DNA from: Nitrospirota bacterium | GTDB taxonomy: Bacteria > Nitrospirota > Nitrospiria > Nitrospirales > Nitrospiraceae | Assembly (NCBI GenBank): GCA_963703955.1 | Contig: CAVPGK010000017.1 | Location: 32,001-96,000 of the forward strand | Length of the DNA: 64,000 bases | Direction of reading: 5' to 3' | In this document: piece after piece, positions 1-64,000 of the stretch | Layout of the letters: each line of letters opens with the position of its first letter | Position numbering within the stretch: position 1 is the first letter of the stretch | The notes under the pieces: generated by a model | What the model saw: the letters and a program-made list of their open reading frames with translations, nothing else | The model's database searches: none | Told to the model about the DNA's origin: nothing | Translations under genes and position numbers: made by a program

Positions 1-10
1 AGATCACGCG

Positions 11-235
11 ATGCCCTGTCCACGTTGCCATGGGTTGATGGTGACTACCAAGTTGGAGGATAGGAAGGGCTCCATAAGCTTTGAAGCCTTACCCGGCTGG
101 CACTGCCTTGTCTGTGGCGAAGTGCTCGACCCTGGCATCATAGCCAATCGAAAAGGTCAACGGCATCCGACGCGTAGCCGGGCTCGTCCTCGGTATGGTG
201 CTTGGCTGGCGGGGACAGACGGTCTCAACGGCTAG
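11..235 (+). CDS. Small zinc-ribbon protein (CxxC...WxCxxCG), paralog family member 1
   Basis: CPRCHGLMV...WHCLVCGEVLD; three paralogs elsewhere in window. Confidence 0.75.
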   Translation: MPCPRCHGLMVTTKLEDRKGSISFEALPGWHCLVCGEVLDPGIIANRKGQRHPTRSRARPRYGAWLAGTDGLNG

Positions 236-254
236 CCAAAGAGGAAGATGCGAC

Positions 255-392
255 ATGATAGCTGATCTATCTAGAACAGAGACGACTGTTGTTCCGCTAT
301 GGGTCATTATCGTCTGGTTTGCGGTCACGGTCGTCGCAATACTGACGCTGATCATGGGGCTTCCGGTGGTGTCAGCCCATGCGGGATATTAA
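255..392 (+). CDS. Small single-pass membrane peptide
   Basis: GAGGAAG upstream of ATG; hydrophobic stretch LWVIIVWFAVTVVAILTLIMGL. Confidence 0.45.
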   Translation: MIADLSRTETTVVPLWVIIVWFAVTVVAILTLIMGLPVVSAHAGY

Positions 393-505
393 CGGCCTGG
401 AGCAACTCAGTGGAGCGATCACTGACGCCAGGTTTGCAGCGCCTCTCTGAATCGTCACCGGAGAGGGTGACCTCTGATGCGGGCAGGAGGCGGAAAGGGG
501 AGACC

Positions 506-871
506 ATGTCAACGAGAAAGATCGTCATTAACAAGAGCTATGGAAGCAAGAGCGACGGAGGGTTTTGTGTCAGTCACAGGGCATTTCTGCGGTTGCGAGA
601 CTTGGGCCAACGCGAGGCGCTCCAAGAACCTGACCTCGGTGCGTACTGGCCGAATGGGGCTTCTCCACGAGAGCCGAGTCTGAATATGTGCGGCGCGCTC
701 ATCCCCCGAGACGATCAGAAACTGGTGCAGGTCGTGGAGGAGCTAGGATCTGAGGCGAACGGCCACTGCGCGGAACTGAAGATTGTGCAGATTCCGAACG
801 ATGTCCATTGGCAGATCGAAACCGCCAACGGGGTGGAGCATGTGAGCGAGGTCCATCGTACGTGGAACTGA
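506..871 (+). CDS. Hypothetical protein resembling a phage-associated family (IVINKxYG...LVQVVEELG..ANG...HRTW)
   Basis: SD GGGGAG before ATG 506; motif pattern recalled, not searched. Confidence 0.6.
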   Translation: MSTRKIVINKSYGSKSDGGFCVSHRAFLRLRDLGQREALQEPDLGAYWPNGASPREPSLNMCGALIPRDDQKLVQVVEELGSEANGHCAELKIVQIPNDVHWQIETANGVEHVSEVHRTWN

Positions 872-1010
872 GGAACAGTCCGCCACCCACTCCGAGGCGT
901 TCCCTGCATGCATTGGCGAAAGGAGCAGTCAGGGTGCCCGTGCCCTTCATCGCATGGGCATCGTGACGAAACCCTAAACCCTCGGACCTGGACCAACAGG
1001 AAGGGGAGCG

Positions 1011-1517
1011 ATGCGAACCGATCGGTTCATAAGGAGCGCGGTCATCGTCACGTCATTGACGCTGATCCCGTGGCTCCCTGTGTTCCGTATACATGCAGCG
1101 GAGCAGCCTCCGAGAGTGGGTACGCCCTCCCAGGAGATATCAGAGACGATCACGGATGCGCAACCCTCTGTTCCGAGCGCCGCGCCTGTGGTGGGAGGCG
1201 CTCCGACTCAGGTCACATGGGTGGACGACATCATGGACGCGCTGGACATGCATTTCAAAGCGACCTATCCCACCGTCGATTTTGCCCCGTACCTGAAGAA
1301 GTTGACCCTGGTACGGGATGCCGTGAATCACGGCGATCGGCGAACGGTGAAGGTTGAGATGGGCATGTTCTTCACGATGCTCGCCAATCGGGCCGATGGC
1401 ATGAACAACGTCGCGGCGGATGAACTGGCCAACTTCGCGCTCGTGGTGATGCAGGTCCAGGAATACGGACCAGAGGCGTATGGGACAACGACTCCAAGGT
1501 CCGGGTCCGAGCAATAA
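1011..1517 (+). CDS. Exported hypothetical protein
   Basis: SD AAGGGGAG; signal-peptide-like N-terminus, similar to that of ORF 8451-8744. Confidence 0.65.
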   Translation: MRTDRFIRSAVIVTSLTLIPWLPVFRIHAAEQPPRVGTPSQEISETITDAQPSVPSAAPVVGGAPTQVTWVDDIMDALDMHFKATYPTVDFAPYLKKLTLVRDAVNHGDRRTVKVEMGMFFTMLANRADGMNNVAADELANFALVVMQVQEYGPEAYGTTTPRSGSEQ

Positions 1518-1570
1518 GGAGATTGATGTCAGGACGACCTTCTCCCCATACCTTCCCTAGGAGACCTTAT

Positions 1571-2371
1571 ATGTCCAGCAGAGTGGTCACAGTGCTGAGT
1601 CTAATCCTCGCCACGACCACGGGTCTGGTTTCCGCTGGCGTCTCCGGCTCGATGGTCATCGTCGGGAATGGCCCTGAACTCCCGACTATCGAACGACTGG
1701 CGCGGGCGTTTGAGAAGAGTCACCTCGGAAGCGTCGTGGAGATCCAATGGGATCAATATTCGGACCCGATTGCAATGGTCAAGGCGGGTGATGCGCATGT
1801 GGCTGTGACTGGACGAACAGCCCCGAACTTGGCCGCGATCCCGATTGCCTGGGACGGGATTGCACTGGTCGTCTACATCGCGAACCCAACGAAAGAGGTC
1901 ACCACACAACAGGTGGCCGCTATCTTCTCGGGCAAGGTGAAGCGGTGGGCAGAACTGAGCGGACAGGAAACCGCTATTCAACTGATCGATCGTCCGCTGA
2001 ACCAAAATATCCGCCAGAGCTTTGAGGAAACGCTTGGTATTGTGGGCCAGATTCCTCCATCGGCACAGGTGATTCGATCCGACCAGAAAGCGATGAGCAC
2101 GGTGGCAGGCAGCCTCTCTGCAGTGGCTTATGCCTCGCTGAGGCCGGCGCTCGATGCCGTGAAGTACGGGGTGGATGTCAGTTTACTTGTGATTGACCGG
2201 GTCGAGGCGGCTGAAGAGACGGTCAGAGACGGACGGTATACGCTTCGTCGCCCGGTGCTTCTGCTGTCAAGAAAGGAGCCGAACCCCGTTGCTGAAGCCT
2301 TTGCCGCCTTTGCGCTTTCGACAGAAGGTCAGGAGATCGTAAACGAGCTGTTTACTCCCTACCGTCCCTGA
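1571..2371 (+). CDS. PstS-like periplasmic substrate-binding protein (PBP2 fold)
   Basis: Signal peptide; IAWDGIALVV..ANP, IFSGKVKRWAEL and Y.L.RP motifs typical of PstS-like proteins. Confidence 0.75.
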   Translation: MSSRVVTVLSLILATTTGLVSAGVSGSMVIVGNGPELPTIERLARAFEKSHLGSVVEIQWDQYSDPIAMVKAGDAHVAVTGRTAPNLAAIPIAWDGIALVVYIANPTKEVTTQQVAAIFSGKVKRWAELSGQETAIQLIDRPLNQNIRQSFEETLGIVGQIPPSAQVIRSDQKAMSTVAGSLSAVAYASLRPALDAVKYGVDVSLLVIDRVEAAEETVRDGRYTLRRPVLLLSRKEPNPVAEAFAAFALSTEGQEIVNELFTPYRP

Positions 2372-2573
2372 GAATAGAAGACAAGGAGAGGACTAGTGAA
2401 CTTACGTAGTTGGTTACGTTTCAAAAAGAATGGCATGCCTCTTTGCGTAACAATTTGGAACGGAAGATGAGACGGTTGGGCCGCCGGGTCTTGTGTGGTC
2501 ACGATAGTCTCTTCTGACTCTATATGCGCGCGTAAGTCATTAAGAAGGCACCTGTGCGGAAGGAGATAAAGAC

Positions 2574-3086
2574 ATGAACGAAGAGGACAAATCACATCTC
2601 GAATCCATCATGAATAAGTTTGAAAAGAAGTTGGCGAAATCGACAGATGCAAAAGAACAACGACAATCAGAAGAAAATGTCTTCTATAGTGAGTTTAAGC
2701 GACTTCGGACGCAGGTCATTCGTCCTGCAATGGAAGATATTGGAAGCGCGCTGAAAGCCAGAGGCCACAATTCCGAAATATCAGAAGTCGGCGATGAGAG
2801 AAGCAAACGAGATGCAAAAATAACCATGAGCATAACGATCGGGGGAGTTCCGAGCTCTGCCTATGCACCCGAAAACACTGTGTCGATTTCCTTTTCTCAT
2901 GCGGGGCACACGACAATCTCCGTTCAGGCGAGCACGCCGATTAGAAACAGGAGTGGATTCGCGAGATCGCGGGGGAATTATGCCGTGTCTGAAATTACGA
3001 CGGAGTTGGTGGAGAAAAGAATTCTCGAGGTTCTAGAGGAGGTATTTGCCCAAGATAGCAATGAGCTCGCGAAGCGAGGCATCTAA
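2574..3086 (+). CDS. Hypothetical protein
   Basis: 170-aa ORF with AAGGAG SD; lower GC than flanks. Confidence 0.65.
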   Translation: MNEEDKSHLESIMNKFEKKLAKSTDAKEQRQSEENVFYSEFKRLRTQVIRPAMEDIGSALKARGHNSEISEVGDERSKRDAKITMSITIGGVPSSAYAPENTVSISFSHAGHTTISVQASTPIRNRSGFARSRGNYAVSEITTELVEKRILEVLEEVFAQDSNELAKRGI

Positions 3087-3183
3087 CAATGCGGGATCGG
3101 ACACTCCGAACTAACTCAGAGGATCTTCTAATCTGTGGTCATGTTTGTGCTCAACTCCATCTCACTGCACAACAGTGCTTCGG

Positions 3184-3411
3184 CATCTCGCATTAGCACG
3201 GGCCGAGATAATGGAGATGCTCTCGGTGAACCGGGTGGTCAAGGAGAAGGTGGAGCAAGAGCATAATCGGGTGCTCTCCCTCGCTGGGGCATGCCTCGCG
3301 GACGGAGCCGGAACGACGACGGCGATGGATGAATTGAAAGCGGCGCGGACCATGCTGAAAACCAAGACCATGGCCTTGAGTGATTTGCTCGCGGTCTTTC
3401 GAGCCGCCTGA
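3184..3411 (+). pseudogene. 3' fragment of the hypothetical gene at 39700-40068
   Basis: Near-identical to 39841-40068; 5' part absent. Confidence 0.75.
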
Positions 3412-3487
3412 CAATATGCCAGTTGCTCAGGTGGCAGGGATCAGAACCTAGACGAGGTCACTATTTAGGAAGGTAAAAGGAGCAGTT

Positions 3488-3928
3488 ATGACCACACGAA
3501 ATTTTGTGCTGACAATAGGCATTCTCTATCTACTGATCGGACTACTGGGCTTCTTCCCCGCGCTGGTCTCGGCACCCCCCGCTGGTGCACCAAGTGTGTG
3601 GGTCGAGAGCGCCTACGGGTATCTCTTCGGGCTGTTTCCCGTGAACGCGCTCCATAACCTCGTGCACCTCATGATCGGAATCTGGGCCCTCGGCGCCTAT
3701 CGCAGCCTCTCAAGATCGACCCTCTTTGCACGTGGGATCGCGATCCTCTTCGGCCTGCTGACGGTCATGGGATTGATCCCGGCATTGAACACCACGCTTG
3801 GTCTGATTCCCATCTTTGGACACGCGGTGTGGTTGCACGCCGCCACGGCGGCGATCGCTGCCTACTTCGGATATGTGCGTGCCGCGGAAGTCCTGCCGCT
3901 GGAGTGGCAGACGCACCGGGCGTCCTGA
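3488..3928 (+). CDS. DUF4383-like 4-TM membrane protein
   Basis: GLFPVNALHNLVHL and WLHAATA motifs; SD AAGGAG; paralog at 38516. Confidence 0.8.
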   Translation: MTTRNFVLTIGILYLLIGLLGFFPALVSAPPAGAPSVWVESAYGYLFGLFPVNALHNLVHLMIGIWALGAYRSLSRSTLFARGIAILFGLLTVMGLIPALNTTLGLIPIFGHAVWLHAATAAIAAYFGYVRAAEVLPLEWQTHRAS

Positions 3929-3937
3929 AATCGTGTC

Positions 3938-3963
3938 GCCGGCAAGCGTAAAGGCTTGCCGGC
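3938..3963 (+). terminator. 10-bp GC hairpin after DUF4383 gene (no U-tract)
   Basis: GCCGGCAAGC-N6-GCTTGCCGGC; same stem at 38966-38991. Confidence 0.5.
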
Positions 3964-4011
3964 TTCGCCGGCCCCATCGAGGAGATGGGCAATAGGAACA
4001 GGGAGAGCATC

Positions 4012-4317
4012 ATGAACAACACGCGACGGACTTACCTACTGACGCTTAATTCGCCATCCCAAAGACCCCTTAGGCTCTGGACAGGCAAGAGTATCCATAC
4101 CCTGCGCCACTGCTCGGTCAAAGAGATCGGAGGTGCGCTGGTTGAGATGCAAAAGAGTCTGGATGATCTGCAAAAGTGCATGCGGACGCTTCAACACGTG
4201 AAGGAGCAGTTGGTGTCTGAGTCAACGGACGGGGTCGGCGGGACCCGGAAAAAGGATAATGAATCATTGAAGGCGGCCGCTCGGTTTTCGGAGTTCTGGG
4301 CTTCTTCCACGCGCTGA
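4012..4317 (+). CDS. Hypothetical protein (paralog of 40301-40729)
   Basis: Near-identical N-terminal ~90 aa in two copies; SD GGGAG. Confidence 0.55.
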   Translation: MNNTRRTYLLTLNSPSQRPLRLWTGKSIHTLRHCSVKEIGGALVEMQKSLDDLQKCMRTLQHVKEQLVSESTDGVGGTRKKDNESLKAAARFSEFWASSTR

Positions 4318-4731
4318 TTTCGGCACCACCCCCCCCTGGTGCACCAAGTGTGTGGGTCGATAGCGCACGCCTGCAGCTATCTCCTTGGGGGCTGTTTCCC
4401 GTAAACCCGCTCCATAACCTCGTGTAGTGCCCGATCAGGGAAGGGCCTCCAGAGAACTGAAAGAGGCGATCATAGGCCGGACGAATCGACGTGGCCCATT
4501 CTTTCGAAACATCAGCCAGAAAGGTGATCCTCACGGAGGGAAGGGCCGAGGAAGGTCCAGGACATAAAGGGGGGTTAAGGAGCCAGCATGACGAGTCTTG
4601 ACTTGCACTCGACGACAGCCAGAGACAGGAGCCCGACCGATGGAACGCCACGGCCGCTGCTAGCCAGAAGCGATCGATAAGGTCATACAGTCGGATCACG
4701 GTGCAGTTCGAGAAAACAAAAGGAGGGCGAC

Positions 4732-4971
4732 ATGAACCACGAGCAATTCAAACAGAGTTGGTGCCAACTTGAGGGACATCTTAAGAAGCACTGGGAAAAA
4801 CTCACGAAGGACGATCTTGCACGGATTGATGGCGATTTAGATACATTCAACAGCGCCATCGAACAGCGTTACGGCGAGATGAAGGGAGAGGTCAGCAAGT
4901 GGGCGGACCGATGGTATGCCCGGTGGACCGGGTGGTATGAAGGGTACGAAGAGGCGAAACCGACCTCTTGA
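4732..4971 (+). CDS. CsbD/YjbJ-family stress protein
   Basis: W.QL.G.LK..W.KLT.DDL..I.G motif; SD AGGAGG. Confidence 0.8.
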   Translation: MNHEQFKQSWCQLEGHLKKHWEKLTKDDLARIDGDLDTFNSAIEQRYGEMKGEVSKWADRWYARWTGWYEGYEEAKPTS

Positions 4972-5083
4972 GTGGTTGAACCAAGTCCACCGCCTTGGAT
5001 TTTGCTGATGTGGGTTCGTCACGATTCGCTCGTTCCACAGCGGGCCAGTCGATGGGACCCTTTGTCTCGGCAACGGCGAGAAA

Positions 5084-5225
5084 ATGGAGGCCCACGATGT
5101 GATCGCCACCAACTGGATAGGCGACCTGTGGCTCATTGAGGGCGGATTACATACGGGAAAACAGATCGTGGTGGACAGCTTTCAAGGGGTAATGCCGGGA
5201 ACGGTTGTGAAACTGTTCCCTCTGC
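5084..5225 (+). pseudogene. C-terminal remnant of an RND efflux membrane-fusion protein
   Basis: WLIEGGLHTGKQIVVD..Q.V.PG..VK resembles the AcrA-type C-terminus. Confidence 0.5.
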
Positions 5226-5325
5226 TGAGAACAAGGGCCGTAGCCAATACCCACCTATACAAGCCCAACAATGAGAGAAGATCGGGAAGACGTGCAACCT
5301 CTAGTCTGAACAAGAGAAGCCTCAC

Positions 5326-6108
5326 ATGGAGTTAATGTTCAGTCCGATAATCGTGCTGGTCTTGCTGGCTCTTCTCGTGGCGATGGGTTTCCATGTGCTG
5401 CGCGAATATGAGCGGGCCGTGATCTTTCGGTTTGGAAGAGTGGCGCGCGGCCTCGTCGGCGGGAACGGACCCGGGGTCGTGGTCATCATTCCACTTGTCG
5501 ACAAGCTGGTGCGCGTGAGCCTCCGGACCGTCGCCATGGACGTGCCGCCGCAAGACGTCATTACGAGGGATAACGTGTCCGTGAAGGTCAACGCCGTCAT
5601 TTATTTCCGTGTCGTCGACCAGCAGCGAGCGATTATCCAGATTCAGGACTACCTCTATGCGACGTCGATGATGGCCCAGACCACGCTCCGCAGCGTCCTC
5701 GGCCAGAGTCAGCTCGATGATCTGCTGGCCAAGCGGGAAGAGCTCAACAGCAAGCTCCAGCTCATCCTTGACCAGCAGACAGAGCCCTGGGGCGTGAAGG
5801 TCTCGGCGGTCGAGGTGAAAAACGTGGACCTTGCCCAGGAGATGCAGCGCGTGATCGCCAAGCAGGCCGAAGCGGAACGTGAGCGGCGGTCCAAGGTCAT
5901 TCACGCCGAGGGCGAATACCAGGCTGCACAACGCCTGGCCGATGCGGCCAATATCATGAGCCAGAACCCGGTCGCGCTCCAATTGCGGTATCTGCAGACT
6001 TTGGTGGAGGTCGCCGCTGAAAAGAACTCGACCACGATCTTTCCGATCCCCATTGACATGCTCACGCCCTTCATCCAAGGGCTGCAGAAACGCGAACCAG
6101 CGGGGTAA
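5326..6108 (+). CDS. SPFH/stomatin (slipin) family protein
   Basis: [42 protein letters not shown]. Confidence 0.95.
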
Positions 6109-6150
6109 AGGGAAAAGGATGGCAATTCTGCCACTCGAAGACAACAGCCC

Positions 6151-6663
6151 ATGGACAAAATAGATAGAGAATTGGAACGAAGTCCCTTAAGCCGCCGGTG
6201 GATCTTCGATCGTCCAGTGAGTGGAACTACGATCGGATTGATGGAGGCTCTCGACGGGTGGGGCTATATCACGGCAGGGGTCAGTTTCCTGGCGATCGGC
6301 ATGGTGGTCTTCGTCCATGCCTGGTACATCTTCGCGACGACGGCCGGTTCGGCGGTGCTTCCTGCGGTGCTGGCACTCGTCCATGATCTCTTGCTGGTGA
6401 TCATCCTGCTGGAACTCTTTCGCACCATCATTAACTTTCTGAAGACCCAAATGATCACGCTGGAGCCGTTCCTGTACATCTGCGTTATTGCGTCCACCCG
6501 ACGCATCCTCACTACGGGAGCCCAGATTGCCTATATGGAAGATCTGACCGATCAGGTGTTCCACCGCTATCTTCTAGACCTGGGTGCCAATGTGTTGGTC
6601 ATCGTCGCGCTGGTTGTGGCGGTGTATATGGCACGCAAGTCTCAGCCGGCATCGCCTAAGTGA
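6151..6663 (+). CDS. PsiE-family membrane protein
   Basis: LLVIILLELFRT...EPFL...IAS.RRIL motif. Confidence 0.75.
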   Translation: MDKIDRELERSPLSRRWIFDRPVSGTTIGLMEALDGWGYITAGVSFLAIGMVVFVHAWYIFATTAGSAVLPAVLALVHDLLLVIILLELFRTIINFLKTQMITLEPFLYICVIASTRRILTTGAQIAYMEDLTDQVFHRYLLDLGANVLVIVALVVAVYMARKSQPASPK

Positions 6664-6880
6664 AGGTGAGAGGGCATCAGCCTCAGTGAGTCGGTCTGTT
6701 CAGAACGGGTTGTCAGACGTCAGCCAAAGATAAGGTTTTCGTGAGGTGTCGCTGACCCTTCGGGACGCGGCGGGCATTGGGCAATTCTGCTTAAATCGGA
6801 AACTCGATCTCGAAAGAGCGACAAGTGTTTGTCGAGAATTTCCCCATCGGCTCCTTCACGCCTTAAGGGGCACGGTCAAA

Positions 6881-7282
6881 CTATTTCTTTTTCTCACAAA
6901 GCTCAACGATAGCTTCGAGTCTGCCATCTTGTGGACTGATCATAAGAAGCATCCCCTTATGCTCTGGGTCTCTTTTAAAGAAGGTGGCAAAATCCTCTTG
7001 ATACAAGCTTTCCTCGATCCTTGTATCGCCACTCTTGCTATCATAAACTTTTTCGTGGATAAAAGCGGTTACAGTCTGAGTGCCATTTGATCGCATGTTG
7101 CTTGTCACTCTCCAGAATATACGACCTGGATCGACAGACCCTTTTGCTTTATCCATTTTAACGTTAGAACATAATTTGGTTCCTTTCTTCACCTCGACGT
7201 TATTGCCTTTATCAATAAATTCAGCTAAGCCTAGAATGGGAAATCCAATTAGGATTGGAACCAAAAGCAGGTACCTTAACAT
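6881..7282 (-). CDS. Exported hypothetical protein (low GC)
   Basis: Signal-peptide-like N-terminus; GAGG SD. Confidence 0.55.
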   Translation of the reverse strand: MLRYLLLVPILIGFPILGLAEFIDKGNNVEVKKGTKLCSNVKMDKAKGSVDPGRIFWRVTSNMRSNGTQTVTAFIHEKVYDSKSGDTRIEESLYQEDFATFFKRDPEHKGMLLMISPQDGRLEAIVELCEKKK

Positions 7283-7486
7283 GCGATAACCTCTCTGCAA
7301 TTGGGTTTAGAAAGATTTTCCTTGGATGATCATAAGGATACGCTAAACCCCTAGAAAAAATCGACGTGAGTTGCCCGCGTTGTTCCTGGAGGTGGCAAAC
7401 TAACCATGTGGATAGGACAAGCCGATGACGGGTCGCAAGGTGAATGGAATATGAGAAATAAGTGTGATCGAAGAATGAAGGCAGCT

Positions 7487-7777
7487 CTAGTCGTAGAAGG
7501 TTTCCGGAATCTGAAAATGGTGAAATCGCTCGGCTGGAACATCGAATGATGTCTTGCAATGCGGACATTGACCATGTATGCGCCCTAGACGGGGCTCGGT
7601 GGATAGTACTGTGGTCTCAGCAGTGCCTTGCGTGACATCACGATACATTGGGCAGTGCCGTTCACAAACGGGGCAGACAATACCCCAATACCATTCGCCG
7701 ACCAGTGGTGTTTCCATAAGCATTGGTCTTCCATTATTTGAGAGATCCGCCATGCTAGGTCTCTCCTCAGGTGTCAT
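7487..7777 (-). CDS. Hypothetical protein with two CxxC pairs
   Basis: CPVC and CPHC; AGGAG SD. Confidence 0.55.
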   Translation of the reverse strand: MTPEERPSMADLSNNGRPMLMETPLVGEWYWGIVCPVCERHCPMYRDVTQGTAETTVLSTEPRLGRIHGQCPHCKTSFDVPAERFHHFQIPETFYD

Positions 7778-7889
7778 GGTAACTTCTCCTTACCAGTGGC
7801 GCCCTCTCATGTGATGTTAGGAAAAGGCTCGGATGCGGTCGAGTGACTCAGACTGGTGCATCATCTGACCTAGACAAAGCCGTTTATCT

Positions 7890-8072
7890 CTAGAGGGGCG
7901 CTTGCGGTCCCGGTTTCATACCGGCAAGGTCTGGATCCGCCCCGGTGTCTGGTCGAACGTGTGCCGCCTTCTCGTCTTTTCGCTGGACCCGACGCGACTC
8001 TTTCTCTCGCTGTTTGGCTCGTCGATCACGCTCGTGAGCTTGTTTTGCGACGGTCATTGTGTATGGCTTCAT
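7890..8072 (-). CDS. Small basic hypothetical protein (ends DPDLAGMKPGPQAPL)
   Basis: Identical protein at 50987-51169. Confidence 0.6.
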   Translation of the reverse strand: MKPYTMTVAKQAHERDRRAKQREKESRRVQRKDEKAAHVRPDTGADPDLAGMKPGPQAPL

Positions 8073-8077
8073 GGTGC

Positions 8078-8353
8078 TTAACACCTTAGATCACGAATAA
8101 GTTGCTCCATCTGTCCGCGGATCTGTTTCATTGAGCTTGGATCTTCTATGAAATCGTACAGATCATCCTCGGAAAGTGATAAGCTCAGGGTTCTTGTTTT
8201 GTTCGAAATGGCGATTTGAAAGATCCCATTTGCCGTCTCTTGCGAAATCTTACACATGAGCTGGGGATTCATAGACGTGACCATCTCGCTCAACTGCTTT
8301 TTGGCCTTGTCCAGATCAGACAGTGTCGAATTCGTATTCAGGGTGGTCACCAT
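8078..8353 (-). CDS. Hypothetical protein
   Basis: Identical protein at 50706-50981; AAGGA SD. Confidence 0.65.
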   Translation of the reverse strand: MVTTLNTNSTLSDLDKAKKQLSEMVTSMNPQLMCKISQETANGIFQIAISNKTRTLSLSLSEDDLYDFIEDPSSMKQIRGQMEQLIRDLRC

Positions 8354-8450
8354 TTCCTTTCTGCGGTTCCCGGACTATTTCAATGCCTCCCTCTTGCCCC
8401 ATCCTTCCGCGCTATCGAGAAAGACGGGGCATAGAGAGAGCCGACTACGC

Positions 8451-8744
8451 TCACTGAGCCGGTACTGATTGGATCGACGTCCGGGTCTCTTCGTCCCGCC
8501 TGCAGCCTTGTTCAGCGATCATCCGCTGGCCGGCACTGGCGTCGGTGGGAACTCTGGCCATGCAGGCCTTCAGCGTGTCCTCGGCTGCGCCTGATGCCAC
8601 GACGTCGATGTTTTCCGCCGGAGCGAAAAGAATGGCCGCTCCGGATGCTTGATCCGCCGCGTATGTTGGCAGCGCAGGAAGCCACGCGATCACCGCCAGC
8701 GACCCGACCATCAGCATGTGCTGTATGAACCGATTGGTTTTCAT
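8451..8744 (-). CDS. Small exported protein with a Cys pair (LKACMAR...AEQGCRR)
   Basis: GGAGGTAGGA SD; signal peptide; downstream of leader motif copy 1. Confidence 0.65.
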   Translation of the reverse strand: MKTNRFIQHMLMVGSLAVIAWLPALPTYAADQASGAAILFAPAENIDVVASGAAEDTLKACMARVPTDASAGQRMIAEQGCRRDEETRTSIQSVPAQ

Positions 8745-8873
8745 AGTCCTACCTCCCGTGTACGCAGACCTCAGAGGTGGTGCTTCGCCGCGAGGCCCCC
8801 GACGACGAAGCGCTCGCTTGTCCTCATCCAGTGAAATCCTGGGAAGGCAAGCTGCAAAACATCTGTGGCGGAG

Positions 8874-8963
8874 GAGCGGCGGAGACTGGGAAATCGGTCG
8901 CGCAGGGGAAGACGAATCAGAAGGCGCGAGGGACAGGACAGCCAACGGGGCTCAACACGTCAT
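8874..8963 (-). ncRNA. Structured 5'-leader motif copy 1 (ATG ACG TGT TGA + three-stem hairpin)
   Basis: TTGACC-17-TAGCAT-6-ATG; stems GAGC/GCTC, GGCTG/CAGTC, TCGCGC/GCGCGA. Confidence 0.7.
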
Positions 8964-9449
8964 GAATGGATGCTACGCCGAGAGAGGCGCTGGGTCAAGC
9001 GGTATTATGAAGTGGGTAACGTCAAGTTCTCTGTGCAAATTCGCGAAGTGCATAGACGATCCGATTACAGGGCCGGGTGTTGCAAGTCAGTTGGTCGCTC
9101 TTGATTGACCCGGATGGCGACAACATCTGCTCCCCCGCTCCAACGGCACTCTGATCCTTCCCTTATGGAAGCCTATCTCGCGACACTCGTCGCCACCCCT
9201 GACGGCAGGCACCGCGTTCCTGTGCATCGAGACTCCCTCCAGATCCGCGCGCGCCAGTGGGCGTTCGGCCCCGACCAGGTCTCCCAGGCAGCCAGCCCAC
9301 GGCTGGTGTCCATCTAAGAAATACATCCATTTCCCCGCTGATCAGCGGGTGATTTCTCATATCGAAAAGGGTATCCTTCTGAGCTAATTGCCTCGTGGAA
9401 ACCCCTAGCCTGTTCTGGTGTTCGCCGGACCGGCAAAAGGTGTATTTAC

Positions 9450-12303
9450 GTGCCCACCCCCGAAGATAAAGCCCGTGAGAAGATCGACGTGGTCTTGGAG
9501 AAAGCTGGCTGGAAGGTACAGGACGCGAAGCAGGCCAATCTTTCAGCGAGCCGAGGAGTCGCCCTGCGTAACTTTACTCTGGCAGGTGGGTATGGGTTTG
9601 CCGACTACCTTCTCTACATCGATGGGAAAGCTGTGGGAGTGATTGAGGCCAAGAAGGAAGGCGTCACGCTGACCGGCGTCGAAATCCAGGCCGCAAAATA
9701 CAGCGAAGGCTTACCGCCGCACCTCCCAGCGACCATTCGCCCCCTGCCGTTTCTCTACCAGAGCACGGGGGTGGAAACTCGATTTACCAATGGCCTCGAT
9801 CCCGCAGCCGCGGAGCCGATCCGTCTTTGCCTTTCATCAGCCCACCACCTTGGCCGGATGGCTCGATCGTGCCGTCGTCGGTGAAGCGCCCGTTCAGCAA
9901 GGGGCAGCCGCCTATCGTGGTCCTCAGTATCGGAGAGTCTCCACGCTCCGAGGTCGCCTCAGACAACTTCCACAGCTAAAGACCGAAGGCCTCTGGCCCG
10001 CGCAGATCACCGCCATCAGGAATCTCGAAAAGTCGCTGGCCGAAGACCGTCCTCGCGCCCTCATCCAGATGGCCACCGGCTCGGGCAAGACCTTCACCGC
10101 CGTCAACTTCATCTACCGGCTCATCAAGTTCGCCGGCGCGCGGCGCGTCCTGTTCCTGGTGGACCGCGGCAACCTCGGCGAGCAGACGCTCAAGGAATTC
10201 CAGCAGTACGTCTCGCCCTACAACAACTTCAAGTTCACCGAGGAGTACATCGTCCAGCGGCTCGACGGGCAACACGCTCGACACCACCGCGCGGGTCTGC
10301 ATCAGCACGATCCAGCGCCTGTACTCCATGCTCAAGGGCCGCGAGCCTGGCCGAGGAGGACGACGAGGCCTCGGTCGAAGGACTGGAGACGGCGTCTTCA
10401 AGGACAGCCCGTGCCCATCGAGTACAACCCGAAGATCCCCATCGAGACCTTCGACTTCATCGTCACCGACGAGTGCCACCGCTCCATCTACAACCTCTGG
10501 GCGCAGGTGCTGGAATACTTCGACGCCTACCTCATCGGCCTCACCGCCACGCCCACCAAGCAGACCTTCGGCTTCTTCCACCAGAACCTGGTCATGGAAT
10601 ACACCCACGAGCAGGCCGTGGCCGACGGCGTGAACGTCAACTACGACGTCTACCGCATCCGCACCGCAGATCACCGAGGCCGGCTCCAAGGTGGACGCCG
10701 GCTACTACGTCGAGAAGCGGGACCGCGAGACCCGCGCCAAGCGCTGGGAGCAGCTCGACGACGACCTCGCCTACGACCCCAACCAGCTCGACCGCGACGT
10801 GGTCGCCCCGGACCAGATCCGCACCGTCGTCACAGCCTTCCGGGACAAGCTCTTCACCGAGATCTTCCCCGGCCGCACCGAGGTGCCCAAGACCCTCATC
10901 TTCGCCAAGGACGACACCCACGCCGACGACATCGTCCAGATCGTCCGCGAGGAGTTCGGCAAGGGCAACGACTTCTGCCAGAAGATCACCTACCGCACCA
11001 CCGGCGCGGACCCCAAGGACGCTGATCAAGACAGTTCCGCAACAGCTACCATGCCCCGCATCGCCGTCACCGTGGACATGATCGCCACCGGCACCGACAT
11101 CAAGCCGCTGGAGATCGTCTTCTTCATGCGCGCGGTCAAGTCCCGCACCTTCTTCGAGCAGATGAAGGGCCGCGGCGTGCGCGTCATCAGCCGGACGACC
11201 TGAAGGCCGTCACCCCCGACGCCACGACCAAAGACCACTTCGTCATCGTGGATGCCGTGGGCGTCTGCGAGACAGGACAAGACCGACTCCCGGCCGCTGG
11301 AGAAGAAGCCCAGTCGGTCACCTTCGAGAAGCTCCTCCAGGCCGTCGCCCTCGGCAACACCGAAGCGGACGTGCTCACCAGCTCGCCGCGCGGCTCGCGC
11401 GCATGGAGCACCGCATGACGAAGGAGGATGAACGAAGATCCGCACGGCGAGCGGCGGCCTCGACACTCAAGGCAGCTCAGCCGCGCCTGATCGAGGCGCT
11501 GAACCCGGACCGCCAGGTGGAGCAGGCCAAGCTCGACCTCGGCATCCCGCCGGACTCGCACGAAGCCGGTCCGCGATCAGGCGGTCAAGGCGGCGGCGAT
11601 CAAGCTCATCCAAGACGCCGTGAAGCCGCTCTGCGATCCGAAGCTCCGCGAACTCCTGGTCGAGATCAAGCGGAAGAACGAGATCACCATCGACCACGTC
11701 AGCCAGGACCAGGTCATCGAAGCCGGCTTCTCCGCCGACGCCCTGGAGCGCGCCCGCGGCATCGTCCAGTCCTTCGAGCAGTTCATCGAGAGAGCACAAG
11801 GACGAGATCACCGCGCTGCAGGTCCTCTACAGCAAGCCCTACAGGCAGCGGCTGAAGTTCGAGGACGTGAAGGATCTGGCCGAACGCATCCAGGCGCCGC
11901 CGTACCTCTGGACCGAATCCCAGCTCTGGCAGGCCTACGCCGCGCTGGAGAAAGACAAGGTCAAAGGCGCCAGCGGCAAGCGCATCCTCACCGACCTCGT
12001 CTCCCTCGTCCGCTTCGCCATGCACCAGGACAACGAGTTGGTCCCGTTCCCCGAGACGCGTCAACGCCAACTTCAACGCCTGGCTCGCGCAGCAAGAGAA
12101 GCCCGCGGAAGCCCTTCACCGAAGAGCAGCGCCGCTGGCTGGAAATGATCCGCGACCACATCGCGGCGAACCTCGGCATCGAGCCGGACGACTTCGAGTA
12201 CGCACCGTTTGCGCGGGAAGGCGGGCTCGGAAAGGTGCATCAATTGTTTGGCGGCGCGCTGGGCTCTATGCTGGAACAGTTTAATGAGGCTTTGGCCGCG
12301 TGA
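9450..12303 (+). CDS. hsdR: Type I restriction endonuclease subunit R (EcoAI/EcoEI-like), many single-base frameshifts
   Basis: ADY..IEAK nuclease motif, MATGSGKT, DECH, GLTATP, MIATGTD, QMKGRG and EcoEI_R_C-like tail spread over several frames. Confidence 0.9.
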
Positions 12304-13735
12304 TGACGCTTGCGGAAATCACAGCCCCGAAAGTTGAACAACGAGGTCCAGCCGGCGACGGCGAATTTACCTATGTCGACATTAGTAGCATCGACAATGC
12401 GTCGAAGCGCATCGTTGAACCGAAACGTCTCCCCGTGGAAAGTGCACCAAGCAGGGCGCGCCAACGGCTACAGGCAGGCGACGTACTTGTGTCAATGACG
12501 CGACCGAATCTCAACGCTGTTGCGTTGGTTCCGAAAGAGCTTAACGGCACTATTGGTTCAACGGGCTTTCATGTGCTGCGGCCGATGGGTGGGATTGAGT
12601 CGCGTTGGTTATGGTATGCGGTTCAGACGAGTACGCTTTATCAAGTCGATGGCACAACTCGTCCAGGGCGCCCTCTTATCCCGCAGTGAGGCCGAAGGAC
12701 ATACGCAGTTTCGAGCTTGAGGTTCCGGAGTACTCTGTCCAGCTTCGCATCGTCGCGGAGATCGAAAAACAGTTCTCCCGCCTCGACGAAGCCGTCGCCA
12801 ACCTCAAGCGCGTCAAGGCCAACCTCAAACGGTACCGCGCCGCCGTCCTCAAAGCCGCCGTCGAAGGCAAACTCACGGTAGAGTGGCGCAAGCAGCATCC
12901 CGACGTTGAACCCGCCAGCAAACTCCTCGAACGCATCCTCGCCGAACGCCGGGCCAAGTGGAGCGGAAAACGGAAATTCGCTGAGCCAGCGGAGCCAGAC
13001 ACGACCGGTTTGCCTGCATTGCGGAATGGTTGGACATACGCGTCCGTGGAACAGCTTGGCATCATTGGCGAGCAAGCTGTTCTTACTGGCCCATTTGGGA
13101 CAAATCTCGGGCGTGAGGATTTTAGGGAAAGTGGTGTACCTGTGATTACTATTTCGTGCCTGAAAGACACTGGCATAGACCTCACCAAGGCAGAGTTTGT
13201 TTCAAAAGAAAAGGCCAGGGAGTTGGATAGGTATCGATTAAACAATGGTGATCTGCTCTTTTCACGAATGGCTGCTGTTGGGCGCGCTGGCATTGTCGGG
13301 GGAGACTTGCGGGGCTCCCTGTTTAATTATCACATCATGCGCCTACGACTAGAACCCACAATATTGATGGCTAAATACTATTTGGCATACGTCAGAGGGT
13401 CAGCCCAGGTAGAGAATTATATTCGTGAAGTTAACCACGGTGCGACGCGCGATGGGATTAACACTGAACAGCTACTCAACATGCCAGTTGCCCTTCCTCC
13501 CTTCGCTGAGCAGGAACGTATTGTCGCCGAAGTCGAGCGCCGCCTGTCCGTGATCGACGAACTCGAGGCCGCTGTCGAAGCCAACCTCATGCGCGCCGAC
13601 CGCCTACGGCAAGCCATCTTGAGCCAAGCTTTTTCGGGAAAGCTGGTGGCCGCTGGGGAAAGAGGTCACGGGAATTTGAAACAAGAGCTTCCTCTGGCTG
13701 CGGAATCTCCGGCTCTGCATGAGAAGACCCGATGA
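12300..13735 (+). CDS. hsdS: Type I R-M specificity subunit S (frameshifted near 12640-12680)
   Basis: Two variable TRDs separated by conserved Q.RIVAEIEKQFSRLDEA and EQERIVAEVERRLS helices. Confidence 0.9.
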
Positions 13736-13833
13736 CAGCTGACGATCGCTACGATGTGTCCGGTCTTCCGGACGCTCAGTTCGAGCCTGGTTCGAACGAC
13801 CAGGTGCTCAAAAACCTCCTGGGCATTATCTCA
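13732..13833 (+). pseudogene. N-terminal remnant of a Fic-family protein
   Basis: DRYD...AQFEPGSNDQVLKNLLGI resembles the Fic N-terminus; no HPFxxGNGR motif follows. Confidence 0.6.
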
Positions 13834-13890
13834 AGACCGGAAAGGAAAGAAAAATGTACCGGGAGTCTTCTTCTACGCGCGTTGTCCCGC

Positions 13891-13970
13891 TTGAAGGTTG
13901 AGATTGAGGTTAAGGCCGAGCGAACGCCCGATCCGCCTTGCTGCCGGCCTCAACCTCAGCCTTGCCTCAA
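13891..13970. repeat. Imperfect palindrome built of GAGGTT/AACCTC-like hexamers (REP-like)
   Basis: TTGAAGGTTGAGATTGAGGTTAAGGCCG ... CGGCCTCAACCTCAGCCTTGCCTCAA. Confidence 0.55.
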
Positions 13971-13991
13971 GCGTGCCGCGTTGCGCGAGCC

Positions 13992-14252
13992 TTACTCGTA
14001 GGCTTCTCGGCGGTGGCGAACAGCCGTAATGTCGATGCGTCGCTCTCTATCGAGAATCGAGTAAATGACTCGATAATCACCGATGCGGATCCGCCATAGG
14101 TGTTTCTCGCCGCTCAATTTGCGAGCACCGTGTGGACGAGGGGCGATGGCAAGAGACTCGATCTTGGGGAGGATGCGGCGAATGATGGATGGGTCGAGCA
14201 CTTCCAACTCCTGGCGCGCTGAGCGGGCGAAGGAGATGGTGTATTCAGCCAC
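13992..14252 (-). CDS. RelE/ParE-family toxin
   Basis: KL.G....WRIRIGDYRVIY...V.HRREAY. Confidence 0.9.
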   Translation of the reverse strand: MAEYTISFARSARQELEVLDPSIIRRILPKIESLAIAPRPHGARKLSGEKHLWRIRIGDYRVIYSILDRERRIDITAVRHRREAYE

Positions 14253-14436
14253 GTAGCTTGCCTAGGCGGCGGAGGCGCTCCCTGACGCCATTCAGAGACT
14301 CTCGCGGTTCACGGGCGCGATTGCGCGCAACGACGCTGTCATAAAAATCTTCCCACAGTTGCCCATGTCGCTTCAGATCAATGAGCACGGCAGTCTTCTG
14401 CCCACGCTTGTTCGTGACGAAATCAATGCCTCTCAT
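14245..14436 (-). CDS. Putative antitoxin partner of the RelE-like toxin
   Basis: 63-aa ORF overlapping the toxin start; F.T...G.KTAVLI motif. Confidence 0.75.
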   Translation of the reverse strand: MRGIDFVTNKRGQKTAVLIDLKRHGQLWEDFYDSVVARNRAREPRESLNGVRERLRRLGKLRG

Positions 14437-14645
14437 GGTGCCTCCGCATCCTCTGGCGTTTTCTTGTCAGAACGTAGCCGCAATCCCTTAAAAATGCAAG
14501 CACCCGAAACCGGGACATTCTCCTTTTCCAGCAACTCCTGCCAGCTATTTAACCCGTTGTCTGGCTCCACGCGATTGTCGCTGCTTCCAAAAATCCGTCC
14601 GCCGAGGTATCCTGCCGCAGCCGTTCCTGAAATAGGCCACGCTCT

Positions 14646-14791
14646 ATGAGTCCCTCCGCCATCGTTCAAAAGCTCTGGAACTACTGCAACGTCCTTCGCG
14701 ACGACGGGATGAGCTATGGCGACTACGTCGAGCAGTTGACGTATTTGCTGTTTCTCAAGATGGCCGACGAGCGCACCCAAGCCACCGTTAC
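14646..14791 (+). pseudogene. hsdM 5' stub copy 1 (~48 codons)
   Basis: MSPSAIVQKLWNYCNVLRDDGMSYGDYVEQLTYLLFLKMADER matches hsdM at 16175. Confidence 0.9.
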
Positions 14792-15052
14792 CATGTCATC
14801 ACTTCCCATGCACGATGGGAACTATCCAGGCGTAGCTTGAGCGAGGACACCATCCGTGCGATACTGACGGCGCCAGAGCAGGCATTCGAACTCCGTCCTG
14901 GACGAATGGTTCTTCAATCAAAGGTTTCCTTCGGACAACCAGCAAAGACGTTTCTCGTTCGCGTGTTCGTGGATATTGATCGATCTCCAGCGGAGGTCGT
15001 GACCGCCTATATGACAAGCAAGATTGCAAAGTACTGGAGGGCAAGTCCATGA
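14789..15052 (+). CDS. DUF4258-like putative toxin; no own ATG, abuts hsdM stub
   Basis: Open frame YHVITSHARWELSRRSLSED...LVRVFVD...VVTAY.TSKI.KYW; paired with DUF2283-like gene. Confidence 0.7.
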   Translation, partial: YHVITSHARWELSRRSLSEDTIRAILTAPEQAFELRPGRMVLQSKVSFGQPAKTFLVRVFVDIDRSPAEVVTAYMTSKIAKYWRASP

Positions 15053-15249
15053 AGGTTTCTTACGATGAGAAGACCGACACGCTGAGCGTGATTCTGAAAG
15101 ACAACACTCCGGTTGCCGAAAGCGACGAGGACAAGCCGGGAATCATCCTGGACTACGATGCAACGGGCAATTTAGTTTCCTTGGAGATCCTCGACGCTTC
15201 AAAACGGGTTACCGAGACGCGCAAGATCGAGTTCCAAACGAAAGGTTAG
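15049..15249 (+). CDS. DUF2283-family putative antitoxin
   Basis: MKVSYD..TDTL...GIILDYD..GNLVSLEILDASKRV. Confidence 0.85.
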   Translation: MKVSYDEKTDTLSVILKDNTPVAESDEDKPGIILDYDATGNLVSLEILDASKRVTETRKIEFQTKG

Positions 15250-15325
15250 AATCGCCTCATTGTGAATCCTCCATTCGTGATAGATTCGGTCTCTTCCCCC
15301 GTCCAGGCGTCGTGATTCAGTCCAT

Positions 15326-15463
15326 ATGAGTCCTTCAGCCATCGTTCAAAAGCTCTGGAACTACTGCAACGTCCTCCGCGACGACAGGATGAGTTACGGC
15401 GACTACATGGAACACGCGATGACCCTCAGCCTGTATGATGACAAGGAGGGTCCTCGTGGATGA
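15326..15463 (+). pseudogene. hsdM 5' stub copy 2 (27 homologous codons, then unrelated tail; stop overlaps next ATG)
   Basis: MSPSAIVQKLWNYCNVLRDDRMSYGDY; ATGA overlap at 15460-15463. Confidence 0.85.
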
Positions 15464-15740
15464 ATATCAGGTTCTATGTTGATCCTGAAACGGACTTGCC
15501 ACACATTTATGGTCACAGGTTGACGAGCGGGAGGTTGAGGATGTATTGAAACAACCGGGGGAGGATAGGCCTGGGCGAGAAGGTTCTCGTGTGGCGATTG
15601 GACAGACCAGGGCAGGCCGATATCTCCGTGTTATTTACGTACCCGATCCAGAACCCGATTCGGTGTTTGTCATTACGGCCTATCAGTTGACCGGCAAACC
15701 TTTGCTGGCATTCCGGCGTCGCAGAAGGAGAAAATCATGA
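15460..15740 (+). CDS. BrnT/DUF4258-like putative toxin (1-nt frameshift near 15517)
   Basis: PHIY.H.V...EVEDVL...GQT.AGRYLRVIY...VFVITAY; AAGGAGG SD. Confidence 0.7.
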
Positions 15741-15937
15741 AACAGAGCAATTTCCCTCCCGGTTGGGATGCAGGGCGAGTCCGTCGGGTCCTCGCGCACT
15801 ATGAAGAGCAGACGGAGGAAGAGGCTGTGGCAGAAGATGAAGCCGCAGCGGAGGACAGGACTCAGACAGTCATGGAAATTCCATGCGAGCTTGTCCCGGC
15901 TGTCAGAGAGCTTATTGCAAAAAGACGAACAGGATAA
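15737..15937 (+). CDS. Putative antitoxin (acidic, 66 aa)
   Basis: ATGA overlap with upstream toxin-like ORF; FPPGWD..RV..VL.HYE.QTEEEAVAEDEAA. Confidence 0.7.
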   Translation: MKQSNFPPGWDAGRVRRVLAHYEEQTEEEAVAEDEAAAEDRTQTVMEIPCELVPAVRELIAKRRTG

Positions 15938-16174
15938 GGTGCGAAAGACCTACAAGCCCAAGCGGCGCTCTTGCGCGCTCTGTAAACCGCACAAAGCTGG
16001 CTGGGCCAAGCGATGGAAACCAAAGGAAGCGGAACGTCGTCGTAGCATGCTCGACGATTGCCGACTGGATAAAGACAGAGTGCCATGATTCCTCTGAGAC
16101 CATTTTCTTCTTGGTTTCTCTTTCAGTCTCCGGACTTCAGCCTCTACCCTGTTCCCTGAATTGGGCCACGCTCT

Positions 16175-17672
<1,498 letters not shown>

Positions 17673-17746
17673 CGGTTCGAAGGTTTCGACACATTCGCTT
17701 TAAACTTCGCCTAGAATGACGAGTCCCGCCTTTGTATACTGCGGCC

Positions 17747-17977
17747 ATGACTCGCCATGCCGAACTCTCCTTCACCAACTCACTCAAGAGCGAACAGCGC
17801 AGAGGGTTCTATGAATGCCACAAGCCTATCGCTGTTCTTATGATCCTTCTCGTTTTCCTGTTCCCAATCCTGGGGGTCTTCGTCATTGGTTTGTCGGGTG
17901 CGGTGCTGGGAGTGGCCGTTTCCGTCTTGGGCTATTACCTGACGCCCTATGCCGTTCTCAAACTGCGTCAAGGGTGA
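17747..17977 (+). CDS. Small 2-TM membrane protein
   Basis: Two hydrophobic segments. Confidence 0.5.
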   Translation: MTRHAELSFTNSLKSEQRRGFYECHKPIAVLMILLVFLFPILGVFVIGLSGAVLGVAVSVLGYYLTPYAVLKLRQG

Positions 17978-18071
17978 GGAAGGGAGTCAGTCGAGGAAAG
18001 GGAATGGTTGGAAAAGGACGAAGGGATCGCGAGGACCTTCCGAAATGAGAATCGGATAGGAGAAAGCGCTC

Positions 18072-18380
18072 ATGATCATGGTCACGCCGGCCGCTCGGGC
18101 ACGTCTGCAACAGTTGCTTCGTGAACACCCTGAGGAGCGGCTCGTGCGGATTATGATCACGGATGAGGATGATACGCGTCTCGCCATGAGTATTACGCTT
18201 GAGAGCGAGCCACAGGCGGACGATGAGGTGCAAGACGTCAGCGGCCTCAGCGTCGCGATCCCTCGGAGCAGTGTTGCTCGGCTGGATGGCGTCACCCTCG
18301 ATTATACCGACAGCGAGAACTTTCAGTTTCACCATCCTAGTCCTGGTATGCGAGAACTACGGGTGATCTCACTCAACTGA
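18072..18380 (+). CDS. HesB/IscA-fold protein lacking the Cys ligands
   Basis: I.VTPAA..RL...LDGVTLDY.D; no Cys in ORF. Confidence 0.65.
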   Translation: MIMVTPAARARLQQLLREHPEERLVRIMITDEDDTRLAMSITLESEPQADDEVQDVSGLSVAIPRSSVARLDGVTLDYTDSENFQFHHPSPGMRELRVISLN

Positions 18381-18570
18381 GCTTCCCTCCCACACCTTGC
18401 TGCTGACCTCAAGCTTCAGAAGACTGTCCGGGTGGGCGTTCAACGACTACAGACGACGCAAGACATGGCATGACGCTGGTGAGGCGAAATATTTGACCGT
18501 CGGGTAGTTCCCGTTATTATCTTTAGAGGCAGACAAAGACGCCGAGCGTTCGAGAAGAGGAGATGAGGAC

Positions 18571-18885
18571 ATGAATGTGCGATCACAGACGTTGAGCTTG
18601 TACGAGACGATCCGACATTTGCTGGGTCAGCACTCCGCGGATCAAGTGCTGCAGGTGATGGAACGTGAACTGAGCCATATGCTGCCGGTGTGGAGTGCGG
18701 AGAGGCCGACGTGTGCGGGCTGGTATTGGTATCAACCCCCGGGCATCGCTGAGCCGAGGTTGATCAATGTGGACAATGGACGAATCGACACCAAGCTCAT
18801 GGCGGATCTCGGTCCGCCCAATAATCTCGTGGACGTGAACCGGATTCCTGGGCAGTGGGCCGGACCGATCGAACCGCCGAAGTAG
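18571..18885 (+). CDS. Hypothetical protein (PT.AGWYWY...WAGPIEPP)
   Basis: GAGGA SD; clean 104-aa ORF. Confidence 0.6.
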   Translation: MNVRSQTLSLYETIRHLLGQHSADQVLQVMERELSHMLPVWSAERPTCAGWYWYQPPGIAEPRLINVDNGRIDTKLMADLGPPNNLVDVNRIPGQWAGPIEPPK

Positions 18886-19136
18886 TCTGGCGTGGCTCTT
18901 TCGCGTGCCCCCGCCTCGCTACAAGTACGTTCTGTTCGCCCGGATACTTTTTATCGCTTCTGCTTTGCTGCTTGTCGGTGCATTGGCTCGGTCCGACCTC
19001 CAGAGCATTGCGATCTCCTTCTCTACGAGTTGCCTCCCAGACCTGCCTCCTTCAGAGCCGTTGACGAATCAGCCACTCGCTAAGGAAGTCAACCCCCAGG
19101 AGTTTGAACGGACTGACCACCGTTCCATGACATTCA

Positions 19137-20012
19137 TTATTCGACGACGGCCTCGCTATGACTCAACGCCCTCTTACCGTCCCTCAAGACCCCCGCCAGC
19201 AAAGAGCTGAACTCCATGGGGACAATGAACTTAGTGGAAGGGCCAGCGCCCATGACCTTTAACGTGTCGAGATATTGCAAGGTCATGGTCTTGGAGTCGA
19301 TTCCCTTGGCCGCGTCGAAAATCTTGCCAAGGACGAGAGCAAAGCCTTCTGCGCGCAAGATCGCGGCTTGTTTATCCCCTTCTGCTTTCAGGATAGCCGA
19401 CTGCTTTTCACCCTCAGCCACCGTCACGGCCGCCTGTTTCGTCCCTTCTGCCTCAGTGACCGTCGCCCGCCGGCTGCGTTCGGCCGACATCTGGCGGGTC
19501 ATGGCCTCTTGAACCTCTTTGGGGGGCGTGATTTCCCGGATCTCGACGGTCGTAATTTTCACTCCCCAGCGTTGCGTGACCTCATCCATTCTCGCCTGCA
19601 AGAGCTGGTTGATCTGTTCGCGTTTGGCCAACACATCGTCAAGCGGAATATCGCCCACGACCGCCCGCAGCGTAGTGGTGGCAATCCCTTGGGAGGCTCC
19701 AGCAAAATCCTGGACCTGTACCACGCTGGCGATTGGATCCAGGACTCGCGAATAGATCAGGAAATCGATGGAAATCGGGGCATTGTCTTTCGTAATACAG
19801 GTCTGGTGGGGGACGATGAGATATATTTCTCGAAGGTCCACGCGAATGGGCCGATCAATCAACGGAATGATCAGGACCAAACCTGGCCCCATGGCCCTTG
19901 GGAGGACTTTGCCGAGCCGGAGGATAACAATGCGCTGATACTCCGGGACGACCTTGATCGTCATGAGCAAGAGGATAACGGTTGCGAGGCCAACTGCCAG
20001 CAGCAGGTACAT
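19137..20012 (-). CDS. SPFH/Band 7 (QmcA-like) protein
   Basis: VPEYQRIVILRLGK, ITKDNA, RQMSAERSRRA, LQYLDTL. Confidence 0.93.
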   Translation of the reverse strand: MYLLLAVGLATVILLLMTIKVVPEYQRIVILRLGKVLPRAMGPGLVLIIPLIDRPIRVDLREIYLIVPHQTCITKDNAPISIDFLIYSRVLDPIASVVQVQDFAGASQGIATTTLRAVVGDIPLDDVLAKREQINQLLQARMDEVTQRWGVKITTVEIREITPPKEVQEAMTRQMSAERSRRATVTEAEGTKQAAVTVAEGEKQSAILKAEGDKQAAILRAEGFALVLGKIFDAAKGIDSKTMTLQYLDTLKVMGAGPSTKFIVPMEFSSLLAGVLRDGKRALSHSEAVVE

Positions 20013-20349
20013 ACTGACCTCCAGTGAGGCGAATTCTCACTTTCAAGGATTCACTAGACAGTATCTTGTGGCCCCCCCCGATCGAGACGGACCACGTGAG
20101 ACCGATTAAGGGATCGGCGTCGATCGTAACGATTTCGCCCTGCGTGCGGCCCGTGCGCTCTTGACCGCACGCCGCGCCACCCGTCGCATCTTCGTCATCA
20201 CTGTCCTTTCATTCCTGCGCTCGCGATTCATTTCTGCTTCCTCCCACTTGAGCTCTCCATTGCTGAGGCCGTAAGCTAATCGCCAAAGGCCTCTTCAGCT
20301 CGACACCGCTTGTCGTTCGTGGCGCCTTTGGGTTCCATGGATTTGTTCT

Positions 20350-20455
20350 TGTCGTCATCTAGGCAGCCTGATCGCATCCTCCGCTAGTACCGAGCTTGTG
20401 GATATTCACCGGTTGGAGATCAGCTCCTGCACGATTGTCGGTATTCTTGATCTTG
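20350..20455 (-). pseudogene. iscU 3' remnant
   Basis: Degenerate KNTD.VQEL..PV.IH.SVLAEDAI match to 45850-45950. Confidence 0.6.
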
Positions 20456-20509
20456 CCCGCCGGCATCTATGATCTTCCGGCTTGCAGACGAATGGCAGAC
20501 GTACTGCGA

Positions 20510-20731
20510 TCACAGCCAAACCGCTGGCTTACGTCGCCGTTGTTCTGGATATTTATGCAAGTTCCGTTGCCGGTGGACCTGTGGATTGGGAGTAAAGTGA
20601 TGCGCTTTGATTTGGTTATCGACTACATTCCCGCAGCACATGCACCGCCATGCCTTCAGCCACGGTCCTCCACCCTCCATATCGATATAGTGGTCCATCA
20701 CCATGAGACCGTAACAGCGTTCGCAGCGCAT
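20510..20731 (-). CDS. Small zinc-ribbon protein, member 2
   Basis: MRCERCYGLMV...WRCMCCGNVVD; AGGAGG SD. Confidence 0.8.
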   Translation of the reverse strand: MRCERCYGLMVMDHYIDMEGGGPWLKAWRCMCCGNVVDNQIKAHHFTPNPQVHRQRNLHKYPEQRRRKPAVWL

Positions 20732-20853
20732 CCTCGTTCCTCCTTTGGCTTATCTTGTCAGAAAGACGTGGACGAGCAAGAGCTCTTCTGGGCAAATACA
20801 GCAGCCCTCGGGTGCAAAGGCGGTCAAAACCCCTTGAGATTGTGATGACGTCG

Positions 20854-20934
20854 GAAGCAGCGGAGACCCGAGAATCAGACGCGCAGGAAGATGAGCGCGA
20901 GAGATAGGAAAGTCGGCGTGGCTTCGAACGTCAT
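20854..20934 (-). ncRNA. Structured 5'-leader motif copy 2 (mini-ORF stop lost)
   Basis: GAAGC/GCTTC, GACTT/GGGTC, CGCGC/GCGCG stems. Confidence 0.6.
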
Positions 20935-21086
20935 GGTGTCATGCTTCGCTTCATTGGGGACGCCGAGACGTGTCAGTGCCCCCATGTTGAAACGCTGTCT
21001 TCCATGTGTATTTTCTACATCGGCAGTAGGAGTACATGGGGGAGGACTCCTACTCGGCATCCGTCGTGCAATGTTACGTTGGTTCG

Positions 21087-21130
21087 ATGCTATGCCTCCG
21101 GAGGGAAGGAGTCTGGTCAAAATTGCTCAG
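21087..21130 (-). promoter_or_regulatory. Crp-type box A + -10 (TAGCAT)
   Basis: CTGAGCAATTTTGACCAG (21130-21113), 20 nt, TAGCAT. Confidence 0.8.
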
Positions 21131-21274
21131 TTTTGAAGATGAGAGGCAGGCAGTGTCTCATGACTGACCTACGGAGAGCTGACCAAGGTTTGTTGATCAT
21201 TCAAGTCTCTTCAATAGCTTGCCTCCATGCTCGCACCATCTTCGCGTCAACCCCTTGGAGACTGGGAAATCGGT

Positions 21275-21496
21275 CTAGCGCTGCAAAGCCATGACCTCAC
21301 CAGGTCTCCTGACAGTGACCCCTCGATCGTCCACCATGAGGCGCAATTGACCTTTCCGGCTCAGATGATCCAATTCGCGGAAGATCTGACTCCACGTTAA
21401 ATCTGGAAAATGGGATACCAACTCCTCAATCCGACAATCAGGCGCCTTCGCTACCGCTTCGATGATCCGATCAGTAAGAGCAGACTCCGATTGCAT
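21275..21496 (-). CDS. Small putative winged-helix protein (paralog of 44328-44636)
   Basis: DRI.E.V..APDC....LV...P...W.....E...LS..GQ shared by both; GGAGG SD. Confidence 0.7.
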   Translation of the reverse strand: MQSESALTDRIIEAVAKAPDCRIEELVSHFPDLTWSQIFRELDHLSRKGQLRLMVDDRGVTVRRPGEVMALQR

Positions 21497-22649
21497 GGTA
21501 ATACCTCCGTTCTAAGACAACAGGCCGCAAAACCCTCGACCCCCCCTTACCTTTCATCAAAGTTCTGACTTCACATGGGCTCGCCGCATCGCCACAGTTC
21601 AGGCGAGACCCCTGGCGGGCGGACGCAGAAGGAGACCACACGATCACCATTCCGATGATTACGATGGACCGTCAGCGCGTTCGCAGCACATCTCCGTTTC
21701 ACCTCTTGGCTACTTTTCTTCAACGTGGGGAGCGCAATTCCATTCGGTAAATTTGCCAATCGTTCTGACTTGTCCATTTTGATTCTCGCAGATAGCCGGC
21801 TGCTCATCCCTCATTTGGCGGCTCTTGGACCGTCCAGACTCACGGGTTCGGGAGTCGGGAGTTTGACTGACATTCGTCTTTTGTCTGCCTCTGGACGGAG
21901 GGTCGTGACCGCGCGCCTTCACCAAAACCTTGGCCGGCCAGGATCAATCCTTTCCGGCGAATCTCTTCGATGGAGATGGAAGGACGGTCTTTTGCTCGCG
22001 GCACGAGTTTCCCCTGTTCAGATTTGACCCTCCGCTTCGGTATGAGTCGTTTCTTTTGAGACCATCCTTTCCAAGCCATTTCAAAACCTCCCTCGGCCGC
22101 CAATAAATCTCTATTCCTCTCGTGCCTTCTTCAATAAAATAGGCGGACCATCCCCTCTACAGCCCTGATCAAATGCCAAGAAAACGGTGTCAACACTTAG
22201 ATTCTCTACCCGTGTATGGCGAATAAGTCGGTCTGGTAGATGGGTGTGAGCCCATGCGGCCCACGCCGGGAAATCGGCCTCCCGCACCTTCCCATTGTGC
22301 AAAATGTAATACCGCAGGCTACCCATACAGGAGGCTGCCTGTCCGTCAACGTGCCACGTTTCACGCAATTCGAGTTCCATCCACACTTGCCTGGCGTCGC
22401 GTCGTACCTTTCCATCCAACATTTCCCCACGTTCCGGCTTTCATTCTCCGTGGACTGTGCGCAGATCGAGCAAATGTGCGGTCCCAGAGTTTTTGATGTG
22501 TAGCACACCTCCAGATTTGCCGAGCTACCCTCACAGCAGGAGACCAGATCCATGTGGGTGTGGTCTTACGACGACCGGACGACTCGGCAGGTCACGCTGT
22601 CGCCTCCTTCGTGCCCAAAACGTGAGGACGAGGTCAGAATGTCAGCTTA

Positions 22650-22693
22650 ATTATGCCTATGAGAGGAATCGCCGTCTGGTCAAAATTGCTCAG
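22650..22693 (-). promoter_or_regulatory. Crp-type box B + -10 (CATAAT)
   Basis: CTGAGCAATTTTGACCAG, 20 nt, CATAAT. Confidence 0.8.
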
Positions 22694-22759
22694 TTTTGAA
22701 AAATGAGAGGGCAGGCAGCTTGGCAGTGTCCCCGCTCGACGCCAACAGCACCTATCGGA

Positions 22760-22891
22760 ATAGTCGTGCAGGACCTATTGAGGAGAGAGCTGTGAACTTG
22801 CAATCCGCCCTTATAGTGAATGAAGCCCAGCTTCCTGAACGTATTCATGAAGAAACTGACCCGTGACCGAGTGGTGCCGACCATTTCGGCC
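22760..22891 (-). pseudogene. 3' remnant of Crp/Fnr regulator gene
   Basis: AEMVGTTRSRVSFFMNTFRKLGFIHYKGGLQVHSSLL matches the C-terminus of 36140-36794. Confidence 0.85.
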
Positions 22892-22959
22892 ACACAGCAT
22901 CTGGGTTCCTGTGGCAGAGGACTAACAAAAACCAGCGTGAGGGACCTTTTTTGGAGCGG

Positions 22960-25900
22960 TCACTCTGTGTTCACTGGTGCGGCGTGTATTCTCACCTCGG
23001 CCCAGTGTTCCTGGCGGTCATCAATAAGGGGAATAGCCTGGTCGTGTTGGTCAACACCATCGACTATCACGCTCGTCTGGTTGTTCGCGGCGTCCGTTTG
23101 GAGGACGGTGATATGGTAAACCGTTTCCCGGTATCGGTAGTGTACCGTGAACGCCCTCCAATCCGCGGGGAGGCAGGGAGCGAAACGCAGTCTGTCTACT
23201 TCCAGCCGTAGCCCCAGGAGCGACTCCACGATAAGCCGGTACATCCAGCCGGCCGAGCCCGTGTACCACGTCCATCCACCGCGACCATTGTGGGGCGAGA
23301 GTGCATAGACGTCGGCCGCGACGACATATGGTTCTACTTTGTAGATCGCAATCCCCTCCAGAGATGTCGCATGATTCACCGGGTTGACCATGGCCAACAG
23401 CTCCCACGCGCGTCGGCTGTCTCCCAATGCGGCGAACGCCATGGTCGCCCAGATCGCCCCATGTGTGTACTGCCCGCCGTTTTCTCTCACGCCCGGGACG
23501 TATCCTTTGATATAGCCGGGATTCAGATCGGATTTGTCGAATGGCGGATCCAATAGTTGGATCAGCGAATGGGCCCGGCGAACGAGGCGCTTATCCACCG
23601 CATCCATGGCCATGCGGGAGCGGTCGACATCGCCCGCCACCGGAGAGAACCGACCAGCTTTGCGCAATCGAATCGATCTGGCATTCGGGATTACTCGCCG
23701 ACCCAAGTGGCGAGCCATCGTCAAAGTAGCCACGGCGATACCACTCTCCATCCCAGCCATGCTGCTCGATATTTTGGCGCACGTGAGCCGCCTCCCTCCG
23801 ACAACGTTCAGCGAAAGGCACGTCACCCCGCAGGCGTGCCACCTCAGCGAACTGCATGAGGACCTCATACAGGAAGAATCCCAACCAGACGCTTTCTCCC
23901 TTACCGTGTTCGCCGACCATGTTCATGCCGTCGTTCCAGTCACCGGAACCAATGAGTGGGCAGACCGTGCTCCCCACGTGTGAGGCCTCTCAGAATGGCT
24001 CGCACACAGTGTTCGTACAAACTGGCCGCCGCCTCAGACCGGCCTGGCAGATCGTAGTATGAGTCCTCCTCCATGTTGACCGGCCGGCCTTCGACGAAGT
24101 GGATGGGTTCATCCAACACCCCGGTGTCCCCGGTGCTCAGAACGTAGCGGCATGTCGCCAGGGGTAGCCAGAGGTAGTCATCCGAACAGTGCGTACGCAC
24201 GCCCCGACCTGAAGGCGGATGCCACCAGTGCTGGACATCTCCCTCCTGGAACTGACGGGCCGCGCAGAGCAGCAGGTGCTCGCGCACAAGATGCGGCTCG
24301 GTATGGATGAGCGCCATCACGTCCTGCAACTGATCGCGGAACCCGAAGGCGCCCCCTGATTGGTAGTATCCGCTCCGCGCCCAAAGACGGCACGCCAGCG
24401 TCTGGTACAAGAGCCAGCCGTTGGTCAGCACGTTGAGCGACTGGTCTGGCGTTTCCACCTGCACGGCGCCGAGCGTGTGCTTCCAGTACTGCCACACCGC
24501 TTCGAGCGCGCCACGCGCGGCAGCAGATCCACGGAAGCGATGCACCAGATTGCTGGCCTCATCGACGTTTCGCCCGACGCCGAGCCTGAAGATGATCTCG
24601 CGCTCCTGTCCGTCGGCCAGGTCGAAGGGAACCTGGATCGCGGCGCAGGGATCCAGAGCGGCCCCCACCTTGCCGGAAAGCCGCGACCGATTCATCGCAG
24701 CCGGACTTCGAAGCGTGCCGTTGCGCCCGATAAATTCAGTCCGGTCGCCACTCACGGTCCGAGTCGTATCGTCCACGTCGAAGAAGGCAATCCGACCGGC
24801 GAACTCGGTGTTGTAGGGATTGCGCGCGAAGAGCGCGCCGCTGTTGGGGTCAATTTCGGTGATCACGTGCATGGCCGATTTCGGCCGCAGATCTCCCAGC
24901 ACCCATTCGACGTAGCCCGTCGCGGACAGCCTGCGCGATCGGCCTGACTCGTTGCGCACTTTCAGCACCATGAACTTGATCGGTGCATCCAGGGCCACGT
25001 ACACCCACAGCTCTGAGCGAATGCCGCGCTCCGTGTGCTCGAAGACGCTGTAGCCGAAGCCGTGCCGGCTGACGTAGGCATCGCTCCGCGGCTGGGCAGC
25101 GGCGTGGGCGACCAGAAGTGGCCGCTCTCTTCGTCGCGGATGTAGAAGGCTTCTCCGCTCGAATCGCTCACCGGGTCGTTGTGCCAGGGAGTGAGACGGA
25201 ATTCGTGGGCGTTCTCGCTCCAGGTGTAGGCCTGGCCGTTCTCCGAGATGACGGTTCCAAAGTGCGGATTCGCCAGCACATTCACCCACGGTGCCGGCGT
25301 CACTTGCCCGCGCGCGGTCGTGATGACGTACTCGCGCCCGTCAGGCGTGAATCCTCCCAGTCCGTTGAAGAAGATCAGATCGTGGCGCGGCAACGCGGCG
25401 GATGGCGAAGGTTCGGCGCGGCGGGTGCGGGTTGACGTAAGGCGCGGCACGGTGACTTCCACCTGGCCGCGACGGGTGATCTGTTCCGCCAGCGTTCCCC
25501 GCCTGTCGGTGATGATGGCGCGCGCGACCGATTGGAGCAGAATGCGGTCCTCGTTCGATATCTGCTCCGCAGGACGCACGAAGATGCCGCCGGGTCGATC
25601 CATCACATGCGCTTCGACGCCCGCGGCAATCAGCCCCATGATTTGTTCCTGGAGCAGTTGCCGGTAACCGGCGTGATCTTCGTTCCAGATCACCAGGTCC
25701 ACGGCCAGCCCCTTCGAGCGCCAGTACGCGTGGGCCTGCACGAGTTGGCGTACCAGATCGATATTGGCCGGGTCTCCAATCTGCAGCAGCACGATCGGCA
25801 GATCGCCGGAGATGGCGTAGCCCCATAGACCGGATTGCCCGCGGCGGTTCTTGATGAGGACGCCCGGGTCGGCGCGCAGGGAGGAATTGGCGTAGATGAC

Positions 25901-28900
25901 GGAGCTGGCCAGGCGTCCATAGAGTTGCGCGTCGGCCTCGGTGGCATTGAGCTGCCGCAGGACCACCTGGCTGTGGGTCCATGCCAGATCGAAGACGCGA
26001 TCGGCGAGACGCCGATCCTGGTATTTCTCGACCAGGCCCAGGCAGACGTCGCGGGTTTCGCCGATGCCGGACACCATATCGATCGTGGCCGATTCTTCCG
26101 GATCGAGCGTGATCCGATATCGGATCGCGACAATCGGATCCAGCACCGAGCCCTGGCTGCCCGAGAGCGCCGCGGAATCGCTCATCGCTTGTGGCGCAGC
26201 GACGGTGTTTCCACGGCCGATGAACTGCATGCGGTCCGTCTCATAGGAAATCTCTCCGATGTCCGCCCCGTGCACGGCCATCAGGTGAAACATCCATGGC
26301 GTCTGCTCGTCGAGGGAGCGCGGGCCGGCGAGTGCAGAGGATCGCCTGCCGCTCCGCGGATGATCTCGGTCTGAACAAAGAGATTGCTGAACGCCGGATG
26401 CAGCGCGTCCGCGGCAGACGAGGTCGAGAACGACTTCCGCGTAACTCGTGACGTCGATCGTTCTGCGTGTCCGAGAGCCGTTGGTGATGCGGATTCGGCG
26501 CAGTTCGATGTCATCTTCCGGCGAAACAACGATCTCCGTATGCGTATCGAAATCGTGGTCGCGGCGGCGAAACTCAGCCCGTCCCTCAGAAAAAATGACT
26601 TCGTAATTCTTCGATGGCTTCAGGGTCGGCTGATAGGCGGTCGACCAGAACTCCCCGCTCGTCACGTCGCGGATGTAACAGAACGTGCCCCAGTTGTCGC
26701 AGGTACTGTCTTCGCGCCAGCGCGTGACTGCGATGTCCTTCCAGCGACTGTACCCGCCTCCCGCGTTCGTGATCATCACGTGGTATCTGCCGTTCGACAA
26801 CAACTGCACTTCCGGAATCGGAGTGTTCGGGCTGCTGAACACGCGCACCGGTGTCTCCGCATCCACTGGAAGTCGTCCGTACGTCGGAAAGCTCGGCGGT
26901 GTGCGAATAGAACGCCGTGGCCTTTGGAATCCGCTCCTGGAGCAACAGCGTGGTCGCCTGAAACAACGGATCCGACTCAAATCGTTTCTGCATCGGACGG
27001 TCCAGGATCAGATAGGCCAGAGAAAGGAGGCTCATGCCCTCGTGATGCGCCATGAAGGACCGAACCACCGCGCTCGATTGTCCCCGTGGGAGACGGGAAG
27101 GAGTGTAGTCGATGGCTTCATAGAAGCCGAACTGTCCTTCAACCCCTTCAGCCGCGAGTCGCTGCAGGTTCAGACACGCCTCCTCGGGCGCCACCATCAG
27201 GGCGAGCGCCGAGGCATACGGCGCAATGACCAAATCCTCGGCAAGCCCGCGTTTGAGTCCCAGGCCGGGCACGCCAAATGCGCGGTACTGGTAGTTAAGA
27301 TGAACGTCGATCGTGTTGTAGCCGGATTCCGACATGCCCCATGGGACGTCCGCGCTGCCTTCCATACTCGATCTGTCTCTCCACCGCCGCCTTGTAGGTC
27401 TGGTCGAGCAGCGTGTTGTCGTAGGTCGGCATCACCAGCAGCGGCATGAGGTACTCGAACATCGAACCGCTCCACGAGAGGAGAACCGGCCCACCACCGG
27501 CGGTCGTGAGCAGGCGCCCCAGGGCAAACCAGCTGCTCCTGCGGCAGTTGTCCCTGCGCAATCGCCACGAAACTGCACAATCTCGCTTCCGACGCCAGCA
27601 GATCGTAGTAACTCGAGTCCCGCCGGCGCTCACCGACGTTGTACCCGATAGCCAGCAGATGACATCGCCTTGTCGAACAGGAAGTCATACTCCATGCTGG
27701 CGAAGTTGACTTGATTGCAGTGCAAGTCCTTCGACGGCCGCAATCCTTTCTCTGGCGCGTTGGCTTGCCTTCGCAATGAGCCGTTGAAGGCCATCAACCC
27801 ACTCGCTCTCCTCGTGCGTCACCTCCGAGCGCAACCGATGTTCGATTGCCGGCAGACACTCCGCGTCAAGTCTTGCCAATTCGCGCAGCGTTGGGATCTC
27901 GTCGATGTCGGGAAATTCGCTGAGCCTATTCGGTGAGGCCGACAGCAATGTCCACGGAGCGAGAAACATCAGCTCATCGAGGGCGTCACGGCATTGCCGG
28001 GCAAGCGCGCGCGCCCACCAGGTGGCTTGGCTCTCGGGGTCGGCCTTAAGGCCAGCGAGCACCTCCTCGGCGGTCGTCGCCAGCCGGTCAAGGCAGAGCC
28101 GCGCCGCCGTGAGCGTGGTTGGCCGGGAATCGTAGACAGACTCCAGATGCTTCTGAAATTGAACGAGCTGGGCCGGAGCGGCTTCTCCCGCAGCGTCCAC
28201 GAGGACCCTGAGTGTGTCGCTGAGCCCGTCAAAGAATCGCGACCCCAGGATCTTCTGATCGGGAAGTGCGAGCAGACCCGGCCGCAATGTCAGCAGATGG
28301 CCCGCAAGGTTTCCGCTGTCCACCGTCGAAATGTAGGTAGGGAGCAGCGGTTTCAGAGACTGCGTGTCGTACCAGTTGTAGAAGTGGCCTCGGTGCCGTT
28401 CCAACGTTTCCATCGTGTGGAGTGCATTCGCCGTGCGCTCGATGAGTTGTCCGGCCGAAATGTAGCCGAAGTCGTACGCGGACAGATTCGCGAGCAGCGC
28501 AAGTCCCATGTTGGTCGGCGACGTGCGATGCGCGACCACGGCAACGGGATGCTCCTGATAGTTATCAGGCGGCAGCCAATGATCTTCCGGACCGACGAAC
28601 GTCTCGAAGAACGCCCAGGTCTTTCGGGAAAGCTTCCGGAGAAAGATGGTCTGGTCAGCCGTCAGCCTTGCTGCGCGCCGAGCGAGCGGCCGGCTGATCC
28701 ACCACGCGATAGCGGGGGAGGCAAACCAGAGACCCAGTATGGGCACAGCCACAGCTAACGCGACCGGCTCAGAAAGCGTCAGATAGATCACCGCGGCAGT
28801 GGCAAGCACGGGGGCGATCCACATCGTTCGATAGAAGGCGACGAGGTCTGTGCGGCGATCGCGATCCGGGTCGCCCGACGGATTCCATTCGAGAAGTCGT

Positions 28901-31699
28901 GTGTGGGTGACCAGCATCCGCCAGGCCGTGCGCACGATCGCATCCAGACTGAAGAACGCCTCGTAGGGAAGGCACACGAGCGTAAACACCGCCTGAGCGA
29001 CGTGCCGGCCAGCCGAGCGTACTGCGGCGGCGAGATGCTGACCCAGCAGCACATCGTCCGGCTTCTGAAACAGATCCAGAATAGAGGCAATCAAAGGAGG
29101 AATCAGGATGATTCCGATCACCGACAAGGTCCAAAACCAGGGCGGTGACAAGACCGTCCAGCCCAGCAGCAACAGGAGTGTCAACGCCGAAGGCACGAGA
29201 CTGCGCCGAAGGTTGTCGAAGAGCTTCCATCGGGACAGTCCAGAGAGCGGATTCTTCTGACGACGCCCGCCAGGGCCGGGAACGCGCGGCAGCAGCCACC
29301 GCGCAAGCTGCCAATCCCCGCGAATCCAGCGGTGCCGGCGGCTCACGTCCGCGCTGTAGCGAGACGGATACTCCTCGTACAACTGCACATCGCTCAACAG
29401 CCCCGCCCGCGCGTAGCACCCTTCCAGAAGATCGTGGCTGAGGATCCGGTTCTCGGGAAAACGCCCGTTGAGTGCCCGCTCGAACGCATCGACATCATAG
29501 ATGCCCTTGCCGATGAACGAGCCTTCACCGAACAGGTCCTGGTACACATCGGAGACGGCGCGCGTATAGGGGTCGATGCCCGGCTCACTCCCGTACAGTC
29601 GCGCATACCGCGACCGGTTCGTGCCTGGCAGGCTCACGGCCACGCGTGGCTGAAGGATGCCGTATCCCTCACAGACACGTTGCTTGTCTTCGTCGTACCG
29701 CGCACGATTCAGCGGGTGCGCCATGGCTCCCACAAACTGCCACGCCGAATCGCGCGGGAGTTGCGTATCCGTGTCGAGGGTGATCACGTACTTCACGGTC
29801 GACAACACGGCCGTTTCACCGACGACGAGTGAGAAGCGATCCCGTGAGCCGCCGCGCAGAAGCTAATTCAATTCCGCAAGCTTTCCTCGCTTCCGCTCGT
29901 AACCCATCCACATCCGCTCCCGAGGATTCCATCGGCGCGGGCGATGAAACAGAAAGAACGTATCGCGTTTCGCATCGTTGTACTTTTCATTCAGCTCTTC
30001 GATCCTCTTCTGGGCCAGCCGCAACAGCGGTTCGTCCTCCGGAAGCGTTTCCTCGTGCGCGTCTCGAAAATCAGTCAACAGGCCGAAGTGCAGGTTGTCG
30101 TCCCGATTGGCCAGGAACCGGACTTCGAGCGCTTCGATCAGATCCTCGATGTTCTGAGTGCTGACGAGCATAGTCGGGACCACGACCAGCGTGCGCGATT
30201 CCGGCGGAATTCCTTCGGAGAAGTCCATTCGCGGCAGCGGATGCGGCGTCACCAGCAATGTCGCCAGCCAGTTCACCAGCGCGACCGCCAGATGACTTGT
30301 ACAGAGCAGCGAAAGGATACCGATCAGCGCGAGCAACCAACCATACACATCCTCGGCATACGCCTTTGCCAGCAAGCTCCCGGTGAGGATCACCGTCAGC
30401 AAGCGTGATCGTGCCGAGATAGAGGAGCAAAGGAAACCGGCCGCTCATTCTCTGAAGAGCCTCAGAGGTGGAGAGGCGCACCTCCGCCGTTCGTTCGAGC
30501 TGCGGCAATCCCTTGTCGATCAGGTAGAAGCCGACATGTGCCGCTCGATCGTCGCCGCCTTTCCTGGCCGCGCCCTCGTGCGCCAGCTGGATCGCGGTGC
30601 GCGCCACTTCGCCTTCGGAGAGCCGGCTGCTCTTCGCGATCTTCTCCACCACGTGACGGTAGCGATCACGGGTGGCAAAATCCATCTTGCCGTAGACTCC
30701 ACCGGGATCCTCACGCAGTGTCTGCTCGACAACGCTCATCGTCTCGACGAACTCGCGCCAGTCCATCGCCCCCAGAAATCGGAGACTGCCGATGCTGTTG
30801 CTGATGGAGACCTGGTCGGCGGCCTGCTGTTGGTTCTCCGACTGCACCAACTGCTCAATCGTCAGGCCGGACTCGGAGAGCCGCTGCTCGATCCAGGTGA
30901 GCGGCAATGCCAACGCGGGGCTCTGTCCCTGCAACCGGCGCGCAAATTCCGCAACAAACGAACTCACCATCGGCGGGTTCGACCGCGCCATGTCCGCGAT
31001 CACCAGAATCAGGCTCTTCGGGTCCTTCTCGGCGATCTCCGTCATCTGGTCCGCCCAGTAGTCGGCGCGGTTTCGGTCGATCCTGTCGGCGGCAATCCGC
31101 GCTCCAACGCGCCGGAGATTCTCGATCAGCGCCAGGCGCAGCATGATCGGGATGGCCCACAATTCGCCTAACTTCAGGGCGGTGACTGTCTGGTAGGCTG
31201 CGACGAAACTGCTGAGACTTTCCGGATCCACCCGTCCATCGCCGTGCGAGATCGTCTCCAGCGCGATGTCATACACGCGCGGAAGCCCGGCCGATGGGCC
31301 ATTCAGCAAGCGAGGCAGTTCCCGGCTGTAACCCTTCGGCAAGTGCCTCTTGGCCGTGCGAATCTGCTCTTCGATCAGATAGAAGTTATCGAGCAGCCAT
31401 TCCCCGGCCGGCGTAATCCGGCGGTTCGCCTTGACCGCCTCCGTCAGCAGATTGCGGACTCCGATCAGGACGCTTTCATTCTCAGCCAGCCGCGCCAGAA
31501 GCTGGTCCGGAGCTCGTCCCGGACTCAACGTGTGCAAGCCCGCCAGGGTCTTGCCATGCTGCTCCATCTGGTCGGCGCTGAACAGTTCCGATCGCAGCGG
31601 TGGCTCGTCGACGGCGTACTGTTCTGCCAGGCCGTTTCCGAGGAGACTCTCCCTCAAACGGAGCACGTTCCCGAGAATGAGCTTGCTGCTGACCTTCAC
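22960..31699 (-). CDS. ndvB: Cyclic beta-1,2-glucan synthase (GT84 + GH94 domains), multiple frameshifts
   Basis: EWLLDNFY, WMGYERKRGK, ITLDTDT, SHDLLEG, RWIRGDWQ, WSGSMFEYLMP, QSGGAFGFRDQLQD, GDWNDG, RENGGQYTH, WYTGSAGW in order across frames. Confidence 0.93.
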
Positions 31700-32041
31700 G
31701 TGTGAGGTCTCTTTCTTAGAGGTCTCGCGAACCAGCTCGCAACCAGGGTGGCGGCTTCGGATTGCCCCTCTTCGGCGCTTCTTGCTTAGAGCAACCGTTG
31801 CGAAACAGAAGATCGAGCGCTGGCGAGTAGACTGGAATGAGCAGCGGCTGCACCGCTCCCTTGGACAGTTGATCCTGGCGAAACTTGCTCAGCGACAGAT
31901 TCAAACCAGACCGTAGGAAGCCCAGAATTTCTCGTTCGCCGCAGCCCGGTATGAGCGGAGGTCTCAACAATGTGCCTGACTTATCGGAGGTGTGATACAA
32001 GGCTTAACTATATCAGTCCAGTCGCGCAAAATCTTAGGTCA

Positions 32042-32086
32042 AATCTATCCAACTAGACGGATGGCAGTCTAGTCAAATTTGCTCAG
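32042..32086 (-). promoter_or_regulatory. Crp-type box C + -10 (TAGATT) upstream of glucan synthase
   Basis: CTGAGCAAATTTGACTAG, 21 nt, TAGATT. Confidence 0.7.
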
Positions 32087-32286
32087 TTGTGAAGAATTGA
32101 TACGCTTCAGCGTGACGGCGGCTTGCTCGAAATCAACCGTACCGAATCAAGATCATCCCTCAAGCGACGTACGACAAGATCAAAGATCAGATCATTGCCA
32201 AGCAGAAATGACGAAGGTCATCTGTCTATTGATGAAACAGGGCGGTGGCCCTGCTGTTGCTCGAAGCGACGCGGGAATGTGACGCC

Positions 32287-33141
32287 TCAACGGTGAGCCC
32301 GGCGCGAGCCGTACTCATGGGCATAGACATAGGTGAACTCCGCTCCTAAAAAGAAAATTAAGGCCGAATAGTACACCCATACCAAGATGGCCATCAGTGA
32401 AGAGGCGGCGCCGTACATCGATGCCATGGCCGCGCCTCCAAGATAGAGCCCGATCGCCCACTTGCCGATCGTGAAGAGCGTGGCGGTGGCAATCGCACCG
32501 ATCCAGACGTCCCGCCAGGCGATATACCCTTCCGGAAGCATCTTGAACATGAGCGCGAAGAGCAAGGTGATCCCGATCGGCGAACCCGCGAGATCTACGA
32601 TTGTCATGATGAGCTGAGGCCATGGTATGGTCCGGTGGATGAATTTCCCCACGGCAGCCAAAACGGCGCTCATGATCAGGGACACCAGGAGAAGAAACCC
32701 CGTGCCGATCACGAGAATAAACGACAACAATCGTGTCCTGAGCGCTCCCCAAAGAACGGCACTTCTCTTTCCCGGGATCCGCCAAATGAAGTTCAACGCA
32801 TCCTGAAGTTCACTGAACATTCCCATGGAGACGACGAGCAGGGTGACCAGACTGACGAGCATCGCGATGGTCCCGTGCGCGGGGTGACCAGCGCTGTGCA
32901 GCATGTTCGCCATGGCTTCGGCCCCGGGTTTCCCGATTAGGCCTTCGAACTGACCAAGCAGTTCCCCTTGCACGGCATCCTCATCAGCGACGACAGCCGC
33001 GATGGCGACGGCAATCGTCAAAAGGGGAGCGAGGGAGAAGAGTGTGTAGTAGGACAAGGCGGCGCTCAACCGCCACGGATTGTCGCCCCACCACTTCGTG
33101 GCGGTATCCCTGAGCAACCTCATGACCCTGTCGATCTTCAT
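32287..33141 (-). CDS. YihY/virulence factor BrkB family membrane protein
   Basis: AALSYYTLFSLAPL, LQDALN.IW, YGAA.SL...L.WVYYSA.I...GAE. Confidence 0.92.
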   Translation of the reverse strand: MKIDRVMRLLRDTATKWWGDNPWRLSAALSYYTLFSLAPLLTIAVAIAAVVADEDAVQGELLGQFEGLIGKPGAEAMANMLHSAGHPAHGTIAMLVSLVTLLVVSMGMFSELQDALNFIWRIPGKRSAVLWGALRTRLLSFILVIGTGFLLLVSLIMSAVLAAVGKFIHRTIPWPQLIMTIVDLAGSPIGITLLFALMFKMLPEGYIAWRDVWIGAIATATLFTIGKWAIGLYLGGAAMASMYGAASSLMAILVWVYYSALIFFLGAEFTYVYAHEYGSRRAHR

Positions 33142-33399
33142 ATTCCAATCGTTCTCGGCGTCTCGCGCAGCTCGATGACCTCATCCCCAGCCATCCCTTA
33201 ATGGCCGCCGAAATGGAGCCGCCGAGCATCTCAACGTTCAGGATTCTGTTGATTCGGGTGGGGGCCGAGGCCAGATGGCGAAATAAGCGGTCGCGAAGTC
33301 CGGCCCTTCAATCGTCACCCTTCGTCGCCCTTGGTGTTCTCAAGGCGACTCAGTGTCTTTGGTGTTGCAATGCCGTGCGTAAGGAGGTCGCGAGACCGA

Positions 33400-33510
33400 T
33401 ATGAGCGGGAACTGCGAACGTGCAATCCGCCGTTGTCGTCAATGAAGCCCAGCTTCCCGAACTTATTCAGGAAGAAACTGACGCGGGAGCGCGTGGTGCC
33501 GACCATTTTC
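33400..33510 (-). pseudogene. Second 3' remnant of Crp/Fnr regulator gene
   Basis: MVGTTRSRVSFFLNKFGKLGFIDDNGGLHV. Confidence 0.85.
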
Positions 33511-33630
33511 AGTTTTCGGGAGGATCTGGTTGGACGTCATCACGAGACATTCTGCCCGCTACGGTGGAAGAGATCTCTTAGTTACGGCTGAGACGCCAAG
33601 TCAGGTTCGCGCCCTGACGGTCCTGAACCA

Positions 33631-35541
33631 TCATGCATCTTGGAACTCCTCGCTCCATAGATCGATCCCATTGATCGCGAGCCCTTGGAGCGACGCCTCG
33701 AACGCCCCTTTGAACTTCCGGTAACGCACTCTGGCAGTGGGCATCAGGGCCCTCAGCGCCTCACCATCCACCAATGCGCGGAGCGCATCGGGGGTAGCCT
33801 GCTTGAGATGCTCGAAATTGATAATGATGTCGAGTCGCGCCTTCTCCGCCGCCTCTCTGATCCGCGTGAGCAACTCTTGTGCGTTAAGCCGATCCAGCGT
33901 GCCTTCCAGGTCTACGAACAGCGCCGCACATTGATCATGACGTTTGGCTTTGATGTTCAGCCACAACTCCTGCGTCGAGGCGGTCGTTGAATCCAGCTTC
34001 TGCTTGATCGGATGCAATGCATTCGGGATCAGATGCTCCCGCTCAATCGTCGGCAGTTTGGCCTGCAAGGTCTTCAGGACCGTCGCCACCGGGGAGAGGG
34101 TCCCTTTCGGGCAGGACCGCTTGAGGAGCTTGCGAAATTCCCGATTCATTTCCAGACGCGGGATGAATCGCTGCGTCGTCCCGGACAGCCGGCGCCAGAT
34201 CGACGGGATCGAATAAAACTGATGATTGGCCCAGAAAAAACCCTCCTGGAGCTGCTCCGCTGTCATCCGGCTTGGAGAGAAGACGACGTGCTTGCCGTCA
34301 TATTTCGCCCAATCCCGGTCGAAAATGCGACCCGCCTGATTGTAGCGTTCATACAGCGCGGTGCCCGGGAGCGGAGTGAGCACATTGAAGTAGGCCAGCT
34401 CCACCTGATTCTTGATGAGGAACTCCACCGCTCGCTCGAACACCGATTCGTCGTCGTGATCGAAGCCAAAGACGATCCCGGGGTTCACCATGATCCCGTG
34501 ATCGTGAAACGTCTGAATCTCGTCAGAAAACTTCTGCACCCGATTGAAGGGTTTGTTGGTTTCCTCCAGACTGTCCTCATCGAGCGATTCCATCCCTACG
34601 AAGACCGAGACGCAGCCGCTCTCCGCCGCCAGCTTGACCATTTCGGGATCATCACCCAGAAACATGGTCGATTGGCACCCCCACTTGATCTTCAGTGGTT
34701 TGAGCGCCGACCAGAGCTCGCGACAGTAGGCGCGGTTGCTATTGTGCAGGTCATCAACAAACGCGAAGATGGTGCCATCTTCAATGCCGAGTCGAATCCG
34801 TACGCCCGTGAGGAACGCATGCCAGAGGGAGTCATTCCGGATCCGTTCCACCAATTCGTTGCGAATCCAGTGTTTGATCTGCGTGAGCTCCTTGACGACT
34901 TCTTGCACCGGCCGCCGTCTCGTCGTTTTCCCATTAAAGGGCGAGACACTGCAGAACTCGCAATCGAAGTGACACCCCCGCGTTGTAAAACTGCACTGTC
35001 TGGTCATATAGGCATCGGGGCTCAGCAGCTCCACGCGCGGATTCTTATAATTGTCCAGCGCCGGAAACGATTGCATCTTATAGGCTCGCTTCATCGCGCC
35101 CGCTTCGAAATCCGCGATGAGTTCTGGCCACAGCTCTTCCGCCTCGCCACAGACGATGGCATCGCTATACTGGAGCGCCTCCTCAGGGCAATAGGTCGGA
35201 TGGACTCCGCCGAGGACCACCTTCTTCCCCCGCTTTCTGAACTCCGTCGCAATCTCATAGGCTCGCGGGGCGTAACAGGTCATCACCGACAAGCCGACGA
35301 GATCGCAAGGATGATCGAAATTTACATCCTCCACCGCCTCATCCACGAGGTCCACGTGCCACGGTTCAGGCGTATAGGCCGCGATGACCGGCAAACTCAG
35401 CTTCGGGAACCAGACCGCACGCCGTTCCGACGCCGTCAGATGGTAGGGATTGTTTCTCGGATAGGGATCCACCAATAAGAGCGTGCGTGTCTGCGCACCC
35501 TCGGTGAACCGGGATGGTCGAGGCGGTTGGATGAGCTGCAT
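33631..35541 (-). CDS. B12-binding-domain radical SAM protein with C-terminal STAS-like extension
   Basis: VLGGVHPT, TRGCHFDCEFC (CxxxCxxC), GMES, TPLPGT. Confidence 0.9.
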   Translation of the reverse strand: MQLIQPPRPSRFTEGAQTRTLLLVDPYPRNNPYHLTASERRAVWFPKLSLPVIAAYTPEPWHVDLVDEAVEDVNFDHPCDLVGLSVMTCYAPRAYEIATEFRKRGKKVVLGGVHPTYCPEEALQYSDAIVCGEAEELWPELIADFEAGAMKRAYKMQSFPALDNYKNPRVELLSPDAYMTRQCSFTTRGCHFDCEFCSVSPFNGKTTRRRPVQEVVKELTQIKHWIRNELVERIRNDSLWHAFLTGVRIRLGIEDGTIFAFVDDLHNSNRAYCRELWSALKPLKIKWGCQSTMFLGDDPEMVKLAAESGCVSVFVGMESLDEDSLEETNKPFNRVQKFSDEIQTFHDHGIMVNPGIVFGFDHDDESVFERAVEFLIKNQVELAYFNVLTPLPGTALYERYNQAGRIFDRDWAKYDGKHVVFSPSRMTAEQLQEGFFWANHQFYSIPSIWRRLSGTTQRFIPRLEMNREFRKLLKRSCPKGTLSPVATVLKTLQAKLPTIEREHLIPNALHPIKQKLDSTTASTQELWLNIKAKRHDQCAALFVDLEGTLDRLNAQELLTRIREAAEKARLDIIINFEHLKQATPDALRALVDGEALRALMPTARVRYRKFKGAFEASLQGLAINGIDLWSEEFQDA

Positions 35542-35831
35542 GGTTCTCTCCTGCGGGTCGCTTGGGGGCCTCGTCAGATTCAGTGCGCTAAACTCCTGAC
35601 GCCGGCCCCTTTGGCTTCAACGGAAACCTGCCATGATCTAAATCTCTCAGGCAAGACGTACAGATGGTGTGCGTGCTTCCCCTGTCTTTATGAGGCGGTT
35701 TGTCGCCCAGTTGTTGCTTGCACCAAGCGCAGATGATAATCATCAGGACCACCTCTGAAGGTGAGGATTGGGGAAAGGATTACCTGAGCCGTTCACTCAT
35801 GGTCCGCTTTCCTGGATAGATCTTTCGTGAA

Positions 35832-35875
35832 AGGCTATACCTCCTGGCAGATGCAATCTGGTCAAAATTGCTCAG
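35832..35875 (-). promoter_or_regulatory. Crp-type box D + -10 (TAGCCT) upstream of radical SAM gene
   Basis: CTGAGCAATTTTGACCAG, 20 nt, TAGCCT. Confidence 0.8.
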
Positions 35876-36139
35876 TTGTAAGAATTGATGGCGCGGGGCA
35901 GCTTGAGGCTGCCGCTGCGTGGGATAACAGCAAGGGCACGTCGTTCTGAGGGACGCGGTGACCAGACAGATGAATTGGGTGGGAGAATCTTGGCGGCCGG
36001 TGACATCAGTTCGTGCATGCGGATGACGGGGATCGCAGGACGGCTCCGCCTAGGCCGTCAATGATCGGGCTAGGCCCACGACACTCTGACGACACGAAGC
36101 CGAATCTGCGCTGTGCTCGAAACAGCGAGGCTGGTCAAC

Positions 36140-36794
36140 CTAGTCGTGCAGGACGACACCGAGGAGGGAGCTGTGAACTTGCAATCCGCCGTTGTAATGA
36201 ATGAACCCCAGCTTCCGGAACTTATTCAGAAAGAAACTGACGCGGGACCGTGTGGTGCCGACCATGTCGGCCAGTGTTTCCTGACTGATCTTCGGAACGA
36301 CCGGCTCAGGCTTGCCTTCTTTCCCAAAGTGGGCCAGCAGCAGGAGGATCCGCGCCAGCCGCTTCTCGCTGGAATTAAACAATTGATCCACCAAGTCTTC
36401 TTCGATGCGAATGTTGCGAGACAGCAGATAGGAGGTGAAGAGCTCCGCGAATGTGGGTTCGTCGTGGAGCACGCTGATCATGGCGTTTTTGTCGATTCGA
36501 ACGATGCTGGCGTCTTCGAGTGAGGTCACGGTCCCCATGCGAACAGCCTGCCCTGCCAGGCAGCCTTCACCAAAAAAACTACCACGCTCCAGGATGGCCA
36601 CGACGGCTTCTTTGCCTTGTTGGGACACCACGGTGAGCTTGACCTTGCCCTGCTGCAGATAGAAGACGGCATCCGCCGCATCCCCTTGCGAAAAGATAAT
36701 GTCTTTCTTTCGGGACTGCAGAATGGGTTTTTCCGTTGCCGACCTTGGTGAGAAAGGTTTTAGGATTGAAAAGCGAGGTTCGTTTGCGTGCCAT
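36140..36794 (-). CDS. Crp/Fnr-family transcriptional regulator (1-nt frameshift near 36725)
   Basis: IFSQGDAADAVFY, GKEAVVAIL..GSFFGE, EKRLAR.LL, ISQETLADMVGTTRSRVS HTH; no FNR Cys cluster. Confidence 0.92.
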
Positions 36795-37067
36795 CGACGT
36801 CGCCCAAGGAAGTTCTGGCAAGTGTTTCAGAGATATCAGAATACCAGGGTGGTGAATTGTTTTGCAAGAGTGTTTTTTGAGGGGGTATTACAGTGGGCTA
36901 GGAAGCTCAAACCGCTAGATCTATGCACCTCAACATACATGCATGCCTCACGCATCTATGTTTCTCCGTGCATGGACTACCTGCTGCGCGTGGTTCTCCT
37001 TTATCATCAAGGGAGCTTTCATGAATACAACTTGACAGCGCACCCAAATAGCGCGTAGCCTGACACC

Positions 37068-37153
37068 ATGACGTTCTGAGCCACGCCGACTGCCCTATTA
37101 CTCGCGCTTCGCGACTCCTCCTCGCGCGATTGATTCTCCAGTCTCCGCCGCTT
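37068..37153 (+). ncRNA. Structured 5'-leader motif copy 3 (ATG ACG TTC TGA)
   Basis: TTGACA-18-TAGCCT-6-ATG; GAGC/GCTT, GACTG/CAGTC, TCGCG/CGCGA. Confidence 0.7.
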
Positions 37154-37389
37154 CCTACGCCAGACTCTCTTTAAAGGCACTGTCATGCCTTTCCGGTCAT
37201 CGGAGGCCAATGCCCTCTTTCTGGCTTGTAATGTGCTCTCCAGGAAAGCAGCATGCCGGACCGCCGCCGCCAATGCGACGAGCGGAATCATACGATGGGC
37301 ATTGGACAAATCCGTTGGCCCTACAAACGACCCGGTAAGGTTATCAAAAGTCGAATCACGGTCTCGCGTAAAAACAAAAGGAGGGCGAC

Positions 37390-37629
37390 ATGAACCACGA
37401 GCAATTCAAACAGAGTTGGTGCCAACTTGAGGGACATCTTAAGAAGCACTGGGGAAAACTCACGAAGGACGATCTTGCACGGATTGATGGCGATTTAGAT
37501 ACATTCAACAGCGCCATCGAACAGCGTTACGGCGAGATGAAGGGAGAGGTCAGCAAGTGGGCGGACCGATGGTATGCCCGGTGGACCGGGTGGTATGAAG
37601 GGTACGAAGAGGCGAAACCGACCTCTTGA
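37390..37629 (+). CDS. CsbD-family protein (one aa different from 4732-4971)
   Basis: Near-identical DNA 37371-37650 vs 4713-4992. Confidence 0.8.
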   Translation: MNHEQFKQSWCQLEGHLKKHWGKLTKDDLARIDGDLDTFNSAIEQRYGEMKGEVSKWADRWYARWTGWYEGYEEAKPTS

Positions 37630-37709
37630 CTGGTTGAACCAAGTCCACCGATAAGCCGCTGGATCTCAGGCCTGAATAGCATAAGCACATTGCTTCGGCG
37701 AGGTGCCTC

Positions 37710-38210
37710 ATGAGGACATTGACGATTCTGTTGTGCGTCCTGTTTGTCGGGTGTGCCGGACTGACGGATTTCGGCTTGGCGTCTCAGCACAAAGTCCGTT
37801 GGGGTGAGATCGTCCGGGATGATCGTATCACGGATCAACCGACGGCGAAGGCAGAGCCGGAATATGTCGCCACGAGAGATCATGCGGTCTGGCAGTATTT
37901 TCATGACAGAGGGCGCGACTTCAACAAGCGCGACTGGGAAGTCGTGACTTGGTACGCACATCTCAGCCGTGCGGATCGTCGGCAGGTTGACGCGGAGAGT
38001 GGCCCGGATGACGCGCATGAGACACTCCTGCCGGATAGCCCACCGTCACTGCAGCCCATGGCTGATGTATGGCCGTCGATGGCTCTGGCACCGACGCCGC
38101 TCTATCCCATCGTCCAGGAGCCGACGTTCAATCCTAATCCCGGGTTCACCTGTAGTACGTATAAATTGGGAGGGAGCAGTTCGGCCACCGATTGTTTTTG
38201 GCCACCGTGA
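37710..38210 (+). CDS. Putative lipoprotein
   Basis: Lipobox-like LFVGC; GAGG SD. Confidence 0.6.
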   Translation: MRTLTILLCVLFVGCAGLTDFGLASQHKVRWGEIVRDDRITDQPTAKAEPEYVATRDHAVWQYFHDRGRDFNKRDWEVVTWYAHLSRADRRQVDAESGPDDAHETLLPDSPPSLQPMADVWPSMALAPTPLYPIVQEPTFNPNPGFTCSTYKLGGSSSATDCFWPP

Positions 38211-38244
38211 GCCAACCAGCCGCACGTATTAATGGAGGGAGTGT

Positions 38245-38375
38245 ATTGACTTCCTGCTGGGTGTGGTTATGTCTACTAGGTAGTGGATGAAGCGCTCCGA
38301 TGAAGGGTCGTTGAAATCCCAATCCCCATTCAACCTCGCCTTTTCCCTCGCTTCCACCGAAGTAGACCGAAACGA
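38245..38375 (+). ncRNA. Second conserved non-coding leader family, copy 1 (copy 2 at 60790-60921, minus strand)
   Basis: Shared TTGACTTCCTGCT..GTGTGGTTATGTCT and AAGCGCTCCGATGAAGGGTCGTTGAAATCCCAAT..TTCAAC. Confidence 0.5.
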
Positions 38376-38515
38376 CATGCCGATGAAAAGGTACCGGCGA
38401 CGCTACAGGGCTGCTGGGCTCGCCATTGCAGAATGAGCGCCACGACCGGCTCAACACGGCGAGCAAATCATTCCGAACTCAGTCACGATCTGAGGAAGAA
38501 CCAAAAGGAGAAGGT

Positions 38516-38956
38516 ATGAATACGAGAAACTTTGTGCTGACGATCGGCATTCTCTATTTACTGGTGGGAGCGCTAGGCTTCCTTCCCGCGCTGGTTTCCG
38601 TGCCACACCCCGGTGCACCCAGTGTGACCGTGGATACTGGTTACGGTTATCTCCTGGGGCTGTTTCCCGTGAACGTGCTCTATAACCTCTTTCACCTCGC
38701 GATCGGAGCCTTGGCGTTCGGCGCCTATCGCAGCCTCTCCAGTTCGACCCTCTTTACACGTGGGGTTGCGATCCTCTTCGGCGTGCTGGCGGTTATGGGA
38801 CTAATCCCGATGTTGAGCACCACCTTTGGGTTGATTCCCCTCTTCGGCCACAATGTATGGCTCCACGCCGCCACGGCGGCGATCGCTGCCTACTTCGGAT
38901 ATGTGCGTGCCGCGGAAGTCCTGCCGCTGGAGTGGGGAGCCAGCCGGGCGTCCTGA
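38516..38956 (+). CDS. DUF4383-like membrane protein
   Basis: Paralog of 3488-3928; AAGGAG SD. Confidence 0.8.
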   Translation: MNTRNFVLTIGILYLLVGALGFLPALVSVPHPGAPSVTVDTGYGYLLGLFPVNVLYNLFHLAIGALAFGAYRSLSSSTLFTRGVAILFGVLAVMGLIPMLSTTFGLIPLFGHNVWLHAATAAIAAYFGYVRAAEVLPLEWGASRAS

Positions 38957-39271
38957 AATCGTGCCGCCGGCAAGCGTCACGGCTTGCCGGCTTCGCCGCT
39001 CCGGCATCGTGGAAGGACCGAAATAGAAATAACAGGGTGAGGTCTCTCGCCCTCATGGACAAAGAGCAGACGGAGGACAGAAGGTCTCGGCAGGTCACGG
39101 AAGTGACCTACCTATTGCTACGGGGAAGGAGCGTTTGTGATCAAATCTGAATTGTTAGAAAAACGGATCTGACAAAAGCGGATTGGTGCAAGAAAGTAGT
39201 GTCGGCGTCATTACGCTTTCGTTGATTTCAAAGAGCGTGAGAGAAGCTGCCGGCCTCTCAATTCTTCGAAA

Positions 39272-39315
39272 CCGAGCAATATTGACCAGACTGCATCTGT
39301 CTACAGGCATATGCT
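39272..39315 (+). promoter_or_regulatory. Crp-type box E + -10 (TATGCT)
   Basis: CCGAGCAATATTGACCAG, 20 nt, TATGCT. Confidence 0.75.
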
Positions 39316-39699
39316 CAACAAAGAAGGCGAGTCTTGAAGGAAGCTCATTCCAAGCATGACCCCATAGCGGTCGGTGAGAGAGCGACTACGAGATCCTTAG
39401 CCAGGCTGATTGTCCTCTCATCGCGTTTCTGCTTTGCCCTGCGCGGCGGGTTCCTCGGAGTAACGAGTCACAAGGAGCAGCGATGATTAGCATAACGTTC
39501 AAGGAAATCTGGCATGACACCGGCGTAGAGCTCGCACTGGGACTATTCCTATTCGTCATGGTCGTCGGTGCTCTCTTGACGTTCTTGATGTCGGGATAAG
39601 GCCGCCGGTGTGTGACGGCAAAGAGACCGGAAGCCCATACGGTCTTTCGAAGGTGACCGATGAGATCTCAAGCAGATTCTGAAGACTAAGGAGAACGAT

Positions 39700-40068
39700 A
39701 TGAATAGCCAACTCACGGCTCATACGCACATCGAGATCACGGAAACGCTGGTCCGGCTGTACGTCTTTCTGGCTCAAGACCTGGACCGCTGTCTGGATGA
39801 GGCTGCCCGCCGAACCTATCCAGAGCAGGAGCTTCAGTCGCATCTCGCTTCAACACGGGCCGAGATAATGGAGATGCTCTCGGTGAACCGGGTGGTCAAG
39901 GAGAAGGTGGAACAAGAGTGTAATCGAGTGCTCTCCCTCGCTGGGGCATGCCTCGCGGACGGAGCCGGAACGACGACGGCGATGGATGAATTGAAAGCGG
40001 CGCGGGCCATGCTGAAAACCAAGACCATGGCCTTGAGTGATTTGCTCGCGGTCTTTCGAGCCGCGTGA
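39700..40068 (+). CDS. Helical hypothetical protein
   Basis: AAGGAG SD; partial duplicate at 3184. Confidence 0.75.
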   Translation: MNSQLTAHTHIEITETLVRLYVFLAQDLDRCLDEAARRTYPEQELQSHLASTRAEIMEMLSVNRVVKEKVEQECNRVLSLAGACLADGAGTTTAMDELKAARAMLKTKTMALSDLLAVFRAA

Positions 40069-40144
40069 CAATACGCCAGTTGGTCAGGTGGCAGGGATCA
40101 GAACCTAGGCGAGGTCACCATTTAGGAAGATAAAAGGAGAAGGT

Positions 40145-40230
40145 ATGACCACACGAAACTTTGCCTATTTCGGATAGTGCGGGCGGCGGAAGTCGTGCCG
40201 CTGGAGTGGCAGGCCCATCGGGCGTCCTGA
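40145..40230 (+). pseudogene. Internally deleted DUF4383 gene (MTTRNF joined to AYFG...)
   Basis: First 6 codons and last ~20 codons of 3488-3928 joined. Confidence 0.75.
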
Positions 40231-40300
40231 ATTCGTGTTGCCGGCCAGCGTCACGGTTTGCCGGCCCCATCGAGGAGACAAGAGGAACAGGGAGAGCATC

Positions 40301-40729
40301 ATGAACAACACACGACGGACGTATCTACTGACGCTTAATTCGCCATCCCAAAGAGCCCTTCGGCTCTGGACCGGCCAGAGTATCCATACGCTGCGCCACT
40401 GTTCGGTCAAAGAGATCGGAGGGGCGCTGGTTGAGATGCAAAAGAGTCTGGATGATCTGCAAAAGTCCATGCGGGCGCTTCAACGCGTGAAGGAGCAGTT
40501 GGTGTCTGTGTCGGCGGACGGGGTCGGCGGGACCCGGAAAAAGAACAATGAATCATTGAAGACGGCCGCTCGTGTGAGTGGTCCCGATCAGGGAAGGGCC
40601 TCCAGAGACTCCAGAGAAATGAAAGAGCGGACCATAGGCCGGACGAATCGACGTGGCCCATTCTTTCGGAACATCAGCCAGAAAGGTGATCCTCACGGAG
40701 GGAAGGGCCGAGGAAGGTCCAGGACATGA
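40301..40729 (+). CDS. Hypothetical protein (paralog of 4012-4317)
   Basis: Direct similarity. Confidence 0.5.
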   Translation: MNNTRRTYLLTLNSPSQRALRLWTGQSIHTLRHCSVKEIGGALVEMQKSLDDLQKSMRALQRVKEQLVSVSADGVGGTRKKNNESLKTAARVSGPDQGRASRDSREMKERTIGRTNRRGPFFRNISQKGDPHGGKGRGRSRT

Positions 40730-41245
40730 AGGGGTTAGGGAGCCAGCATGACGAGTGTTGATCTCGACGATAGCCAAAGACAGGGCCCGACCAATGAAAC
40801 CCCATGGCCCTCTGTCATCAAAGGAGGACCCTATATGATGACACTGCTGACTGCGCTGAAAGAAACCAACGTCCTCCTCGGTGAAGTGGCCATGGACTGC
40901 GAAGGACTCCATCACCTATTTTTGTCGGACCGTCTGCGGCAGCAAGCGAAACACAATCGCGCTGTCATCGCTCGCACCGAGAATGCCGCCCTAACCATCC
41001 GGATCAAGAAAAAAGCAGCGTGACGACCACGAAAACTGGCACAAATACCGGACATATTGAGAGGCAGGAGACCACTCGATGACGAGGAGATCAAACGTTG
41101 AGGCGACCATTGCGTACGTTGGACTAGCCGTGACGGTCTTCGGAATGTTTTGGTGGATGGACCACTACTGGGGAAGCGGCTCTCAGCAGTTCAATCACGG
41201 TGTCGCATAAGAAACAGCGGTGGGTGTCATGAAGGAGGTGGGTCA

Positions 41246-42454
41246 ATGGAAACCACATCAGTCATCGGAACAAAAAATAACAAAGGTCAGGTCTACAGTA
41301 ACCCCCGGGTGATGATGAACGAGGCTCCGCGCACGCCCTCCTTTTTTACCGGCAGCGAAGTCATCAAGGAAGCCGTCAGACGCGCCAATGTGGACGTCAT
41401 GGTTGCCTATCCCATCACACCTCAAAGCGAGGCGGCCGCCCTGTGTGGAGAGCTGTTCGCCGAAGGGTACGTCAAGGAATACTTCCGGGGGGAGAGCGAA
41501 TTTGCGGTGATGTCGCAATGCGCCGGCGCGGCATTCGGCGGCGCCCGCGTGTTCACCACGACGGCTGGTCCCGGCACCATGCGAGCCATGGAAAATTTTC
41601 CGATGTGGGCCGGCGCGAGATTGCCGATCCAGATGATCGTCACGTGCCGCGGCATCAATTCACCCCTCTCGATTCAGCCAGACACCATCGAAATTTCGTA
41701 CCTGCTTCAGACCGGCATGCTGGTCTGGCACGCGGAGACGGCGCAGGACTTCTATGATTGGATCCTCAAGGGCTACATGGTGTCAGAGGAGCCGGATGTG
41801 CATTTGCCGTTGGCCCTCTGCTGCGATGGCTTCTTCGTGACCCATACGAAAGACATCGTCAACCTGACTCCAGTCGATATGTGCCTGCCGCCCTATGATC
41901 CGTACCGGTCACCGGTTCCGTGCATGGACATGGAATGTCCGCCGGTCCGAATGATGCGCGACCCGTTCGTGATGAAGAGCAACTATATCAGCTATGCCAC
42001 GCACGCCAGCTGGCAACAGGAAGTCTGGGCCGCCGTCGAGCGGTCGCGAAAACACACGATCTCCTGGATGGACGGTCTCATCGACACGGAAAACGTCGAT
42101 GCTGATGTCCTGATCGTGTCGTCGGGAACTGCGGTGTCCCAAGGTCGTGAAGCCATCCGCCTGTTGGCCGATGAAGGGATCCGCGTCGGGCTGGTCAAGA
42201 TCAAGGCGTTGCGGCCGTGGCCGGGCGAGGAAATCCGTGAAGCCACCAAGAACGCGAAGTTTATCATTGTGCCGGAGTTCAATGTCGTCGGCTGGATGGC
42301 GCGAGAGATCAAAGCATCCATTCCCAACAGCGAGCGTGTCATCGCCGCGCCGCACGTGTGTGGTGGCATGACAATGCCGCCGGAAGTCATTGTGTTGGAA
42401 ATTAAAAATTTGCTCGGCCTGCGATCCGAGGCGCTGGCCGGACGCAATCGTTGA
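41246..42454 (+). CDS. porA: 2-oxoacid (pyruvate):ferredoxin oxidoreductase alpha subunit
   Basis: AYPITPQSE, ESEFAVMS, TTTAGPG, DGFFVTH; AGGAGG SD. Confidence 0.85.
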   Translation: METTSVIGTKNNKGQVYSNPRVMMNEAPRTPSFFTGSEVIKEAVRRANVDVMVAYPITPQSEAAALCGELFAEGYVKEYFRGESEFAVMSQCAGAAFGGARVFTTTAGPGTMRAMENFPMWAGARLPIQMIVTCRGINSPLSIQPDTIEISYLLQTGMLVWHAETAQDFYDWILKGYMVSEEPDVHLPLALCCDGFFVTHTKDIVNLTPVDMCLPPYDPYRSPVPCMDMECPPVRMMRDPFVMKSNYISYATHASWQQEVWAAVERSRKHTISWMDGLIDTENVDADVLIVSSGTAVSQGREAIRLLADEGIRVGLVKIKALRPWPGEEIREATKNAKFIIVPEFNVVGWMAREIKASIPNSERVIAAPHVCGGMTMPPEVIVLEIKNLLGLRSEALAGRNR

Positions 42455-42534
42455 ATCTGGAAACCCGGGGGGATTGACGGGTGGTTCACCTAACACGCAA
42501 CAATTGACATCAGCAGCGCTGTGAGGAGGCATTC

Positions 42535-43441
42535 ATGAGTAGAGAGCGAATCAAAATTGCGCCAGAGTTCTTCGACATCATGCCGCCTGAGTACCAGGAT
42601 TTGGTCACGAAGGCGACCTACGGCAATGAGAGCCGTGGCTGGAAGGACATCGGGACAAGTAAGGAATTGATTGAAGAGCATGCCCTCTGCGCTGGGTGCC
42701 CGGAATCCATGGCGTTTCGATACATTCTCGCCTCTCTTCCCAATCCCGAGGACACGGTCATGGTGGGGTCGACCGGCTGCACCAGCCTGGTCTTTCCGCA
42801 CGTCGCCATCCACAATATCCACTCGCTGTTCGGAAATCAGAACGCGATAGCCTCCGGCCTCAAGCGGGCCTTGACCGTCCGCTTCCCGGGCCGAATCAAG
42901 GACGTCGTCGTGCTGGCCGGCGATGGCGCAACGGTGGACATCGGACTGGACATGACCCTGCAGGCGTGGTTCCGTCAAGAGAAATTCACCACCATCTGCT
43001 TCGACAACGAGTTGTATGCGAACACCGGAGGCCAGGAAAGCGGGCTGATGCAAAAGGGCTTCGTGGCCAAAATGGCCCCGATGGGAAAGAGTTTTGAGAA
43101 GGTGCGCCTTCCGGAAATTGCGCGTGAATCAGGCTGTCACTATGTCGTGAACTGCACGGTGAGCAAGCCCTCGCTCGTTGAGAAAGTCATCAGGAATGCG
43201 GTCCTGGTGGCGCGAGAAATTGGTCCCACCTATCTCGCAGCTCTACACCCCCTGCATTTTGGAGATCGGGAAGGACAGCATGGAGGGCCTTCAGGAGATG
43301 CGTGACTCGGAAAGGCCGAGCGAACGGTTCGCGTATAAGGAGTACATCAGCGAGCCGGCGAAGCAGCTCTTAACTGAAATCGCCGCCAAGGACAAGGAAA
43401 AGAAGGCCGTCGCGAAGCAGTTGGTGTCCCAGGAAGCGTAA
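42535..43441 (+). CDS. porB: 2-oxoacid (pyruvate):ferredoxin oxidoreductase beta subunit (frameshift near 43240)
   Basis: LCAGC, TGC, GDG...DIG, DNELYANTGGQ TPP motif; YTPC in next frame. Confidence 0.85.
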
Positions 43442-43496
43442 GAAATAGGGCTAAATAGCGGTTGACTCGGCTGCCTATTGCGCGTAGGGTGAGGCT

Positions 43497-43567
43497 ATGG
43501 TGTGTTAAGCTTCGCTGACTGTCCTATCTCTCGCGTCTGTCCCGCGACCGATCCCCAGTCTCCGCTT
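43497..43567 (+). ncRNA. Structured 5'-leader motif copy 4 (ATG GTG TGT TAA) upstream of iscA
   Basis: TTGACT-17-TAGGGT-6-ATG; AAGC/GCTT, GACTG/CAGTC, TCGCG/CGCGA. Confidence 0.7.
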
Positions 43568-43714
43568 CCTGCACCGTTTCTTTCAAGGGCGCTTTCATTG
43601 CCATTGTATGACCGGAGGCGACTGCCGCGTTCTGGTTTCCAGAGGGGTGTCTCTACACATGGGCGGTTGAGGCGCGTCGGGCGCTCCAGTCAATCAGAAA
43701 AAAGGGGGAGAGTG

Positions 43715-44035
43715 ATGATTACGATAACGTCGATGGCTGAAGAGAAGATTCGGGAACTCATGCTGGAGGAGAAGGACACGATTGGTCTGCGAGTGTTCGT
43801 GAAAGGCGGAGGCTGTCATGGGTACCAATACGGGATGTCGTTCGAATCCAACATGAGCGAGGACGATACGGTGATTGAGAAAGGTGATGTGAAGGTCATT
43901 ATGGATTCGCAAAGCGCCCCGCTGCTGAGCGGCGCCGAGGTCGATTATCTGGAAAGCTTGCAGGGCTCCGGCTTTGCGATCAAGAACCCGCAAGCGAAGA
44001 CGACCTGCGGGTGCGGCAGTTCATTCAGCGCCTAA
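43715..44035 (+). CDS. iscA: A-type Fe-S carrier (IscA/ErpA family)
   Basis: GGGCHG.QY and NP.AKTTCGCGSSF. Confidence 0.9.
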   Translation: MITITSMAEEKIRELMLEEKDTIGLRVFVKGGGCHGYQYGMSFESNMSEDDTVIEKGDVKVIMDSQSAPLLSGAEVDYLESLQGSGFAIKNPQAKTTCGCGSSFSA

Positions 44036-44066
44036 CCGCATCGCATCCTGTCGTCAGGAGGGGAAG

Positions 44067-44165
44067 ATGAACTTCGTGCGCCACATGGCCCCAGAGCTCT
44101 CAGTGGGATTGTGTTTACTCCTGATGTCCGGCGCGATCCTCGTGACATTCTTTCTGTCTCGATAG
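44067..44165 (+). CDS. 32-aa membrane peptide
   Basis: AGGAGG SD; decayed paralog at ~58730-58810 (minus). Confidence 0.5.
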   Translation: MNFVRHMAPELSVGLCLLLMSGAILVTFFLSR

Positions 44166-44327
44166 CGGCACGTCAATGAGAGTGGAACCCCCATGGCCAT
44201 TGCGTGAGACCGGATCCTGAGAAGCTCAGGTTGGGGGTAGAAGCCGATTCAGGAGCGGGAACGATGGGAATGGGATTGTTTTGGTTGGATACTAGATAGA
44301 GCGGAGAAAATAATAACGATGATGATC

Positions 44328-44636
44328 ATGAACACGATTTCAACAGCCGTATCAGAGCAACGGCCGATTGCCGACCGGATTCTTGAAGAGGTCCGGCGCG
44401 CTCCTGATTGCGAACTCGATGCCTTGGTGCTGAGTCTCCCGGAAGTAGCCTGGCAAGATGTGTTACTCGAAGTGCATCGGTTGAGCACCACGGGGCAAGT
44501 GCAGGTGAGCCCGTGGGGCGCGGGCATCTACACCGTCAGAGTGACAACTGAACTCGGCACGAGCAACGGTCTTATGCCCACGCAGGGTGGCGTGACCATT
44601 CGTCAGGTGGCAACACCCTGGCATCCTGCAAACTGA
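44328..44636 (+). CDS. Small putative winged-helix protein
   Basis: Paralog of 21275-21496. Confidence 0.65.
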   Translation: MNTISTAVSEQRPIADRILEEVRRAPDCELDALVLSLPEVAWQDVLLEVHRLSTTGQVQVSPWGAGIYTVRVTTELGTSNGLMPTQGGVTIRQVATPWHPAN

Positions 44637-44681
44637 CAATTCATTAGCAAACGTTCGTCCAGAGAGAGGGAGGGTTAGTAG

Positions 44682-45572
44682 ATGAGTCTGAACTATGTGA
44701 AATTTACCCCGGGCTTTGAACCGTTTATGCCGAAGGAATACCGGGATATGGTTGAGCATGGCCCCTTCGGGAAAAAGGTCACAGTGTCGCAGATGGGCAG
44801 CTTCAAGGAGATCCTTGAGGAGCATCCTATGTGCGCGGGCTGTGCCATGACGCTCTTTATCCGTCTGGCTATTATTTCATTCCCCAATCCGGAAGATACG
44901 ATTACGGTGGGGACGGCGGGCTGCGGACGCTTGGCAATATCTCAAGCCGCCATCCCGTTTGTGTACGGGAATTATGGGGATCAGAACGGAGTGGCGAGTG
45001 GACTCTCTCGGGGCCTGCGGCTTCGGTTTGGAGACAAGCCGAAGGATGTGGTCGTGATGGCCGGGGACGGCGGTATGGCGGATATCGGTTTCTCGGTCAC
45101 ACTTCACTCCTGGTTCCGCAAGGAGAAGTTCACCACGATCATGCTGGACAACGAGGTGTACGGGAACACCGGCGGGCAGGAGAGCGGGATGACCAATCGA
45201 GGCGCGGTGCTCAAGATGGCTCCCCTCGGAAAGAAATTCGAAAAGATGGACATGGTAACGATGGCGAAGGTCGCCGGTTGTGCGTACGTGGCGACCGTAG
45301 TCCCCAACAATCCGCGGCGCGTGGAAAGCGTCATCAAGAAGGCGGTGCTGATCGCCCGAGAGGTCGGGCCGACCTACATTCAGGCGTACACCTCGTGCAA
45401 TATCGAATACGCGATTCCGACGGATAAGGTCATGGAAGACGCCAAGAACGTCGAGGACGACCGGTATAAGTTCACCGAGTATGTCAGCGACGAGGCGAAG
45501 GCGTATCTCACGGACCGGTACGGGTACAAGGAGTTCCAACCAAAGCCGGCCGCGTCGATCGCGAAGGCATGA
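44682..45572 (+). CDS. Second 2-oxoacid:ferredoxin oxidoreductase beta subunit (possibly the 2-oxoglutarate enzyme type)
   Basis: MCAGC, TAGC, GDGG..DIG, DNEVYGNTGGQ, YTSC. Confidence 0.85.
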   Translation: MSLNYVKFTPGFEPFMPKEYRDMVEHGPFGKKVTVSQMGSFKEILEEHPMCAGCAMTLFIRLAIISFPNPEDTITVGTAGCGRLAISQAAIPFVYGNYGDQNGVASGLSRGLRLRFGDKPKDVVVMAGDGGMADIGFSVTLHSWFRKEKFTTIMLDNEVYGNTGGQESGMTNRGAVLKMAPLGKKFEKMDMVTMAKVAGCAYVATVVPNNPRRVESVIKKAVLIAREVGPTYIQAYTSCNIEYAIPTDKVMEDAKNVEDDRYKFTEYVSDEAKAYLTDRYGYKEFQPKPAASIAKA

Positions 45573-45593
45573 GGGTGGAAGGAGGGTGAGGAT

Positions 45594-45980
45594 ATGGCAT
45601 ACAGCGAAAAAGTGGTGGACCATTTCAGCAACCCACGCAACGTGGGCAGTTTCAAGAAGGATGAGCTGGGCGTGGGGACCGGGATTGTCGGGGCGCCTGA
45701 GTGCGGCGACGTCATGAAGCTGCAAATCAAGGTGCGGGACGAAAAGATCGTGGATGCGAAATTCAAAACCTTCGGCTGCGGATCGGCTATCGCCAGCTCC
45801 AGTCTTTCCACAGAATGGCTGAAGGGGAAGACGATCGAGGAAGCGGGCATGATCAAGAATACGGACATCGTGCAGGAACTGAATCTGCCGCCCGTCAAGA
45901 TCCACTGCTCGGTCCTGGCCGAGGATGCCATCAAAGCGGCCGTGGCCGACTACAAACAGAAATCTGTTGTGACTGTCTAA
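45594..45980 (+). CDS. iscU: Fe-S scaffold protein IscU
   Basis: NPRNVG, GAPECGDVM, FKTFGCGSA, LPPVKIHCS. Confidence 0.97.
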   Translation: MAYSEKVVDHFSNPRNVGSFKKDELGVGTGIVGAPECGDVMKLQIKVRDEKIVDAKFKTFGCGSAIASSSLSTEWLKGKTIEEAGMIKNTDIVQELNLPPVKIHCSVLAEDAIKAAVADYKQKSVVTV

Positions 45981-46008
45981 GAAGAATCACAATGGTAGGA
46001 GGAGGATC

Positions 46009-46419
46009 ATGGCGGACTTAAAAGAAAGCCTCACACTCGCTATGGAACCGAGAGTCCTGACATCCGATCAGAAGAAAGCGGCGGAGGCGGCATTTGGCGG
46101 TCTGCCCTGCGATCCGAAGTGGTCGGTCACGGCTCGCGCTGTCTATGATGGGCTGGTGACCGCGCTCCAGGGCAAGACCGTTCAAGACCCGACTCATGAG
46201 TCCGTCCCATCGGGCCCCCAATATACGCTGGGGTATGGCATGCGGCTGGATAAGGGCACGGCTCCCGAACTGGCGCACCCCCAGGTGTCCGTCACGCTGC
46301 CGGATGGATCGGAAGGACGCATGACGTTGCACGTCATGAACGGCACGCCGGATGAAATCAAGGCCCGGTTACTTGACAGCGTGGATGCCTTTTTTGACAT
46401 TTATGCCGAAGGCCCCTGA
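46009..46419 (+). CDS. Hypothetical protein
   Basis: AGGAGG SD; operonic with iscU. Confidence 0.7.
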   Translation: MADLKESLTLAMEPRVLTSDQKKAAEAAFGGLPCDPKWSVTARAVYDGLVTALQGKTVQDPTHESVPSGPQYTLGYGMRLDKGTAPELAHPQVSVTLPDGSEGRMTLHVMNGTPDEIKARLLDSVDAFFDIYAEGP

Positions 46420-46491
46420 GCCATACAATCCTTGACCGAGGCCAAAGAGCCGCTGGACGGTTTTCGGAAGCCTTGTGAGATACGACGGACC

Positions 46492-46877
46492 ATGCAGACG
46501 CTCGATATTGATCGTCCCGACATGCCCGATCTTCAGTTCGTCCTGTTGGTGACGGCGCTCTGCACCTCACGGCTTTCGCAGTTCAACGTGCCGGAGGCGT
46601 TGCGCGCCACGATTTTCGACCGGTGCTGGACGCTCATTGATGATGGTCCTCCGCCCACCATGCTGGAGGAGCGGGTCCTGGACCTGCGACCCTGGACCGA
46701 GGTGACGCTCGAGGCGATGGCAGAGACCATCCGCAGGGTGCTCGACGGAGGCGGGCATCCGAACGTTGACCTGGGATCATCCGCCCAGCGAGCCGACACG
46801 GTCCAGCACGCTTCGAAGCCCAACCCCTGATCGAACGCCTCGGGCAACTCTATCCTCAGCCCCCTGGGGGCTACTAA
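46492..46877 (+). CDS. Hypothetical protein (apparent frameshifts ~46750-46815)
   Basis: DMPDLQFVL.V.ALCT...; continuation in other frames. Confidence 0.55.
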
Positions 46878-46937
46878 CAGCGGCCGCTTCTTCACGAACA
46901 GCAATGAGTAGGCTGCGCCCAACAAGGGAGAATTCGA

Positions 46938-47204
46938 ATGGACACCGAAGACAATAATGTCAGGCAGATAGTCGATCAGATTGCCACGTTGATGACAGCG
47001 TTCTCAGCGGCACTGGAAGGTCGCGCAGTGGAAATCCGGGCGAGTGGAAAAGATGTCGAGTTGGGCGACAAGCTCGTCAAGGGCGCCGATGTCATGCGAG
47101 ATAGTAGAGACATCTATTTGTCGTGGGCGCGCCATTATGTCGCGCTATCTGAAGGCAAACCCGAAGCCGCTGAAGATGAGGATGAGGTCGAGTTCGGCGT
47201 GTGA
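46938..47204 (+). CDS. Hypothetical protein with acidic tail
   Basis: GGGAG SD; 3' part duplicated at 60024-60215. Confidence 0.65.
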   Translation: MDTEDNNVRQIVDQIATLMTAFSAALEGRAVEIRASGKDVELGDKLVKGADVMRDSRDIYLSWARHYVALSEGKPEAAEDEDEVEFGV

Positions 47205-47443
47205 ATGTTCCTGTCGTCGCGAATGCGGGGCCCCGGCAGATCGGCATGAGTGGAGGTCTCTTCGTCAATGCCGGCTCAGAGAGAGGGATCGTCGTCTCAC
47301 GCCGGAAGAAGTCGCTCGTCTTCAACGGACTCATGCTGACGCCTACAAACGCCAGGTCAAACAAGTCCGTCCGCTGCCTGGCGCGCGAGAGCTCTGACCC
47401 ATTTGTCATGAGCGAAGGTGCCCTATGCGGTGGTTCTTGAAAC

Positions 47444-47487
47444 CTGAGCAATCTTGACCAGACTGCATTGGCTCAGAGGTATACCCT
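47444..47487 (+). promoter_or_regulatory. Crp-type box F + -10 (TACCCT)
   Basis: CTGAGCAATCTTGACCAG, 20 nt, TACCCT. Confidence 0.75.
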
Positions 47488-47542
47488 CTAGCTAGATCGC
47501 CACGAGATCGTGAATCACATTTGCGGAAAAGGAGAATCACGA

Positions 47543-47821
47543 ATGCTGCCTGAACGCGTTCGGTGGTTTCGGAGATGGTATGGCCGTCAAGGGACTGAGA
47601 ACATGCCCCCCGGAAGTCCGGATGAGGTGAAACTGGATACTATCGGCCCAGCCTTTGACCGGGCTGTGGCTCGTAAGAAGGCCCGAGAGGATCTCCAGGC
47701 CACCAGGAAGTACCAAGGGACTCGCGACGACTTGTCGCTCTTCCTGCCACCGCCGCTCGATAATGGGCCATTGGCCTGGACAACGAGACGAGGAGCTGCG
47801 GCAAGGAGGATCGACCCCTAA
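47543..47821 (+). CDS. Hypothetical protein downstream of box F
   Basis: AAGGAG SD. Confidence 0.5.
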   Translation: MLPERVRWFRRWYGRQGTENMPPGSPDEVKLDTIGPAFDRAVARKKAREDLQATRKYQGTRDDLSLFLPPPLDNGPLAWTTRRGAAARRIDP

Positions 47822-47917
47822 AAATGTTAACGGAACTGAGACGGGGGCGGTTGAGGCCGCTTTGATTGCATCTCGGGCAGCTCTTTCGCACCATCATTAA
47901 TTTTTCAAGACCAGGGA

Positions 47918-48737
47918 TTACAAGGCATCCTGCGCACACCGGATGCCCACAAATGGGGCTTTGTTCGCAGGAAAGTAACTGTCCCGGAAAGTGGATTTCA
48001 CCATTTCCTTGGAGTCAGCGAACGACCCACCTCGGATCGCCTTTTGTGTGCCGTGAGAGGGGCCCTTCGGATTGCTGTCCGGGCTTGTTGCGTAATATTC
48101 TTCGTCGTACCAGTCCGCCACCCACTCCGCGGCGTTTCCCGCCATGCCGTAGATCCCATGGGGACTCTTGCCCCCCTCGTCGCTATCCACCGGCCTTAGA
48201 TTGTCATTATATCGGGTGCCTGAAAAGGGCTTATTGTAATTCGTCAGTTTAGAAGAAGGGGCTGCGTTTCCCCAGGGGTAACTGCGGCCGTCCATCCCTC
48301 GTGCTGCTTTCTCCCACTCAGCCTCAGTAGGGAGACGCTTTCCGGCCCAGCGACAGTAGGCTTCGGCTGCGTTCCAGCTGACACCGATCACCGGCCTATC
48401 CCCATCGTGGGACAGCTGGATGTCAGCCCAAGACATCGGCACAAATCCAGGTTCAGGCCGGTCCAGTGGCTGCTAAGAATGTCGCATAGCGCGCTGCTGT
48501 CACCTCATAGAGGTCCATATAGAACGCGTACAGGTACACTCCGTGGGCCGGCTTGCCCCTGTAGGATCGTTCTTGGCTCCCCATCATAAATCCCCCGTCT
48601 CGGATCCAAGCCATTGGGGCTCCATTCTTACGAGCCTCGGCCTCCAACGCTCGGCGAGTCTCGGCTACCGTGGGGATAGTCGGACTGAGAGCAGCAAGCC
48701 CGGCCAGAATCGTCATGGTAAGAGCGAAGCGTCGCAT
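47918..48737 (-). CDS. FGE-sulfatase (SUMF1) domain exported protein, frameshift near 48450
   Basis: [42 protein letters not shown]. Confidence 0.88.
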
Positions 48738-48895
48738 GGGAGACCTCCAATGTTCAATGCGGTTAAAAATGTTACATGCCGTAAAAATGTCGCATAATGT
48801 GGTTTTACCCCGGCCAGGCAGGCCCGCTCTACGAAGCCATGGGCTCAAAATTGGCGAGCGTTAGGAGATCGTCAATGGGCGAGCATGTTAGCAGC

Positions 48896-48939
48896 ATTAT
48901 GCCTATAGGACCGATCGCAGTCTGTTCAGTATTGCTCAA
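48896..48939 (-). promoter_or_regulatory. Crp-type box G + -10 (CATAAT)
   Basis: TTGAGCAATACTGAACAG, 20 nt, CATAAT. Confidence 0.65.
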
Positions 48940-48990
48940 TTTGAAGACGGATACGGTCACCTCTGGCCTCCGGTTTGAAATCTTCGAAAC

Positions 48991-49035
48991 AAGAGCAATT
49001 TTGACCAGACTCCTTTCCACCCAGAGGTATAGCAT
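48991..49035 (+). promoter_or_regulatory. Crp-type box H + -10 (TAGCAT)
   Basis: AAGAGCAATTTTGACCAG, 21 nt, TAGCAT. Confidence 0.7.
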
Positions 49036-49184
49036 TGAGGGAGGTATCGTTGCGTCACGGATGCGAAGGAGGAGTCCCTCGATGTACTACTGCTGTCGAT
49101 GTAGCAAAGACACAATGGAAGACAGCGCTTCAACATGGGGCACTGACATGTTCTCCCGTCCCCAATGAAGCGACGCATGACACC

Positions 49185-49266
49185 ATGACGTTCTAAGCCA
49201 CGCCGACTTTCCTATCGCTCGCGCGCATCTTTTCCTGCGCGTCTGATTCTCGAGTCTCCGCTGCTT
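49185..49266 (+). ncRNA. Structured 5'-leader motif copy 5 (ATG ACG TTC TAA)
   Basis: AAGC/GCTT, GACTT/GAGTC, CGCGCA/TGCGCG. Confidence 0.65.
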
Positions 49267-49394
49267 TCTACGCCACAGTCTCTTTGAAAGGGGGCGGCTT
49301 TCACTGCCTTTAAGTTCTTGTGCGCGTAGGGCTGCTGTATCTGCCCAGAGGATCTCTTGCTCGCCCACGTCTTCTGACAAGAGGAGGAACGGAG

Positions 49395-49616
49395 ATGCGC
49401 TGCGAACGCTGTGACGGTCTCATGGTGATGGACCACTATATCGATATGGTGGGCGGAGGACCATGGCTGAAGGCATGGCGGTGCATGTGCTGCGGAAATG
49501 TGGTCGATAACCAAATCAAGGCACATCACTTCGCTGCCGATCCACAGGTCCACAGGCGACGGAGCTTGCGTAAATTTCAAGAAGAAGGGAGACTTCAACC
49601 AGCGGTTTGGCTGTGA
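49395..49616 (+). CDS. Small zinc-ribbon protein, member 3
   Basis: MRCERCDGLMV...WRCMCCGNVVD; AGGAGG SD. Confidence 0.8.
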   Translation: MRCERCDGLMVMDHYIDMVGGGPWLKAWRCMCCGNVVDNQIKAHHFAADPQVHRRRSLRKFQEEGRLQPAVWL

Positions 49617-49669
49617 TCGCCGTTACGTCCGCCATTCGTTTGCAAGACGAGATCATAGAGGCCTGCGGG

Positions 49670-49780
49670 CAAGAACGAGAATACCAACATCGTGCAGGAG
49701 CTGAATCTTCTGCCTGTGAAGATCTACTGCTCGGTGCTGGCGGACGATGCGATTAAGGCAGCTTGGATGACTACAAGAAA
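49670..49780 (+). pseudogene. iscU 3' remnant
   Basis: NTNIVQELNLLPVKIYCSVLADDAIKAA. Confidence 0.75.
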
Positions 49781-50119
49781 TCCGTGGAACCCAAAGTCAC
49801 AAACAAACGACAAGCGGTGTCGAGCTGAAGACGCTTCCGGCGATTCGTTTGCGATTTCGCCAACTGAGAGTTCAACGCGGAAGGATGTAGAAATCAATAG
49901 CAAACGCAGCAGTGAAAGGGAAAGCGCCGTGATGACGAAGGTGCGACGGGTGGCGAGGCGCAAGAGCGCACGGGCCGCAGGGAGGGCGAAATCTTTAGGA
50001 TCAATGCCAATCCCTTAATCCGTCTCGCGTGCGTCCTTCTGGATGGGGGATAATCGGCGGCGGCTGGCTGAAAGTGGTCAATTCATGGCCGGTAGGAGCG
50101 AGTTGCCTGAGGAGGAAAG

Positions 50120-50416
50120 ATGATAGGTACATTGAATCAAGTGGACTGGGCAGAGCAGATCAAGGCACGAGTGAGTGTGGAGTTTGATCGCGTTGCGAAA
50201 GCGCTGGCCTCGGCAGTCAGTAAACAGGCCGAGCGACATCGACTGGAGACTCAGGCCCTGATCTCAATCCTCGAAGATAAGCGCGCCCAAGTGATGGCGA
50301 ATGAACAGGCCGGCTATTTCATCTGTGAGTGGCAGGAGTTGAGCGATCAGGTCCGACAGATGATCATTCAAGATCCTCGGTACCAAGCGATCAAGGCTAG
50401 GAGAAAGACGGTATGA
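50120..50416 (+). CDS. Hypothetical protein
   Basis: GAGGAGG SD; GT..QV.WAEQIK motif. Confidence 0.65.
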   Translation: MIGTLNQVDWAEQIKARVSVEFDRVAKALASAVSKQAERHRLETQALISILEDKRAQVMANEQAGYFICEWQELSDQVRQMIIQDPRYQAIKARRKTV

Positions 50417-50577
50417 CTTGCGCTCAGTTGGGGCAGTCCGCGTACCAGCCTTGGCTTGAGGATCGAAAGCCTCGGCCCCTCACTACGAATACATAACAAT
50501 ACAAAATGAATTGTACGGGAGGCCACCTCTCGAACCGTGATAGGAGCATCACATGAATCTGAAGTGAGAGAGGTAGA

Positions 50578-50621
50578 CTGAGCAATTTTGATCAGACTTC
50601 CATTCCTCCACGGCATAGCAT
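50578..50621 (+). promoter_or_regulatory. Crp-type box I + -10 (TAGCAT)
   Basis: CTGAGCAATTTTGATCAG, 20 nt, TAGCAT. Confidence 0.8.
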
Positions 50622-50705
50622 GTTGCTCAATGGTATTGCGCATAACCTCCTCTCTTGGAGCTTCTTGAAATAGTCCTGCAGAGCGGCGGGAACCGCAGAA
50701 AGGAA

Positions 50706-50981
50706 ATGGTGACCACCCTGAATACGAATTCGACACTGTCCGATCTGGACAAGGCCAAAAAGCAGTTGAGCGAGATGGTCACGTCTATGAATCCCCAGCT
50801 CATGTGTAAGATTTCGCAAGAGACGGCAAATGGGATCTTTCAAATCGCCATTTCGAACAAAACAAGAACGCTGAGCTTATCACTTTCCGAGGATGATCTG
50901 TACGATTTCATAGAAGATCCAAGCTCAATGAAACAGATCCGCGGACAGATGGAGCAACTTATTCGTGATCTAAGGTGTTAA
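50706..50981 (+). CDS. Hypothetical protein (duplicate of 8078-8353)
   Basis: Identical protein. Confidence 0.65.
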   Translation: MVTTLNTNSTLSDLDKAKKQLSEMVTSMNPQLMCKISQETANGIFQIAISNKTRTLSLSLSEDDLYDFIEDPSSMKQIRGQMEQLIRDLRC

Positions 50982-50986
50982 GCACC

Positions 50987-51169
50987 ATGAAGCCATATAC
51001 AATGACCGTCGCAAAACAAGCTCACGAGCGTGATCGACGAGCCAAACAGCGAGAGAAAGAGTCGCGTCGGGTCCAGCGAAAAGACGAGAAGGCGGCACAC
51101 GTTCGACCAGACACCGGGGCGGATCCAGACCTTGCCGGTATGAAACCGGGACCGCAAGCGCCCCTCTAG
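50987..51169 (+). CDS. Small basic protein (duplicate of 7890-8072)
   Basis: Identical protein. Confidence 0.6.
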   Translation: MKPYTMTVAKQAHERDRRAKQREKESRRVQRKDEKAAHVRPDTGADPDLAGMKPGPQAPL

Positions 51170-51251
51170 AGATAAACGGCTTTGTCTAGGTCAGATGATG
51201 CACCAGTCTGAGTCACTCGACCGCATCCGAGCCTTTTCCTAACATCACATG

Positions 51252-51368
51252 CGGACGGATCGAATCGGTGATTCCGTTGAGGGAGTCCCCCGCCAAACCG
51301 TAGATTCTTTTCACTCCAGCTGCCACCAGAGTATCGACAAGTACATCTGCCACCTCTTTCTTAGCCAT
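51252..51368 (-). pseudogene. poxB: 5' remnant of pyruvate oxidase/dehydrogenase (PoxB-like)
   Basis: VAD.LVDTL.AAGVKRIYG..GDSLNGITDSIR; AGGAGG SD; truncated at duplication edge. Confidence 0.8.
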
Positions 51369-51936
51369 GCCGCACCTCCTCCTGATGGGCGAACCGTTCT
51401 CGACGCTCGAGGTGCTGACCACGGAGAGTCTGCGCGGGAAGGGAAAAATGGGATGGGCTACTTTTCGTATGCTCTACCGGTTGCATGGAGCGTCCTCGCG
51501 TCATGAAAACATAGTCGGTCCCCAAGCCTTTCATCCACAGATTCATGGCACTCATGATCGTGCGGCACGGATGCTCTCTCCTTGTTCCTGTTCACTACCT
51601 GATTGCCGCTTGGCTTACTTAGCCCCGACCTCCAGCATCGCCCGCACGGGCGCGGATACTAACTCACGTCCTCCCAGACATCTACAAGCCGGCTATATTT
51701 CCAGTGCCCAGAGATCGTCAGGACGGGCCCGGCGGCTGCCACCATGGCCAGCAGAGCGGCACACACTTTATGACAGCAGACAAGGGATCTCTTTAATCAC
51801 CCATCGCGTTGCAGTACGGTATCGCTCTGTATAGACTGGTCTTGTACGCGTAGACGAAGTGGACATCCGTCATTGACCTTGCCTTTCCCTTTTGTGAACC
51901 ATCAATCCAACGCGACGATTAAATTCCTCAGTTGGC

Positions 51937-53817
51937 ATGCTGAACCGGTTAGTGGACAGCCGTAAGGTATCAGCTGTGACGCTGGCCGCGCTCGGCATCG
52001 TCTACGGCGACATCGGCACCAGCCCCTTGTATGCCCTACGAGAATGCTTCAGTGACTCTCATGGAGTGCCGCTGAGTGCAGACAACATCCTTGGGGTCAT
52101 ATCCCTCATTATTTGGTCGCTGATCCTGGTCGTGACGGTCAAATATATCGTCTTTGTGATGCGGGCAGACCATGAGGGCGAAGGCGGAATTCTGGCCTTA
52201 ATGACCTTGAGCGGACGCCAGGAGCAGCGTGGACCACGAAAAGGGTTGGGCGTCGTGGTGATCTTAGGGCTCATTGGAGCGGCCTTCCTTTACGGCGATG
52301 GCACTATTACACCAGCTATCTCCGTCTTGAGCGCGGTGGAAGGTCTGGAGATCGCGACGCCTCTGTTCAAACCCTATGTCACCCCCACGACCGTGGCCAT
52401 CTTATCGATCTTGTTTCTCTTTCAAAGTCGAGGCACTGGACGACTGGGCAGTATCTTTGGTCCGGTCATGCTCCTTTGGTTTGGGACGCTTGCGATTCTG
52501 GGTCTCGGAAATCTTCTTCAGACACCGTCCGTTCTGTTGGCTGTCGATCCGATCCACGGCCTCCGCCTCCTGACCGAACACCAGGTGACGGCCTTTCCGG
52601 TGTTAGGCGGTGTCTTCCTTGTTTTGACCGGTGCCGAAGCCCTCTATGCCGATATGGGACATTTTGGGAAACGACCAATACAGCTTGGCTGGTTTACGAT
52701 CGTGCTGCCCGCGTTATTGTTGCAGTACCTCGGACAGGGCGCCTTGCTCATTCGCGATCCCGCGGCGCTGGTCAATCCCTTTTATCATCTGGCCCCGACC
52801 TGGTTCCTTTACCCCCTTGTGCTTCTGTCGACGGTGGCGACCATCATCGCATCACAGGCCATGATCACCGGCGTATTCTCTTTAACCCATCAGGCGGTGC
52901 AACTTGGCTATCTGCCGTATCTCCGCATTCTGCACACCTCCGCGCAACACATCGGGGAGATTTTCGTTCCTTCATTGAATCACTTGTTGCTCGTGGGTAC
53001 CATTGGGCTCGTCCTGGCCTTTGGCTCGTCCAGCAACCTCGCGGCAGCCTACGGTATCGCCGTGTCTGCGACGATGCTCATCACCACGCTGTTGATGTAT
53101 CGGGTGCTCCGTTATGTCTGGCGCTGGAGTGTGGCGCTGACCGGCGTAGCGATGGCCGTGTTTCTCGGCGTGGATCTGGCATTTTTCAGTGCGAATGCCT
53201 TGAAGATTACGCATGGCGGGTGGCTCCCCTTGCTCCTCGGTGCGGCGATCGTGATCCTGATGACGACGTGGCACGGGGGGCGCGCGCTCGTAGCAGCCCA
53301 TCTTCAAGCCGCGGCGCCTCGTTTGGATGAGTTTATGAGTATTGTGCCCCCCACCACTGGACGGGTACCCGGCCATGCTGTATTTCTGACTCAAAACCCG
53401 GCGGCGACTCCGCTGGCCTTTGTACAAAACGTCAGACACAACAAGATCCTGCATGAACACATCGTGTTTCTGACCGTCTTGACAAAAACGGTTCCCCATG
53501 TGCCGCTTGATCAACGCGTGGTGATAAAGCCGATGGGGGACCGCTGCCAGCACGTCATCGTGCACTATGGCTTCATGGACCGGCCGGATGTGCCGAGAGT
53601 ATGCTTCGAGTCAGGCAAGAACGGACTGAACATCCCAATCGCAGACACCACGTTTTTTCTCAGTCGCCTGACGTTCCTTGCCACCCCGAAGCCGGGCATG
53701 GCGATCTGGCGTGAGGAAATATTCGTGTTTTTGAGTCGCAATTCGCAGCGCGCCAGTTCGTTCTTCCAGCTGCCTTCTGAGCAAGTAGTAGAAATTGGGC
53801 TGGTGTTAGAAATCTGA
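51937..53817 (+). CDS. kup: KUP/HAK potassium transporter
   Basis: YGDIGTSPLY, GEGG..AL, GDG.ITPAISVLSAVEG, GAEALYADMGHFG. Confidence 0.97.
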   Translation: MLNRLVDSRKVSAVTLAALGIVYGDIGTSPLYALRECFSDSHGVPLSADNILGVISLIIWSLILVVTVKYIVFVMRADHEGEGGILALMTLSGRQEQRGPRKGLGVVVILGLIGAAFLYGDGTITPAISVLSAVEGLEIATPLFKPYVTPTTVAILSILFLFQSRGTGRLGSIFGPVMLLWFGTLAILGLGNLLQTPSVLLAVDPIHGLRLLTEHQVTAFPVLGGVFLVLTGAEALYADMGHFGKRPIQLGWFTIVLPALLLQYLGQGALLIRDPAALVNPFYHLAPTWFLYPLVLLSTVATIIASQAMITGVFSLTHQAVQLGYLPYLRILHTSAQHIGEIFVPSLNHLLLVGTIGLVLAFGSSSNLAAAYGIAVSATMLITTLLMYRVLRYVWRWSVALTGVAMAVFLGVDLAFFSANALKITHGGWLPLLLGAAIVILMTTWHGGRALVAAHLQAAAPRLDEFMSIVPPTTGRVPGHAVFLTQNPAATPLAFVQNVRHNKILHEHIVFLTVLTKTVPHVPLDQRVVIKPMGDRCQHVIVHYGFMDRPDVPRVCFESGKNGLNIPIADTTFFLSRLTFLATPKPGMAIWREEIFVFLSRNSQRASSFFQLPSEQVVEIGLVLEI

Positions 53818-54196
53818 AACTGAGTAATTGGCAGGAGCACCTCGCTTAAACTCCTAATCCTAAATGCACTGATGCTTCCGCCGGCTGTAAGGTGGCGCGG
53901 CTTCCTCTCCACGTTGGGCCATAACCTAATGGTCGCAATTTTCTTTTACGTCAGCAAATCAAAGGTGCTGTTGCGATCGGGTTCTGCATGTAAAGGCCGG
54001 CCTGATTTTCATTCATCTCGTCTAATCGGTCGATCGCCTTGTGTGTTCCACCGCACGAGCAGGTATGGTGCTTTTTCCACCCGGCTATGAAAATTGTACT
54101 TTCGCTTATTTTTTTCGTTTTGCTGAGCTATGAACGTGTAGGAACTAGAGTCAGTCATGCTGGCGTGTTCTGTAACGCGAGGCAAGGGCTACACCC

Positions 54197-55507
54197 ATGA
54201 CCTTTTGGTTCATCATCGTGGGGGTCTTGCTAATTGCCATGGCGCTGGCGGATACGGTAGTTCAGCGTCTCCCGCTAACCACGTCAATGGTTTACTTGGC
54301 AGTAGGGCTGGGGCTAGGCCCCCATGGGTTCGGCTTGATCCAGCTAGACCCCCTTACCCACACATCGATCGTTGAACGGCTCACCGAAATAGCCGTCATC
54401 ATCTCCCTCTTTACGGCTGGACTCAAGCTGAGCATTGCCATCGATGATGCGAGATGGTTGGTTCCGATTCGGCTCGCTTTCGGCTCCATGGTGCTGACCG
54501 TCGGACTCATTGCCATCGTTGGGGTTGTCATGGTGGACCTGCCATTTGGAGCGGCCATCCTGTTGGGAGCTATCCTGGCCCCTACCGATCCCGTGCTTGC
54601 CTCCGATGTCCAAGTCCAGCACGCCGAAGACGTAGATCCGCTCCGATTTACGCTGACCAGCGAAGCGGGCCTGAATGACGGCACCGCGTTTCCCTTCGTC
54701 ATGCTTGGTCTGGGACTGCTTGGCCTGCATGAGCTGGGCACGGCTGGCTGGCGCTGGGTCGCAGTCGATCTCATCTGGGCGACGGCGGGCGGCTTCGCCA
54801 TCGGCGGGGTGCTTGGGACGATGGTCGCTCGTTTGATTCTATACTTGCGGAGGGAGCACCAAGAGGCGCTGGGGCGGGATGAGTTTTTGGCGCTAGGCCT
54901 GATTGCCGTGTCCTATGGCATCGCCGTCGCTGTGTCAGCCTATGGCTTTCTGGCCGTTTTTGCAGCAGGGGTCGCCCTTCGGCGCATCGAGCGCGTATCC
55001 AGGCAGACGGCTTCCCCTCCGGTCTTGCTGCCCGTGACCGCAGGCGAACAGGTGACCCAGGGAGAGAAAGCTCCAGCCTATATGGCGCAGGCTGTGCTCA
55101 GCTTCAACGAACAGCTTGAGCGGGTTGGGGAAGTCGCCGTCGTCCTCATTCTTGGCGGCATGCTGTTTCTTCACGACGTCTCGGTGGGGGCACTAGGGTT
55201 GGTGCTGTTGCTGCTCGTCGTCATTCGGCCCCTTGCGGTCATGCTGGGACTCATCGCCACGCCCGCAATAGGCCTTCTGAAACCTCTCATCGCGTGGTTC
55301 GGCATTCGTGGCATCGGATCAATTTATTACTTGATGTATGCGATTGAGCATGGCCTGTCCCGAACGCTCGCCTACCAGTTGACAGAACTCACGCTAACCG
55401 TAGTGGCGGTCTCTATCCTTATCCATGGAATGTCGGTCACGCCGCTCATGAAGCGATATGAAAAACAAATAGGACGTCGTGCGCGGGGAGTTACCTCGCA
55501 GACCTGA
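54197..55507 (+). CDS. CPA1 cation:proton antiporter (NhaP-like)
   Basis: LAPTDPVLA, E.GLNDG, WFGIRG. Confidence 0.92.
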   Translation: MTFWFIIVGVLLIAMALADTVVQRLPLTTSMVYLAVGLGLGPHGFGLIQLDPLTHTSIVERLTEIAVIISLFTAGLKLSIAIDDARWLVPIRLAFGSMVLTVGLIAIVGVVMVDLPFGAAILLGAILAPTDPVLASDVQVQHAEDVDPLRFTLTSEAGLNDGTAFPFVMLGLGLLGLHELGTAGWRWVAVDLIWATAGGFAIGGVLGTMVARLILYLRREHQEALGRDEFLALGLIAVSYGIAVAVSAYGFLAVFAAGVALRRIERVSRQTASPPVLLPVTAGEQVTQGEKAPAYMAQAVLSFNEQLERVGEVAVVLILGGMLFLHDVSVGALGLVLLLLVVIRPLAVMLGLIATPAIGLLKPLIAWFGIRGIGSIYYLMYAIEHGLSRTLAYQLTELTLTVVAVSILIHGMSVTPLMKRYEKQIGRRARGVTSQT

Positions 55508-55778
55508 GGAGGACTCGAATGGTGATCCTCATGGGAAGATGTGCTGGCACGGGACGAGGATGATCTTCTTTCGTTTGGAATGGTATGTTGCTTGAGTGAC
55601 ACGGTCCATCGTTCACGCCCAAACGTCGTCCCAGGTGGGCTGAACGTAAGCTCTTGGCATAACCCTTCGTAGTTGGGCTGTCCGCCGTCGAAGGAGACAC
55701 GATTAGGTTGCCTTGATCTCCTTGTATTGAGCAGGCGAGAATTCGAAAAGTTAGTCTAGACCTACCGTATCATTTCCA

Positions 55779-55822
55779 TTGAGCAATTTTGATCAGTCTC
55801 AATCCCTCCAAAGGCATACAAT
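55779..55822 (+). promoter_or_regulatory. Crp-type box J + -10 (TACAAT) upstream of CsbD
   Basis: TTGAGCAATTTTGATCAG, 20 nt, TACAAT. Confidence 0.8.
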
Positions 55823-55900
55823 GTAGCCTAATCCGTCATTGCCTCCGCACCGTTTCACGAACGCGAATGACGTTATCACCAGGAGGAAGAGGAGGGCAGC

Positions 55901-56122
55901 ATGAACCAGGAACAATTCAAAGGGAGTTGGGACCAGCTTAAAGGAGAGCTCAAGACGCAATGGGGCAAACTGACCGACGATGATCTTCTCCAGGTGGAGG
56001 GCGATCAGGACAAGTTCAACGGCGCCATCCATAAGCGGTACGGCGAAATGAAGGAATTAGTCAGCCAGTGGGTCGATCGGTGGCATGAACGAGACCGACA
56101 TTCGAAAAAAACGACACTGTGA
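55901..56122 (+). CDS. CsbD-family protein
   Basis: FKGSW.QLKG.LK.QWGKLTDDDL. Confidence 0.88.
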   Translation: MNQEQFKGSWDQLKGELKTQWGKLTDDDLLQVEGDQDKFNGAIHKRYGEMKELVSQWVDRWHERDRHSKKTTL

Positions 56123-56461
56123 CCACTTGGAACCCGTCGATGTGGTAAGTCGGCACATATGAAACGGCAGATCTCTCTCGGTTCACATCAGGAGGCCTGA
56201 CCGTGGAACCCGCTATAAGACAAGCATCTCCGTGGACGTTGGTGAGTGAGTACTGCGAAGGAGATGGCTTCCAAGAGAAACTGGACGTGCCAGACTGGCC
56301 GACCAAACTCGGAAGATGATTTTCTACCTGACCTGTGCGACAGCGATCTGGTTCTTCTATTTGTCAAACGGGATGTAGTGTCTCCATGTTGATTCTCATC
56401 GCACATCATCCACGGTTGTTGTTTCACATCCGAGTCTAGCTAATCACGCAAAAGGAGACCT

Positions 56462-56833
56462 ATGCCGAAGCCAAAGCATCACATCATCGTCTGCACCAAC
56501 GTTCGGCCACTCGGCCATCCGAAACCGTCATGCGGAGCGGCAGGGGCGCCGGAGATTCTGATGGCCTTCAACATGGGCCTCATGGAGCGAGGATACCAAC
56601 CGGGGCAGATACTCATAACTGGTTCTGCATGTTTGGGACCGTGCGAGCAGGGACCAACGGTTGTCGTGTACCCCGATGCCACCTGGTATTCACAGGTCAA
56701 AGAGGCGGACGTTGCCGCGATCTTAGATGAGCATATCGGCCAAGGTCAGCCCGTTGAGCGGCTCAAACCCAATTCCGTGTGGAGCAGTACAGCTACGTCT
56801 GGCCTGCATATACCTGATCCTATTGGGAGGTGA
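56462..56833 (+). CDS. Thioredoxin-like [2Fe-2S] ferredoxin
   Basis: VCTN.R..GHP..SC, CLGPC..GP.VVVYP...WY. Confidence 0.9.
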   Translation: MPKPKHHIIVCTNVRPLGHPKPSCGAAGAPEILMAFNMGLMERGYQPGQILITGSACLGPCEQGPTVVVYPDATWYSQVKEADVAAILDEHIGQGQPVERLKPNSVWSSTATSGLHIPDPIGR

Positions 56834-57050
56834 AATCCTTCGCTTTTATCTTACCTGGAGGACGACCATGACGTCGGAAGAAGCCATATGCTCGTCGAGT
56901 ACGTGACAATGGTTGCCGATGGCTCCCAGTTATTTATCCGTACTCGCCGTTCTGCCTAAAGCGCCTTCTCAAGCAAGCCTCTATGATAGGCTAGGATTCT
57001 GTTCGGCAAGGAAATTCACAGTAACGACCTATGGGGTTTAGGAAAACGGC

Positions 57051-57356
57051 ATGTCACTCGAACGATCATCGCAGTTACCCGGAGGATTTCAGATCACCCA
57101 CCGGCGATTGGGCATTTTTCAGGGCACGGCAGCGGGACTGGCCTGTTGGCATCCTTCCACTGGGGTACCTGAATACGGCCTCTGTCGGTTCTCCACGGAG
57201 GAGAAGGCGCAAGCCTACATTGATTTTCTCTGTTCGCCGGCTCGCGCGGAAGCACTGGATCCAAATGATCTGCTTATTGAGCCATTCGACCGGATGCTGC
57301 ATGAGCGTTTACTCAGCGACCATCCGGTTCCTGCAGCGTGGGAACTTCCTCAGTGA
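57051..57356 (+). CDS. Hypothetical protein
   Basis: AGGA SD; 101-aa ORF. Confidence 0.5.
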   Translation: MSLERSSQLPGGFQITHRRLGIFQGTAAGLACWHPSTGVPEYGLCRFSTEEKAQAYIDFLCSPARAEALDPNDLLIEPFDRMLHERLLSDHPVPAAWELPQ

Positions 57357-57477
57357 GCCGCCTCTCAGGGCCGACGGCGGAACCGCTTTTTCTCTAAAGC
57401 GCTTTGCGTCCGAAGCGTCCGGAACGGTAGAAAACAGCCTGTCTATGGGAAGAGCCGTGAATGCCATAAATCCTGTG

Positions 57478-57681
57478 ATGGAAGGGATGATTTTAAGCAT
57501 CATGGTTAAGCTCAATCGACAGGCAAAAGAGGAAGACAACAAAGAGAAGACTCATATTGCAGAAATTCTGGCGATGCTTGCTGGGGCGATTCAGGAGGGT
57601 CAGCTTCAGTCGTTTGCAAAGCAAGTGCCCGCCTGGGGCAAAACGAACCTCAAGAACTGGAAGAAGATAGAAAAGGGTTAG
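57478..57681 (+). CDS. Hypothetical protein (start uncertain)
   Basis: Protein-like C-terminal part of ORF 57031-57681. Confidence 0.4.
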   Translation: MEGMILSIMVKLNRQAKEEDNKEKTHIAEILAMLAGAIQEGQLQSFAKQVPAWGKTNLKNWKKIEKG

Positions 57682-57743
57682 TCGTCATGGGAGAGCTTTG
57701 TGACGGATCAGGGTTGAGGCTAGATCTCCTTGGAGAAGATTGG

Positions 57744-58199
57744 CTACCAAAACAGTACGAAACGCTGGGGCATGATTCCATTTCCCGTGATCACGTACTC
57801 GTTCCCGTCCTGCTGCTGGACAATACCTTCTACCGTTTGGAAGCGAGGCGAGGTGTTGGCCGAGGGCGAAGCCGGCTTACCTGTGCCGCGTGTGATGAAG
57901 GTAGCATAGGCACTTGAAGGCGGGCCATCGAATCGTGCCACTACGGTATCCCCGACCACGATATTGTCTCTCACGGTATTGCTGTCGAAAAGGACGCGCC
58001 TTTGTCGTCCGGATAGTTCCCTGATGACATAGGCGTTACCTTCGTTCCGTACGACCTGACCCTCGATTACTGGCGATTGGGACTGAAATACTGGTCGCAT
58101 AGGCTCGGTCGTGGAGAAAGGGGGGCTATCTGCCGCGCAACCCATTAACCCAACGATCAACAGGGCGGCCAGTGCAAAGTGTGTCATAGGTTGGTTCAT
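57744..58199 (-). CDS. Putative lipoprotein with repeated beta modules (EG.V....GN.YVI)
   Basis: Lipobox LMGC; AAGGAG SD. Confidence 0.65.
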   Translation of the reverse strand: MNQPMTHFALAALLIVGLMGCAADSPPFSTTEPMRPVFQSQSPVIEGQVVRNEGNAYVIRELSGRQRRVLFDSNTVRDNIVVGDTVVARFDGPPSSAYATFITRGTGKPASPSANTSPRFQTVEGIVQQQDGNEYVITGNGIMPQRFVLFW

Positions 58200-58349
58200 G
58201 ACATTGCTCCTTTTCCTCGAGTCGTCCTTTCAGTGTCAGTGCTCAACTTAGATGCATCAGGACGATTCAGCGTCGACACCACTTAATGGGGGAAGCACGT
58301 AAGGGGGAGGCTAATCTGGGAAGGCCTCCCCTCTCGCGTCAACAGGGCG

Positions 58350-58679
58350 CTACTGCTTGGGCATGCGAGTCGCCTCAGTGACCGGCGGCTCAATCTTGAT
58401 GTTCGGCCCTTCAACCGTCGGCAGTTGGCCGGCTCCCTGCGGCTTCACCAGCCTGGCATTATTGGGATCCACCAGTGTCTGGCCCGTGTGCGCATCCTCT
58501 GACGTCGCAGCTGCCCTGAGGGATTGCTCAAGGGTCAGATTCTTTTGCCCGCTATCGTTGGCATACTCTCCGCCCGACGGATACCCGGGATGCTTGGGCA
58601 GCATCGAGGGATTCGCGGAGGCGAGAGAAGCAGCCCCTACCAGCACGAGCCCTGTCATCACCATCGTATAGAGTTTCAT
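58350..58679 (-). CDS. Small exported protein (ANP.MLPKHPGYP)
   Basis: Signal peptide; AAGGAG SD; hairpin at 58303-58331 downstream. Confidence 0.7.
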   Translation of the reverse strand: MKLYTMVMTGLVLVGAASLASANPSMLPKHPGYPSGGEYANDSGQKNLTLEQSLRAAATSEDAHTGQTLVDPNNARLVKPQGAGQLPTVEGPNIKIEPPVTEATRMPKQ

Positions 58680-58941
58680 GACCTGCACTCCTTTCATTGA
58701 GAACACCATTACCTCCTCGCCATGGACGATCCCAACCCAGGCTAGTACGTAAAGTCCCACTGAGAGCTCTGGTCCGATGTCGCGCCAAACCTGCGTCTTA
58801 CCTCCTTCTTTCCTGTTCAGACTCAGACCGTAGTGGGTGTCCTGAATTGCCATCTCTCATCACCGGTGGAGGATCTTGACTCCGGCGTTGCTTCAACCAG
58901 AGACAGTGTCACTTTCGCGTCCCCTTGCAGTGGAGACCGCC

Positions 58942-59142
58942 CTACTGCACCAGCGAAACACCGTATCGAGGACGACCCTGGCTCCGCGTCGGTATGTGGA
59001 GACCTTTCCGATTCGCGTCAATTACCGAATCGATCACCTCACCACACAGCAGGCATTGCCAGCCGGAGAAGCAGAGTGTCGAGCTTCCCGCATCCTCCAA
59101 CCGGATGGTCACCATCAGACCCTGACAACGAAGGCAGTTCAT
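58942..59142 (-). CDS. Small zinc-ribbon protein, member 4
   Basis: MNCLRCQGLMV...WQCLLCGEVID; closest to 11-235. Confidence 0.75.
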   Translation of the reverse strand: MNCLRCQGLMVTIRLEDAGSSTLCFSGWQCLLCGEVIDSVIDANRKGLHIPTRSQGRPRYGVSLVQ

Positions 59143-60023
59143 GAGTTGACCTCTGGGGCTCACAACACAGCTTAAGGTTTCGGCACGCCCTAACCGACGC
59201 CTACACCGTCCACGAAGCATGGCAGACGGCCAGGGACCCCGCCAATTTGAGACCCGTCCTCCGAGACACGAACGGCGCCGTTCTGCTGTGCAAAAGCGAT
59301 AAAATCAGTGCTGAAGTCTGGCGTTGGAGCGGCGGAGACTGGAGATCGGTCGCGCTAGGAAGGACCGGGAAACGCGAGGGATAGGACAGCCAGCGTGGCT
59401 GAAACGTCTCTGATGTATATTGCGCGTGAAGGGGCAGCTTAGTCAAGCGGTATTAATCGGGGCTGTGATAGCAGGTGTTGTCGCACTATTCTTATTTATG
59501 CAACCTTCGCTGGACCCATGCCCACCTTTCTATTCTCGGAGAGCCATTTTCTGTGAGGCTCTTGGCAATTCAAACCGCATGGTTCGCAAATTGTTCAGTT
59601 CGGGGACCTTGGTCAAGACCCGAAGCATTGCTCAGCTTTTCTGTAACCAGTTCCAACATCGTTTACTCACTCACTGACCAAATGGAAGTATGGTGACTCA
59701 CAATCTCGGTTTAATCTCGGTTCCCGCACATCGGCCATTAGCACGCCCTGCATTAATCCTGGTCCGATTCCGTATGGCATTGGTGGCTTCCCTCCTTGAT
59801 GTCGGCCCGACGAGCCAGGCCCCCCGCTCACGTATTCACCACCACCTTGCGACCCGCGCTGTTGCGAAAGTCGAGCTGAGGATAGCAAGATCTTGCGCTG
59901 AGGCGCCTTGTTTGGACCTGGCCAACTCCTGCACACACGATGTCCGGTTGATGTCTTCCGGTGGGTCATGCGGCCTTCACCAGCAGGTCAATGGTAAAGC
60001 TGAGAAGTCGTTCCGTAGTCTGA

Positions 60024-60215
60024 GGTCGCGCAGTGGAGATCCAGGCGAGTGGAAAAGATGTCGAGTTGGGCGACAAGCTCGTCAAGGGCGCCGATGTCAT
60101 GCGAGATAGTAGAGACATCTATTTGTCGTGGGCGCGCCATTATGTCGCGCTATCTGAGGGCAAACCCGAAGCGGCTGAAGATGAAGATGAGGATGAGGTC
60201 GAGTTCGGCGTGTGA
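60024..60215 (+). pseudogene. 3' duplicate fragment of 46938-47204
   Basis: Near-identical DNA with one extra 6-bp ED repeat. Confidence 0.8.
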
Positions 60216-60992
60216 ATGTTTACTGTCGTCGAGAATATGGGCCCCCGTCTCAGGTCCGTTAACATTTCTAGGGGTCGATCCGGGTCAGGGGTGGGATTGG
60301 GAACTGGCGCAGGATTCGGATTGGGAAGTGGAGGTCCGGGAAATGGATTCGGATCGGGTGGAAGCGGAGGCGGCTCGGGCTGGGGACTCGGCTCTAAGAG
60401 AGGGGAGACAATGTGAAACATGCTCAGCTCGCTCTTAATGTTGCAGGGCGGTCGCGAGGTGATCGGACGTATCCGATAACTGAAAATGTTTCGCACTGAG
60501 CCGGAACCAGGTGTTCATGTTGACTCACCATCCGACAGAAGGGCGTCAACCTCGGCTTCGCTACACGTCAGACCCTCGACTCCACGTCTAGGTGAGCGGG
60601 AGCCTGCACGTTTGAGCGATTTGTTGAACAGATGGTCTTTAGGTTGTTCTGCTTCCGCTTCAGAGCTGATTGCCATCATTGGTTCTCCTTTCGTCGGTTA
60701 CTGGAGGAACAGGTAACTCTGCTCTCGTGAGCCGGCCACGGCGGCCACTCTGCAATGGCGAGTCGATCGCCAGACACGTACATGGCAGTTTTTTCGTTTC
60801 GTTCTACTGTGGGAGCCGAGGAAAAAGGAGAAGTTGAAGGCGAAATTGGGATTTCAACGACCCTTCATCGGAGCGCTTTACCCACGATGGGAAGACATAA
60901 CCACACATAGCAGGAAGTCAACGGCGGAATACGCAGTTTTATCGATCAATATATCGCTTGACGGCCCCGCTCTTTGCGCCTAGCATCCATCT

Positions 60993-61076
60993 ATGACGTG
61001 TTAAGCCCCGCTGGCTGTCCTGTCCTTCGCGCTTTCTGATTCTTCCTGCGCGACCGATTTCCCAGCCCCGCCGCTT
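60993..61076 (+). ncRNA. Structured 5'-leader motif copy 6 (ATG ACG TGT TAA)
   Basis: TTGACG-17-TAGCAT-6-ATG; AAGC/GCTT, GGCTG/CAGCC, TCGCGC/GCGCGA. Confidence 0.7.
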
Positions 61077-61164
61077 CTACGCCATGGTTGCTTTGTAACG
61101 TCCATCTGTGTCGAAGACCTTTCTCGTCTCGTTGCCATTCGGCTGAGTTGTGGAGGGCTCTCAC

Positions 61165-61359
61165 ATGCTCAACGTTGAGTTGCAGGTGATCGGCATCCTC
61201 ATCACGTTGGCCTTTCTGGGGCTCATGAGTTTTATCTTGTGGTTCGTCAAACCAGGTGTGCCCATCGAGATATGGCGGAATCAAAGTGTTATCGGATTCT
61301 CGCACAATGACGGCCCCTACAAGACGATTAGGAACTGGTGTAGGTTGTGGAGGAGCTAG
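61165..61359 (+). CDS. Small single-pass membrane protein
   Basis: GGAGG SD; hydrophobic segment; follows leader copy 6. Confidence 0.55.
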   Translation: MLNVELQVIGILITLAFLGLMSFILWFVKPGVPIEIWRNQSVIGFSHNDGPYKTIRNWCRLWRS

Positions 61360-61545
61360 GATCCCGGGCGAACGGGCACTGCGCGTGGTCTGAAGATTGT
61401 TGAGGTCCCGCATGGTGGGAGATCGAGAAGTCTTGCGGAGTGCGGGCATGTAGGCGAGGTCGATCGCACCTGGGGCTGAACAACCGAGAGCGATAAGGCA
61501 AGAACGTTACACGAATGTGCAGGACGGCGGTTTGGACAGTCACGC

Positions 61546-61893
61546 TTGATGCGGTCATCAGACTTACAGGAGCGGAATGGTGAACGAGAGAGCATTCTTT
61601 CGCATGAGACAGCCGCGCGCAATAGTTACGTGTTGGTGGCGTGTCTCTTGATCTCGTTGTTTACGTCGGGCTGTACCGGGAACGACACCACGCGAGGCTG
61701 GACGGGCCGTGATCGAGATGAATTGGTCAAGACGTGGGGCGCTCCATCACAGGAAACAACGCTCCCAGATGGCGGCACGCGCGTGCTCTATAGCAACATT
61801 TGGACTAACGGGTACGGGCGATATACCTGCCGGCGCGAGTTTGCGACCGATCCCCAAGGAATCATCCGATCAGCGTCGTCTTCTGAATGTTAA
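61546..61893 (+). CDS. Putative lipoprotein (start uncertain)
   Basis: Lipobox-like TSGC, W.G...DELV..WGAP. Confidence 0.55.
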   Translation: MMRSSDLQERNGERESILSHETAARNSYVLVACLLISLFTSGCTGNDTTRGWTGRDRDELVKTWGAPSQETTLPDGGTRVLYSNIWTNGYGRYTCRREFATDPQGIIRSASSSEC

Positions 61894-62027
61894 CAACGTT
61901 CAGAGAACCAGGACACGTGCCGCCCTTGCAGTTCTTCTTAGGCACTCGTATCCGTCCGGCAGGCTCACCTTGGAAGAAGACCGATCCCAATCACCAGCCA
62001 GCACTCCATTGGTTGCTGTGGGTCCTC

Positions 62028-62537
62028 CTAACTTTGAAAGCGGCGGAGCTGCGCCGCCAGCATGGCGGCGACTTGCGTCAGCTCGAAAGGCCACGCATAG
62101 CGAACATCGATGTGAGGATGTTTAGCGCGCAGTCGCTCCAGGCTCTCCGGGATCTCGATTTCCGAGTGACTGCCGCCGGGCGTCAGCATCGAAGGCACTA
62201 CCGTAATGGTCGTCAAGCCGGTTGCGATCATCTGTTCGACCGCCTCGTCCACCGTGGGCGAGCAGAATTCGTTATAGGCAATGGCAAAGGCGGCGCCGTT
62301 CAAGGCCGGCTTGAGTTGGGCTGCGAGGGCTTCCAGCCCGGCTTGGTAGGGGTCCGTGTGAGGAGTTCTCGGCCACCGGCGAAGGTGGGTTTCAAGTTCG
62401 ATCTCTTCCGGAGTCGGCTCAGCGCGCGTCGCTCGACGGTTGCCCTCGAGCGCTTTCAGCTTCATGAGCAGTTCCCGAGGGTAATCCTTGGGAACCCCGC
62501 CATGGCCCACCAACACCACTCCGTGCTTCTGATTCAT
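62028..62537 (-). CDS. CbiX/SirB-like chelatase domain protein
   Basis: VLVGHG, AYNEFCSPT, VVP.ML..GG.HSE.EIP. Confidence 0.85.
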   Translation of the reverse strand: MNQKHGVVLVGHGGVPKDYPRELLMKLKALEGNRRATRAEPTPEEIELETHLRRWPRTPHTDPYQAGLEALAAQLKPALNGAAFAIAYNEFCSPTVDEAVEQMIATGLTTITVVPSMLTPGGSHSEIEIPESLERLRAKHPHIDVRYAWPFELTQVAAMLAAQLRRFQS

Positions 62538-62560
62538 ACTTCCTGATGACTTCTCGCTGT

Positions 62561-63337
62561 TTAGATGGCGAACTCCGCCCAGACGAACGTGTGATCCGAT
62601 GCACTCGGCGCTTTGCGTGGTTCGATGTCCACCTCCACCTGTGTACACTTCTCTGCGAGAGGGGGAGTAGCCATAATGTGGTCGATTCGCCAGCCCTTGT
62701 TCTTTTCCAGAGAGCTGGGCCGAAGATAGTCCCAAAAGGTAAATTGTTGCCGGTCCGGATAGAGCTTCCGGAAGACGTCCACAAACCCCCAGGCGACGGT
62801 CTCTTTATAGGCTCGACGGACGTCTTCATGAAAACAGACGTGTGTCAGATGTTTTTCAGGGCTGTGCACGTCGATCGGGTCGGGCGCCACGTTCATGTCG
62901 CCACACCAGACTGCCGGTCGTTCCGGAGAGAGATGTTTGGAGAAATACTGCCGCAAGCGGGTATACCACCCCAACTTGTATGCGTACTTCGGCGAGTCGA
63001 TTTTGAACCCGTTCGGGACGTACGTATTGATGATCGGAAGCCCTCGTATGATGACCCGCATCAGACGCGCATCATCGATCTCGGCTTCTCCGTCATCGAA
63101 CCCATAGTACACCGCGTCGGGGGGCACGCGTGTCAGGACCGCCACGCCGTTATAGGACTTCATGCCGCGAAATGAAACATGATAACCGGTGGTTGCCAGC
63201 GCGAGACCGGGAAACAGCTCGTCTTGGACCTTGGTTTCCTGGAGGCAGAGGACATCGGGCTGGTGCTGCTCAAGCCAGCGCGAGACGATTGGTAAGCGCA
63301 TGCGGATGGAATTTACATTAAATGTGGCGATTTTCAT
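62561..63337 (-). CDS. xth: Exodeoxyribonuclease III
   Basis: TFNVNS, LQETK, GDMNVA, GWRIDH, SDH. Confidence 0.96.
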   Translation of the reverse strand: MKIATFNVNSIRMRLPIVSRWLEQHQPDVLCLQETKVQDELFPGLALATTGYHVSFRGMKSYNGVAVLTRVPPDAVYYGFDDGEAEIDDARLMRVIIRGLPIINTYVPNGFKIDSPKYAYKLGWYTRLRQYFSKHLSPERPAVWCGDMNVAPDPIDVHSPEKHLTHVCFHEDVRRAYKETVAWGFVDVFRKLYPDRQQFTFWDYLRPSSLEKNKGWRIDHIMATPPLAEKCTQVEVDIEPRKAPSASDHTFVWAEFAI

Positions 63338-63443
63338 CGAAGCAATGGATGAGTATGGGGCGGATTATAACAGAGGGCTGAATCGAGAAGACAGGCGCTT
63401 CGGGAATTCAGCGTGTGGGCATAGGCATTATCGGTGGCGCAGG

Positions 63444-64000
63444 TCACCGCAACGTTCGGACAAGCATTTGCATTTCGTCCATGGCCGTGGCCACGGCCGC
63501 CACGACACCGTGAACAGAGGTGGTCGCTTGGTTAAAGAGCAGAACATGTCTGTCCTTGTCCACCACGCTCCCCCCGGCTTCTTCAACCAATAAGACCCCG
63601 GCTGCAATATCCCACTCGTTCAACCGATCCAGATTCAAGGTCCCATCGGCTTGACCGGCGGCGACCATGGCCAGCGTGTAGGCGATGGATCCCATCGGCC
63701 GGCAATCAGCGATTGCCTCGAGGCGTTGAAATGCCCCCCGCGCGAATGCAGGTGGACTGACCAGAACGACCGGGCGCTTGCCGTCTCCTCGATCAGCTCG
63801 GATGGGCTTGCCGTTGAGCCATGCGCCCGATCCGCGAACCGCTGAAAACATCTCCTGACTCACTGGATTGTAGACGACCGCGACCACGGGCTTGCCCTTC
63901 TCGACGAGGGCGACCGAGATCGAATATTGAGGGATGCCCTTCATGAAATATTTTGTCCCGTCAATCGGGTCCACGATCCAGACCCGCTCCTTCAGAATTC
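63444..64000 (-). CDS. CysQ/inositol monophosphatase family protein (5' end outside window)
   Basis: WIVDPIDGT and WDIAAG..L..EAGG. Confidence 0.9.
   Translation of the reverse strand, partial: ILKERVWIVDPIDGTKYFMKGIPQYSISVALVEKGKPVVAVVYNPVSQEMFSAVRGSGAWLNGKPIRADRGDGKRPVVLVSPPAFARGAFQRLEAIADCRPMGSIAYTLAMVAAGQADGTLNLDRLNEWDIAAGVLLVEEAGGSVVDKDRHVLLFNQATTSVHGVVAAVATAMDEMQMLVRTLR

Follow-up and report, generated by a model that had tools for sequence, protein, structure and literature searches.

Hairpin copies in the window and their downstream genes

The window (the whole 64,000-nt stretch of DNA that was analyzed) contains seven full copies of a hairpin-forming repeat, each lying upstream of and co-oriented with a gene. 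Six had been listed in an earlier note, and a covariance model recovered all of them in place, with scores of 65.1 to 105.4 bits; the seventh was absent from that list and emerged from the covariance-model search. Copy 1 (8863..8965, minus strand; 85.1 bits, E = 6e-22), whose 5' end reads ATG ACG TGT TGA, precedes the gene of a signal-peptide-like small protein of the 'AEDTLKAC' family, which has no Pfam family (8451..8744, minus strand). Copy 2 (20843..20936, minus strand; 97.2 bits) has an ATG without an early stop and a basal helix extended to ATGACGT/ACGTCAT, and is followed by the gene of a 73-aa zinc-ribbon protein with a CxxC...CxxC pattern (20510..20731, minus strand). Copy 3 (37066..37165, plus strand; 96.1 bits) lies 224 nt upstream of a CsbD-like gene (37390..37629, plus strand; PF05532, E = 3.9e-10, 39.9 bits versus a curated cut-off of 40), and a Crp-family regulator gene is found directly upstream of this copy. 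Copy 4 (43495..43582, plus strand; 65.1 bits), the shortest, has a 3-nt deletion in its 3' arm and precedes a gene for an IscA/HesB-type Fe-S assembly protein (43715..44035, plus strand; PF01521, E = 1e-19). Copy 5 (49183..49278, plus strand; 105.4 bits) is a paralogue of copy 2 and is likewise followed by the gene of a 73-aa zinc-ribbon protein, P0001 (49395..49616, plus strand). Copy 6 (60991..61087, plus strand; 87.3 bits) precedes the gene of a 64-aa predicted membrane peptide (61165..61359, plus strand), and copy 7 (59316..59412, minus strand; 63.9 bits, E = 8e-16), which starts CAGAGACG and lacks an ATG, that of a 66-aa zinc-ribbon protein (58942..59142, minus strand).

As previously suggested, copies 2 and 5 belong to one duplicated block of about 1.1 kb (21140-20076, minus strand, versus 48980-50049, plus strand), with 81% identity over 1,101 columns. 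A decayed copy had also been proposed at about 39388-39460; by eye the 5' arm is kept there and the 3' arm is lost, which makes the proposal plausible, but the score of the corresponding interval (39386..39475, plus strand) was not significant (8.4 bits, E = 8.3). It is followed by a ribosome-binding site and a small open reading frame (ORF) for a membrane peptide. A further fragment (21256..21275, minus strand) matches the 3' arm over 19 nt (GACCGATTTCCCAGTCTCC).

A downstream gene could be called for 128 of 150 copies, and the element always lay upstream of and co-oriented with a gene. The most frequent families were zinc-ribbon and CsbD-like proteins (20 each), DUF1328 (16), and 'AEDTLKAC' (10), followed by 'PKHPGYP' (8), 'MTPEEQITKMKK' (6), 'RIPDGT' (5), and IscA (4). 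The genes encode small stress-type proteins (CsbD, DUF1328/YtjA, YtxH, zinc-ribbon, small secreted proteins, and IscA). Leader variants are shared within one downstream gene family across genera, which indicates that the leaders are old and were inherited together with their genes.

A covarying sense-strand RNA and its taxonomic range

Over about 100 nt, the element folds into an imperfect, rod-like hairpin with five short helices. Pyrimidines make up nearly all of the internal loops between them, on either strand, and these loops are conserved as strongly as the helices, and the cap is a variable C/U-rich loop of 12 to 35 nt. The basal helix P1 (UGACGU with ACG-CCA), missing from the structure drawn in the earlier note, takes in bases +2 to +7, so that the 5' end is paired, and it includes the U and G of the ATG codon itself. 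The stem fold that had been described was reproduced, with z-scores of -2.5 to -4.4 against dinucleotide shuffles in five of six copies and -0.03 for copy 4 in that cut; folding of copy 4 gave a compensatory basal helix, GGUGU/GCACC.

Compensatory changes in the stems, first noticed among the window copies, held on wider alignments. In the first of two alignments, both fitted to the covariance model (which favors pairing) and built from related genomes that are not independent, 94.1% of 1,617 cells were paired and 20 of 25 pairs had changed on both sides; 85 cells were doubly changed, compared with 20.6 in shuffles (0 of 500 shuffles reached 85) and only 11 to 35 when the pairing partners were slid. 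The second set, retrieved with a DNA pattern, was 93.8% paired; 12 of its 25 pairs had changed on both sides, and doubly changed cells numbered 45 versus 12.6 in shuffles. The observation that non-Watson-Crick pairs are G-U on the sense strand was also upheld, with 109 G-U versus 31 A-C. Window copies scored 64 to 105 bits on the sense strand and 9 to 30 bits on the antisense strand, a drop of 55 to 75 bits. These data identify the repeat as a covarying RNA leader of the sense strand.

The same strand asymmetry argues against a feature acting as DNA, either a mobile promoter-bearing, MITE-like repeat or a repressor-bound operator of long inverted repeats. Up to 12 repeats occur in one genome, the promoter moves along with the repeat, two copies sit inside the duplicated block, and a Crp-family regulator gene adjoins copy 3, all of which could be expected of such a feature. 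However, copies are few (1 to 12), their position relative to a gene is invariable, the helices keep pairing rather than spacing as loop length varies, and neither Rfam nor known repeats give a match. Moreover, leaders covary with the downstream gene family across genera, indicating vertical inheritance and not recent transposition. We consider a DNA-level explanation extremely unlikely.

Searches of Nitrospirota genomes with the covariance model recovered 1 to 12 copies per genome in Nitrospira-type families. Among 41 relatives, 26 carried the element, including one unpublished genome (G006); by family, the counts were 21 of 24 genera in f1, 4 of 5 genera in f3, 0 of 6 in f2, and 0 of 5 in f4. 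Phylum-wide, 17 of 151 genomes were positive (15 of 18 in f1 and the single genome of f5), and about 130 genomes from 20 other families gave no hit with the model. When a pattern was matched to 185,579 species genomes, 77 of the 80 matches listed were labeled Nitrospira, Nitrospiraceae, Nitrospirales, Nitrospirae, or Nitrospirota. The earlier note had not recognized the motif as a described family, and Rfam 15 indeed holds no match. The hairpin leader of nitrite-oxidizing Nitrospira is real and conserved; as a structured RNA leader it is specific to the clade of Nitrospira-type bacteria, and it is apparently undescribed so far.

Promoter linkage and the three-codon reading frame

Promoter hexamers precede copy 1 (8970..8998, minus strand; TTGACC at 8998-8993, a 17-nt spacer, and TAGCAT at 8975-8970), copy 3 (37032..37061, plus strand; TTGACA, 18 nt, TAGCCT), copy 4 (43462..43490, plus strand; TTGACT, 17 nt, TAGGGT), and copy 6 (60958..60986, plus strand; TTGACG, 17 nt, TAGCAT). 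In these four copies the arrangement ends 6 nt before an ATG, as had been claimed. Copy 7 has TTGACT (59446-59441), an 18-nt spacer, and CAATAT (59422-59417) on the minus strand, and in copies 2 and 5 a -10-like hexamer is present but TTGAC is not. A TTGAC-N17-TAGGGT/TAGCAT promoter stands at a fixed distance in 124 of 150 copies, its TTGAC-like -35 element 33 to 38 nt (mode, 35) before model column 3. The -10 element is at offset 23 to 28, which makes column 3 the seventh base after it; 56 of 82 copies have a purine there. Judged from the position of the promoter, which is of the sigma-70 type, transcription would begin at the hairpin base, in agreement with the earlier placement of the ATG at the predicted +1. 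Counting against such a start, some metatranscriptome contigs, which as assemblies cannot show starts, span the promoter of copy 4 (43237-43609 and 43449-43663) and, at copy 6, extend 63 letters upstream of 60993 across the predicted promoter. Neither promoter nor basal helix is present in two copies of the source genome (C17:30237 and the like of L029), which look intercistronic.

The earlier note had treated a leaderless three-codon ORF at this start as part of the element. Five of the six copies it listed do read ATG-x-x-stop (MTC, MTF, MVC, MTF, and MTC), and copy 2 lacks the stop. A search model whose seed copies carried ATG yielded 67 copies, of which 23 had ATG at the position and 17 had ATG-x-x-stop; in 82 copies picked up through a pattern for the inner arms alone, and thus blind to the 5' end, the numbers were 21 and 15. 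The remaining copies carry ACG, CTG, GTG, CCG, CAG, and others, and ATG is missing from the leaders of whole gene families (DUF1328, 0 of 16; 'MTPEEQ', 0 of 6; 'PKHPGYP', 0 of 7). The ATG and stop are accordingly not conserved across homologues, and a mini-ORF as a conserved part of the leader was rejected on these counts. The suggested link between a Cys codon and iscA also failed, as codon 3 in 33 ATG-x-x-stop copies was Tyr in 16, Cys in 10, Phe in 5, Leu in 1, and a stop in 1, and of four iscA leaders, three of which have ATG, solely the window's own copy reads MVC-stop. Judged from these alignments, the three-codon ORF is not a working part of the hairpin leader. The frame in the window copies may be a by-product of the basal helix, in which UG pairs with CA, together with the U before the (G/A)AGC helix.

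These counts bear directly on the mechanism put forward in the earlier note, in which an attenuator is gated by a ribosome on the 5'-terminal AUG, with cysteine as a possible signal. Consistent with that model, the A of the ATG falls at the predicted +1 in the listed copies, some NTG occupies the position in 47 of 82 copies, a codon-4 stop accompanies ATG in 33 of 44 copies versus 32 of 105 without ATG, and leaderless Cys-sensing short ORFs exist in mycobacteria, according to the available text of bioRxiv 10.1101/834739. However, the stop is the T preceding the (G/A)AGC stem, two bases of the codon, U and G, are paired in P1, ACG, CCG, and CAG are frequent in place of ATG, and codon 3 forms no Cys run. 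A terminator-like hairpin with a U-run was found in just 7 of 128 leaders, and the ribosome-binding site has no conserved structure that a stalled ribosome could open. The model is already largely refuted by nonconservation, and we regard it as improbable in the extreme.

Leader layout, possible function, and known systems

The spacer between hairpin and ribosome-binding site ranges from 37 to 280 nt and is unconserved, and conservation stops about 7 nt beyond the model. Consensus folds of three family alignments gave no conserved or covarying pairing between the two, and the hairpin survived in six of eight whole-leader folds. In the other two, those of the C15:166040 copy and copy 1, the minimum-energy fold broke the hairpin and paired its 3' arm with the ribosome-binding region. 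Such pairing would suit translational control in cis, in which the C/U loops and 3' arm (UCC, CUCC, UCUCC) serve as anti-Shine-Dalgarno sequences, so that a remodeled hairpin pairs the downstream GGAGG and stops translation, or the hairpin keeps them apart. The hairpin is 65 to 70% pyrimidine and every loop is C/U, but any C/U-rich RNA complements any Shine-Dalgarno sequence, which leaves the two folds with little weight. The variable spacer, the lack of conserved long-range pairing in the three alignments, and a predicted hairpin stability of -25 to -34 kcal/mol at 37°C likewise make this mechanism unlikely.

Loops as conserved as helices could instead indicate a sensor RNA, a riboswitch-like aptamer whose pyrimidine internal loops and basal A-C mismatch (column 6, facing a conserved C, has A in 56 of 82 copies and G in 14) form a ligand, pH, or metal-ion pocket. 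Ion riboswitches that consist of a single hairpin with conserved internal loops are known. Against this, we found no expression platform, in that terminators are rare and the ribosome-binding site is not sequestered; the mixed stress-gene set indicates no single ligand; and a thermometer in the physiological range is ruled out by predicted stability, with pairs still at least 0.76 at 50°C. A sensor thus appears quite unlikely. Base composition (cytosine, 36 to 42%, versus guanine, 20 to 23%, in the seven window copies) raises the further idea that this C-rich, G-poor leader is a conditional Rho loading site or promoter-proximal pause limiting read-through. The scarcity of intrinsic terminators leaves room for factor-dependent termination, and in E. 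coli, Rho is known to control long leaders of stress genes. Rho needs unstructured RNA, however, while the C-rich stretches here are held in a stable hairpin past which conservation soon ends, so that we judge this idea very unlikely.

The variable spacer, the absence of pairing to the ribosome-binding site, the whole-leader folds, and the abrupt end of conservation together suggest an autonomous module. In the explanation that we favor, with confidence evenly balanced for and against, this 5'-terminal module is an end-protecting stabilizer and probably a factor-binding tag of a stress regulon. A sigma-70-type promoter (TTGAC, 17 nt, TAGGGT/TAGCAT) would start transcription at the hairpin foot or at most 2 bases from it, placing the hairpin at the head of the mRNAs of 1 to 12 operons per genome for small stress-type proteins. 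With no single-stranded 5' end left, these messages would be shielded from 5'-end-dependent decay by RNase E/G. 5'-Terminal stem-loops are reported to stabilize bacterial mRNA (Emory, Bouvet and Belasco 1992; Bouvet and Belasco 1992; as cited in the available text of PMC3997798). The source genome (assembly 82% complete) has one RNase E/G gene; in the same assembly, RNase J was not found and no RNase Y exceeded the curated cut-off. A 5' stabilizer, which the earlier note had offered as its alternative, remains the most economical function. Stabilization alone under-explains the anatomy, since invariant loops and 100 nt exceed the needs of a plain stabilizer; the invariant C/U loops may be a shared tag read by a putative trans-acting factor that co-regulates the gene set. 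For the intercistronic-looking copies, end protection would need prior processing.

Like REP, MITE, or other Nitrospira intergenic repeats, the element is repeated, hairpin forming, and intergenic; unlike them, it has few copies, a fixed orientation and place behind a promoter, and conservation with gene families across genera. Iron-responsive elements of animal mRNAs are conserved near-5' hairpins of several related mRNAs with one trans-acting reader. The Nitrospira hairpin resembles them, by analogy only, as a conserved near-5' hairpin of functionally related mRNAs with a putative reader, but belongs to another domain of life and differs in structure and size. The polycysteine leaderless short-ORF attenuators of mycobacteria, as far as bioRxiv 10.1101/834739 describes them, share with some Nitrospira copies a 5'-terminal AUG and very short ORF beside an RNA structure, and are likewise common to several operons. 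In Nitrospira, by contrast, the ORF is not conserved and has no polycysteine tract, no structure covers the ribosome-binding site, and the downstream genes are not those of cysteine metabolism.

The cold box of the E. coli cspA leader is a stabilizing stem-loop, according to the title of Xia et al. 2002 (via PMC1636342). That leader (sequence in L190) has TGACGTACAGA at +7 to +17, and positions +2 to +12 of many Nitrospira copies read (A)TGACGTACTGA or TGACGTATTGA, agreeing in up to 10 of 11 letters; both stand at the extreme 5' end of long stress-gene leaders. In Nitrospira, however, these letters pair with a partner strand about 85 nt further on, as the 5' side of a helix, rather than forming a small local hairpin, and by Pfam names no cold-shock-domain gene was found among the genes downstream of callable leaders. 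A likeness of 11 letters can be chance, and we take it as a lead only. Further counterparts are the ompA 5' untranslated-region hairpin and the papA stabilizers, in the available text of PMC3997798. Like these, the Nitrospira hairpin starts 0 to 2 nt from the predicted 5' end without a single-stranded tail, is modular and distant from the ribosome-binding site, and occurs in a genome with an RNase E/G enzyme. It is nevertheless far longer (about 100 nt, five helices), and has invariant loops; a whole group of operons shares it, and its conservation throughout a bacterial family extends to its promoter.

Hairpin copies in the window and its assembly

Sequence comparison confirmed that the six stretches singled out in the earlier note (copies 1 to 6, at 8863-8965(-), 20843-20936(-), 37066-37165(+), 43495-43582(+), 49183-49278(+), and 60991-61087(+)) are clearly related to one another and that, as stated there, copies 2 and 5 lie within a duplicated block of approximately 1.1 kb (21140-20076 on the minus strand versus 48980-50049 on the plus strand, 81% identity). 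When folded singly, each copy gave the same long imperfect hairpin, with z scores of -2.5 to -4.4 against dinucleotide shuffles in five of the six copies. Folding with a few flanking bases added per side revealed an extra basal helix, undrawn in the earlier note, in which UGACGU is paired with ACG-CCA about 85 nt downstream; this helix reads GGUGU/GCACC in copy 4 and is extended to ATGACGT/ACGTCAT in copy 2. Because the basal helix pairs UGACGU, it takes in two bases, U and G, of the start codon previously assigned to the leader.

A covariance model was built from the six copies and a hand-written structure. Run on the 3.3-Mb assembly from which the window comes, it gave 12 good matches, one of which is copy 7, at 59316-59412 on the minus strand (start CAGAGACG), absent from the earlier note. 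Further copies in the assembly start with ACGACG or are without both promoter and basal helix. Scored without filters, the seven copies of the window reached 64 to 105 bits on the sense strand versus 9 to 30 bits on the reverse strand; the stretch formerly listed as a decayed copy (39386-39475) scored 8.4 bits under the same setting, with a nonsignificant E value of 8.3, and is a plausible member at most. Short variants of the leader were observed at positions 32678-32740(-) of contig C10 in the window's own genome (G000), upstream of a gene of the "W-x-RIPDGT" family, and at locus L066 of genome G003, upstream of a cNMP-binding oxidoreductase gene. Both retain the promoter, the first ~25 nt, and the last ~15 nt, with the ATGACGT ... 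ACGCCAT helix present and the inner helices missing.

Among other genes of the window, a Crp/Fnr-family regulator gene (cNMP_binding plus HTH_Crp_2; 36143-36631(-)) is divergent from copy 3, and a fragment of another such regulator lies at 22693-22893(-). Adjacent-ORF splits occur at 22963-26980(-), 9450-13735(+), and 47921-48848(-), involving a GH94 glycosyl hydrolase/cyclic glucan-type enzyme and the R subunit of a type I restriction system, each in three pieces, and an FGE-sulfatase in two; these are frameshifts, pseudogenes, or MAG assembly errors.

Structure, covariation, and range of the RNA family

The consensus hairpin is composed of five helices. P1 (UGACGU/ACG-CCA) contains a conserved A-C mismatch, which is G-C in some copies, and is followed by a small loop. 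P2, (G/A)AGC/GCU(C/U), leads to a 2x2 loop, a C-G and a G-C pair, and another 2x2 loop; P3, GACUG/C(A/G)GUC, leads to a 4x4-5 loop (UCCY versus UUCCC); P4 (AUC/GAU) leads to a loop of YC(U) versus (U)YY; and P5 (CGCGC/GCGCG) is capped by a UCC-rich apical loop of about 12 to 35 nt. The internal loops are all pyrimidine on either strand, and their conservation is equal to that of the helices. The window copies consist of 36 to 42% C and just 9 to 14% A. High stability is predicted for the hairpin: its folding energy at 37°C is -25 to -34 kcal/mol, and pair probabilities are still at least 0.76 at 50°C. Rho-dependent control is a quite improbable reading of the leader. Conservation is gone within ~7 nt past the hairpin, where the information content is that of the background. 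Two extensions of the structure were rejected: a 3' extension or pseudoknot, in which the stretch past the hairpin (AGAG-U-CUCU, often followed by GAAGCGC) seemed complementary to the apical stem but showed no covariation with it, and a different partner for the 5' arm, a CAG(AG)UC repeat after the hairpin, for which no supporting variants were seen.

Covariation was assessed in two alignments, both fitted to the model and both containing related genomes that are not independent; the unpublished genome of one carrier (G006) was excluded from every alignment. In 68 distinct matches, 94.1% of 1,617 cells hold standard pairs, 20 of the 25 pairs have changed on both sides, and 85 cells are doubly changed, compared with 20.6 in column shuffles, none of 500 of which reached the observed value. 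Sliding the 3' partners by one to three columns reduced the doubly changed cells to between 11 and 35. An independent, pattern-derived set of 83, in which P3 and P4 are frozen by the retrieval pattern itself, was 93.8% paired, with 12 of 25 pairs changed on both sides and 45 doubly changed cells versus 12.6. Compensatory changes include CGCGC/GCGCG to CGCAC/GUGCG in the leaders of CsbD genes and to CGCGU/ACGCG in others, AUC/GAU to ACC/GGU or AUU/AAU, and the alternation of GAGC/GCUC with AAGC/GCUU. The non-Watson-Crick cells comprise 109 G-U and 31 A-C, and this excess of G-U, together with the strand asymmetry in scoring, assigns the structure to the sense RNA.

The element was detected in 26 of 41 genomes (40 relatives and the window's genome), with one to six copies per genome outside the window's own. 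Carriers accounted for 21 of 24 genera in the window's own family and 4 of 5 genomes in a second family of the order, and for none of 6 and none of 5 in two others. A second covariance model, trained on 60 matches and applied to 151 genomes across the phylum, matched 17 of them, including 15 of 18 in the window's own family and the one genome of family f5; the element was absent under this model from the other 20 families of the phylum (0 of ~131 genomes). A degenerate DNA pattern restricted to the inner arms, scanned over 185,579 species with one genome each, found at least 119 stretches. Among the 80 matches listed, 77 bear the names Nitrospira, Nitrospiraceae, Nitrospirales, Nitrospirae, or Nitrospirota, and the rest are one "Deltaproteobacteria" MAG contig and two labeled "uncultured bacterium." The carriers with a name of their own include N. 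defluvii, N. lenta, and Nitrospira sp. NS4.

The element is a real, conserved cis-RNA family of an ecologically important group. The family is apparently undescribed, as the earlier note had supposed: with the whole window as the query, Rfam 15 gave no matches at the gathering score and none at E values up to 5. The sole match for 251 nt around copy 6, to the lncRNA family FTX_3, is meaningless (12.3 bits versus a gathering score of 55; E value, 9.2). Literature searches, extending to the text of PMC5737381 and PMC6606698, turned up no described Nitrospira leader motif or transcription-start map.

Predicted transcription start and the mini-ORF

Copies 1, 3, 4, and 6 are preceded by TTGACn and, after a 17/18-nt spacer, by a TAnnnT hexamer ending 6 bases before the A of ATG, as the earlier note described; copies 2 and 5 have the -10-like hexamer only. 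Across the family, a TTGAC-like box is found 33 to 38 nt (mode, 35) before model column 3, the predicted +1 position, in 124 of 150 copies. The -10 (TAGGGT, TAGCAT, or CAGGGT) stands at offset 23 to 28; the spacer is thus 17 nt, and the -10 is followed by column 3 as its seventh base downstream. This promoter geometry supports, as a prediction, the earlier placement of the +1 at the A of ATG, and helix P1 begins at column 4, one base past it. The RNA data comprise seven metatranscriptome runs from three studies (7 to 20% of sampled words), all as assembled contigs, which show neither starts nor strand. Contigs from four runs cover copies 4 and 5, plus pieces of paralogous copies, and some span promoter DNA.

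RNA-library contigs from two studies (X2 and X3) both start at window positions 43651-43654, between copy 4 (70 nt upstream) and iscA (60 nt downstream), which hints weakly at RNA processing or a second start there. Directly before TTGAC, many copies across genera carry an A/T-rich (A/T)ATA(A/T)TAC-GC stretch (e.g., at 9010-8999(-) and 60945-60957(+) in the window) of modest information, 0.2 to 0.4 bits per position, which could be an UP element or activator site.

The earlier note interpreted the 5' end of the hairpin as a leaderless three-codon ORF. In the window, ATG-x-x-stop is indeed present in five of the six copies it listed, copy 2 being open past codon 4 without a stop. The reading did not hold across the family: in a set drawn from an ATG-seeded model, ATG occurs in 23 and ATG-x-x-stop in 17 of 67 copies, and in a set picked regardless of the 5' end, the counts are 21 and 15 of 82. 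In these 82 copies, the base at column 3 is A (36), G (20), C (17), or T (9); the position reads ATG or GTG in 33 copies, and the letters other than ATG are GTG (12), CTG (10), ACG (7), TTG (4), CAG (4), and more. Some gene families are without ATG throughout (DUF1328, 0 of 16; "MTPEEQ," 0 of 6; "PKHPGYP," 0 of 7). Conservation within the "ATG" is that of U4 and G5, whose pairing partners are A and C. As for the "stop," it is the U preceding the (G/A)AGC helix, present in 33 of 44 copies with ATG and also in 32 of 105 others, an association that arises because one subtype has canonical spacing.

The proposed link to cysteine also failed, since the third codon of the 33 ATG-x-x-stop copies is most often Tyr (16), followed by Cys (10) and Phe (5), with a maximum of one Cys codon, and, among four iscA leaders, MVC-stop occurs in the window's own only. 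A hairpin plus a U-run resembling a terminator was found by a custom scan in only 7 of 128 leaders, which argues against an attenuator. The observation, the structure, and the novelty of the element in the earlier note stand, and its leaderless ORF, cysteine, and attenuator parts do not. The ribosome-gated mini-ORF is the least likely of the rival explanations. As this element shows, a tidy leaderless mini-ORF may be an accident of helix sequence.

Headed genes, proposed function, and known systems

For 128 of the 150 copies, a downstream gene was found that has the orientation of the leader and a ribosome-binding site. By family, in counts that include orthologues and are not independent, these genes encode small zinc-ribbon proteins (20), CsbD-like proteins (20), DUF1328 proteins (16), an AEDTLKAC signal-peptide protein (10), a periplasmic "PKHPGYP" protein (8), a 64-aa "MTPEEQITKMKK" protein (6), a "W-x-RIPDGT" protein (5), IscA (4), and many singletons. 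The Pfam names downstream are CsbD, DUF1328, YtxH, Zn_ribbon_8, Fe-S_biosyn, and RRM_1, and PsiE, SPFH, Kup, and an Na+/H+ exchanger also occur in the window. CsbD, DUF1328/YtjA, and YtxH proteins are members of general-stress sets in other bacteria. The zinc-ribbon proteins form a large paralogous family of 60 to 80 aa (CxRCxGLMV ... GWxCLLCGE ... I-ANRK-H-EP ... RAR basic tail), with window genes at 11-208(+), 20510-20731(-), 49395-49616(+), and 58942-59142(-). There are 16 matches in genome G000, 4 to 17 per genome in the window's own family, and 1 to 5 in the phylum's other families. They belong to no Pfam or NCBIfam family and have no solved relative, and in the Atlas they match unnamed Nitrospirota clusters only.

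The spacer from the hairpin to the ribosome-binding site ranges from 37 to 280 nt and is unconserved even inside one gene family. Consensus folds of three family alignments contained no conserved pairing of the hairpin to the ribosome-binding site. The hairpin was a separate domain in six of eight whole-leader folds, and its 3' arm paired with the ribosome-binding region in the other two, the kind of pairing through which the leader would exert anti-Shine-Dalgarno control in cis; we consider such control unlikely. The leader would be an autonomous module at the mRNA 5' end, indifferent to gene distance, and a module so placed fits a 5'-terminal protective stem-loop. Such protection, with stabilization from a predicted +1, is the most likely way in which the element works. 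The 82%-complete assembly encodes one RNase E/G, and neither an RNase J nor an RNase Y above the curated cutoff was found in it. The principle of stabilization by 5'-terminal stem-loops is represented by entries in the reference list of PMC3997798.

Protection alone underexplains 100 nt with invariant pyrimidine loops common to the regulon, and we therefore add a second role, in which a trans-acting factor may recognize the hairpin as a tag. Tentatively, it could be the RNA tag of a posttranscriptional general-stress regulon, with a dedicated reader of the 5' pyrimidine loops, or with loops that sense protonation or ions, such that a dozen operons for small stress proteins are stored, stabilized, or released together. 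If true, this would be a bacterial counterpart of cap-proximal IRE logic. Weak candidates for the reader are RRM-type RNA-binding proteins and the expanded, basic-tailed zinc-ribbon family headed by the leader. In at least 6 of 17 motif-bearing genomes (G000, G009, G017, G066, G104, and G164), the gene for an RRM protein and a copy of the leader are no more than 2.5 kb apart. RRM_1 was rejected as a clade-specific partner, being present in 101 of 151 phylum genomes, and gene neighborhood alone is left as a lead. The zinc-ribbon was rejected as a dedicated partner; its profile matches 89 of the 151 genomes, some of them in motif-free families (f2, 7 of 7; f15, 25 of 27), and so is not codistributed with the element. 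On contig C13 of genome G000, the RRM gene (54688-54897(-)) adjoins copies at 55251-55355(+) and 55884-55983(+), the distance being 0.35 to 2.4 kb in the six genomes, and at locus L038 one strand carries, in succession, a divergent leader, a gene for a basic protein of 90 aa, and a gene with an RRM domain.

In soils, waters, and treatment plants, Nitrospira bacteria oxidize nitrite, and some of them oxidize ammonia completely; they grow slowly and are difficult to manipulate, and their stress-gene regulation is almost unstudied. The analysis provides a defined RNA family with covariation support, suited to Rfam-type annotation, a list of headed genes, mostly for unstudied small proteins, as a candidate stress regulon, and a compact bait for a factor that reads the hairpin.

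Several known systems resemble the leader in part. According to bioRxiv 10.1101/834739, the mycobacterial leaderless Cys attenuators, to which the earlier note alluded, combine a polycysteine tract with a duplex that covers the ribosome-binding site downstream; relative to the systems described there, the Nitrospira leader has neither feature, and a 5'-terminal AUG/GUG is not conserved among its copies. A classical transcription attenuator has an intrinsic terminator between leader and gene, and here a terminator-like site was found in only 7 of 128 leaders. Like a riboswitch, the element has a conserved hairpin, but no expression platform was found with it, neither a terminator nor pairing to the ribosome-binding site; a sensor of pH, ions, or a ligand, to which the pyrimidine loops might be suited, is accordingly rather improbable. 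RNA thermometers (ROSE/fourU) differ in that the ribosome-binding site here is 37 to 280 nt off and the pairs are predicted to persist at 50°C. Compared with the E. coli cspA cold box, TGACGTA(C/T)TGA stands at +2 to +12 in Nitrospira, with up to 10 of 11 letters alike, and the counterpart of these first letters in the cspA leader is TGACGTACAGA at +7 to +17. No cold-shock-domain gene was found downstream among 147 ORFs scanned. Since the two leaders are unlike in local structure and in the genes that follow, the likeness is a lead and no more. MITE or REP repeats have many copies, lie in either orientation to genes, and are independent of promoters; with 1 to 12 copies per genome, a promoter attached in 124 of 150, and a co-oriented gene in 128 of 150, a DNA-level repeat is very improbable as an explanation. 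In 5'-terminal stabilizer stem-loops, the helix starts within ~0 to 3 nt of the transcript's 5' end; if transcription starts at the predicted +1, helix P1 would do likewise, and the element, while a member of no described family, would in its working be most like a 5' stabilizer hairpin.
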